In this document: positions 1 through 64,000 of the stretch, one piece after another
Position numbering within the stretch: the first letter of the stretch is position 1
Layout: each line of letters opens with the position of its first letter
Source of the DNA: Mobula hypostoma
Lineage: Eukaryota
Reading direction: 5' to 3'
Assembly: GCF_963921235.1 (NCBI RefSeq)
Contig: NC_086106.1
Coordinates: forward strand, 22,692,001 to 22,756,000
Length of the DNA: 64,000 nt
Notes under the pieces: model-generated
Databases searched by the model: none
The model's input: only the letters and a program-made list of their open reading frames with translations
Told to the model about the DNA's origin: nothing
Made by a program: the position numbers and the translations under genes

Positions 1-2290
1 AACAAAGTAATAGGTTAAAATGCAGTACTGAAGAGTGCTCAGCACACAACCTTGAGGCACGCGGGTGTTGAGGGTGAGAATGGAGGAGGATTGGTTGTCT
101 AACGTAACTGATTGGGGTCTGCTAGTCAGGAAGTACAAGGTTCAATGGCAGAGTGATGAGCTGATACCAAGCTGGCGAAGTTTACTGATCAGATGGGAGG
201 GAATTGCAGTATTGAATGTCGAACTAAAGTCAATGAACACAATTCTGACGTAAGAGTAGGGGCTGTCCAGGTGGGTCAAAGCAGAGTGAAGTGCCGTGGA
301 GATGGCATCCTCTGTTGACCTGTCAGTGGGATTGGAAAATTGATGGGGGTCCACGGTCGTGGGCAGACAAGATTTCCGATATGTTAGAACAAATCTCTGA
401 AAACACTTTACAATGTTGAATGTGAGTGCAACTGTACGGAAGTTATTCAGGCCCGCGGCAGTGGACCGCTTCGGCACTAGTAGGATGGTGGCGATCTTAA
501 AGCCTGTGGGGGAAACTGCCTGGTCCCGGGACAGAATGAAAATGTTCTTGGGGACCTCGGCCAACTACTCTGTACAGACTCTGAGCACACGGCCAGGCAT
601 TCCATTCAGACCAGCTGTCTTCCGTACATTCACCCTGCTCAGGGTGGGGCAGACATCGGAGGTGGAAAGTGAGAGAGGCAGTTCACCGGGTGTGGAATCC
701 GCTTTGAGGGCGACCTCCTTGTTCTCTCGGTCAAAGCGAGCGGATAAGTAATTGAGCTCATCAGGGAGGGAAACAGAGCTGGAATGGGGCCAAATATTAG
801 TTGGTTTGAAGTCTTTAATGACCTGTATGCCATACCACATGCGCCTGGCATCTAAAGAGTTGAAATGCTCTTCGATTCTCTCTTTGCATATGTGTTTAGT
901 CTGAGGGATTCTCCTGCTCAGGTGGACCCTGGCTGAGATGTGAGCCTCACGGGCTCCAGACCTGAGCGCTGAATCTCTGGCTCTGAGTAGGAGGTGAACT
1001 TCTCTGTTCAGCCATGGTTTCTGATTGGGGAACGTTTTGTTTCTTTTCGCGATGCCACTCTATATACACACTAGTTGATGTGCTCAAGGACATAGTTGGT
1101 ATATAAATCAAGGTTAACCTGAGAGTCTTTGGTGGCATGTGTAGCAAACTCGCTCCACTCTGTGTGTTGCAATTGGTGCTGAAGAGCAGAATCAGCACCC
1201 TCCAGCCAGATCTTAATAGACTTCATTGTGGGTTTCCAACGTTTAATACCCGAGATATACTTGGGAAGCGTTTGCAATGAAAGACGGTCAGACTGTCCCA
1301 GGTGGGGGAGGATAGTTGATTTGTAAGCATCAGCCACATTTGTGTACACATGATCTAAAGGTTTATTACACCTGTTGGTTCATAACACATTTTGGTAAAA
1401 TCTTGGAAGCACAGTACGTAGGTTACAATGATTAAAGTCCCCAACGACAATAAAGACTCCGTCTGGATGCAATGTCTGCAGCTTGCCAGTTGCAGCACTG
1501 AGGTCTTTCATGGCTACATTCGCATTAGCATCCGGTGGAACATAAACTGCAACAGCAACGATGCATGTAAACTCTCGACGTTGATTAAAGGTCTACACTT
1601 AATAATCAGGTATTCCAGATCAGCAGAACAGCAAGTGTCAGCAGTCGCAGAGTTAGTACTCCATGAACGATTCACGTAGATGCATTAACCAGCTCCCCTA
1701 CTTTTACCTGTCGCTATTGCAGCTCTGTCAGCTCTGAAGACCGAGCGCCCTTCCAGTTCCACCAAGTAGTTTTGGACATCACTATTTAGCCACGTTTCCG
1801 TAAACAAAAACATGACGTTGCAATATATAAGCCTTCTTTGTGGAGGGTCTAAGTCCTTAGTTCTTCCAGCTTGTTTGTCAGAGATCGAACATTAGGAAGG
1901 AAGATTATTGGTAGCACTGCCCGGTGTGGTTTTAGCCTTAGCCTCGCACGCAGACCTCCACGCTTCCCCCGTTTTTGTTTACGGTCTCGACGCCGGCGCC
2001 GGGCCCTTCCGGTCGGAGCGATTTGAATGCAGGTCTCCGCTATGCCCTTACTAACTCCGGAAGTAGGTGGACGAAGTTGAATGGATAGTCCGAAACTGTG
2101 CTGGTGCATTGAGAGTTAATGACCAAAAGTGACTGTTTGTTGTAAGTGCAGTTCGCATAGCCGAATCGAGCGAACACGCAGGAAACAAGCAGATGAATTA
2201 ACAGCATTTTTCAAAATCTGGTAAAACACAGGGAGCCTCCCGATTCTTAGTCGCCGCCATTTGAATTGGTTTTGATTTGAGTTGAGTTGA
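1..2290 (-). mobile_element. Rex1/Babar-type non-LTR retrotransposon, decayed, running off the window start
   Basis: Minus-strand ORF pieces carry RT motifs (VPKRSTAAGLNNFRTVALT, NRSTEDAISTALHSALTHLD, VRIVFIDFSSTFNT; 142-564) and the APE-endonuclease start (GLRARLRLKPHRAVLPIIFLPNVRSLTNKLEELR; 1849-2109). Multiple frameshifts. Confidence 0.85.
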
Positions 2291-2299
2291 TTTAAGGTA

Positions 2300-5250
2300 G
2301 AGCCCTCGGAGCCAAGAAAAGAGCGCAAAACGCTCTCAGTCTGGGACCCTGGCCTTGAGATTACCGCTTCTTCGACGAATCTAAACTACTCCCTTCCAGA
2401 GACTGTGTGCCTAGCATTGCTGACAGACGTCTTGCAAAAGTGGCACTTCGCCAGGGAAAGATATAGCCCTTCAGATTTCAGACGGCCCAGCACATCCCGT
2501 GCAATCGCTTCCTAATCCTACAATGTGGACCCAAACATTATCAGGTCGTGCAGAAACAGCAAAACGTCACGAATGTTCATATCCCCCACCGTTTTCTCCA
2601 TGACACGCTGAATGTTCGCAGGACTGCGGGTATGCTTTGGGGCATCTCTTCGAACTACAACAATCTCAAAAGTCAAATAAATGCCGTCTTCTCGTTCTCA
2701 GCCTCACACATGGGGATCTGTTAGTATCCACTCCTCAAGTCCAGAACACTGATCCACTACGCTCCGATCAAACAGGCCAGCGATCCTTTGGACCGTTTAC
2801 TGGTCGGGACGTTACGTCTGCTCATACTCCAGTAGTCCACACACATCCATACCTCCAATTCTGCTTCCTGACCACGACAATTGAGGGCGCACAGGGGCTT
2901 CTTGACCCAATGATAATCCCAGCTTCCTTCAATTTACACAAATTGTGCCTGACGTCGGTCACGACCTATCTCTGAACGGGGTGTGCTCCGTTACCCGGAT
3001 AGTGGGACGAGTGCTCTTGGACAGACACCCATCAAACGTGTCAGCGGAAAAGACACCTTCAACTTTCTTCCAACCCAGAAGTACCGGGGAGTCCCAAAGC
3101 TTGACTGACAAAGCGATCAACTATGTACTTTTTCGGATAGTTTCTCTCGCGTTTGTTTTACTGCGACACTGGATATTACTGTCACCGAGAAAAAAAGATG
3201 GGCATTGGGCAGCCTCCGCTTGAAGGTGACCCCCCACTTCGTAGTGTTGCTCACAGTCAATGCTATCCTGTTCGCCTCTACAACCGAAGATTTCTGCATT
3301 CCGGGCCTCACCAGTATTCAAAAAAAAACAAAAGTCCCTACTCTCCCTCGTAGTTTGACGGATCACCCAACAAGAGACCACCACATTAGGGCATTCCGTA
3401 AAATTTGTGTTTTCAATTATTCTCGCTTCTTCCCTGGGCCGTAACGGATAATGAGCTCAGGAAGTTTTCTCTGGCTTTCTCCTTGTAACCTCCCATGCGG
3501 CTCCGCACATTAGGAGTGTTGCTACCCATAACAATTAAAACATCGCCTTTCTGTACGGGGTCCGGGCAAACTAGTGCTAACGTATCAAGCACATGAGCAA
3601 CGGTACAGCAAAGTAATCTGCGAACCTGTGTCAAGTATGGCTGTCGCATAAAACTCTGTATCTGTAGCGATACACTTGAGCTTAGCCCCCAAAAGGCTTA
3701 AGGAAAATGTTTTTTTTTTTTTTTTTTTGCTTCGGTGTGTTTCTTCATATGTTACAGGAAATGTGTTCCATCCGATGTCCCAGGCCGTCCCACACTGCGT
3801 CTCTTTAAAGTATTTCCAACGACTCCCTTTGCTTAGCTACCCGGATTCTCACTCTCCGAGTGGTTTCCCGTCGTTCAATCTCCCGACTGAAAGCAATCTG
3901 ATCACCAAGTTATACCAGACAAATCCGACCACTCGCCTTCTCTGCTTAGAATATCCTCCTCCCTGTCAGCTCCTTCTTACGTGGGGATGGAGCACACCCG
4001 CTGATAACAACAGGGACATCTAAGTTCTCAACTCTGCCACAATCTGCTCTACCACTCCCCGGGGCAAGCCATCCGTGGTCACTTCGCCGCAGCGGAGGAC
4101 GGGCCCGTCATTCGAGACAATCGAAGACCATAAGCGATCAGGTTCAGAGAGTGGGCGCCTTCCTCTATTTGGTCCACCATTAAGCCATCTGTTAGTCCCT
4201 CTGCGCCACAATCAATTTAGTTGCCTCTCTTGCAGTAAGAATTAGGCATGAAATTTTTGTCCCTTCTCCTTACACATGTTCTGAAACCCCGTCATGGACT
4301 ACATTGGGTTTCCCGTCGTCGCACCAAACACCTTATCTCGCGGTCACGTGTAGGCAGACGAAATGGCAAAATGGGTGTGTGCTTTTACGACTCTCACAAC
4401 GACAGCAGCCTGCCCACTCGAACTTTCAACCAATCGTTGTTGTTTTACGTCATCTGAGCACTGCCACTCATCTAACAATTCAGAGTTCTGTTCTGCCCAA
4501 TTCTCATACTCCTCTTACCATTCAGGGGTGTGCTTCGTGTCTGGGAAAAGACGAAACGACGATAGCTGACAATTTGAACTCTAGGATTGTTTTCATTTAT
4601 TCGCCAGAGAAGTAAGGGCCGATGCTAACTCATATTTTCTTTCCTCCTCACTGGCGGCGGGGACTCATTAGATATTCCAAATCAGACCACAGCTTCCTCT
4701 CGCTAAAGCAGAAACAGGAGAACCCTGGCATCGAAGCCTTCGCCTTTATCCGCGGACGTCTTGACTCGCAATTTTACCCTTTCCCTTACACTCTCTTCTT
4801 CCGGGCTGGTATTGAGAGCCCACTGCTACGCCTGTCCTGGGATCCCTATAGTACCAGGCAGAGCCACTGCCGTAACATCAGCGCTAGTCCGAACCAAAAC
4901 AAAGTCTGTGCCTGTCATATATCAAATCTCTACCCCCGAATCGTACCTTTATCTACAGCTTTGAAAGTATTTAAATGTCAAACTAACAATTCATTGGGAG
5001 TACGAATATATACCTCTCTCAATACGCCCGCATTCCTTACCGGTAACCCAGTGGAATAACACCACCGCTCAACCCTGAAGGCATCCATCTTAGTATAAAT
5101 ATGAACACACAAACCACTTATTCAATACTCAGGGCAATCACACAGCTTCCAACGAAATCAATCCCGAAAGATACCCCCACAAATGTAACACTCAGGGTCT
5201 TTCAGCAGCGCAAGTCTAGGGAAGACACCTTCTGATCCCACAATATGTAT
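2300..5250 (-). mobile_element. Ty3/Gypsy LTR retrotransposon remnant (PNMA-like gag, protease region, RT)
   Basis: Manual minus-strand translation near 4380-4530 gives EEYENWAEQNSELLDEWQCSDDVKQQRLVES (PNMA-type gag). ORF 3413-3649 has DTLALVCPDPVQKGDVLIVMGSNTP. The 2400-2800 region resembles Gypsy RT (QRVMEKTVGDMN, LHDLIMFGSTL). Heavily disrupted. Confidence 0.75.
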
Positions 5251-6194
5251 GAGATTGAGGTGCAAAACCTCCTGTTTCCGTTGATGCTGCGTGATATTTT
5301 ACCCTTTGGCAAATCCGTATCACGAAATAAAAGACATCATATGCAATTAAACGATTTAGCTTTAAAATTCATAATTTCACAGAAGTTTTAGTAAAGTAAG
5401 ACAAAAAGCACCTATTTTAATGAAGCAGTCAAACCTGCACAAGTTGGAGCTCACAGTTTCCCGTCCGTTGCCTCTTCATCGATTTCCGTGGGCTTGGTCG
5501 ACTCTCGCCGCACTCCAAGTCCAGTACTTTCTGTTGTCTATGACCTTTCCTTCATGGCATCTTCTTTCTCCATCTTCCGCCGAACAAATCTCCTCGATCA
5601 CCTCGGTTGTTGGCACACAGCCAGAAAAAAAAAATAGATAAACACTCCGCGCATTATCCAGAATTATAGCCAAAGCACTGCTGCTACAAAGAAAAATGTT
5701 ACATTAGTAGTGAAACCTTTCCCAGTGTGTTATAAAAGTACTCAGATATACACTGATCTTGCTCAAAAGACAATAAGATATGGAGCAGAAGTATGCCATT
5801 CGGCTCTTCGAGACGGCTCCGGCATTCAATCGTGGGCTGATCCAATTCTGCCAGTTATCTCCACTCCACTGCTTTCATCCCATGTGTTTCCATGCCCTGG
5901 TTAACCAAGAACCTGTTTATCTCTGTTTGAAATAAACTTAGTGACTTGGCTTCCATAGCTGCTTGTGGCGACAAATTCCAGAAATATACCATTCTTTGAC
6001 TATTAGCGATGTCAAGAAAAGTAAGTCGTCAAGCAGGAATCTGACTACAGCGAAGAGGGAACATATCGTTGGTGAATATTGGCAAAGAGACATCAGTGCT
6101 ATGCGCCAGTAGATAAGGCGCTGCAGTGGAGCAATATTTGCAGACTTCATCAAAATGAGAATTGGATATAACGATCGTTTGTAATGGTATAGAA

Positions 6195-9100
6195 AACAAG
6201 ACCATAAGACCATAAGACAAAGGAACAGATATCGGCAATTCGGCCCAACGAGTCTGCTCCGTCATTTTATCATGAGCTGATCCATTCTCCCATTTAGTCC
6301 CATCCCCCGCCTTCTCACCATAACCTTTGATGTCCTGGCTACTCACATACCTATCAATCTCAGACATAAATAGACATAATGATTTGGATGCCACTGCCGC
6401 CCGTGGCAACAAATTTCATAGATTCACCATCATCTAGCTAAAATCTTCGCATTTCTGTTCTGAATGGGTGCCCTTCAATCCTTAAGTCATGCCCTCTCGT
6501 ACTAGAGTATAATGGGAAACAACTTTGCCACATCCACTCTATCCATGCCTTTCATTACCCGAAATGTTGCTATGAGGTTGCCCTCATTCTTCTAAATTCC
6601 AAAGAGTACAGTTCAAGAGCAGAAAAACGTTCCTCATATGTTAATCCTCTCATTCCCGAAATCATTCTAGTGAATCTTCTCTTTACCCTCTCCATCGTGA
6701 GCACATCTTTTCTTAAATAAGGAGACCAAAACTGCCCACCGTACTCCAAGTGAAGTCTCCCCAGCGCCTTATAGTCCCACAACATCACATACCTGCTCCT
6801 ATACTCTTTTCCTCTAGAAATGAACGCCAACGTTGCATTCACCTTCAACACCACCGACTCAAACTAGAGGTTAACCTTAAGGGTCTCTTGTACGAGGACT
6901 CCGAAGCCCCGTTGTATCTCAGAACTTTGAATACTCTCCACATTTAAATAATAGTCTGCCCGCTTATATCGTATGCCAAAGTGCATAACCATACACTTTC
7001 CAAAACTGTATTTCATTTGCCACTTCTTTGCCCATTCTTCCAATCTGTCCAATTCTCTCTACAGACTCTCTGTTTCCTCAGCACTACCAGCCCCTCCACC
7101 TATCTTCGTATCGTTAACAAAATTAATCACAAAGCCATCTATTCCATAATCCAAACCGTTGATGCACAATGTAGAAGAAGCGGCCCCAACACCAACCCCT
7201 GTAGAACACCACTGGTAACCAGCAGCCAACCAGAATAAGATACCTTTATTCCCACTCTCTGTTTCCTGCCAATCAGCCAATGCTCTATACACATATGTAA
7301 CTTTCCCGTAATTCCATGGGCTCTTATCTTGTTAAGTAGCCTTATGTGTGGCACCTTGTCAAAGGTCATCTGAAAATCCAAATATACAACATCCACTGCA
7401 TTTCACTTGTCCAGCCTACTTGTAATTTCTTCAAAAAATGTAATAGGTTTGTCAGACAGGATTTCCCTTTAAGTAATCCATGCTGAGTTCTGCCTAACTT
7501 GTTATATGCCTCCAGGTACACCGTAACCTCACCCTTAACAATCGTCTCCAACAACTTACCAATCACCGATGTCAAGCTAACAAGTCCATAATTTACTTTT
7601 TGCTTCCTCGCCCCCTACTTAAATAGCGGAGTGACATTTGCAATCTTCCAGTCCTCAGGAACCATGCCAGAAGCTATCGACTTTTGAAAGATCACTGCTA
7701 ATACCTCCGCAATTTCCATAGCTACTTCCTTCAGAATACGAGGATGCAATGGATCTGGTCCGGGTGATTTATCTACCTTTAGACTATTCAGTTTCCTGAG
7801 TACTTTCTATGTCGTAATTGTGACCATGCACACTCCTCTTCCCTGCCATCCTTGAATGTCCGGTATACTGCTGATTTATTCCTCAGTGAAGACTGATGCA
7901 AAATACACGTTCAGTTCCTCCGCCATCTCCTTATCTCCCATTACAATTTCTCCAGCTTTATTTTCTATCAATCCTATATCTACTCTCTCCTGTCTTTTAC
8001 ATTTTATATACTTGAAAAAGCTTTTAGTATCCTCTTTGATATTATTTGCTAGCTTCCTTTAATAGTTAATCTTTTCCCTCTTAATGACCTTCTTAGTATC
8101 CTGTTGTGAGATTTTAAGAACTTCCCAATCCTCTGTCTTCCCAATATTTTTTGCTTCCTTGTATGTCCTCTCCTTTGCTTTAAATTTGGCTTTGACTTTT
8201 CTTGTTAGCCACGGTTGCATCCTTTTCTTATTCGAAAATTTCATCGTTTTTGGAATATACCTGTTTTGCACCTTTCTCACTTCTCGCATAAACTCCAGCC
8301 ACTGCTGCTCTGCCGTCCTTCCCGCCAGTGTCCCTTTCCAGTCAACTTTGACCGGTTCCTCTCTCATGTCTCTATAACTTCATTTACTCCACTGAATTAC
8401 CAACTCATCAGATTTCGGCTTCCATTTTTCAAATGTCACAGTGAACTCAATCATCTTACGATCACTGCCTCCTAAGGGCTCCTTCACCTCAATCTCTCTA
8501 ATCACCTCCGGTTCTTTACACAATACCCAATCTAGTATAGACGATCCCTTGGTGGGCTCAACAACAACCTGTTCTAAAAAGCCATCTCGCAGACATTCTA
8601 CAAATTCTCTCTCTTGAGATCCAGTGCCGACCTGATTTTTCCAATCCACTCGCACGTTAGAATCCCCACAATTATCATAACATTGCCCTTCTGATATGCC
8701 TTTTGTATTCCCTGTTGTAATTTGTAGTCCACATCACTGTATCTGTTTGGAGGACTGTTAATAACTGCCATCAGGGTCCATCTACCCCTGCGATTTCTTA
8801 GCTCAACTCATAAAGATTCTGCACCTTCCAATCCTATATTATCTCTTTCTAATGATTTAATATAATTTCTTACCAATAAAGTCACTCCTCCCCCTTTGCC
8901 TACCTGCCTATCCTTCCGGTACACCGTGTATACATGGACGCTCATCTCTCAAAGACATGGATCCTTTAGCCACGTCTCAGCGATGGGCGCAACATCATAC
9001 CTGCCAATCTGTAGCTGTACGACAAGATCATAAACCTTATTCCTTATGCTGCGTGCAATTAAATATAACACCTTAAGACTAGTATATATTTTTAAACATT

Positions 9101-9725
9101 CGCTTTGATTTCACTGCAACTTTATTGCACTACAACTCATCCCAATGTCTACAAATTTGCCCCATCACCTGCCTGTCTTTCCTGACATCTTTACTGCTCA
9201 CTATCTCAGATTTACCTCTGTTTTCCCCTCCCTGCGCTCTATCATTCCGGTACCCACCCACCCCCCCCCCCCGACAAAGTAGTTTAAACCCTCCCTAAGA
9301 GCTCTATTAAACCTTCCCACCAGGATATTGGTCCCCTTCGGGTTCAGATGTAAGCTATCCATTTTGAACAGGTCAACTTTCCCCAGAAGATATCCCAATG
9401 ATCCAATAATCTGAAGCCCTGCCCCCTGCACCAGTCTCTCAGCCGCGCATTCATCTGCCCGATCCTACTATTCTTGCCTTCGCTAGCACGTGGCACAGGT
9501 AGCAATCAAGAGATTACTACCTTAGAGGTCCTGCTTCTCAGCTTCCTTCCTAAGTCCCAGCAATCTTCTTCAGGACATCTTCCCTGTCCTTTCTATCTTG
9601 TTGGTACGAACATGTACCAAGACAACTGGCTGCTTGCCTTCTCCATTCAGAATATTCTGGACCCGATCCGAGACATCCCGTACGCTGGCAGCTTGGAGGC
9701 AATACACCATACGGGTATCTAAAAT
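6195..9725 (-). mobile_element. CR1 LINE, near full length, inactivated
   Basis: Short-repeat 3' tail (cataagac)n at about 6200. RT fragments include MDVVYLDFQMTFDKVPH and SGVLQGLVLGP. APE fragments include FVECLRDGFLEQVVVEPTKGSSILDWVL. ORF1 esterase-like DLFKMDSLHLNPKGTNIL at 9201-9431. Confidence 0.9.
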
Positions 9726-9919
9726 AACTGTTAGTGGGCCGCAGCTGTGTTACTGTGTGAACATTTTCTCATTAATTCGAAGAACGAACGTGATTGTAAT
9801 AGAGAAGGTGTTAAGTCGGGATGCTAGGTTATTGAAATAAACCAGTACATAATATAAAAACCAGCAGTATATATTTTTTTTAAATGATTATATAAAGACG
9901 AGAGGTTTAGCTAAAATGG

Positions 9920-11660
9920 ACTTTGATCCCTTTGGGGACGAGAAAGGGGAAGTGATTGAAGGCAAGGGGGAAATGACTGAGGCTATGAACGACTATTCTG
10001 TGTCAAGTTGCACGTTGCAGGACACAACTCACATGACCAGGAGAAATGTTATGGATCCAAAGGGAGTTTAAGACTTCGATATAACGGTTAGAACAAAACA
10101 GTTAGTTCTGAGCAAAGATCTGGGCCTGAAGGTATATAAATCACCTGGTCCTGATGAAATGCATCCCAGAGTACTGAAATTAATGGTAAGTATTCTAGTA
10201 GAGGCTTTTGTGATATTTACCAAAGCTTAGTGAATACTGGGCAGGTCATAGCGGATAGGAAGACAACGAATATCACGCCACTGTTTGAAAAGGTACGCAG
10301 GCATAAGGGTAACTATATGCCAGGTGAATAACACCTGTACTTGGGAAAATGCTTGAAATTATCATTAAAGAATAAGAGAGGCATCTGGAAAGAAATTGAT
10401 CCTTCAGCCAGGCACAGCATTTATTCAGCAAAGGCAAGTCCTACTTGATAAACTTATTGGGGTTCTTTGAAAATATAACTAGTGCAGTGGATACAGAGGA
10501 ACAGATGGACGTTATCTGCTTTGATTTCCGACAGCGATCGAGAAGGTGCCGCATAAAAGAGTTATCCCTAATATAAGGAAGCGTAAATTTTCTGATGTGT
10601 TAGCATGGATGGAACATTGGATAGCAAGTAGATAGCAGAGAGCTGTGGGGATACATGTTTGTTACCCTAGATCAGAATCGGTGGTCAGCGGTGTGCTGCA
10701 GGGTTAGCTACTGAGCCCACAACTTTTCAATGATCTGGATGTGGGGACTGAGTGTAGTCTATCTGAGTTTGTTGATGATACTAAATTGAATGGAAAAGCA
10801 ACTTATGCAGAACACACGGAGAGTCTGCAGAAAATAAAGATAGGTTAGGCGAGTGGGCAAAATACTGCCAGATCAAGTACATTGTTTGTAAATGCGAGGT
10901 CATCCACTTTGTAAGGCAGAATAAAAGAAAAAAATATTATTTAAATTATAAAAATGCAGCATGTCGTTATGCAGACGGAGTTGGGAGTGATTATACATGA
11001 ATCACAAAAGTTTTCTTGCTTGTTCAGCAGGTTATCAAGAAGCCAGATATAATTGTCGGCGTTTATTGCAAGCATGATTGAATTTAAGAGCAGGGAGGTA
11101 ATGCTGCGACTGTGGAGGGTACTACTGAATCTGCAATTGGAGTACTGGATGCAGTTCTGGTCTCCTTACTAGAGGAAGGAGATATTGGCTATGGAGGCGA
11201 TGCAGAGGAGATTCACGAGGTTGCTTCCAGAGTTGAGGCGCTTAGACTATGAAGACAGATTGAAGAGCCTGGGAAAGTTGATCGCCGGAATTCAGAAGAA
11301 TGAGAGGAGTCCTTATCGAAACATGTAAAATTATGAAAAGGATGGATAAAATTCAGGCAGGAAAGTTGTTACCACAGGTGGGTGAGACCAGAACAGCGCA
11401 CACATACCCTCAAGATTCAGAGGAAGAGATGTAGGACTGCTGAGAAAGAAATGGCTTTCACAGATGCTGGTGAGACTGTTAAATTATCTGCCCAATGAAG
11501 CACTGGAGACTTCCTTGGTAAATATTTTCAAGATACGGTTAGATAGATTTCTGCATTTTAGGATAATTAATGATTATAGCGTAAAGGGCAGGTAGGTGGA
11601 AATCAGACCATGACCAGATCAGCCATTATATTATTCACTGGCGGAGCAGCTTCTACAGGC
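9920..11660 (+). mobile_element. Old, strongly decayed CR1 ORF2 fragment
   Basis: Recognisable remnants of SPGPDEMHPRVLK, YWMQFWSPY and MQRRFTRLLP, followed by a CR1-like 3' UTR. No long ORF. Confidence 0.7.
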
Positions 11661-11949
11661 CAGCTACTTACCCAAGATTCACCTTCCTGTGTTGTTTTGT
11701 TCTTTTTAATTTCAAAAGGAACTCCATCGTAAATGCACATTTGACTCTTTAAGATTAATCGGCGCAGAAATACCGAATCAAAAGTGGTTTCACTGTGGGG
11801 ATATCGGCCTGGATTGATTTCCTTGAACTCTCTGTGATTGTCCAAAAAAAAATTATTAAGTAGATTTGTGTTTAAGCCCGTTTTAAAATATACTCAGGGA
11901 AGGTGATAAAGTCGCGTGTTTAAAGACACCGAAGGGGTTAAGCGTTGGT

Positions 11950-13650
11950 GGGTTTAAGACATTGCCTTTGACTAATGCTTGTGTTCTGACAGATGTGAAA
12001 ACCGCAACGGCAATTTATTATTGATTAAGGTTTAAAATCGCTGTATTATGAAAGAAATGTTCGATCATGGAACGTTAGTTTGATAGAACAGCGCTGAAAG
12101 GTGGCATGTTTGAGCAGACAAGCGCTGAAGTAACGGGAGAGGATCTATCTAATATCATTTTGAGTACCAGCAGATGCGAGGACAAGGGCCGTCCATACTT
12201 TTGGAAAGAGCGCGGAGTTGGCAAATGTCCCGAATTGGAAGTCGAGTCTCCAGCAGATGAAGGCGGGGACAGTAAATAAATGTTCATATTTCTGCGGTTT
12301 GAGGGGATAGAATTGACTCCTGTGATAGGTACAATGATCGTTTCAGCAGCTGATTTACATTCTGAGTTCAGTTTGGTAATTGCATCACTGGTCGGTAAAT
12401 GCAGATGTACATTTCAACGTGCCAAATTTATTTTGTGCTGGCAATGTTCCCTGGAGTCAATCCCACACCAGATGGGGAAGAAGAATACGAGGCTGGGTCT
12501 CAGCAGGTTTTTCAGTTCCTGCATGAATGCCAGTGCTCGGATAATATGAAACAAGTTGAGACTTCTAGGCTGCTTAAAAGGTGAAGGCGCGGATATAATG
12601 AGTTTACCTGAGACAGCAAATCCTTTAGCTGCGAAATCTAATTATATGCAATATCTGGAGGATGCGTTCGGCTACCGGAAGTGCAGCAGACCTTAGGCTA
12701 CAGTTTAGGCACATATTCCAGGAGGAAATAGAGAAGATATTTCCCTATATTTACAGGTGGGAGCAGCCGCTGCACAGTTTGTGCCACAAAGGTGTCAAAG
12801 AACATTCTGAGGTAAATTGCTTGAGGATAGAGTAAGTGGTGAAAGGCGCTTTGTCACAGGACATGATTACTCTACATATTCGAATGACCCACAAGATGTA
12901 ACCTACCCCATTGTTTTACTAAGCTTCTCGAGGAAGCTAGACAGTAAAAACAATGGATGGAAGAGGGAGAGTCCTCCGGATGCAGAGCAGAGTCCTCGGT
13001 ATAGCCACTTTGGCTAATGCGACCCATGATGTCGCACAACCGGGGGTTTTGAAGGAAGTCGAGAGTGATCGGATGGTCGATGTATTTCGGACAATAGCGA
13101 TTGGTGCTGCCACCAAGACAGAGACAGGCGATAGTAGGCCAGACTCATTGTTGAAGGCACCAAGGCTAGAGCTGCTACTGAGCTGAGATGATCTTTGCAC
13201 ACGAAGATACGTTTTCCACTGATGGGTGTTAATCTCGAAGTTCATCACACACTACTGGAACAACTCAGCGCTCCCTTTTCCGAGAGTTGCTACTTTGGGT
13301 AGCACCAAAGGAGATGAGGATCTTCGGCTACTATAGCTTTAACTAATGGAAATTAACTTTTGTCATGGATAAGAGTGATCTGAGCCGGAGGAAGACACGC
13401 GTTATAGGCAGGAAAATCACTCTGTTGTAGACAGGAAGAGTAGAAAGAGGTGCTTAAAGCTGAGGGAGGTAAGCATGGAGGGGGAGCAGGGTGTTGCATC
13501 TATCCCCCTAGTCTGATGTGTCTCTGCCATTCAAAAATAGATTGGAGGTCCGGACACCGCAAAATTCCTTTCAAAACTGTGTTATCAATTATGAGTTGAC
13601 AAGTTTCAATGTCATGAGAACACGTCGCTTTGGTAGGGGCAGAGTGTAAC
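11950..13650 (+). mobile_element. Decayed Ty3/Gypsy gag (PNMA-like) fragment
   Basis: ORF 12399-12584 contains FPGVNPTPDGEEEYEAGSQQVFQFLHECQCSD. Downstream is GSAADLRLQFRHIFQEEIEKIFPYIYRWEQPLHSLCHKG. Both are typical of PNMA-type gag. Confidence 0.65.
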
Positions 13651-14749
13651 ACCCCGGTTAAATTTTTTACTTCAATACCGTAGGAATTTATTTTTTGCAT
13701 TTCGGTAAAAGTCGTCCGATCCTGTTTTCAGCCTACGTTGGAATTGAACTGGAGATAAAGGCCTTTGATGTTCAACTTACGGAAGTGGTGTTACTGAAAC
13801 ACGATGGTGGAATTGGGTGAAAATCTGGAGAATGCTGGCGGAGGAGTTTTATGATGCATGTTGTTGGGCGCGGGGGTCATATTTAGTGGAATCTTGGAGA
13901 AGGCAAGACGGAAAATGGCTGAGTACGGCACCCCTGCTGCATAAGTTGCTTTGTGCAGATCAGATGTTTCAGGGAAGGAGGTCTAATACTCCCGTGGAAA
14001 ACCCGTTCGAATGAGATCGATTTCGAGCAATAATCGAAAAGGATGATGTGCGTTCACGTAGACGAGAATCCAAGTACCTGAATGAGAGTAATGTTAAAGT
14101 TGAGCTGCAATCTAAGTGGAAAATCGGTCTTTCTATTCTTTCTCTCTTTTCTCTGATAAAAAAATACTTCACTTAACATTCATAAATATACTTTTTTTAA
14201 CTGTATGTAGTGTACGATCTGTTATTTCTTACCAACGGGCGATTGGCGTTGGCAGTATATCACACCGCATTCACGAAAATCAGCGTTTATTTGGGCGAGG
14301 ATTCTGTACTTCAACGATTTGGTGGGACCAGAGTCGGATACAGGGAAGACGTGTGAAGACTGACAAGGTGGGTTTCTCGTGTCGCAGTCCAGCGTCCGTT
14401 AACAGACGCCAACGTACCACATATCCAAAGACGCCAAATAGAAATGAGTTTAATTTTCCATCCAAGACTGTCTTGCATTGGCCTGGTTTTATGTTCCCTC
14501 TCAGCGCTATTATTTCTTTTTTCTCTAATAAAAGCCAGGAAAAGATAAATACAAAAAAACAAACAAACAATCAAACAAACAAACAATAAACAGTTTCTAA
14601 CCCGATGAAGTCACAGGCCATGTGTTCAGCAACTGCCCAGACCAACATGTGAGGAAGCCCACAATGTTGTGCCGAACGTGGAATCTAGAAACTGCCCAGA
14701 ATCCCAAAACAGCACAGCTCTCTAGTTTTCTAAGCTCCATGTACCAATT

Positions 14750-15720
14750 AAAGAGTTTTATTTTTTTTAAGATCCTATTACATCCGCCTCTCTCACTGTA
14801 GCTGGCAGTGCATTCTAGATCCCATCACTTTCTGTGGTGAAGAAAAAAACATATCTCTGAATTCCCCCATTGCATCTATTCTGAAGCTTCTTAAAACTAT
14901 CATCCTTGCGTTTATAATTTCAGCCCTGAAAAGAATGTACAGCTCTCCACAGGATCGATAAATCTCATTATGTGAGAAACCCTCTATGTGGTCACCTCTC
15001 ACCCTTCCTTGCTCCAAGGTGAAAAGACCACGTTCACTCAACCTATTCTCATGAGACATGTTCTTAATTCACACAGCATCCTTGTAAATCTCCACTGCAC
15101 TCTCTATATAGTATCCACATCTATCTAGTAGTGAGGTGCCCAGAACTGAAAACATCGAGCACATTATCTCTATTGCAAGGTCTGAATTTACCGCCACCGC
15201 CCCTCGCCCCCCAGCGCTTCCGAGGCTCAGATGTAACCACAAGGCTGTTGGTCTGACTGCTTCTACCTTCCTCAAATAGGTTTTCCCCTTCAGCAGTACC
15301 GGAGGTATATACCGTTTGCTGAAGGGAATAGCGAGAGGGAGACCCTGCAATATTTTTCTCCCTTTATCTTTTTCTGTGTTCAGCCATCTGCTCCCCGAAT
15401 TCCACAGTATGGCTGTAACCCCTCAATCAAAATAGATATATTTCAAATGCTCTTCATCCCGGATAATCCTCAGTTCATCTAACTCAAGCTCCAGCTCCTA
15501 AATGCCGGATTGCATGAGCTGGAGTTTGCTGCACTTTTCGCAGGTGTAGAATTCCAGCATTCTAACGGGGAAGCAAGTTACCGCTATGTTTGCCATCTTG
15601 CCTGCGCTGCACAGCGGGAAACCAAGACCAAATCTTCTTACCTGTTTCTTCGGCATAAGCCTCTTCTCGTCGAAGCTTCTTGAGTCAAAGCTTCAAGCTC
15701 TCACTCTAACTGCTGGCTTA
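14750..15720 (-). mobile_element. Short CR1 fragments (3' RT end, then a 5'/ORF1 zinc-finger region)
   Basis: ORF 14793-15059 (RLSERGLFTLEQGRVRGDHIE) is a CR1 C-terminus. The minus strand at 15440-15560 gives YTCEKCSKLQLMQ and ELELELDELRIIR, the CR1 ORF1 N-terminus. Confidence 0.6.
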
Positions 15721-16082
15721 ATTCCAAAAATGTAGTCCCCGAAAAGTCCCTGAAGCTCTTGTTTTATACAATCTTCGCCACTTGCCAATAACCTCCTGGA
15801 AGTTTTCCGCTTTCAGATACCTTATCTTTCCGGGGACACGTTGAATAGCCAGTTTCTGCTCGAACTCCGTTTCCAATTTGGCCGATGACACTAACTTAGT
15901 GGTCCGGATATCAACCGGAGATTGACGGAGAAGACCATGGAGATAGAGTTCAAATTGCACCGAATCATAAAGGTAGCAATCAAAGTATTTATATAAATCG
16001 TGCTCTTGAACATATAAACCCTGCGACTTATGCCTGTATGTATGGATCATAGATTCATGGGCAACTGATTTTAGAAAACATG

Positions 16083-16087
16083 GAGAA

Positions 16088-16144
<57 letters not shown>
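16083..16144 (+). repeat. (GA)n microsatellite
   Basis: Directly visible GA run. Confidence 0.95.
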
Positions 16145-16499
16145 TGTTAGGAGGTGTTTGAGGAGATGCTGCCTGACATCTGAAACTTTGACAAGCATAT
16201 ATGGATATATAGTGTGGAGTAAATTGACTGACCTCAACTCAGCCTGTAATCGATGCACCAATATCGTTCATATCTGCCGTTTATTGTCTTATTCCACCAG
16301 GAATACAAAGATTGTTTGAAATGAGAGAAAGTCAACATGATTTGAGAGGAACATGTATATCTCAAAAACAAAGGATAAGAACAAATTTCAAAAAAAACAA
16401 CAACAACAACAACAACTTAGTATTTCGGTCAGAATGGCGAATCTATGGAACAGTTTACTAAGAAATTAAAAAAAAACATGCACACACTTTCTTCCTTCC

Positions 16500-19400
16500 T
16501 TCTTTCCTTGCTCCCTTAACTCCTGGTGGAGCCGTCGGGGCGCCGGCATGACAAACTTTGCACCAGCCTTTTCCATTCATCTATCATGTCGCGGTTGTGT
16601 GCCACAGTCTGTGTCACCGCAAATGCTTCCCTGCCCATTCCTAAATGTTGTCCGTCCATCTTTACCTCTGTCTACATCCCCTTCTTTTCCCCTCCACAGT
16701 TCTTTGTAGAACGGTCTTTGGAAGGCCACTGGTTCTTGTTACCTGACCGTAGTATCTCAGCTTTATTTTCTTCACCGTTGTGAGAAGGACATCATAGGCG
16801 CCAATGTGGGGCCGGATGTTCTTGCGGACCTGCTTGTTTGTGATATGGTCCAAGTATGAGATGCCCATGATTTTGCGATAGCATCTCATTTCCAATGCCT
16901 GTGTCTTCCTCTGTAACTCTGCTGTGAGGGTCAATGTTGCACATGCGTACAGGGAGATGGAGAATACTAATGCACACAGGAGTCTGATCTTGTACGTCAT
17001 TGTGATGTTGTTGTCTCTCCATCTTGTCTTGAGTTTGAATAGTGCAGTCATTGCCTATGCGGTTCTTGCCAGGACATCTGGTCTTCATCTTCCATCACTA
17101 TTTATTGCCCCCCAAGTATTTGAATTGCTGCACTGTCTCAAGTTTCTGACCATGGACTGAGATGTATGTTATGAAGGCACCGTTGGCATTTGGCATGTGC
17201 TTTGATTTATCGGCACTTATTTCCATGCGAAACCTTATGCAGGCTCTTTCAAGGTGGCTGATCAGGTTGGCCAGTTCGTCCACTTTTCCTGCAAGTCCAC
17301 CAATGTCGTCAGCAAATCTTAGGTTTGTGATAGTCCTCACCCCGATCTTGCCTGTGTCCACATGATCTTCAAGGGCAACACTCATGATTCGTTCCAGGAA
17401 GACGTTGAAGAGAGTGGGAGAGTGGAAGCAGCCCTGACGGACTCCTACAGAGATACGGATGCATTCCCCGATGGTGTCCTGCGCGAGTACTGCACGGGTT
17501 GCCTTGGCGTAATGCTGATGGATTGTATGAATCAACTTCTGCTCCATGTTGGATTTCTTCATGGTGGCCCATAAGGTATCATGACAGACTCCGTCAAACG
17601 CTTTCATGAAATTTATGGAAACGTAGGAAATCAATCTCTCATTTTGAAAGTGTTTCTCACAAATGGTGTGGAGGTTGAAAATCTGCTCAGTGGTGCTTCT
17701 GCCCTTAGGGAAGACTGACTGTTCCTCGGCAATGATGTCTTCTGTTTGAGGGCCTCAGTCTGTTCAACATGATTCTGAGCATTACCTTGCTTACATGGCT
17801 GATCAAACTTATGGTACGGTAACTTCGGCAAAGTTGGAAATTGCCTTTGTTGGGAAGCACATTGATCAGCGACTGAGTCCAAGTTGTCGGTCGTTCAACT
17901 GTCTGACAGATCGTATTGCAGAGGTGGTAAGCATCTGTATCGTGGTCTCTTCTCAATGCATCAGCAGTTCAGCCGGGATGCTGTTAACTCCTGCTGACTT
18001 CCTGCACTTCAGTGATCTTATTGCGGATTCAATTGCTTTACGCATGTTTAGTTAGCCATCCTCATTTGAAGATTCCTGCACATTCAGTCCGCTTGGATCC
18101 CTTTTGTTCTGGTAGTTGTACAGTTCTGAACAGTACTCTGTCCACCTTTCCATTATTTTCTGTCCTTCTGTGAGATTTTAGCAATTTTGTCTTGGATGGT
18201 GTTCACTTTGGCTTGTTTTTTTTTCTTTGGGAAGTTGGAAGGTCTTCTTTGTGTTGCTGTTGGAGATGCTGTCTTCAATATCCGCACATTGCTGGGCTAT
18301 TCATCTTCGCTTTGCTTTCTTCATTTCCCTCCTGATTTCCTTGTTTATTTTCCTTTAATCTGTTCTTCCTTCAGTTATGTGTTTATCTTTCTTTGATGTC
18401 CTTCTTGTGTCCAGGATCTTGTTAATGACCCATGGCTTAGACATCTATCATCACTGTGTTAAAGTTATTTGTGGTGGTCTCCAGGTCTTCATCAAAGAGG
18501 AGTATTGGTGCAAACATTCATCCAATTGACCCCTGAAATTATTCAGAGCTCGCCGTGTCTTTCAATTTTTTCTAGGTCTAATCTCTGCTGGTTGTTTTTT
18601 TGGCTTGCTCATTCTCCTCAGGCGCACTCTGATGTTCACCATGAAAAAGGTCATGGTCACTGCCTACGCGTTCTACTGGGAATATTCTGGTCTTCGGTCT
18701 GTTTACACCAGACTTGTGTCGTCTTTGCACCAAGATGTAGTTCATCTGGTGATGTTGACCAGTAGGGCCATGCCAGGTCCATGTTCGGGACCATGTGCGC
18801 TCTCCAAGTGTGTTCGACAGCACCATGCTGTTATAACTAGCAAATGCCAGTAGGCGTTGTCCTCTCTTATTGGAGGTGTCATTGCATTAGAGGCAGCTGA
18901 GAACCCCCACTCATCTTATGCGTCTCTGCCCGCCTTGGTATTCCAGTCACCCTGAATGATCAACATTATGTCTTTGTCCACATTATCGATGACATCTTGT
19001 GGATTGTGATATAATTCATCAATGTGTTCATCGTCGTAATCTGTTGTTGGGGCGTAGGCTTCTGCCACTGTGATGTTGAATGGCTTCACCCCCATGCGGT
19101 TGGCCATGAGTCTGCTTGCCACGGGTTGACATCCTATGACTGCGTTCTTGATGGATTTGTTGACTAGGAACACTACGCCACTCCCATTTCTGTTTTCTTC
19201 TCCGCTATTATAAAGTACATGTCCTTCCGCAGTCTGCACTTGTCCAGCGTTCTTCCATCTGGCTTCACAGAGCCGGAGAAGGTGCCAGTTGCACCTCTCC
19301 TTTCATGCGTAAGTTCCTTGAGTTTGCCTGTTTGGTTCAGCGTTGTTACATTCCATGTGGCGATTGTGATGTTCTCTCTGCCACTGATCTTCTGTTCCGA

Positions 19401-19800
19401 ATCAGGAGTAGCACTTTTATCGCGTCCGCCTTGGTGCGAGACGGATAGCGCGGTCATTGGTAACCTGCGCTGCGACCGATCCGGTATGAAGTTGCTTTTT
19501 GATGTACTCATCATGCGGCGTGTCTTGGGCATCTGAAACCTGGCGGCCCACAACCGAATTCCTCCAACTAGGTATCTCGCCTTGGTCGTGAACACCTGGC
19601 CATTATAATTCATCTAAGAACCTTGTCGCCCTGGCTGGTAATTTTATCCTGGAAGTCATTCGCCCAGTGGTGCCGTGTTAACACTACCCCCTCACGTGGT
19701 TTAGCCCACCACCTTAATCGGTTTACCGAGGGCATGGCGCTTGGAACCAACGTGTATGAGATTAGGAGATGGATGAGGACCACAGATGCCCGCCCCCCCG
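16500..19800 (-). mobile_element. RTE-clade LINE, near full length, inactivated
   Basis: APE motifs ITIATWNVTTL, NGSGVVFLVNK and VAEAYAPTTDYDDEHIDELY. RT motifs FMKAFDGVCH, GVRQGCFHSPTLFNVFLERIM and ITNLRFADDI. C-terminal ALEMRCYRKIMGISYLDHITN. Stops and frameshifts throughout. Confidence 0.9.
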
Positions 19801-20259
19801 TCTAGTAAGTAGCCGCATGAAAAACATCAAAGGTTCTTCTTCTATCCAGAGCCACATATACCACCACACCACAGTTAACAAGTTAAAATAAATATTATTA
19901 AAAATGCTTTAATGAACAAATATAAAACATATGATTTAAAATGAATGGGAGCAATGTAAATAAATAATACGGAATCGGATTTATTAGGAGAGAACTATGT
20001 TGAAAAAATGCGCTAGGTTTTCTAAAATTGACTCAGTCCACCTTAGGCCACGAACTTACCAATCACCACTGATAACTAAGAGGGGTAGGCGAAATAAGGT
20101 GCAGCTGCAGCATAAACCCGTCCGGTCTGTTTTCAATCTTTATTATTATTATTTATTTTTGTTTTATGAAAGTATCGTTATGAAATAATCGTTGAAAATT
20201 AGGCTTTTTGGTTTGTATGTACTTACCAAAATAAACTGTTATTCATTCATTCATTCAAA

Positions 20260-21683
20260 CTGTAAAGGGTACCGATGACGTTGACGAAAATCATTCCAGG
20301 TTTGAAAGGCTTGCCATGTAAGGAGCGTTTAATGATTGTGTGTGCATAGTCAAGGGAGTCCAAAGGACGAGGGATGATCACGTTAAAATCTACCCAATGG
20401 TGAAAGCCTACATAGAGTGGGTATAGATGTGATGCTTCCATTGATGGGACAATCTAAGACCAGAAGACGCCAACTCAGAATAAACGGCGTCCTTTTCGAA
20501 ATAAGATGAAGAGGAACTTCTTTCGGCAGAGAGCGATGACTCTCTGCAAATCTTAGCCATACATGGGTGTCGCGGGCAAGACGTTATGCATATTTAAGGC
20601 AAGCATTTATGTATAATAGATAAGTCAGGATTTGAGGGAAAATGGGCAGAAGACAGACGACTGGGGCTGAGAAGAAAATTGAATCTGCCATTAGGAAATG
20701 GGGCACCGGACTCGATGGGTCAAATATCCTAATTCTAATTCTATATATCAATAGCAGAACAGTGAAGATGTTCTAACAGTAAACTATATTCTACATATAA
20801 AGCACACAATATCAACCCGATGCACCAGAAATAAAGAGATCAGGTACTTAATAGGGCAAGGCCTCAAGGTAAGTGAGGACTTGACGCAATTAGTTGAGGC
20901 TAGTTGTTGCTATGCTGGAGCAACTGGCTGTGGTTAAGAGCTGGTGTTAAATACGCAGTAGGTATTATGTTGGATGCTATTGCCAGTTCACTCCTCTTCG
21001 CTATTCCGAAATCGAAAGCTCCCTGTGTTGCTGCACGGACACGAAATGCATTTCGATTTTAGTTTCGGTCAGCGGGGTATGATGCATTTCAGTGAGATAT
21101 ACCAGGTGGTAGGTTGAACTCATAGAACAGTGACATTTGTGGAGAAGTGCGTGTTTTCTTCGATGTCGCGATAGATGTGAATAGAGTGAAAAGTAGCTAT
21201 ACGTCTTGCTTGCCATTGGTGAATTCGATACTGAGATCTGGATATGGTACTACTGTTAAAACTGCGGGACGGAACCAACAGTAATTCCGGCAGTTCCTGT
21301 CACCGTAGATGAGAGGGAGGCAAGTGCGTGCGGAGGAAACAGGAGAGACTTGCAAAGATGTTCAAAGTCTGCCTTATCAGAATAGACTGGATGGGATCAG
21401 TTGAAAATTGTAGGTGGGTGGACATTTGGAAATTCAAACAAACACAAGCGCAAATAGTTTTAATTTTTCAGTGTGAGCTTTGTTTCAATACATGAGGAGT
21501 ATGCGGTGTGCATGGATTATGAAAAACTTTGAGAGCGTTCACAAATGTATCCTCATTCTCAAAGAAATGCATCGAGTGAAAGTTGGCTATGTGGTTTCAG
21601 AAATGGCTTCCCTACAGGAGTCTGGGCCTGATAATAAAATGAAATTATTGGACAAATACCGAAATGAGAAAGAAACTCTAATA
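20260..21683 (+). repeat. Duplicated segment A (direct paralog of 38800-40263)
   Basis: Collinear similarity by eye. Shared strings include aaatcattccaggtttgaaaggcttg, caaggtaagtgaggacttg, ctattccgaaatcgaaag and cacaaatgtatcctcat. Confidence 0.85.
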
Positions 21684-22986
21684 CGTGGGCGTCCTTTTAG
21701 AACCGATATGAGGATGGATTTCTGTGCCCCGAGAGTGGGGAACCTGTGAAATTCTTTGCAACAGATAGCTGCTTAGGCCAAAACTGCACCTATATTTAGG
21801 ACGGAGATTAATGGTTCTTTGATTGGTTCGGGTAAAGGGGATACGGGGAGAAGAACGGTGTATGGGAATAAGAAGAGAAATCGATCAGTCATCATGAAAT
21901 AGCGCCCCAAGCTCAGTGGACCAAAATGGTGTACATGTCCTCCTTTGTTGTTTCATCTCTTCGTCGTATTCACCATATGCAGTGTTTCGGATACTGTGTG
22001 CGCAACATCGGCGAGACTCGACGTAGTTTGTGGGGTCACGTTATCGTACAAATTCGCTCTGTCTGCAACAGGGAGAAGTTCCATGTATCCCAACCATTTT
22101 AAGTTAATTAGCAAATCCCTTCCAACATGGCGTTCATGCCATCTTATTCTGATATCCTGAGTCAACATCCCACAGTCGGTTTGGGTAGCGTCTAACATGA
22201 TGGCATGAACACGGATTTCTCCAATGTTCCGTAATTTGTTCCAGGTTCCGTTTACTCCAAATCTATTTCCCAATTGAGGCTCCCATTTACAGCCCTTTTC
22301 CTCTCTTCACTTGCTTATCACGCTAATCTATGTGGGTGAACATAGATGTACACTCTATATTAAAAGCCCACAACGCTGACTTCACGACAGTAACATCAGC
22401 TGGCATCAGAAGGAATCTAACAGATATCACTCTCTCAGTTATGAGACCTGGCAAGAACACATCTCATGTCATGTGGTCAGGGTGTGTGCACACCAGCTCA
22501 GTGATATCTTTACGAAATTCTTCAAAACATCACTTATTCAGATTTCCGATCATCTGCCATCATCCAAGTAACAAATCGCTAAAAAAAAACTTTGAAATTA
22601 AACGACGAAACAGCTTCAGCCAGATAGCATTGACTCCAGACGCCATGAATTGCATTGCCCACACTGGACACTAAACATCTGGATCATCTAGAAACCTGGT
22701 GTGAAAAAATGGCAGGTGCGATGTGTTCCACTTCAACAACCAGGTTCATCTTACACTGTGAACTGTCGGAAACAGAGGAATGTGGTTGGAAAAAAATACA
22801 GGAATCTGAGCTCATAAGTTTCGAGTTCTTGAAATTTGTATCACAGGTAGATTGGGACTTAAAGGAAGGTTTTGGCACATTAGCTTTGAAGAAACATATT
22901 TTATGGTACAGGAGGCGAGTGGTACGTTAACGTTGTATAAGTGGTTGGTGAGGACTAATTTGGTGAATTTTCTGCAGTTCTGGTCC

Positions 22987-25900
22987 GCAGAAAATTAGAA
23001 ATGGCGGCGGCGCGTATGCATGTGGAGGTTCAGTGTTCTACCAGATTTCGAAAAATAGTGTTTATTATCTGCTTGTTTCCTGCGTGTTCTCTCGATTCGG
23101 CTATGCGAACTACACTTACAACAACCAGTCACGATTGGACATTAACTATCGATGCACTAACACAGTTTTGGACTATCCATTCAACTTCGACCAGCTACCT
23201 CCGACGTTAGTAAGGACACGGCGGACCTGCATTCAACTTGCTCCGACGGAAAGGGCCCGGCGCCGGCTTCGAGACCGTAAACAAAGTTGCGGGAAGCGTG
23301 GAGGTTTGCGTGCTAGCCTGAGGCTAAATCCACACCGGGCAGCGCTACCTATCATCTTCCTCGCTAATGCTCGGTCTCTGACAAAGAAGCCGGACGATCT
23401 ACGGGCTTTGACCCTCACACAAAGAAGGCTGATGGATTGCAACATCCTGTTTTTTTTTTTCTTTATTTATTTCTTTTTTTTTCGGAGACATGGCTAAATA
23501 ATAATGTCCCAAACTACGTGGTGGAACTGGAAGGGCACGCGGTCTTCAGATCAGACAGAGCTGCAACAGCGACGAGTAAAAGTAAGGTGCTGGCTTATGC
23601 AGCTACGTGAATCGATCATGGTGTACTAACTCTACCATTGCTGATACTTACTGCTTTGCTGATCTGGAATACATGATTATTAAGTGCAGACCTTTTTACA
23701 ACCTCGAGAGTTTACATGCATCATTTCGGTCGGAGTTTATGTTGCACCGGATGCTAGTGCTAAAGTCGCCATGAAAGATCGCAGTACTGCTATTAACAAG
23801 CTGCAGACATTGCATCCGAACTGAGTTTTATTGTCGCTGGGGACTTTAATCGTTCTAACCTAAGTGCAGTGCGTACAAGATTTTACCAAAATGTATTATG
23901 TGCTACCGGCGTAATGAAACCTTAGATCCTGTCTACACAAATGTGGCCAACGCTTATAAACCCAAGACCCTCACCCAGCTGGGACAGTCCGATTATCTTT
24001 CATTGTTTCTGCTTCACAAGTATAGTCCAGTCATTAAACGGGTGAAACCTAAAATTATGTCCATTAAGATCTCTCTGGAGGGTCCTGACTCTGCTCTTCA
24101 GCAGCAATTCCAGCACACAGTCTGGAGCGCGGTTGCTGCTCATGCCACCACAGACTCTTAGGTTATCATGGTAACATGGATTTATCTACCAGCTCAGTCC
24201 TGAAGCACATCAACAAGTGTGTAGATAGAGTGACATCAAAAAACAAATATAAGTTTTCCCCAATCAGATTTCGTGGATGAACAGAGAAGTTCGCCTCTTG
24301 CTCAAAGCCAGAGATTCAGCCTTGATGTCTGGAGACTGTGAGGCTTACAGCTCAGCCAGGGCCAACCTAGGAGGAGAATCTCTCGGACTAAACCATGCTC
24401 AGTTAACAAAACCATGCTCTTTGCTTCTGATTAATATAAGGATTTTAAACAACGCTCAGGCTAAACACATACGCAAACAAAGAATCGAGGAGCATTTTAA
24501 CTCCTCGGACCCCCGGCTCATGTGGCATGGCACACAGGTCATTACAGACTTCAAACCATCAAGTACTGTTACTGCTCGTTCAATTACTTCTGCGCTCGCT
24601 TTGACCGAGAGAACAAGGAGATCACCCTCAAAGCGGATCTCCCACCCGGTGAACTGCCTCTCTCACTTTCCACCTCCGATGCTTGCGCCACCCTGAGCAG
24701 GATGAATGTACGGACGATAGCTGGTCCGGATGGAATATCTGGCCTTGTGCTCAGAGTCTGTGCAGAGCAGTTGGCCGGGGTCTTCACGGACATTTGAAAC
24801 CTGTCCCTGAGAAAGGCAGTTATCCCCACAAGCTTCAAGATCGCCAACATCGTGCCAGTGCCGGAGCATTCCACTGCCACGGGACTGAATGACTTCCGTC
24901 CAGTTGCACGCACCTCTATCATTGCAAACTACTATGAGAGACTGGTCCTATCACATTTGAAATCCTGTCTGTCCTCTACCCTGGACCACCATAAATTTGT
25001 CTATCGTACCACAGGTCAACAGAGGATGCCATCTCCATGGCACTTCGCTGTGTCCTGACCGAACTGGGAAGCCCAAATTCTTATATCCGAATCCTGTTCA
25101 TTGACTTTAGTTCGGCACTCAGTATTGTGATTCCCTCCAAGTTGATCACCAAACTTCGCCAGCTTGGTATCAGCTCATCCCTCTGCAATTGGATCTTGTA
25201 TTTTCTGACTAACGGATCCCAATCAGTTAAGTTAGAAAATCTCTCCTCATCCACTCTCACGCTGAACACTGGCCTGCCTCAAGGCTGTGTGCTGATCCCT
25301 CTTCTGTACTCCCTTTTCACCTCTGACTGCGTTCCTGTACATGGTTCTAACTCCATAATCAAGTTCGCAGACGACAACATGGTGTTTGACCTGATCAGAG
25401 GGGATGACGAGACGGCGTACATGGACAAGGTCCAGCAACTGGCCGCGTGGTGTGCCGACAACAGTCTGGGCCTTAACACCCAGAATTCCAAGGAGATCAT
25501 TGTGGACTTCAGACATTCTAGGAGTCACACTCGCGACGCCATCTACATCAACGGAACTGTAGTGGACGGTGTACCAAGCTTCAAATTCCTTGGTGTCCAC
25601 ATTTCCGAAGATGTCACCTTGTCCCTGAGGTCCTCCATCCTGATCAAAAAGGCGCAACAGCGCTTTTATTTCCTGCGGAGCATCAAGAAAGCTCACTTCT
25701 GTCCCAGGATACTGATAGACTTTTACCGCTATACCATTAAGAGCACAGTCACCAACTGCAAAACAGTGTTGTATGACCATTATCCCGTATCAGACAACAA
25801 AACACTCTAGCATGTGGTCAAAACTGCCCAGCGGATTATCGGTATCCAATTGCCCACGATTGAAAACATCTACCATAAACGTTGGCTGGTCAGGCCGAAA

Positions 25901-26243
25901 AGCGTTATCAAGGGATCATCTCACCCTAAGCATGGAGTTTTTACTCTCCTCCCATCCGGTAGGCAATACAGGAGCTTCCGCTCCCTCACCAACAGGCATA
26001 GGAAGAGGTTCTTTCCTGAGGCTGTGACACTGCTGATGGGCTCATCACAGCGCTAAGTAGTATTGTATCCATATTGTACTGTCTGATTACTTTTATATTT
26101 GTGTGCTGCAGCAATTTTTAGTTCACAGTTATTTTGTAAATCGCACTATTCTTTGCAGTTCTGGTCAGATTCTAACTGCATTACATTGGCTTTGGATCTG
26201 TACTCGGCACAATGACAATGAAGTTGAATCTAATCTAATCTAT
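22987..26243 (+). mobile_element. Rex1/Babar-type LINE, near full length, inserted only in the left duplicate
   Basis: APE start (GGLRASLRLNPHRAALPIIFLANARSL, 23033-23497). RT in ORF 25037-25810 (FIDFSSALS, TGLPQGCVL, SIIKFADD). (AATCT)n tail at about 26226-26243. The paralog reads through the empty site at about 57050. Confidence 0.9.
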
Positions 26244-27189
26244 CAGCTGAAATGGTGTAACTAAGTTTGCAATGGTGCAAAAAACATTTGTAAGAAAGTC
26301 TCCCGGTCTGCCAGACCTGAGTTATGAGGGAAGGTTGAATAAGTTCGGACGTTATTACTCAGAACTTAGATATTTGAGAGGAAATTTGACAGAGGTATAC
26401 AAATTTATGACGATAATGTCGTGCAAACACTAGCTAAGAACACCAGTGACTTCAGGTTTCGTTTTAAGAGTTTATCATGGAGAGTCTGCAGCAGTCTCCA
26501 CCACCACCAGAGCTCTGATTTTTAGGATGTACAGAGCGCATAATCATACAGCAAGATAAACAAATTCACATAGCTTTTTTTTAGCATCCACGCTCAGTAC
26601 ATGATCAATCGTTTAACAGACACTTGAATTATCTCTCAGCGTGAGTCTAACCGTTCTTCCTGATTCCTGCTATCGGGACTCATAATTTACCCGCAGAAGC
26701 ATCCTCCCTCATGGTTACAGAGGCCTTTTTTTTTTTTTTTGAGTTTCTGGTACTGCGGCTATAATCTAAGGTTATTTTCAACATGCATTAACAGCCGTAA
26801 GCCCAGCTTCTCCAGGATTGTCAAGTATACCCATTTGGCTTATATTCACTTAGTTTGGGTGGGAATATAACCAGAATTCATGTGGTAAGGGTGAAACGTC
26901 AAACGTTTCAAGGAAAATTATGAGAAAAGCTCTTCAGTAAGAAGTTGTGAGATTATGTGATGAACCGCCAGCATACATGGTGCAAGTAAACTGGATTTCA
27001 AAGCTAATTAACCTATAGTTAATGACATGGCTTCTGGCGTATGGAGGGCTGTGGTCCGGGTGCAGGAATTTGTTTATGACTGTATGAAATTATACGGTTT
27101 AAAAATCCAAGACCCTGTGACATATGCCATTATACCTAACATGCACCTGGCCACATCACGTTTTTAAAAGAGGGACATCTGTGTCAGAA

Positions 27190-27775
27190 CTTCGTTTCTA
27201 GATTTCAGTTCAGTATTCAACACTATTGTCTCACAGACTTTTCCAGCAGACCCCTACTGCTCGTTCTAAGTTTACTACTGCAAAATTGTACAACACGACG
27301 CTAGATTTTCTAATCAACAAACCACAGATGTTCTGGATGCACAACGTTTCGCCATCTCCAGCATCTTTACTCGTTTTCCACGGGAATTATTTGCTGACTC
27401 CACTGTTGTACGCTTGGTTCACAAACGACAACACGGTCAATGTCCTGCACAAAAAAAAAATATTGTCAAATCTGTCGAAGGCACGGAACTGGTGAGACTC
27501 AACACCAATCATCATGAGACGGCCTATAGAGATGAGGTCCGGGAGTCTGCAACTCGGATCCATGTCTCATCAAATGTCTTCATAAAAGTTAACAAAACAA
27601 AGGAGATGGAGATTGACTTTTGGGCAACACGGGATATTCGCACCCCTCACACCATTCTGTGCATTACCACTGCAGCAGTGGAAAATGTCAGCAGTTTAAG
27701 TGGCCGGGGCGCACATCTCTCACAACGTTCATTGTCCCAGAGGAAACATTAAACAACCTGGACATGGTAACAACG

Positions 27776-27850
<75 letters not shown>

Positions 27851-28060
27851 TCCCCCTGAGGGACGGCAGAGAGCTGGATTATGCATATCTATACTCACAT
27901 CTATCTACTGATGCTTATGCGGATAATAATATAACCTGCCGCAACACTGTCTGGCACAGAAACAACTCCGCAGCAGGCAAGGCGGCTCTATGGCGGTTCA
28001 TCAAAACTTTCCAATCACAACCAGCTCTAGCCTACACGCCAACAAGGACATAGATAAATA
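27190..28060 (+). mobile_element. Old Rex1/Babar RT fragment containing a (TA)n(CA)n microsatellite (27776-27851)
   Basis: FLDFSSVFNT-like sequence at about 27195 and KVNKTKEMEIDF. The start of this fragment is shared with the paralog at about 56030-56090. Confidence 0.6.
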
Positions 28061-28614
28061 ATAATGCCAGAAAATCACCAGTGATATCATAAAGGAAACC
28101 ACTCACACAGCTTGTGAACGATTTGAGACACACCCAGCAGGATGGAGGCCACCTAGCTTCCAGGTCGGTATCGCCAGCGTCCAAAATACTTACCTTCGCC
28201 AAGATAAATGAGGCTGGAGAACCGAGCTGGAGCTCAGTTAGGATATATATATATATACACACACACATACCCACACATATACATACGTACATATATATAT
28301 CAGATTTGTCTCTATGATCATACATTCCCAACAACACTCACACTCACACTGCCGAGTGATTGCGGTTTTAATTTTAGCGTTAATAGTTGACATGTTAACG
28401 TATATTTCACAAATTAAATGTGATAGCAGAGGCTCTAGATCTCACTGCGACATTGGAAAGAGCGGTGCGGTTACAGCATTGCTGAGTCTTCACAGACAAA
28501 GGCAAGGGAAACTTCAACAGGTACTCTTAGTGGCGGGAAACCACGTTCAGAAAAGGAATGCACAAATATATCTAGCGGCAAAGATCAAAGCATGGATTCT
28601 ACAGTAAGTGATTT

Positions 28615-28653
28615 TTTTTTTGTACGAGCATTTAACTAGAATGCATCACTGTG
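28615..28653 (-). other. Recombination signal sequence, 23-bp spacer
   Basis: On the minus strand: CACAGTG (28653-28647), a 23-nt spacer atgcattctagttaaatgctcgt, then ACAAAAAAA (28623-28615). Confidence 0.95.
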
Positions 28654-29105
28654 TGCCTTAGGGCACAGTAATAAACTGCAGAGTCGCTCATTTGCAGCTT
28701 TGAGATGGTGACACTGCATAATTTTCTTTCCTTGTCCAGAGAGATTGTGAAGCGGCTTTTGGCAAATTCGGCTTTTTCTTCATATCCCGCAGAATCTTTG
28801 TACAGTATGTACTCGAGACTTTGTTCTGGCCCTTGTCGGTACCAATATAAATGATAGCTGCCCAACCCAGTCTGATAGTTGCAGTGGAAAGTGAAAGCCT
28901 CTTCTTCAGTCTTCACTTTTGCTGGCATTTTCTGAGTGACAGAGTTTGCATGACTTGTATCTGACAAATAGTATAAAAACAAGATATGTTACATTAACAT
29001 GTTTTTTTTTTTCAGAATTCAGTTTCGAGAAGACCTTTAAATTTTTGCTGCGTACAAACCAGTTAACCAGGTTCCGCACATAATCCAGATGACGAATCTC
29101 CACAT
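28654..29105 (-). CDS. TRAV/TRDV: T-cell receptor V alpha/delta gene segment, apparently functional (leader exon 29105-29060, 99-nt intron, V exon 28960-28654)
   Basis: Spliced product MWRFVIWIMCGTWLT-DTSHANSVTQKMPAKVKTEEEAFTFHCNYQTGLGSYHLYWYRQGPEQSLEYILYKDSAGYEEKAEFAKSRFTISLDKERKLCSVTISKLQMSDSAVYYCALR. Phase-1 GT/AG intron, canonical Cys, Trp and YYC, adjacent RSS. The alpha/delta call rests on motif resemblance to TRDV1-like V domains. Confidence 0.92.
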
Positions 29106-29202
29106 TATTTTTGTGAAAAATGGGCTGAATGTTTTTCACAGTAACTAATTCTCGCCAGGATTCAGGACTTTCGAATTGTACTGCTTAAGTGCTAGAATGG
29201 CA

Positions 29203-29222
29203 GGAAATGAAAAGCGACCAAT
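29203..29222 (-). promoter_or_regulatory. Proximal V promoter motifs: ETS-IRF composite-like GGAAatGAAA and CCAAT
   Basis: GGAAATGAAA at 29203-29212 and CCAAT at 29218-29222, about 100 nt upstream of the ATG. Both are retained in the paralog (TTTCATTTCC at 54688-54697, preceded by attgg). Confidence 0.5.
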
Positions 29223-29547
29223 GGGAACGCGGAGTCTTGATGCATGCTCCGCCTATTTGCCCAAATGCGACAGGTCTATGTATCTCAAGGAAAGGACGGA
29301 GACTGCCCTCTGACGATATAAGCCTACAATCGCGAAAATGTTTTTTTTTTTCCGTGGATCAGTCGATCGGCATGCCAAAGAGATACAGTATGCGTTGAAA
29401 ATACTAAAAGAGAGCTTCTTGCCGACTTTCGGCAAAGCACTGATAACTACAAGGGCAAATCTCAGACGGAGGCCGGCTCCTCAGACATATGTTATAGAGC
29501 ACACATCACGGGATTTTTCTTAGACACAAACAATTTGAAAGAAATTG

Positions 29548-29564
29548 ACCACGTCACTGAGGAA
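29548..29564 (-). promoter_or_regulatory. CRE/decamer-like element TTCCTCAGTGACGTGGT
   Basis: Identical over 17 of 17 nt with 54332-54348 in the paralog. Contains TGACG and resembles the AGTGAYRTCA decamer of TCR V promoters. Confidence 0.5.
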
Positions 29565-29718
29565 CTGCAGTTGGGTACGATGTAGATATTGTCCTTTTAA
29601 TAGTGTATAATTAGCTCTGCTTTTCGGTTTCTGTCCTTTTGTACCTGACATTGTTGCATCATTCTCTGCGCATCGGTGTCTGTATCTGTATGTCTGTCTC
29701 TATTAGAGTTCACGCTCA

Positions 29719-29792
29719 CGCGCGCGCGTGTGTGTGTGTGTGTGTGTGTGCGTGTGTGTGTGTGTGTCTTTGTGTGTCTTGGTGTGTGTGTG
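29719..29792 (+). repeat. (CG)n(TG)n microsatellite
   Basis: Directly visible. Its counterpart is the CA-rich run at about 54140-54195. Confidence 0.9.
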
Positions 29793-30339
29793 CTCACATT
29801 CTGTCATTCCTTCATTCACTATCTGTTGATGTTTTAGTGTTAGTTGAGCTGATCCACACCCAGGGTAGCGTTTTGTGTGCACCCGCCACGATAGGTTGCG
29901 GTCGATGGCGTGGAGATATACGGCACAATACGACATACGGTCCCCTAAAATATGTACATGCAATCCTTCAGTCTTTCTACAGCTCAGAGTAAAACCTGCC
30001 CAGACATTCTGGAGAACATTGGACGTGTTGCAGTCAATATGTCAGACATATCTCAGGATGCTGAAAGAAATGTACCATGCCCTTTCAAGTTTGTATATTA
30101 CAATGTTTTGTTTGTCAGTTCTCAACCATTAATTTAGCCGAAACTTGACTCACCCAACCTATTGATGCGGGTATGCTTCTCGCTCCTCCCTGATAAAAGA
30201 CACCAGGGTCTTCGCAACCCATGAAATTCACGGTACAAAGATCGCCTTTTTTAAAGAGTCTCAGTGGGGCACAGTGAAGTTAATCTGTAAGGAGCACAAA
30301 AATGAATGCCGTGCAGGATATCGGTCTTACTCCTTCACT

Positions 30340-30855
30340 TTCTCTCCATCTCACTCAAACTCTCTCGCCCCCTCACAATTTGTACCTGAGTCAATATTCC
30401 TGTATATCTTGCTGTTTATTTCTACTCCCTTTCTTTCTCTATCACTTTCGTTATTTTTCTAGCTGCAGGTCTCCGACTTCCTCTGGTCATCAATATCTCC
30501 CCATTTTCTATAGTCTCTCTCTGTTTCCTTGATATATGTGTTGTTTTTCGTCATTCTCTCTTTTTTTTTCTTCAATACAGGTCGTCTCTTTCTCCAAACC
30601 CCTTTCTCCCTCTCTCTTCCCCCTTACTCTCTGTTATTCTCTCAGTGCCTCTCTCTCCAGCCATTCTATCTACCTGTCGTTTTCTTCGTTTGTCTCGCTG
30701 CTTGACTGCTACGTATCACTCTGCAATTTCTCTTTTTCTATTATTTATCCTTATCTTCCTCCCTTGTCTTCTGTACTCACTGTGTCTGTACGTGTGCTTA
30801 TTGTAGTATCACCTCCCATCCTTACACTCATCTCTGTTGCGTCTGCTCAATAGAG
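30340..30855 (+). repeat. Low-complexity pyrimidine-rich tract (inverted counterpart 53055-53610)
   Basis: C/T-rich on plus here and A/G-rich on plus in the paralog. The two ORFs beginning MNAVQDIGLTPSLSL (30302 plus, 53626 minus) mark the correspondence. Confidence 0.8.
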
Positions 30856-31410
30856 CAATTAACTGCGTAAATTGTCCCTAGATTGAATACCGACTGCAGT
30901 TTCCCGATCACTTGAGGGAGTTCCGCGCCCACCCATGAGATACTGAGTTTACACATGAGAATATTCCGATTATGCAACCAGTTTAATGACGAAGAGCTCT
31001 CAATGGCACATCACAACTTCATCAGCTCCCTTTGCTGATAAATGTTGTGACGACACGTTGTTACGTAATATTCCGGCAGGTTTGTAGTTCATGCTTCAGC
31101 ATTGTTCGGAGAAGTGCTTTATACAAGCGATAATCTATTCATTCAGATTTACTTTGCTTTTCCAGATGATATCCATGGGGATTGTATCATATAATATACC
31201 ATTCGGGTCAGGAGTCGTTCTACTTTCCCTTATCCCTCAACCACGCATACCAAACCTCCCGGTAAGCTTTGAATGACCGTCTTTCACTAGCTTGATCTCC
31301 CCCCCCCCCCCCGATCTTCTTCTTTCTAGACCCCACATGGTATTAAACGATGTCAGCATTTATACCTCGACAAAGCGTTTGAATGTGGTTAGAATTAAGA
31401 AAACATAATA

Positions 31411-33090
31411 ATGCCTCCAGAACTGCGATGTTCCCGACCTCCTCATTTTACTGACTGTAAAAGCTTTTATAGATATGTAAAAAGGAAAAGACTGGTAAAG
31501 ACAAATGGAGGTCCCCTACAGACAGAGACAGGTGAATTGATTATGGGGAGCAAGGACATGACAGACCAATTGAATAATTACTTTGGTTCTGTCTTCACTA
31601 AGGAGGACATAAATAATCTTTCAGAAATAGTAGGGGACAGAGGGTCCAGTGAGATGGAGGAACTGAGCGAAATACATGTTAGTAGGGAAGTGGTGTTAGG
31701 TAAATTGAAGGGATTAAAGGCAGATAAATCCCGAGGGCCAGAAGGTCTGCATCCCAGAGTGCTTAAGGAAGTAGCCCAAGAAATAGTGGATGCATTAGTG
31801 ATAATTTTACAAAACTCGTTAGATTCTGGACTAGTTCCTGAGGATTGGAGAGTGGCTAATGTAACCCCTCTTTTTAAAAAAGGAGGGAGAGCGAAACCGG
31901 GGAATTATAGACCGGTTAGCCTAACGTCGGTAGTGGGGAAACTGCTGGAGTCAGTTATCAAAGATGTGATAACAGCACATTTGGAAAGCGGTGAAATCAT
32001 CGGACAAAGTCAGCATGGATTTGTGAAAGGAAAATCATGTCTGACGAATCCCATAGAATTTATTGAGGATGTAACTGGTAGAGTGGATAGGGGAGAACCA
32101 GTGGATGTGGTATATTTGGATTTTCAAAAGGCTTTTGACAAGGTCCCACACAGGAGATTAGTGTGCAAACTTAAAGCACACGGTATTGGGGGTAAGGTAT
32201 TGATGTGGATAGAGAATTGGTTAGCAGACAGGAAGCAAAGAGTGGGAATAAATGGGACCTTTTCAGAATGGCAGGCAGTGACTAGTGGGGTACCGCAAGG
32301 CTCAGTGCCGGGACCCCAGTTGTTAAAAATAAATGTTAATGACTTGGATGAGGGAATTAAATGCAGCATCTCCAAGTTTGCGGATGACACGAAGTTGGGC
32401 GGCAGTGTTAGCTGTGAGGAGGATGCTAAGAGGATGAAGGGTGAATTGGATAGGTTGGGTGAGTGGGCAAATTCATGGCGGATGCAAGTTAATGTGGATA
32501 AATGTGAAGTTATCCACTTTGTTGGCAAAAATAGGAAAACAGATTTTTATCTGAATGGTGGCCGATTAGGAAAAGGGGAGGTGCAACGAGACCTGGGTGT
32601 CATTATACACCAGTCATTGAAAGTGGGCATGCAGGTAGAGCAGGAGGTGAAAAAGGCGAATGGTATGCTGGCATTTATAGCGAGAGGATTCGAGTACAGG
32701 AGCAGGGAGGTACTACTGCAGTTGTACAAGGCCTTGGTGAGACCACACCTGGAGTATTGTGTGCAGTTTTGGTCCCCTAATCTGAGGAAAGACATCTTTG
32801 CCATAGAGGGAGTACAAAGAAGGTTCACCAGATTGATTCCTGGGATGGCAGGACTTTCATATGAAGAGAGACTGGATGAACTAGGCTGGTTCTCGTTGGA
32901 ATTTAGAAGATTGAGGGGGGATCTGATTGGAACGTATAAAATCCTAAAGGGATTGGACAGGCTAGATGCAGGAAGATTGCTCCCGATGTTGGGGAAGTCC
33001 AGAACGAGGGGTCACAGTTTGAGGATAAGGGGGAAGTCTTTTAGGACTGAGATTAGGAAAAAAAAAACTTCTTCACACAGAGAGTGGTGA
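31411..33090 (+). CDS. CR1 LINE ORF2 reverse transcriptase, 559-aa open frame of a 5'-truncated element (about 31452-33318)
   Basis: Contains NYRPVSLTSVVGKLLE, SQHGFVKGKSCLTN, VDVVYLDFQKAFDKVPH, SGVPQGSV and ISKFADDTKLGG. The 3' tail is (TATGTTTC)n at about 33297-33318. Confidence 0.92.
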   Translation: MPPELRCSRPPHFTDCKSFYRYVKRKRLVKTNGGPLQTETGELIMGSKDMTDQLNNYFGSVFTKEDINNLSEIVGDRGSSEMEELSEIHVSREVVLGKLKGLKADKSRGPEGLHPRVLKEVAQEIVDALVIILQNSLDSGLVPEDWRVANVTPLFKKGGRAKPGNYRPVSLTSVVGKLLESVIKDVITAHLESGEIIGQSQHGFVKGKSCLTNPIEFIEDVTGRVDRGEPVDVVYLDFQKAFDKVPHRRLVCKLKAHGIGGKVLMWIENWLADRKQRVGINGTFSEWQAVTSGVPQGSVPGPQLLKINVNDLDEGIKCSISKFADDTKLGGSVSCEEDAKRMKGELDRLGEWANSWRMQVNVDKCEVIHFVGKNRKTDFYLNGGRLGKGEVQRDLGVIIHQSLKVGMQVEQEVKKANGMLAFIARGFEYRSREVLLQLYKALVRPHLEYCVQFWSPNLRKDIFAIEGVQRRFTRLIPGMAGLSYEERLDELGWFSLEFRRLRGDLIGTYKILKGLDRLDAGRLLPMLGKSRTRGHSLRIRGKSFRTEIRKKKTSSHREW

Positions 33091-35193
33091 ATCTGTGGAA
33101 TTCTCTTCCACAGGAAACAGTTGAGGCCAGTTCATTGGCTGTATTTAAGATGGAGGTAGATATGGCCCTTGTGGCTACGGGGATCAGGGGGTATGGAGGG
33201 AAATCTGGTTCAGGGTTCTGAGTTGGATGATCAGCCATGATCATAATAAATGGCGGAGCAGGCTCGAAGGGCCGAATGGCCTACTCCTGCACCTATTTTC
33301 TATGTTTCTATGTTTCTATATTATACCACTTCTCAGTAAACCTACGCATTTGAAACCGTGTTTGATGAATAAACGTTCCTTAAATGTATGAAGTTTGATT
33401 ACTATAATATCTAGTATGTTGTTTGTTAGAATGCTGTAGCGAGGACTCAATCGAAAGCTCAGACATCGAATCTACGACAACACAATGACAAACGCACATT
33501 GACACTAGTCAAACTCAGATAACAAAACACGTATGCCATATATACAAGGTTGGAGTACAAAGAACGTAAATGAAGATTTCATGAGGCAATCGTATGCAAC
33601 ATTACAGCCACACTGAATTTAAGAGTTACCTATACATTATAATTTCGAAAATCTGCGGACACTTGTGATCAAATTGTGGCAGGAAAAATAGGCACCGTTG
33701 CCAGGAACTGGATTGTGCCTGAACACATTGATTCACAGTGCTGTTGTCTCGTTTAGAAAATTTCGATGATATATGACAATTGGGTCTACTTGTGTGCAAC
33801 GACCAGAAGTGTAGAGTAAACAGACGGAAGTATACCAGATAAGGGCGAACACAACGAAATGTCGCATAAAATGCATTTGCAATACTTGCACATCTTTGAT
33901 GAAAACCGAAGAGGGTGTAGTGTTAATTTGCGAGAAGCAAATTTAAAGGGATCAGCAACATAAATGTTTTCTTTTGAAAGCTAAAAAACAACGTGGTTGA
34001 TATCTCTAACTCACAGTCAGGGAGGATGATATAAAGAGGTGCAATTACTGTAGTTTTGGTGGTTAATTTGACAAAGGACAGAAGATGTATACAGAACGTA
34101 GGAAGATGGAATTGAGATAGAATGACATAGACAGGTTTATCTGTTCATGGTAGGCTGAAGTTGCCCATTTAGTTGAGGTAGTTTGTTTTCACTCTAAGAA
34201 TCATGACATTTGCTAAGTTCGTTTTTGTACAATGAAATATTGAAACAATCTGAAGCCGACATAGACTAAAGTAAAAGTTTAGAAATTTATATGTGCAAAT
34301 TATCTCTTCAGCATACTCTGCAGTGGCTGGCTTTCCTCCTAAAGACAGCACGAACCTCCTAGCTCTGGACTTCGTAATAAAAAAAGAAACAATGAACTCT
34401 TTTTTTTCTACAAGATCATATGAAGTAATTTATGATCCTCCCATCTCTGCCTTTAAGTCTTACATGCAGCTGCTTATTTTGATCTGAGGAAGTAACATGT
34501 CCGGTCTTGCCCTATCTGTCAGCTTGCAGATGGTTGGCTGTGTTGAGGAACAAAGAAATAGTACAGGATTGCAAAGATCAAGAAACGGATTTGATGGGGA
34601 CTTGGAGAAACAAAAAAAGTTTCGTTACTAATCCACATTGAACAGACGACAGACATGCAGGTCCTATATATATATTTTTTTTTCTTTTTGCTGCAGCGCT
34701 TCTGATCGGTAATTGTTTAAACATTTTGCCAATCGTCTTCCTCACCAAGCAGTACAGGGTAATGTATCCAGGAAAACTAATAATGAGAATATTATCCCTT
34801 TCGCAGAACAGGATTTGGGATTATGAAGGTAATATGTATCCAAATCTCCTGCCAGTGGTAATAGAATGTTTAATGTGTATTGAGAAGACAACAACATTCG
34901 AATCCGCCTCACTCCTTGGCGCGGAAGCGATATCTTTGTTGTCCTCCTGAGATGGTATAGGGACAAGAACTCGCTAATAGAGGCTATCGGAAGTTCTTAC
35001 AAAAAAGATAATTCTATTCCGCCTTTTCTGCCATCTTTGCTAATTTATGCGGCAGTAATACATGGATGTCACATTTTCATCCCCGCCAGTTGCCCCCCAA
35101 CAGTACTAAGCACCACGGTGTAATTTGGATGAATAGAGCAGAATATTGACATTTGTTTGATGAAATTTTTGAAATTATCTTTGACCATAACAG

Positions 35194-35499
35194 GACAATC
35201 TCAAAGCGATGCCGTTTATCCGTCACCTGCTGTCACCACAGTCGCGGAAGCGGAAGTTGCAGTGCTAAATACAACTATAAAACTACAAGCACGGACAACC
35301 CTGCATTAATCTGGTACCGTCAGTATCCCGGAGGTTATCTGGAGTTTCTGTTGCTCCGTACGAAATTCGGCGACCACCGAGAGTATATTCTCCGACACCG
35401 GTTCACGGCGCAGCTGAATGATTCGAGCAGAGTGGTACCACTGACAGTATCCGAAATTATTCTCAGAGACACTGCCATGTTTTACTGTGTTCTGGGGCT
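35194..35499 (+). pseudogene. TRAV: TCR V alpha-type pseudogene (V exon)
   Basis: Acceptor ataacag|GA CAA. Reads GQSQSDAVYPSPAVTTVAEAEVAVL, then after a 1-nt deletion YNYKTTSTDNPALIWYRQYPGGYLEFLLLRTKFGDHREYILRHRFTAQLNDSSRVVPLTVSEIILRDTAMFYCVLG. The first Cys reads TAC (Tyr). No intact leader exon was recognised. Confidence 0.88.
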
Positions 35500-35538
35500 C
35501 AGACGGGTATAGAAATAGTCTGAACCTGTACAATCACT
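35500..35538 (+). other. Degenerate 23-spacer RSS
   Basis: CAGACGG (35500-35506), exactly 23 nt, then ACAATCACT (35530-35538). The essential CAC is lost. Confidence 0.7.
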
Positions 35539-35933
35539 ACTTTAGTTCTCTAGAGGCAGCTGAGTGTAACTGCCGTTTTCTGAGCGTCCTTAGATCCTTG
35601 GACGTCCCGACATTCACCCAAACAACAATATATTTCCTGAGATTATGATCCAACAGATTGTGTCACCTTAATCATGTTACTTCTCGATCTGTTCCAGTGC
35701 GCATCCGGCTTCTAAAATCATTCATACGACAAAAGAAACAACAACCTCCCATTGTCTTTTTTTTTCTCACTATTTCGAAGAAGATCCTGTTTCCCTTGTA
35801 TCGGGGCGGATGCCCACTATGGAATGAAATGTTGCTTATTTTCCAGTAACAGTACTGCGGTGAAATCTTACTGTTTACGTAGAATATTATTGGTTGCAGT
35901 TTTTAATATGTCAATTTATTATTATATTTGTTT

Positions 35934-36772
35934 TGTGACGAAAAAACAAGTTATCAGTAGATTGATGCTGATGAGTGAGATAAGAGAGACAAAGGGAGAA
36001 GCGCTCAAAATGTTAATGAGAGAAGTGAGAGATTAATGAAAAGAGACACAGCTCCCAGTATTGAAAGACCGGTTGCTTTGAACTTGAATTGTTTGAAGTT
36101 TGATGAACAGACGATACACCAGCAGGGTGATAAAAGGAACATGTTCGCTAAGGCAAGACAGACACCACGGTATCACGAGATAACGAAACCCTGGCAAAGC
36201 GGTGTGCCCCCACAAGTTGGTGTGGTTTGGAGGTCTGGTCACGGGACCGACCATAGACGCACAGGGTGAGAAGGTACGATCGGCGGAAGCTGGTGTGCGT
36301 GTCCGCCCTTGCCTGATGCCGGGTTCGCCGCTGAAGAACGATCGTATCCGGAACGGAAGGGTCACAGTCGGTGACCTCCGAAGACATTAAAAGGACTCAC
36401 CCGAAAGCTAACTACGGGGAACTTCAAAGATCTGTCGAATCGAAATTTGAATTATCTCGCTCTCTCTCTCTCTCTCTCTCTCCAACGCACAACAACGATT
36501 ACTGCGAACTGTACTCAGCTGAACTGAACTCTGCGTCACTTGAAACTGATCATTTTACCCCTAGACTGCGATAGAATTTGATTGATTCCTATTATCCTAG
36601 TTCTGTGTACATGTGTGTTTTATCATTGCGAACCTGTTGCATTTATATCCTTACGATCAGAGTAATGTGTTACCTATTTCTTTAGTAAAACTTTCTTAGT
36701 TCCAGTATTCCAGAGTCCAACTAAATGGTCTATTTCTGTTGGTTTGGCAACCCAGTTCCGGGGTACGTAACA
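35934..36772. mobile_element. Probable solo LTR (839 bp)
   Basis: Starts TGTGACG and ends GTACGTAACA, flanked by GTTT and TTTT (possible 4-bp TSD with one mismatch). No coding motifs inside. Confidence 0.6.
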
Positions 36773-37329
36773 TTTTAACTTCCTAACATTTTATTTTTCA
36801 GGGCGATACTGTGGCGCCCTCCCGTGGCTTACTAGATAACATCAACCTGACATTGACGGATTCCGACACCACAATCACAAATAAGTAATAGATGGGTGCA
36901 CTGGTACGGGGCGGATTTGCATTTTAATTGGCAGCTCACCCTTGATAGGACTAGAGAGACAATCTAGGAAGATGCAGTTTAATGACTATGAAGACGCGTA
37001 TTCCTCTTTTATTTTCATTTAGTAATGCATGCTTAAGAAATGATACATTATTTCCTCCGGTGTGATATCACAAAAACAGAACAAACCAAGGCTGAAAAAA
37101 ACTGACAAAACCACATACCAAAGGTTGGTATGTATGATGTTGTAGGCTTAATTTCCAAGAATATATATTTATCCGAAAAGTCAGGCAGAAATGGAGAGGG
37201 GTTGGTTTTGTTCTGTCAGAGTGTGCCCACCAGTCTCCAGTTAGAGTACATTATGTTTAGCCTATTAGGGGAACATCCTTTCTGGCTTTAATGTTGTGGT
37301 ATGATCCGGATTTGATTAGAGTGTGTTTG

Positions 37330-39142
37330 GTGAAATAAACATTTGGGCGAATGATCGGATTGACCTTGAATGTTGAAAAGAAGAAACTAAAGACAGATGA
37401 ATCATTATTTCAATTGATTAAGGGGGATCAGGGAGACAGGAGAGAAGTGAGGGAGGAGTTGGACAGAATTGACTGGAAAATATCATTAGCAGGGATTACA
37501 GAGGCGAGAGTGAATGCCGCTCCACTTGAGAAGTTGCTGCAGAGAAATAACACGGTACAAGGAAATGCCGGGCGTACTGAAAAAATATATATATATATCT
37601 TGCCTCAGTTTTCACTGTTGAGGGCACTAGCAGTATAGCACAATTTCTCTTTTACTTTAATGAAGTGCATGAAGTTACCATTACGCGGGACATTGGTTTT
37701 AGGAAACTGGAAGTTCTGAAGGGAGCTAAGTTATCTGTGCCAAATAGTGTACGCCCAGGGGTCCTGGAATTGGTGGTTGAAGGGATTGTGGGGTTATTAT
37801 TAATCACCTTTCAAGTATTAATACATTCTGTAATGTTTCCGGAAGAGATCAACATTGAATATGCCACTGCGCTTTTCAACAGGGGACAGGGAAAGTAATG
37901 GACATTTTACGCCTGTTTGTGTGACTTCAATGGTTAGGAAGATGTGGGATTTGATTCATGAGTATGCCCTATCGGTGTACTTGGAGGCAAAATGAGTAAA
38001 CAAAAAGGCAGTGATAGGCGTGGATTCGTCATGGGGAAATGTTGTTCAACACATCTATTGGAATCCCTCATAATTCTCATAATCTAATTCTTTGAAGATG
38101 TAGCAAGCAGATTGCTTTGGTATATTTTGCCCGTGAGAAGGCGTCACACCGGATGCGGCTGAATCGCTACGAGTCCATGGTATTACACGCAGATTCTGAC
38201 TTAGATGAAGCAGCAGCTGACTGCCAGGACGCAGAGAGTGAAAGTAACGGGAGTCTTGTCTCGATGACTGCTGCTGTCGGGTGGTACTACACAGGGGACT
38301 TTGTTGGGACCGATTATTTTTACGCTAATTGTTAATGACTGGTATACTGGAGTTATTGTCTTTGTTAGAAGGTTTGCAGACGATACAAAGATAGGTAGAG
38401 GGACAAGAAATATTCAGAAGGTAGGGAGGCTACAAATGGACTTAGTCCGGTTAGTACAAAAGCCACAGAAGGGCAGATGGAATACAATGTTAGTATCGTA
38501 AGGGAAATGAAAGTTTTGACAATTTACTAAATGCATAGAATACAGAAGTCAAAGAGTCTGACAAGTAAATTGGGAATGCTTGTGCTCGGTTCCCGAAAGG
38601 TTAATATGCAGGTTAGTTTGCGATGAGGAAAGCCAATGCGATGTTAACATTCGTTTCAATTGGTCTAGAATATATAAATAAAAAAAAACAAGGGATGCAA
38701 TGTCGGGACCTTACAAAGCACTGCTGAAGCCTCAATTGCAGTATTATGAGTAGCTTTCAGAACCTCTATCTTATAAAGAAAAGTACAGGCTGAAACTGGA
38801 AAGGGATCAGACGACGTTCACAAAAATCATTCCAGGTTTGAAAGGCTTGACATATGAAGAACGTTTAATGATTCTGTGTGCATAATCACAGGAAGTCGGA
38901 AGGACGAGGGGTGATCACCTTGAAATATGTCCAATAGTGAAATCCATAATAAAGCAGGTATAGAGAAGATAATTCCCTTGATGGAAGAGTCTGAAACCAG
39001 AAGACACCACCTCAGAATAGATGGTGTCATTTTACAAAAAAAGGATGAGGAGGAATTTCTTTCAGAAGAGAGCGATGACTCTCTGTAAAGCTTACCTATA
39101 CCCAGGTGTGGAGGGCACAACATTATCCATATGTTTAAGGCA

Positions 39143-39180
<38 letters not shown>

Positions 39181-39300
39181 ATTAGTCAGGATTTAGGGGA
39201 AAGTGGGCAGAAGGCAGGAGACTAGGGTTGAGAGGAAATTTAAATCTGCCATTATGAAATGGGGCAGCATACTCGACGGGTCAACTATACTAATTCTGCT
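37330..39300 (+). mobile_element. Old decayed CR1 ORF2; its 3' part overlaps duplicated segment A'
   Basis: Remnants include VREELDRIDWK, LGPIIFTLIVND, FVRRFADDTKIG and a CR1-like 3' UTR. Confidence 0.7.
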
Positions 39301-40263
39301 TCTAAAAATCAATAGCAGGACAGTGGAGACGATATAGCAGTGGGCGATATTCAACAAAAAAAGCGCACAATATCAACCCCAATGCACCTCCAGTAAAGAG
39401 AGATCTGGTACTTAATAGGGCAAGGCATCAAGGTAAGTGAGGACTTGGAGCAACTAGTTGAGTCTGGTTGTTTCTGCTTGAGCTATTGGCTGTGGTTAAG
39501 AGCTGGTTTTAAGTACGTAGTAGGTATTATGTTGAGAACTGTTGTCAGTTCACTCATCTTCGCTATTCCGAAATCGAAAGTTCCCTGCTTTTGATGGGCA
39601 GACAAGAAACACATTTCGATTTCAGTATAGGCAAGAGGAAGGTGATGAATTTCAATAAGATGTAACAGGGTAGGAATTGCCCAATACGTGGTAGGTTGAA
39701 CTCTCAGAGGAGAAATCTTTGGGGAAAAGAGCATGTTTTCCTGGATGTGGCGACAGATGTGAATGGCTGCCAAAAAAAGAGATATGCTTTGCTTGCCATT
39801 AGCAAATTCGATACTGGATCAGGATTTAGTGCCACTATTATAACAGCAGAACGCCACCAACAGTAATTACTGAAGTTACAGTCCCCATAGTTCTGATGGA
39901 GGCAATTGCGTGCAGAGGATGCAGGAGAGACTTACAAAGATGTTTAAAGTCTGCCTTCTCAGGAGAGACTGGATGGGTTTAGCTGAAAAATGTTGATGGG
40001 CGGACTTTCGTAAATTGAAACATACACAGTCGCAAACATTATTTCACTGTAAGCTGTAAGCTGTGCATGAGGAGTATGCGGTGTGCATATATTGTATTAA
40101 AAAGGTTTGGAGAACGTTCACAAATGTATCCTCATCCGTAAAGACACGAATCGAGTGAAACTTGGTTATATAGATTTATAATTTGCTTCCCTACAGGAGA
40201 CTGGGCCTGATAATCAAATTAGATTATTGGAAAAAAAATGTCGACATGAGAAAAAGACTCATA
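38800..40263 (+). repeat. Duplicated segment A' (direct paralog of 20260-21683)
   Basis: See segment A. Similarity stops abruptly after gagaaaaagactcata at 40263. Confidence 0.85.
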
Positions 40264-42625
40264 TTGTTGCAGGGAGGAGGCTGAGGACGAACCTGTGAAC
40301 CCGGGGAAAGCTCCTCGACCTGATGGGTTTACTGCGGAATTTTAATTTTTTTTTTGCATCCTCATTAATCCCTTGGTTATTCAGGGTTCTGGAGGCCTCA
40401 TTAAAATTTGGTAAACTTCCTGAATCCTTTTATAGAGCATCGATATCTTTAATATTAAAGAAACATAAAGATCCTGTTCAATGTGCATCTTATAGACCAA
40501 TATCTTTATTAAATGTTGACTCTATTCTGTTTTTTTTTCTAAATTATTTGCAAACAGATTAGAAAAAGCACTTCCTTATATTATTTCGGAAGACCAAACA
40601 GGTTTTATTAAAGGTCGTTACTCTTTTTATAATATTCGTACACTGTTAAACATTGTATACACCCCGTCACAAAATGATCCTGAATGCGTTATTTCCTTAC
40701 ACGCTGACAAAGCATTTGGTAGAGTCGAATGGCCTTACTTATTTAAGGTGCTTGAAATGTTTAATTTCAGCCCGAAATTTATATCTTCAGTCCTAAATTT
40801 ATATCCTGGATCAAATTGTTATATCCTATGGCCTCTCCTATGACCTCAATTCGTACTAACTCTTTAAATCCACTTTTTTTCCCTCTTTTTCGAGGTACTA
40901 GACAAGGTTGTCCTCTTAGTCTTTTATTATTTGATATTGCATTAGAACCTCTTGCAGTTGCTATTCGAGAATCTCCAAATATTATCGGCATAACTCGTGG
41001 CTCAATTTCTCATAAAATATCTCTTTATGCTGATGACTTACTTTTATATATTTCTAATCCTCAAAAATCTATTCCTGCCGCTTCAGATTCATTAGCACAA
41101 TTTAGTATTATTTGAGGTTATAAATTAAATCTCACTAAGAGTGAACTTTTCACGATTAATCAGCGAGTTCCCTTATACCAGAAGCTCCCGTTTAAATTGG
41201 TTAATGACCCTTTTTCATATCTTGGGATTAAAATTACCTGGAAACATAAGGATTTATTTAAGATTAATTTCCTACCCTTAATTGATCACATTACTCAACT
41301 TTCATTTAAATAGTCTCCACTTTATTTAACTTTGATTGGTCGTATTAATGCTGTTAAGATGTTTATTCAGCCATTTTTTTCTGTGTATTTCAGGCACTAC
41401 TGATTTTTGTTCCAAAATCATTTTTTGACAAAGTGGACTCTAAAATTTGTTATTTTATTTGGCAAAATAAAAACCCGAGATTGGGTAAAATACATCCACA
41501 GAAAGCTAAGAGAGATGCAGGTTTGGCATTACCTAACTTTAGGTTTTATTATTGGGCAATTCATATTCGACAAATGAAATTTTGGTTACTTGACCAAAAT
41601 ACACTATCTATTCCTAAATGGGTAGTATTGGAATTAAAATCTCCTCAAGGTTATGCACTTGATTCCATTTTAGGTTATTTTCTTCCTTTCGATTTGAAAC
41701 GCCACAAACAGGTTTGTAACCCAATAGTTAAACATACCTTACGTATTTGGATTCAATTCCGAATTTTTTGTTCGATCTTAATCAATTTGGGCTTGCGATT
41801 CCTATTTTAGGTAGCATATTCTTTCCCCCCTCTTCCACGGACCGTGCCTTTCAAACTTGGAAGACTAATGATATATCACGGTTTCTGGATTTATTTTTAG
41901 ATGGCGTCCTTCTGTCTTTTGAGCAATTATCTAATAAATATAACTTACTAAGAATACTTGTTTTTTTAGATATCTCCAAGTTAGAGATGTCTTAAGTACT
42001 ATACTCTCTTCCTTTCCGAGTTACCTCCTACATATATTTTAGATACTATAATTAACCTTAACCATTTCAGAGAGGTGTAACGGCTATTATTTATAATACT
42101 ATCGAGAAACTAGGAAAGCTACATTTGATAAGATTAGGTCAGATTGGGAAAAGGAATGGGGCTTTATTATTTCGGCAGATGACTGGGCGCATATTTTACA
42201 ACTAGTCAATACTTCCTCTATCCGTTCCAAACTTTCTCTAATTCAATTTAAAGTTGTTCATAGAACACTAATGTCTAAAGATAAATTAGCTCGTTTTTAT
42301 TCTCCTATTAACCCTCTTGGTGACAGATGTCATGGGGAGATAGCCTCCTTAAGTCATATGCTTGGTCCGGTCCTACTTTGGAAACTTTTTGGAAAGGCAT
42401 TTTTAATATTATTTCAAAGGTATGGAATACAGATATTTCTCCCCATCCTATTACCGCTAACTTTAGATTACCAAAAATTTCCAGTAATCTTTCCCCTTCA
42501 GCCCGTAGAATGATTGCATTTCTTACTTTAATGGCGAAAAGATGTATTTTATAACATTGGAAGGAGATTAATGCCCCAACTACGTTCTTTTGGTTTTAAC
42601 AGACGATACTATGTTTAAATTTGGA
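40264..42625 (+). mobile_element. L1-clade LINE, 5'-truncated and decayed
   Basis: Motifs PGKAPRPDGFT, SISLILKKHKDPVQCASYRPISLLNVD, RGTRQGCPLSLLLFDIALEPLA, KISLYADDLLLY and GLALPNFRFYYWA. AT-rich L1-type composition. Confidence 0.88.
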
Positions 42626-42629
42626 AGTC

Positions 42630-46110
<3,481 letters not shown>

Positions 46111-46114
46111 ACTG

Positions 46115-48540
46115 AATAGTGTATGGAGAGTGCTATATACTGAGAGCATGCCTGGAAGTAGTGCTGAAGAGCTCCAGTCTCCAAACTCATTCCAACTAAT
46201 CTTACGGTTGATAATATCCCATTTCGTCCAGACATCAAATGAGACTTCACGTCCAGTGTCCTTGTTCAAAGATTTTAGTCCTCACGGTTCCGTACCTCTG
46301 ACTGAGCATTGTCACACCTATACCGTGTACTTGCACTTTTCCATAGAGGCAAGTATGTGCAGCCTGGGTCTTGCCGTCACCGGAATAATTTGCAAATGAT
46401 GTTTCCCACTTGCTAAAATCTCACTGTCTTGCGTATGGCCGAGTTGATGGTTCCCGTTCGGCCCGAACTTGTTTTAACTCCGGCTTGGTTTATTCGCTTG
46501 TCATGTGAGTCCGCTACTGCTAACACAACTCTGCACATTGCTACCTTGAAATTCCCCACTATCGTCGACAACGGGAGCTGTAGCTGGCCTGTTGATATGT
46601 ACAGACCCACTGAAGAAGAAGTTGGGAGAATCTCCAGCCTCTTCCGCATGTGCTTGCTGACTCTCCTCTCGATGCATTCTACATTGGTCCCCGGGATCCC
46701 GTACCACGTCAAAGCCAGAGCAAATATGGAGTGGATCATGTTATTACGACGTCTTGAATTTAACTGTCAGTCTCTTTCTGTCGATCATCTGCAAACATCC
46801 ACGCTTTGCTTTAGTGTGCCGGTGATGTTGACTCTGTCTCGCCTTGCTGCATTAAACCGCTTTCCAAGATATTTCACTAGGTTGCCCTCAGTCGACGAAC
46901 CTTCTTTTCATCGTCCTTGAAGACACAACTTGCTAGTAGCCCAGCCTTTTTTGATCACCATATAATTTGGACTTCTTAACTGACCAGGTAACGACTTGGT
47001 CATCGCAGCACATATGTTATCCAGGGTTTTCCATATCTATTTTGCATGGACATGGGTTGCTGTGGTCATTGTGATATCATTTGTGAACCCCCATATGCTG
47101 GACTTGAAGATAGGACCACAGGTTACGTCTGTTGCTTCTAATATGAGGACATACAAACCCATGAAAATCAGGATGGGGAAGATGGTGCAGCCTAGTGGAA
47201 TCACGTTTGAGAGGTCTTGCCACCTGAATGTAAGCTGAGCTGAAGTGTAGCACAGTTGAATCCTCGTAGGTAACTGATATTCATGTTTCGCCTTAATGGT
47301 AAGATTTAGTCGTGATCCAAACCAGTCTGAGTGATGACATGTAATATTAAACATTCAGCGTTGGCTAGGTATAACCAGATGACGGCTAGGTTAAAAAATC
47401 AGCTGCCTGTCCTCGCGAAAAAAAATGGCTGATCATTGAGATGTGTTTAGGAAACACGGGAAAAAAATCGGGATGTCACCTTTCTGGGTGGAGGTGCTGA
47501 AAAGTAGAGCCTGTCTCCATTGAGGGAATTTCGTTACAGGAATGAAGAGATCAAAGGAAATTATAGGAGTAATAAATCAGTTTTAGAATACAGAATGTGG
47601 TGTTGTAATAAATGAGAACAAGTGGCCAAAATGCACTCGCCGGCAAAACCTAAACCCAAGATGGAGAATGCAAAATACTGGAATGCAGAAGTAAGAGGCC
47701 TGCCTTCACACAGGCATCGAGAACAATATCCTCCACGTCTTGCTGAGGAGGAGGATTGCTATAGACAGGATGATGGTAGGGTGATCATTTTCCTTGTGGA
47801 TAAGGCATCATTAAAAAAAAAATCCATCTTAGTGCGATAGAGCCTTTGGTCCAAATTTCCACATTATTTTCAACAAGCAGCGGAGGCGATTTGGGCATTT
47901 CTTATGTAACGTAGCGACGAACGCTTTGTGCAGAGGCTGCTGATGACTTTGCCGTCTTGCTGATATTCTGGACCTTCTTTCCCGTTGGCTCAGCCACGCT
48001 CAGCATTGTTGCTGGCATTCTTGTTTGGTGGACTTTTGGATTGAATTCTCGTTCGTGATTCCCGTGGCGATCGCTGTTTAATACTCGCGTTTAACTTTTA
48101 ATCTCCGCGTATCCCTTTGCTTTCATGGGAATGTATTTATTCCACACTGTCTGCAAACAACAGTTCTTCTGAGGCATATCTAGTGTGTCGTATCTGGTGG
48201 TGTCGACCAGGATGTTTGGCATAGCTGTTCGCAACAGGTTGTCTTTCATTGGTTTTGATATTCATTGATTCGCATTATCAGCTGCACAGCATGACTTGCA
48301 CAAACTGCAGATAGCGTACAGTTGCACATCCAACAGGCCGGAGCATACAAATCTATAAATGTGATGTTTTCCTATTCCGAGTTGGAAGTCTTCAACAACA
48401 GTCGCCAAAGATTGAGAAGCTGTTACTACAAGCATTGGAATGCGCTTCACCGAGAATTACCATCCTTCCCAGGTGAACTGCTCCATGTGTTTGACCTCCT
48501 TGTGGGAAGGAGTTTAATAAAGTAGCTTAAACTGGGTTTC
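46115..48540 (-). mobile_element. NeSL/HERO-like non-LTR retrotransposon fragments
   Basis: GIPLGCTIFPIL and GFTNDITMTT (RT). IERRVSKHMRKRLEI, SSVGLY, QLQLPLSTIVGNFKVA and DKRINQAGVKTSSGR, plus WTKWDIINRKISW, match my recollection of HERO-type ORFs. Family assignment is by memory, not by a search. Confidence 0.6.
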
Positions 48541-48859
48541 TCCAGTTTTCAGGAAATCATTCTGGATAATGACACACTACAGATCAATTCAAAAATCTGG
48601 ATAGGATTGGAGAAGAACAGATAGAATGAGGGTGTGCATTATTGCGGTGAACACCATGAGGGTTCATATTCCTGAGAGATTTCACCTATCAATCTGCCCG
48701 GTTCCTGTTTCTGCAATCCCGTCCTCCTGTGTATGTAGAACGACAGCACGTATATGGGGCCCATTCTGTTCCGGAGGAGATTAGGCCTCTCCAAGTGCTG
48801 CAGAGTGCAGTGCCTGAGTTCTCCATTCCGGCTAAAGTTAGTCTCTCGGACGTTTGGAA

Positions 48860-51800
48860 ATGGTAACAATTGTGCTACATGCGAGTGAGCCGAGGAACAG
48901 AAGGATTATACAGATCAAAACGTGGCTGAGAGGATGGAGCAGGAGGGAGGGCTTGAGGTTTTTAGATAATTCAGCTTTGTTCCAGGGAAGGTGGGATCTG
49001 TTCCGACGGGACGGTTTACACATGAACTGGAGGGGCACTAACATTCTTGCAGGAAAGTTTGCTAGTGCTGCTTGGTGGGGGTGGGGGGTAAACTAAATTT
49101 GCAGGGTACAGGGATACAGAATGTGAGAAAGGATAGCGAAATGAAGTATAAAGGACAGGTGGGGAATACACGGTTCCGGAATATTGAGTGTGAAGTAGAG
49201 AAAGGTGAGGCGGAACGAGTGATAAGGAGGATACATGTGCAGAGGGATGGTCTGACGGGGTATGGAGTTAAATGTGCAGAAAGAGTAAGTAAATTTAAGA
49301 AGGACAACAAAATTCAAGGAGCGTATAGCCCGGTGACAGTTCGGAGAGCTGGACTATTCACAGTAGGCAACGATTTAAATAGAGAGAGGAGAAATGGGTT
49401 AAAAATTCTGTATCTGAATGCACGAAGTGTCAGAAATAAAGCGGATGAGCTTGAAGCTCAGGTGCGAATGGGTACCTGTGATATTGTTGGGATAACGCAA
49501 ACATGGCTGCAGCGGGATCAGACCTGGGAATTGAACGCACAAGGGTATACGTGCTATCGTAGCGACAGAAAGGTGGGCAGAGGGGGTGGGGTGGCCCTGT
49601 TGGTGAGGAATGAGATTCAGTCCCTTGCAAGGGGTGGGGGGGGCATAGAATCAGGAAAAGTAGATAGTGGATAGAACTGAGGAACAGTAAGGGCAAAAAG
49701 ACCCTAATAGGTGTTACCTACAGGACCCCAAACAGTAGCATGGATATTGGGTGCAAGTTGAATAGGGAGTTAACAATGGCATGTGACAAAGGAAATGTCG
49801 CAGTACTTATGAGGGATTTCAACATGCAGGTGATCTGGGAAAATCAGGTTGGTACTGGACCCCAGGATAGGGTGTTTGTAGAGTGCCTGTGGGGTGCATT
49901 TCTGGAGCAGCTTCTACGAGAGCCGACCAGGGATAAGGCTATTCTGGATTTAGAGCTGTGCAATGAACAGGATTTGATAACTTATCTTGAAGTAAAGGAG
50001 CCATTAGGAGGTAGTGTCCATAATATGATAAGTTTTAATCTGCAAATAGAGAGGGATAAGGGCAGATCAGAAGTGTCAGTATTGCAGTTGAGCAAAGGAG
50101 ACAATGGAGCCATGAGGGAGGAGCTGGCCAATGTTGACTGGTCGTATATCCTAGCAGAAAGGACAGTGGAACAGCAATGGCAGGTATTCTTGTGAATAAT
50201 GCAGAAGGCGCAAAATCAGTTCATCCCCCGGAGAAGGAAGGATTCAAAGGGGGGAAAGTCGCCACAGTGGTTGACAAAGGAAGTCAGAGATAGCATAGCA
50301 TTAAAAAAGACGAAGTATAACAGAGCTAAGGTGAGTGGGAATACGGATGATTGGGAATGTTTTAAGGAACAACAGAACTTAACCAGAAAGGCAATACGGA
50401 GAGGGAAAAATGAGGTATGAACGAAAGCTAGCTAGGAATATAAAGGAGGACAGCAAAAGTTTTTTTGAAGGTATGTCAAGAGAAGGAAGACAGTTAAGAA
50501 CAATGTTAGGACTTGAAGAATGCATTGGGAGAAATTGTTATGGGAAAAAGAGAAATGACAGATGAATTTAATAAGTACTTTGGATCTGTCTTCACTAGGG
50601 AAGACACAAACAATCTCCCAGATCTATGGATGGGCCAAGGACATATGGTAGCAGAGGAACTGAAACAGATTGACATTAGGAAGGAAACGGTGATGATTAG
50701 ACTGATGGGACTAAAAGCTAACAAATCCCCAGGCCCAGATGGTCTGCATCCTAGGGTACTAAAGGTGGTGGCTCTGGAAATTGCGGATGCATTGGTGATC
50801 ATTTTCCAATGTTCCTTAGATTCAGGAGCAGTTCGTAAGGATTGGAGAAAGGCTAATGTTATCCCACATTTTAAGAAAGGAGGGAGAGAGAAAACAGAGA
50901 AGTATCGCCCTTTTTAGCTTAACATCAGTAGTGGGGAAGATGCTAGAGTCCATTATAAGATGAAATAGCGACATATCTTGATAGCAGTGATACGACTGGG
51001 CCGAGCCAGCATGGATTTTCCAAGGGCAAATAAGGCTTCACCAATCTATTGGAGTTCTTCGAGGATGTAACCAGGACGATAGACGCGGACAGTCTCCGGA
51101 GCCGTGTACCTTGACGTTCAGAAGGCAGTTGATAAGGTACCACATCGGATTTTGGTTGGTAAAATCAGAGCTCATGGCATTGGGGAGAGGATATTGACAT
51201 GGATAGAAAGCTGGTTGGTGGATAGAAAGCAAAGGGTAGCAGTGAATGGGTGTTTCTCGGAATGGCAGGTGGTGACTAGTGGGGTGCCACAGAGCTCGGT
51301 ATTGCGACCACAGCTGTTTACGATTTACGTCAATTATTTAGAGGAAAGCATTTGCTGATGATACTAAGCTGGGTGGTACTGTGACGTGATGAGGATTTTG
51401 GGAGAATTCAAGGTGACTGATTGGCTGGCTGAGCGGGGAGAAACTTGGCAGATGGCGTTTAATGTGAATAAGTGTGAGCTTATTCACTTTGGGAGCAAAA
51501 ACAGGAAGGCAGATTATTATCTGAACGCTGTGGAGTTAGATAAGGGAGAAATACAAAGAGATCTGGGAGTACTTGTTCAAGATTCTCTGAAGGTGAATGA
51601 GCAAGTGCTGCAGGCAGCGAAGAAGACTAATGGAATGTGGGCCTTTATTACGAATGGAATTGAGTACAAGAGCAAGAAATCCTTTTGCATTTGTACAGGG
51701 CCCTGGTGAGACCACATCTGGTGTATTGTGTGCTGTTTTGGTCTCTAGGGTTAAGGAAGGACATCCTGGCTGTGGAGGAGGTTGCAGCATAGGTTCAGTA

Positions 51801-52270
51801 GGTTAATTCCTGGGATGTCCGGACTGTCTTACGCAGAGAGGTTAGAGAGACTGGGCTTGTGCATGGTTGAATTAAGGATATTGAGGGGGGATCTGATTGA
51901 GATATATAAAATTATCAAGGGATTGGACAAGATAGAGGCAGGGAATATGTTCCAGATGCTGGGAGAGTCCAGTACCAGAGGGCATAGTTTAAGAATAAGG
52001 GGTAGGTAATTTAGGACAGAGTTGAGGAGGAACTTCTTCTCCCAGAGAGTTGTGGAGATGTGGAACGCGATGCCACAGAAGGCAGTGAAGGCCAATTCTC
52101 TGGATGCTTTCAAGAAGGAGGTAGATAGGTATCTTATGGATAGGGGAATCAAGGGTTATGGGGACAAGGCAGGAAATCGGTATTGATAATAGATGATCAG
52201 CATGATCTCAGAATGTCGGCGCAAGCTTGAAGTGCCGAATGGTCTATTTATGCACCTATTGTCTATTGTC
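48860..52270 (+). mobile_element. CR1 LINE, near full length, inactivated
   Basis: ORF1 esterase-like segment (TWLRGWSRREGLRFLD, DLFRRDGLHMNWRGTNIL). APE motifs LKILYLNARSVRNK and RKVGRGGGVALLV. RT motifs SPGPDGLHPRVLK and YLDVQKAVDKVPH. 3' tail (CTATTGT)n at about 52255-52270. Confidence 0.92.
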
Positions 52271-54797
52271 TAATAGCTTCTAACCAAAATTACCCCTTCA
52301 ATATATCGTGATAAAGCTAAAGTGAGAGGGGAAATGGGCTGGTGAGACAGGTGTCCAAATAGATTTTTGGAATGAGAGCCGAGAAAATTGATCATCGTAT
52401 TCATGATCGTAATAATAATCCCGCTCTCGATACATCTGCCAATCCATTCTCTATGCAATCAATTATATTCAATGTGTCTTCTTCTTGGAATATCCTGAAA
52501 AGTAATGAGAAGGAAAAAGAAAAGAGCAGAAAAAAAAAAAAACGGCAACTCCGGCAAAGCACATTTGGAGATGCAATGTGCTACTTTAGTAGATGCGGGG
52601 GACTGCCTAACTAACCTTGAGCCACGCTGTCCCTGCAACTAAAGTGAAAAATAAGTACTTCAATAATGATCATGGAACATTTTCCTATGAACCCACCCCG
52701 TACATCTTTGGATTGCGAAGGAATCCACTGTCTCCGAGGAACCCCCACGTATCGACCATGGGGCCATACAGAACATCACAGCGCCACAAATGAACAACGA
52801 AGTCCAATATAACACAACTGTAGCAGAGCCGTGCCATCCACGAGCCTACCGGGCGTTCAAGTGGATAGACTGACGGAAAAGTAATGAAAGAGAGGGAAGA
52901 GAAGTTCGTTTTTTAGGAAGAAAAGAAAGGAAATAGAGAGGAATAGACATGAATGTCGAGTGTTGGAGGGATAACGATTTAGTTTAATGTCCTATCGTTA
53001 GGAAATTCTCAGTGGGAGAACATCGACAGTCAGAAACTATATATGGAAATATTGCCGGGGCAGAAGGCTCAAAGGGATAGAAAAAGAAATGAGAGAAGGT
53101 TTGGAAGTAATACAATAAACACACGCACAAACACAAAGAGTACGGAAGGCGAGAGAGGAAGAGAGAGGGTAAATAACGGAAAAGAATAAATTACAGACAG
53201 ATACGTAGCAGACAATGAGCGAGACAAAAGACGAAAAAGACAGGTAGATAGAATGGCCGGAGAGCGAGGCACTGAGAGAATAATAGATTGCGGGAGTAGA
53301 GCGAGAGAGTGGGAGATAGGAAGAGAGGGAGTTGGAGAAAGAGACTATCTGAAATAAAAGTAAGAGAAATTAAAAAATAAATAAAAGTACACATATATCA
53401 AGGAACCAGAAAGAGACAGTGGAAAATGGGGAAATATTGATGGCTTGAGGAAGGCAGAGACCTGGATGTAGAAAGATAACGAAAGTGATGGAGAAAGAAA
53501 GGGAGCAGCAATAAACAGAAAGATATACAGGGATATTAACAGGTAGAAATTGAGAGGGCAAGAGAGAGTTTCAGCGAGCTGGAGAGAAAGGGAAGGAGTA
53601 AGACCTATATCTTGCACGGCATTCATTCTTTGTGCTCCTTACAGATTAATTTGGTAGTGCTGCACAGTGAGACTCTGTAAAATGGACAATCTTTATCCCG
53701 TGGAGCTGATGCACTCCTGGGTTGTCGAAGATTCTGGTGTCTTTTACCACGGAGGAGAGAGGAGCGTATCCGCCGCAATACGTTGGGTCAGTCAAGTTTT
53801 GGCTAAATTAGTGGTTGAGAACGGATAGAGAAAACATTGAAATGGCATATACATTTTTTTCAGCATCCTGAGCTATGGCCGACATATCCGCTGCAATATG
53901 TCCAATGTTATCCAAGATATCTGGTCAGGTTTAAGCTGAGCTGCAGAAAGTTTGAAGGATTACATGTATAAACTTTAGGGGCACCTCTGTCGTATTGCGT
54001 CTTATATCTCCACGCCATCCAACTCAACTTATAGTATAGGGTACACACAAAATGCTACCCTGGGTGTTGCTAAGCTCAATTATCACTGAAATATCAACAG
54101 ATAGCGAATGAAGGAATGACAGGATCTGAACACTCACACAAAGACAAGGAAACACAAACACACACAGACTAACACACACACACACATACAAATGCGCGAG
54201 CTCTAACAGAAACAGACATGCAGATACCGACAGCGATGGGCAGAGAATGAAAGTGCGAAAGATTGAAACCGAAAAGCAGAGATATTTATGCAGTACTATA
54301 TGGACATTAGCTCCATGACACTGAACTGCGGTTCCTCAGTGACGTGGTGAATTACTTTCAGTATTTTTGGAAAATCAGTAGATATGTGCTGTATAACATA
54401 TGTCCAATGAACCGACGTCCGTCTGAGATTTGCTCTTGTAGTTATCGGTGCTTTTCTGAAAGTCGGCAAGAAGTTATCTTAGTATTTCCACTAGAAATCG
54501 CTGTGGCATGTCGATCGACTGTGCCACGGAAAATAAAGGTTTTTCGACATCTGCAGGATTATGTCGTCAGAGGGCTGTCTCAGTCAGCGATCGGGCTGTG
54601 ACGCTCTTTCTCGGAGGTACATAGACCCGTCGCATCTGGGGCAATAGGCGGAGCATGTCTCAAGAGGCCGCGTTTCCATTGGGTTCTTTTCATTTCCTGC
54701 CCATTATATCACTTAAACAGTAGAATTCAGAACCTCCTGAATCCTGGCGACAATTTATTGAGGAGAAAATCATTCAACTCATTCTTTATAAAAAATA

Positions 54798-55241
54798 ATG
54801 TGGTGATTCGTCATTGGGATTGTGTGCGGAGCCTGGTTAACTGGTTTGTGCGCAGCAGCCAATACAAAGTTTTCTCCAAACTGAATTCTGAAAAGTACTT
54901 CACTATAACATTTCATGTTTTGTCTTCTTTTTAGATAGGAGTCATGGAAACTCTGTCACTCAGACAATGTCACCAGAAGTGAAGACAGAAAAAGAGGCTG
55001 TAAATTGAAGCTGCACCTATAATACTACATGGGGCAACTATTTTTTATGTTGGTACCGACAGAGGTTAGAACAAAGTCTCGAGTACATACTGTACAAACA
55101 TTCTAGTGGAACTGAAAATAAAGCCGAATTTACCAAAAGACGGTTCAAGGCCTCTCTGGTCAAGGGTGGAAAATTATACCGTGTCACCATCTCAAAGCTG
55201 CAAATGAGCGACTCTGCAGTTTATTTCTGCGCCCTATGCCG
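54798..55241 (+). pseudogene. TRAV/TRDV: TCR V alpha/delta pseudogene, paralog of 28654-29105 (leader 54798-54843, V exon 54935-55241)
   Basis: Leader begins ATG TGG TGA (stop at 54804-54806). The V exon has an in-frame TGA at 55006-55008. Otherwise collinear without indels (57 mismatches in 307 nt, about 81%, manual count), with WYRQ and DSAVYFC intact and splice sites preserved. Confidence 0.93.
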
Positions 55242-55280
55242 CACAGTGATGTATTCTACTTAAATGTTCATACAAAAAAA
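55242..55280 (+). other. Intact 23-spacer RSS of the pseudogene
   Basis: CACAGTG (55242-55248), 23 nt, then ACAAAAAAA (55272-55280). Confidence 0.95.
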
Positions 55281-55544
55281 TCACTTACTGTATGATCCAT
55301 GATTTGATCGCTGCAGCTGGATATATCTGTACACTATTTTTCTGATTGTACTTTCCCGCCACTCAGGGTACCTGTTGAAGTTCATCTCGCTTTCGTCTCT
55401 GATCACTCAGAAATGGTATAACCGCACCACTTTTTCCAATGTCGCACTGAGATCTATGGCCTCTGTTATCTCATTTACTCTGTGAAATATACTTTAACAG
55501 GGCAAGAGAAATACGAGCGCTGAAATTCAAACCGCAACCACGTT

Positions 55545-55557
55545 GTTGTGCGTGTTG

Positions 55558-55601
<44 letters not shown>

Positions 55602-55761
55602 CTGTGTGTGTGTGTGTGCGGTAAGAGAGATATAGTGAGACTGTGTATAAGCGCACACTTTTTTGGGAGCGTATGGACATAGAGACAAATCTGATGGACG
55701 TTTTCCTTGTTTACCATCCGCTGATCTTTTGGTGCAGATATGAGCGTCGGTCTTGCTCAGT

Positions 55762-55800
<39 letters not shown>
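55545..55800 (+). repeat. (TG)n (about 55545-55620) and (CT)n (about 55765-55800) microsatellites
   Basis: Directly visible. Confidence 0.9.
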
Positions 55801-55801
<1 letters not shown>

Positions 55802-58486
55802 TTTTCTCTCTCCGTCTTTTTCTCTTTTGATCTCGCCGTTGATCTCTCTCTCTCCCGCTTCCCATTCTCCCGCTACCAATTAAGCTCTGTCTCTATTCAG
55901 TAGCCTCTGTGAGGCTAACTAACTATCCATAGTTTCTAGGTCAGGAAGTCCGCATTGTTTTGTACAGTTTTGCAGTAGTATACTTAGAAAGAGCAGTAGA
56001 GGACTTCTGACAAAGGTCTGTGTGGCAATAGTGTGGAATACCGTACTGAAATCTAGAAACAACATTCTGACATAAATGTCCCTCTTTTAAACATATCATT
56101 TGGCCAGGTAAATATTAGGTATAATGGCATATGTTACAGGGCCTTCAAGTTATAAACCGTATAAAGTCATAGAGTCATAAACTACTTCGTCGTTTCTCCC
56201 TGCACCCGGACCACAGCCCTCCATACACCAGAATTCATGTAACTGTCCACACTTAGCTTAGATTTGAAAAATGAGTTTACACGCACTATACATGCTGGCA
56301 GCTCATCACAAAATCTCACGACTTCTTAGTGAAGACGTTTCCTCTCACGTTTGCTTGAAACCTTTTGACATTTCAGCATTAATTCTTTATCATGGCTATG
56401 TTAATCCTTAACATGGCTTCTGGTTATATTCCCACCCAAGCTAAGTGAATGTAAGCCAGATAGTGATACCTGACACTTTGGAGAATCTGAGCATGTTGAG
56501 AATAATCTTGGATTATAGGTGCTCCAGGAACTCCAAAAAAAATTAGATACTAGGCCTCTGGACCCAGGAGCGATGATGCCGCTAGTGTAAATTATGAGTT
56601 CCGATAATAAGAATCAGGAAGAACTGTTAGAATCAGGCTGAGAGATAATTCACGTGCCTTTTAAACGATTGATCATGTACTGACAGTGGAATGCCAAAGA
56701 GTTATGTGAAGATGTTTGTCTTACTGTATGAATATTAGCTCTGTACAACCTAAACAAAATCAGAGTTCTGGTGGCTGTGGAGACTACTGCAGACTCTCCA
56801 TAATACCATGTAAGTAAACCCTTAAAACGAAACTCGAAATCACTTGCGTTCTTAGTTTGTGTTTCCACGACAATACCCTTCAAGAATTTTCTTAACTCTG
56901 TCAAATCTCCTCTCAAATATCTAAGTTCTGAGGAAGAAAGTGCTAACTTATTCATTCTTTCCTCGTAACTCAGGTCTGCAAGATGGGAACAATTTTATAA
57001 ATATCCTTTGCACCATGTCAACCTACTTACACACTTCCAGCAGTTAGCTGGCCAGAACTACAGGAAAAACGGCAAATTAGTCCTCACAAACGCCTCATTC
57101 AACTTTAACGTATCATCCCGCTGTTGTACCATATATTATGTTTTTTTGAAAGCTAATGTGCCAAAATATTCTTTTTTTTTCAAATATACCTGTGATACAA
57201 TTTTCAAAGAATTAAGAAATTATGATCTGAGATTCCATTTGTTTTCAACCATATCCTTTGTTTCCTACCGCTCGCAGATTAACTTGGCTGGTGAAGTGGA
57301 ACACATCGTAACTGATATTTTTCTTACCAGGTTTACAGCTGATCCAGATCTCTCTACAGTCCATGATAACAGGCCACGCTGTCCAGCAAACCTCAATCTT
57401 GTAGTCATCAGCAAATCTTTTATCCAGCTAACCACACTTACAATCGGATTGTCGATATAGGTTGCAGACAACCCCACTCCGGTACTTCAGCAGTCGCAGT
57501 GCTCCCATTGGAAAGGCACCATGTAGTCTCCCTTTGTGGATTCCCTCAGAAATCCAGTGCCTTATCCAATTTAATACGACTGAAACTTCCTGACCTACTT
57601 CCATGTGGGAGCTTGTCAACGGCCTTGCGAAAGACAATGTAGACAACATACATTGCCTTGCCTCCATAAATAGCTCTGGCACTTTTTTCTTGAGAAATTC
57701 ATTAATATTGGTGGGTCACGGCCTTCCAAGATCGAAAACAGCCTGCGTGTCGCATATGCGTCGGTGTCTGTCCAAATACTTATGATACGGACGCAGAAAG
57801 CTCGCTAACGTGGAGCGATTCTGTCGTTCAATATATTGGTTAGTGCCCAGTGTGGCCAACAATTCAAAGCAATTCATGGCGACTGCAGTCAAAGCTACCG
57901 GGCTGTAGTTGTTTAATCGTTTAGTTTCTAAGTTTAGAGAGATTTGTTACTGGAATGATGGCGGATGATCCTAAGTCTGTATAAGTGACGTTCTGAAGAA
58001 GTCCGCAAAGAATCACTGAGCAGTTGTGCACACATATTAAATACTTGACCTGAGATGTGTTCTTGCCAGTTCTGATAACTGAGAGTGATCTGTTAAATTC
58101 CTTCTGATGCCAGCTAATGTTACAGACCTGAAGGCAGCGTTGTTAGCTTTTATTATGGAGCGTACATCGATGTTAACCAACATAAGTGATAAGCAAGTGG
58201 GGAGAGGAAAGAGGCTATGAGTGGTAGCCTGAAATGCGGACTGGATTTGGAACAAACGGAATCTGGACCAAGTTACGGGAAATTTGATACATGAATGTTC
58301 ATGTCTCCATGTGAGACGCTACACAAACCGAATGTGAGATGTTGCCTCATGATAGCAGAATAATTGGGCATTGACGCCATGTTGGAAGGGATTTGGAAAA
58401 GACATTAAAATTGTTGGGATACATTGGAATAATTCTTGTTGCAGACAGAGTTAATTTGCACATAACGTGGCCCCACACCCTACGTC

Positions 58487-60053
58487 TGTCACAGTGGGGT
58501 GCTGGGAACGGACCCAAATGCGAGACACAGACACTGAAATACAAGGAACAGGAATTGACTAGAGTAGGGACGTGACAGGAAACAGGGAAGGAGTAGGGAC
58601 AAGAACGCAGACTTGAGCTGGGGAAAGCGGAACCAGGACTATAACGCATGGACTAGGAGACAAGACTTCAACTCCGAGCCCGAGACTGGACAAGGACCCA
58701 GAACCCGGGTCTTCCCACGGGCTCGGATCCCAGAACTAGGCAACCATATGACATGGCTTCAGGGCAAGACGTAGCTGGGGACTAGATGCCTGAGCTTGGA
58801 GACAGGCTGGGTCTTTGCTCTTGAGGTTTGAGGCTGGGGCCTTGTGCCTTGAGATTGGAGTTTCGAGGCCGGCTAGTGTCTTGGGACTTGAGTCTGGAGG
58901 TTGGAGGCCGGCTGGGGTCTTGGGTCTTGCGTCTGGTGCTTGGAGACCGTCTAGGGACTTGGGTCTTGAGTCTGCAGCTTGGAGGTCTGCTGGGGTCTTG
59001 AGTTTTGAGGCTGGAGCTTGGAGGCCGTCTGGGGCCTTGGGTCTTGAGTCTGGAGCTTGGCTTGGGATCCTCGAGGCAAGTGTTCTTTGAGCTTGGCTGG
59101 GATCTTCGAGGCTAGTGTTCTTGGCCCATAGCTAGGGATCCTCGAGGCTAGTGTTTTTTTTTTTTTTTTTTTTTGGAGCTTGGCTGGGATCCTCCAGGCT
59201 AGTGTTCTTGGAGCTTGTGCTGGGATCTTCGAGGCTTGGGTTCTTGGAGCTTGGCTGCAGGATCATCCTCTTGAAATGCGGAGACTGATAACTCGGAGGC
59301 TGGAGCTTGGAGACAGACTGGGAATTGTACATTAACAGAGAGCCGGGACATATCCTTCGAAAAGCCGCGACTCACCTTTAACTCGACATTAACACGTGAC
59401 TGGACAGAACAGAGACATAGAGCCAGGACTCATCCATAGACAAGCCGGGACTCAACTTCATCTCCACACCAAGTTGGGACGGGTCCCTCCATCAGGTAAG
59501 GACAGAAAGGCCGGACGTACCCAATAGAGGCAAAAACGAGACAAGAGAGATCGACCCGCAGGGTAATGTCAAGACGGCCTGACTTACCCCACGGCGGCGA
59601 GGACAAGAAGAGACAAAGACCAGAGAACGGCAGACAGTTCCATCTCCGCTTCAGGGTTGCTCCGAGTTGCAGTTACAGCCAGCAACCTCTGGGGAAACAG
59701 CCGTATGCCTACCTAGCTCAGAGTGGCTGTCGGCCACTCAGCTGGCTCGGGAAACAGCCGAATCCATACCGTAAAGACTATTCTAACGAGTGGCAACAAG
59801 GCTCCTTGAGCGGTGGTGCTCCAACCAGGACGAGAGATTACAAATGGTTTCACCAGCCTTCCATCAGCAGGTTGCTCGAAGGGCGACTTTCAAGACAAAC
59901 CAGCAGCCCACATTCAACCCCAAAGCCCCAAGATGAGAATCAGGTGCCTACGCTTAACTCAATCAAACGAGGGACAGCTGGAAGACCAGGAATCCTGAAT
60001 CCAGGGACCCCACCGTGAAACGGAATGCGGACTTCTCGGACCGGACCATGACA
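58487..60053. mobile_element. TG...CA-bounded LTR-derived insertion (1567 bp) specific to the right duplicate
   Basis: Termini TGTCA and TGACA. Flanks ACGTC (58482-58486) and ACGTT (60054-60058) form a probable 5-bp TSD. The left paralog has a single GACGT at about 22020. Confidence 0.8.
58865..59255 (+). repeat. Two adjacent minisatellites: 5 x 39 nt (58865-59059), then about 5 x 35-36 nt interrupted by poly-T
   Basis: Units resemble gaggccggctggggtcttgggtcttgagtctggagcttg and ctgggatcttcgaggctagtgttcttggagcttgg. Confidence 0.9.
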
Positions 60054-60399
60054 ACGTTGAGTCTCCTGGATGTTGTGCGCACCGTATCAGAAACACTGTA
60101 TGCAGTGAATAAGACAAAAAAAAAATGAAAGAACAAAGGATTAGATTTGCAACACATTGATCCACATATCTTTGTCCGCGATTTCATGATGGCTGATCGA
60201 TTTCTCTTCTCATACTCAATCACCGTTCTTTTCCCCGTATCAATTTTAGCTTGAGCAATCAAGAATTTATTAACCTCTGTCTTAAATATAAGTGCAGATT
60301 TGGCCTAAGCAGCTATCTGCTGCAAAGAACTCCGCAGGTTCCCTTCTCTAGGGCCTAATAAATCCATCTTCATCACCGTTCTAAAAGGACGCTCATGTA

Positions 60400-62011
60400 C
60401 AGGGATATGCAAATGTTTGGGCACCCCTGCTCAAAATTTCTGTTACTGTGAATAGCTAACTAAGTAGAAGATGAACTGTTCTCCAAAAGTCACAAAGATA
60501 AAGATGTAAGATTCCCTTCAATACTATAACAAGATTAGTGTGTTATTTTCTTGTTTTGTACGATTTTAGGGTGACAAATAGGAAAGGAGCACTATAGGCA
60601 CTCTAAGGGATTCGAGCTCTCAGATTACTCTTACCAAGTTCTCAGAACTTAATTCGCTTGTTCGGACTATGGCTTGCTCACAGTCATCGTTAGTAAAGCC
60701 CAGATTTTGCAAATTTCAAAGTTTATAAAAAACATTGACTCCTCAAACTATGTCCCAACAATCAGCAGCCGTGGGCTTCCCCAAGCGGCTGTCTAGCACT
60801 CTGACAATTAAAATAATTGATGACCACAAAGCATGGGAAGCCTATAAGATGATAGCAAAGCGTTTTCATGTAGTCGTTCCTCAGTTTGTAATGTAATTAA
60901 GAAATGGAAGCTAACAAGAACGGTGGAGGTCAAGATAAGGCCTGGAAGACCAAAAAAAAAAAAAAACTTTCCGAGAGGACCACTCGCAGGATTGCGAGAA
61001 AGGCAAATCGAAATCCCTGTCTGACTGCAAAAGACATTCAGGATGATTTAGCAGACTCTGGAGTGGTGGTGCACTGTTGGACTGTGCAGCGACAACTGCA
61101 CAAATATGACCTTCATGGAAGAGTCATCAGAGGAAAATCTTTCCTGCGTCCTCAGCACAAGGTTCAGCGTCAGAATTTTGTAAAGAAACATCTAAACAAG
61201 CCCGATGCATTTTAGAAACAAGTCCAGTGGAGAGATGAAGTAAAAATACAACTTTTTGGCCGCATTGAGCAAAGGCATGTTTGAGAAAAAAGGGTGCAGA
61301 ATTTCATGGAAAGAACAAATGTCCAACTGTTAAGCGCGGGGGTGGATCGATCACGCTTTTGGTTTGTGTTGCCCTCACTGGCACGGGGAACATTTCATTG
61401 GTAGAGGTAAGAATAAATTCAACTAAATACCAACAAAATCTGGAAGCAAACATCACACCGTCTGTTAAAAAGCTGATATGAAAAGTCGATGGTTTCTGCA
61501 ACAGACAATGATCAAAAACACAACTCAAAATCCACAAAGGCTACCTCGAGGCGCAAGTTGAAGGTTTTGCCATGGCCAGCACAATCCCCCGACCTAAACA
61601 TCCTCGAAAATCGGTGGATAGAGCTCAGAAGAGCAGTGCATGCAAGACGGCCTAAGGATCTCATAGAACCAAAAGTCTTTTGCAAGGAAGGAAGGGCAAA
61701 AATCCCCCAGACAAGAATTCAAAGACTCTTAGCCGGCTACAAAAACCTTTTACAAGCTGTGATACTTGCCAACGGGGATGATATAAGTGCTGACCATGCA
61801 GGATGCCCACACCTTTGCTTCGGGCCCTTTCCCTTCTTTGTTATTTTGAAACTGTAAAAGATGGAACATTAAGTAATCCTGCTTAAAATATTAAAGAAAT
61901 ATTTCATCTCTAACTTCATGCCTTTTAGGTATCAGGTAATCTTGTACTGTCTTAGCTATTCACAGTAACAACAATTTTGACTAGGGATGCTCGAACCTTT
62001 GCATGCCACTG
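60400..62011 (+). mobile_element. Tc1/mariner DNA transposon (1612 bp) with an inactivated transposase
   Basis: TA flanks at 60398-99 and 62012-13. Imperfect long TIRs (CAGGGATATGCAAATGTTTGGGCACCC versus CAGTGGCATGCAAAGGTTCGAGCATCC). Transposase fragments RPGRPK, WRDEVK, PTVKRGGGS, NDQKHNSK and WPAQSPDLNILEN. Confidence 0.93.
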
Positions 62012-62099
62012 TATGTATTTTGTTACATCCCTCAAGGAATTCCACCTAGCTTCAATGGCAAGGCCTGGCACTCACAAAGCTTGGCTGTCTATCCGTAAG

Positions 62100-62500
62100 C
62101 AGATTATGTCTCTCCAAATGGTCATAAATTCTGCCCATCATCTTGCCAACCACTGAAGTAATACTCACTGGTGTATAATTTCCCGGGTTACCTCTAATCC
62201 CTTCCTTGAATATGAGCAGAACGTCTGCAATCTTCCAATCCCCTGTACTTATCCCGTCCCTATTGATGATGCTCAGTTCATAGCCAGAGTTTCAACAATC
62301 TACTCCCTCGTTTCACAGAGCAGACAGGGATATATGTTATCCGTTCCTGGCGAATTTTCTGACTTAGTACATTTCAAAAGCTCCAAAACCTCCTCTTTAT
62401 TAATATCTATATGCTCAACGTTTCAGTCAGCTTGAAGTTATCTGTGCAATTGCCAATGTCCTTTTCACTGATGAATAATGAAATAAAGCATTCAATAACT
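62100..62500 (-). mobile_element. Short CR1 ORF2 fragment
   Basis: Reverse complement resembles the CR1 DWKIADV / PGNYTPVSITSVVGK region. Confidence 0.55.
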
Positions 62501-62504
62501 ATTT

Positions 62505-63519
62505 CAGAATCAGAATCAGGTTTATTATCACTGGCATGTGACGTGAAATTTGTTAACTTAGCATCAGCAGTTCAATGCAATACATAATCTAACAGAGAGA
62601 GAGAAAGAAAAAAGAAATAATAAATACATAATTAAAACGTAATAAAAAAAGAATAAGTAAATCAATTACGTATATTGAATAGATTATTTTTTAAAAATCT
62701 GCAAAAAAGGAATCACTGTATATTAAAAAAACGTGAGGTAGTGTCTAACTGTTCACAGCCCATTTACGAATCGTATGGCACAGGGAAAGAAGCTGTTCCT
62801 GAATCGCTGAGTATGTGCCTTCTTCCTTCTGTATCTCTTACCTGATGTTAACAGTGAGAAAAGTGCATGCCCTGGGTGGTGGGGATACTGAATAATGGAC
62901 GCTGCCTTTCTGAGACACTGCTCACTAAAGACGTCGTGTGTACATTGTAGGCTAGTGCCTAAGACGGAACTAACAAGATTTACAACCTTCTGCAGCTTCT
63001 TTCAGCCCAGTGCAGTAGCCTTCCCATATCAGAATGTGATGCAGCATGCCAGAATGCTCTCCACGGTACAACTGTAGAAGTTTTTGTGTGTATTTGTTGA
63101 CATGCCACATCGTTTTAAAATTCTGGTATAGTATAGCCGCTGTAGTTCTGAGTTGCACGAAGTATGAGATACAGACAGAGATGGTGAGAATTAAACTACG
63201 GGTATTGGCGGTGCAGGAATTCACATTAAAAGGGTTGCTGAGCATGGGTGAGAGAGCACGGGTTAGGGTATTCTTTTTAGCTTTCTTACGGGGTACAGAG
63301 ATTTTTTTTTTAATAGCATAAGACGGGAAAACAGGAATAGGGCACTAGCATGGCCAAAGATGGGAGGATAAAGTGCAGGTTAGGCTATGTGCGTGTGTGG
63401 GGGGGTGTGTGTGTGAAGTGATTCAGAATGTAAGTCTATTGCACACTCCGGAGTAGAAGGGCAGAAGGTGGCTGTGATGCATCATGAAGCTGGGTGCCAA
63501 CCGCCATAAACGACCAAGT

Positions 63520-63554
<35 letters not shown>

Positions 63555-64000
63555 GGAGGAGAGAGAGAGAGTATAGCCGCTGTCCTGCCTTCTTTATGAA
63601 TAGATCAATATGTTGGTACCAGGATAGATCCTCAGAGATCTTGACACCCAGGAACCTGAAGCTGCTCACTGTGTTCACTTCTGATCACTCTATTAGGATT
63701 GGTATATGTTCCTTCGTCTTACCCTTCCAGAAGTCCACGACCAGCTCTTTCGTCTTACTGACGTTGGTTGGCAGGTTGTCGCTGCGTCACCAGTCCACTA
63801 GTTCGCATATCTCACTGCGGTACACGCTCTCGTCACAACCTGACATTCTACCAACAATTGCTGTATCGTCAGCAAATTTGTCGATGGAATTTGAGCTATG
63901 CCTAGCCACACAGTCATGTGTATACTGAGAGTAGAGCATTGGGCTAAGCACACACCCTTGAGGTGCACCAGCGTTTATCGTCAGTAAGGAGCATAGGTTC
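62505..64000 (-). mobile_element. Rex1/Babar-type LINE 3' part, running off the window end
   Basis: Tail tcagaatcagaatcagg at about 62505. RT fragments on the minus strand include KFADDTAIV-like sequence and VNTVSSFRFLGVKISEDLSW. Contains a GA microsatellite at about 63520-63570. Confidence 0.85.

Follow-up and report, generated by a model that had tools for sequence, protein, structure and literature searches.

Organisation of the split V-gene duplication

The window (the whole stretch of DNA that was analysed, 64,000 nucleotides) carries an intact TRA/TRD-like V gene, V1, on the minus strand at 28654–29105. V1 consists of a leader exon (MWRFVIWIMCGTWLT) with its GT donor, an intron and a V-set exon that contains the conserved Cys...W...YxC and ends in YYCALR; a 23-spacer RSS (CACAGTG, 23 bases, ACAAAAAAA) follows directly at 28615–28653 on the same strand. 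The best named relatives of V1 in a protein database search are teleost “T-cell receptor alpha/delta variable” proteins with PF07686, and the closest match reaches 54%. A paralog, V2, is found in the flipped orientation at 54798–55241 on the plus strand, together with a 23-spacer RSS (55242–55280, plus strand) whose heptamer and nonamer are the same as those of V1. V2 has a TGA at leader codon 3 and a further TGA in the V exon; with these two in-frame stops, it is a dead pseudogene today. The preliminary description had proposed that a Tc1 element set V orientation at this locus. V2 is indeed flipped relative to V1, but the proposal is weakened by the two stops and by a V relic at 35.3 kb, between the units, that is already oriented the opposite way.

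V1 lies in an unbroken unit (unit 1, 20257–30838), the paralog of which is split into a direct part, A' (38793–40263, plus strand), and an inverted part, B' (60399 down to 53082, minus strand). By self-BLAST, the left part of unit 1 (A, 20257–21683, plus strand) matches A' over 20257–21678 against 38793–40260 on the plus strand with 77% identity. The right part (B, 21682–30838, plus strand) matches B' on the minus strand at 75–78% in successive blocks: 21682–22027 with 60399–60051, 22020–22677 with 58486–57837, 22677–22988 with 57349–57047, 26240–27329 with 57047–55925, and 28246–30838 with 55634–53082. Inserts specific to unit 1 account for 22989–26239 (a CR1-like LINE) and 27330–28245, and inserts specific to B' for 57350–57836 and 58487–60050. 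The left edge of A falls within the tail of a CR1-like LINE (20257–20742), which in A' extends upstream to ~37254. Since this LINE is complete in copy 2 only, copy 2 looks like the parent and probably is the parental copy.

Divergence is the same on both sides of the split, with K2P values of 0.234 ± 0.015 for A/A' and 0.215–0.262 for the pieces of B, with overlapping standard errors. The equal divergence (K2P ~0.23) therefore argues for a single duplication, and the derivation of A' and B' from one segmental duplication is supported, with an age of 0.117 substitutions per site per lineage. The best explanation is that a stretch of 7.3 kb before later insertions, carrying the TRA/TRD-like V gene, was duplicated. 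That the duplication was in tandem, as first suggested, is not borne out; the arrangement is a dispersed one. An 8 kb spacer (30839–38792) parts the copies, and self-comparison of the window revealed no homolog of it beyond B', the sole match there being a CR1 in the wrong orientation with 69% identity. This CR1 (48871–52313) was considered as the positional homolog of the CR1 at 31453–33310 and rejected on its orientation, which is wrong for the inversion model, and on its identity; the two are treated as independent insertions.

A shared TA, a Tc1-like element and the junctions

Both pieces of copy 2 end on a single TA of unit 1 (21682–21683), located within the tail of an old CR1 that is truncated at its 5' end (codons T-L-I-R-G-R-P-F-R, against SLRIRGKSFR in CR1). 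Base-level alignment and direct reading give AACTCTAA-TA-CGTGGGCG for unit 1, with one TA (21682–83) and without a Tc1. A' ends in GACTCATA (GACTCA-TA, the TA being 40262–63) and continues into unrelated TTGTTGCAGG, while B' starts on the minus strand with TA-CATGAGCG (TA at 60399–98) immediately after the Tc1 end. The overlap of the A' and B' endpoints is thus exactly the TA; by our own estimate, the chance that independently truncated copies meet within ±2 bp in a 10.5 kb unit is ~5 in 10,000. Self-BLAST, base-level alignment and direct reading together confirm the split duplication, and they support the claim that B' is inverted and that copy 2 was split after the duplication, at the Tc1 terminus and TA to the base. 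Endpoints lying apart or unlike divergences, which the preliminary description had set against its own model, were not found: the endpoints share one TA and the K2P values are equal. The BLAST endpoints had also hinted at a break at the 5' edge of the LINE fragment, which we rejected. By alignment and by reading of the codons, the CR1 tail extends ~10–45 nt beyond the TA on its upstream side, into A and A', and the break is therefore inside the tail. Unit 1 preserves, within the same locus, the arrangement that preceded the break, something seldom available for old inversions.

The Tc1-like element occupies 60400–62011 on the plus strand (CAGGG...CACTG) and is decayed, with many stops and frameshifts and a DDE_3 remnant. 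It has a TA target-site duplication on each side, at 60398–60399 between B' and its left end (J3, CGCTCATG-TA-CAGGG) and at 62012–62013 between its right end and the distal flank (J2, CCACTG-TA-TGTATTTT). The coordinate 62013 of the preliminary description includes the right TA; the body ends at 62011 and the flank starts at 62014. The 4-base relation between CATA (40260–63) and TATG (62012–15) was also recovered. The arms of the terminal inverted repeats are 140 nt long and 72% complementary, aligning from base 1, and they differ at 12 of their first 61 nt. If the arms were identical at insertion, this corresponds to an age of ~0.1 substitutions per site, and the insertion is not older than the duplication. 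An ORF at 61489–61854 matches DDE_3 with E = 6.4e-6 and 26.5 bits, below the Pfam cut-off of 28.6 bits; with its frames full of stops, the transposase coding sequence is a remnant and not an active gene. Self-BLAST detected no second Tc1 copy within the window, and neither Tc1 sequence nor an excision footprint was found at J1 after the TA (40264).

At J1 (40263–40264), A' is joined to an L1-like LINE. Read-derived contigs of runs X1 and X2 span 39185–40379 across this junction with 0 differences and at single-copy depth, the same as neighbouring unique contigs. For J2, both sampled 31-mers of 61983–62044 are present in runs of organisms A and B, which come from two studies. With mismatch-free contigs at J1 and J2 words in two organisms, an assembly artefact is therefore unlikely, and the junctions are present in reads. 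Only 6–8% of the words from the J1 stretch occur in organism B, which yields short contigs only over this stretch, with ~86% likeness.

The L1-like fragment (40264–42642, plus strand) is a member of a very high-copy family. At J1 it is either broken or truncated at its 5' end, and the reverse transcriptase that it encodes begins just upstream of GKAPRPDGFTAEF. Neither a poly(A) nor a target-site duplication was found for it, the latter having been sought by tblastn and k-mer searches of 40000–49000 and 42300–49000. Its 3' end (~42642) adjoins a Gypsy-like fragment, around which no LTR pair was found. The distal flank beyond J2, Z, is a CR1-like reverse transcriptase fragment (62014–62417, minus strand; ~aa 85–224) with its 3' half missing: CR1 homology ends ~8–17 nt from the TA, and the reverse transcriptase is broken mid-gene at ~aa 224. 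The same searches located no missing CR1 half in 40000–49000. The distal ends consequently fail to fit each other reciprocally, as L1 sequence runs from 40264 onward and mid-CR1 sequence from 62014 onward. From this mismatch, DNA would have been lost or a third break made. A clean inversion with two breaks does not hold, with a broken L1 facing a broken CR1, and the pre-inversion state is not reconstructible from the window.

The CR1 tail in B' and the CR1 at 62014–62417 lie on the same strand and in the right order, which we take as chance. Their interpretation as one element split by the Tc1 was rejected, because A' has the true 5' end of the tail and ~940 bp would be missing.

Candidate histories of the inversion

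The history that we prefer, to which we tentatively assign a probability of about 45% as a whole, combines one duplication, a Tc1 insertion into copy 2, an inversion from the Tc1 right end to a distal TA and imprecise sealing of J1. A stretch with a TRA/TRD-like V gene would have been duplicated once in direct orientation, after which the Tc1 would have entered the TA within the old CR1 tail of copy 2 and duplicated it. The Tc1 would then have been broken at its right terminus and joined there to a TA(TG) ~21.7 kb downstream, most likely through cleavage or one-ended strand transfer by Tc1 transposase, or alternatively through microhomology-mediated joining at the 4-base CATA/TATG match. This would have inverted 40264–62011 and created the precise junction J2, in which the Tc1 end is followed by TA and TGTATTTT. 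The two ends not used in J2, namely A'-TA and the opposite side of the distal break, may have been closed by end joining, with DNA lost in the process, giving J1. V2, a pseudogene today, and its RSS would as a result have come to oppose V1.

Involvement of the transposase in the inversion is plausible. The inversion breakpoint lies exactly at the Tc1 terminus, and the new flank starts with TA, the target of the family. In the preferred history, TATG begins the flank to the right of the Tc1 both before and after the inversion, a 4-base match that is explained only if the Tc1 was in copy 2 first. A transposase of the Tc1/mariner type normally acts in a paired complex that cuts the two ends, and a one-ended event is atypical, which counts against the preferred history. 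That a Tc1 transposase transferred a single element end to a TA ~20 kb away, producing a fixed natural inversion that flipped a V gene, is in our view unlikely.

The opposite polarity suits all four junction sequences equally, which likewise speaks against the preferred history, and although we consider it doubtful, it is the leading competitor. Here, the Tc1 would have inserted first into a TA of the distal CR1, making J2 the old junction, while A'B' was intact; its left end would later have been joined to the A'B' TA by one-ended strand transfer or end joining, inverting 40264–60397, and the CR1 remainder would have been lost in sealing. The same three TAs are used and the sequences of J1 and J3 are unchanged, so that the order in the earlier proposal, Tc1 insertion at this TA and then inversion, fits the junctions no better than this one. 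A cut in the CR1 beside the Tc1 TA follows naturally from this polarity, and the presence of J2 words in organism B, against 6–8% of the J1-stretch words, is weakly consistent with an older J2. On the other hand, the CATA/TATG match becomes an unexplained coincidence (~1 in 16), and the CR1 remainder expected at 40264 is likewise absent.

The remaining explanations are all improbable to differing degrees. Retrotransposition of the L1 could have made or bridged the rearrangement if the broken A'-TA end captured an L1 cDNA by its 5' end; the L1 would then be filler at J1 and not an element already in place that the break cut. Such a capture would remove the coincidence of the L1 5' end, as the coding sequence begins within a few bases of J1, and the L1 looks younger than the duplication (~218 variant places over 5 kb, most of them probably within the L1). 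We nevertheless hold it improbable: a poly(A) or target-site duplication was not found, and the L1 3' end adjoins the Gypsy-like fragment and not the CR1 remainder that this explanation predicts beside Z. Ectopic recombination within a pair of inverted Tc1 elements, of which the one at J1 was later lost, is the classical path for transposon-mediated inversions but appears very improbable in this case; position 40264 has no Tc1 sequence or footprint, the window has no second Tc1, and sequence other than L1 begins at 62014, which means that the two flanks do not represent swapped halves of a single site. Slightly less probable still is a bystander Tc1 that landed on the new junction after unrelated inversion breaks. 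Without the element, J2/J3 would read CGCTCATG-TA-TGTATTTT, a normal TA target, but the only Tc1 in 64 kb would have to strike the junction base (a chance of the order of 1 in 10,000 or less), and the TA that ends A' would require a second coincidence. We give the lowest probability of all to there being no inversion, through misassembly or through A' and B' being two separate truncated copies. The region is repeat-rich, and the organism A runs may be from the assembly's own sample; against this, the contigs across J1 show 0 differences at full single-copy depth, the J2 words recur in a second organism and study, the endpoints meet on one TA, and the divergences are equal.

Comparison with known inversions and inverted V segments

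The locus represents a clean new example of an already known kind, the transposon-associated inversion. In a vertebrate, mobilised Tc1/mariner elements are known to cause inversions and deletions nearby, as reported for Sleeping Beauty in the mouse germline (PMC1584263). That system resembles ours in its Tc1/mariner-type cut-and-paste mechanism and in a vertebrate chromosome being rearranged beside the donor site, but it used an engineered concatemer and a hyperactive transposase, with mapping by FISH and arrays, whereas here a single natural decayed element in a wild genome has base-level junctions and would only putatively be the cause. In maize and rice, alternative (reversed-ends) transposition of Ac/Ds yields inversions (PMC8225341, PMC3239180, PMC1592236). 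Those inversions share with ours a breakpoint exactly at the transposon terminus and the target duplication of the family at the new junction; unlike ours, they need two nearby element ends and leave both junctions precise, whereas one element and an imprecise second junction are found here, and the superfamily differs (hAT as opposed to Tc1/mariner). The Galileo and BuT5 inversions of Drosophila (PMC2775673, PMC3698922) are similarly fixed and natural, and a DNA transposon likewise marks their breakpoints, but there each breakpoint has its own element copy and the target duplications are exchanged, as in ectopic recombination. This pattern was looked for in our case and not found, as no Tc1 is present at 40264 or at any further place in the window.

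The practical weight of the inversion is limited, given that the flipped V is a pseudogene, that orientations were already mixed, that such inversions are well known and that the transposase step is beyond proof from sequence. Its value is that of a base-resolved case of V-segment orientation change within an antigen-receptor array. Were the one-ended transfer true, the locus would parallel, in a natural vertebrate setting, the engineered Sleeping Beauty rearrangements. A cut-and-paste transposon would have reshaped a locus that RAG, a domesticated transposase, itself cuts, and would have turned a V segment, its RSS and whatever lies behind against the paralog.

V orientation decides between deletional and inversional joining, and also the facing toward any looping elements. 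Inverted V segments are known from human TRBV30, mouse Trbv31, TRDV3 and the zebrafish IgL clusters; these are functional, and the base-level origin of their inversion has generally not been traced. V2 is like them in having its RSS opposite to that of its neighbours, an orientation in which a V segment would rearrange by inversion and not deletion, and unlike them in that the origin of its orientation is resolved here and the flipped V is dead.

The split second copy and its shared endpoint

Comparison of the window with itself revealed one continuous V-gene unit (unit 1, 20257–30838) alongside a second copy that is split in two: A' (38793–40263), in direct orientation and matching 20257–21683, and B' (60399 down to 53082), inverted and matching 21682–30838. 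Matches between B, the right part of unit 1, and B' form five colinear blocks broken only by copy-specific insertions, at 22989–26239 and 27330–28245 in unit 1 and at 57350–57836 and 58487–60050 in B'. At base level, unit 1 reads AACTCTAA-TA-CGTGGGCG at the breakpoint, A' terminates in GACTCA-TA followed by unrelated sequence, and the minus strand of B' starts with TA-CATGAGCG, directly adjoining the end of a Tc1-like element; A' and B' therefore share one endpoint, the TA at 21682–21683. We estimate the chance of two independently truncated copies meeting there at about 5 in 10,000. The inversion is real, and the preliminary description of a second copy broken and partly inverted at a Tc1 target TA is borne out by both the self-comparison and the base-level reading.

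The Tc1-like element occupies 60400–62011, from CAGGG to CACTG, with TA on both sides (60398–60399 and 62012–62013); the end at 62013 given earlier includes the flanking TA, the element body itself ending at 62011. The terminal repeats can be aligned from base 1 onward, with 12 mismatched positions among the initial 61 nt; stops occur throughout all frames, and one ORF retains a DDE_3 remnant scoring slightly below the Pfam threshold. Self-comparison found no second Tc1 copy in the window.

As read from the alignment, the breakpoint TA in unit 1 is internal to a 5'-truncated CR1 tail, old and shared, and not at a repeat edge: the tail runs on past the TA, in A as well as in A' (T-L-I-R-G-R-P-F-R vs. 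S-L-R-I-R-G-K-S-F-R in CR1). BLAST endpoints had placed the start of B at the 5' end of the LINE tail, which alignment with six other CR1 tails and codon reading ruled out. Over 21676–21683, unit 1 has CTC-TA-A-TA-CG and copy 2 CTC-A-TA-CA, leaving an extra TA one base upstream in unit 1 that could be an ordinary indel or, less likely, a worn excision footprint, in which case Tc1 insertion would predate the duplication. Right behind the shared CR1 tail, the 1.56 kb insert specific to B' (58487–60050) contains a diverged direct repeat (58775–59143/58919–59267) and a 150-aa ORF without a Pfam match.

Origin of the second copy

Divergence from unit 1 does not clearly differ between the two pieces (K2P 0.234 ± 0.015 for A/A' and 0.215–0.262 for the B blocks), so that A' and B' come from the same duplication event, as had been supposed. 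The left edge of homology (20257/38793) falls inside a CR1-like LINE that extends upstream in copy 2 only (37254–39303), which makes copy 2 the probable parent. The term "tandem", used in the preliminary description, finds no support: the window self-comparison detects no homolog of the 8 kb inter-copy spacer beyond B', and a CR1 near B' (48871–52313) was rejected as its counterpart, being in the wrong orientation and only 69% identical. We prefer the term "direct segmental duplication". The 3.25 kb insert interrupting B in unit 1 is itself a CR1-like LINE (RVT_1 and ALKBH8_N matches); its segment 22999–25333 has an inverted partner at 1–2262 with 77–80% identity, about the divergence of the V-unit duplication. 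This match runs past the window edge, so that the pair could belong to a further segmental duplication instead of having inserted independently.

Junctions in reads and the distal ends

A' is followed at J1 (40263/40264) by an L1-like reverse transcriptase (40264–42642, plus), whose coding start lies within a few bases of the junction. This family is very abundant in the two organisms from which read runs were taken, A and B (summed word depths up to about 4 × 10^5); within the 64 kb analysed, the copy at J1 stands alone. An assembly error across this abundant element is nevertheless unlikely. Contigs built from two runs of organism A cover 39185–40379 with zero differences at depths of 13.7 and 9.9, equal to those of adjacent unique contigs, and J1 is thus present in reads at full single-copy depth. 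A 62-base probe (61983–62044) centred on J2, the junction of the Tc1 right end with the distal flank, had both sampled 31-mers in four runs of organism A, possibly the assembly's own sample, and in four of organism B, from another sample and study; this evidence consists of two words, the outermost words of the probe not being junction-specific. Organism B has both J2 words, yet in the A'|L1 stretch (39300–41300) only 6–8% of words occur in its runs, and its contigs among those listed at the locus are short, of about 86% likeness, with one on A'. The structure of the locus may differ between the two organisms.

Beyond J2 lies a CR1-like reverse transcriptase fragment (62014–62417, minus; about aa 85–224), its homology ending 8–17 nt short of the TA. 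After a clean two-break inversion, the ends at 40264 and 62014 should once have been continuous, which by their sequence they are not; the missing CR1 3' half was not found in 40000–49000, and a search for an L1 target duplication found none. The mismatch implies that DNA was lost in the sealing of J1, that the rearrangement had a third break, or that a subsequent event took part. J2 and J3 (B'|Tc1 left end) are precise and J1 is imprecise. A Gypsy-like fragment (42643–46250, minus), with a weak protease match and RT_RNaseH_2, adjoins the L1 3' end; no LTR pair is detectable around it.

Order of events, mechanism and the V genes

Three TAs, one terminating A' and two flanking Tc1, have to be accommodated, and two histories would do so equally well. 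The order proposed previously is therefore one of two that fit and is not singled out. In that order, Tc1 would first have occupied the site separating A' from B', after which its right end was re-joined to a distal TA; we put this at about 0.45. The old and new right flanks of Tc1 would then both begin TATG, and the four-base inverted microhomology already pointed out is indeed present and fits microhomology-mediated joining, a mild point in favour. The mirror history, in which Tc1 started out within the distal CR1 and an unbroken A'B' received the left end of Tc1 at its TA, is one we hold somewhat less likely: it leaves the CR1 cut exactly beside Tc1 in no need of further explanation, but turns the TATG match into a 1-in-16 coincidence. 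The contrast in organism B between J2 and the A'|L1 stretch is not decisive for either history.

Rough dating places the duplication at 0.117 substitutions per site per lineage and the Tc1 insertion at about 0.1, provided the two arms started out identical. Against family majority letters the L1 copy differs at about 218 positions over the 5 kb compared; most of these probably fall in its own 2.4 kb, suggesting that it inserted somewhat later. Should the break have cut L1, the inversion would be more recent again.

The break matches the Tc1 terminus to the nucleotide and the new flank opens with TA, which implicates the transposon end as the place where the DNA broke, whether by transposase cleavage and subsequent repair or by strand transfer of a single end to a TA. 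In mice, mobilised Sleeping Beauty, which belongs to the same superfamily, is known to generate deletions and inversions in the neighbourhood of the donor site (PMC1584263); Ac/Ds and P-type elements are reported to have the same effect in plants and flies. Against a purely enzymatic route stand the lack of an excision footprint at J1, the movement of one element end only, and the imprecise reciprocal junction, while ectopic recombination between two Tc1 copies is disfavoured since J1 carries no trace of Tc1. The transposon link is strong as a positional coincidence and unproven as a cause, and the locus adds a well-resolved new example of transposon-associated inversion, a known class of event.

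The idea that a DNA transposon set V orientation is weakened: the inversion has one break at a Tc1 end, with causation unproven. The flipped V is dead, so the immunological consequence is small. V1 (28654–29105, minus) retains an intact leader and a GT donor; its V exon ends in YYCALR, its 23-spacer recombination signal (RSS) is perfect, and its best named relatives are teleost TCR alpha/delta V proteins (35–46% identity). V2 (54798–55241, plus) has an identical heptamer and nonamer and is a pseudogene, given TGA at leader codon 3 and another in the V exon. A plus-strand V-like relic of a different family (about 35190–35494; ...WYRQYPGGYLEFLLL...DTAMFYCVL) has a frameshift that falls after the first strand and before the Cys region, with no canonical RSS found behind it. 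V orientation here is therefore already mixed, and V1 looks to be the only usable V of the three. The motif GCCGCTAGATAT (28569–28580, minus) sits about 35 nt beyond the nonamer of V1, with GCAGCTGGATAT at the matching place of V2; both resemble a weakened CTCF core, which the inversion would have turned along with V2.
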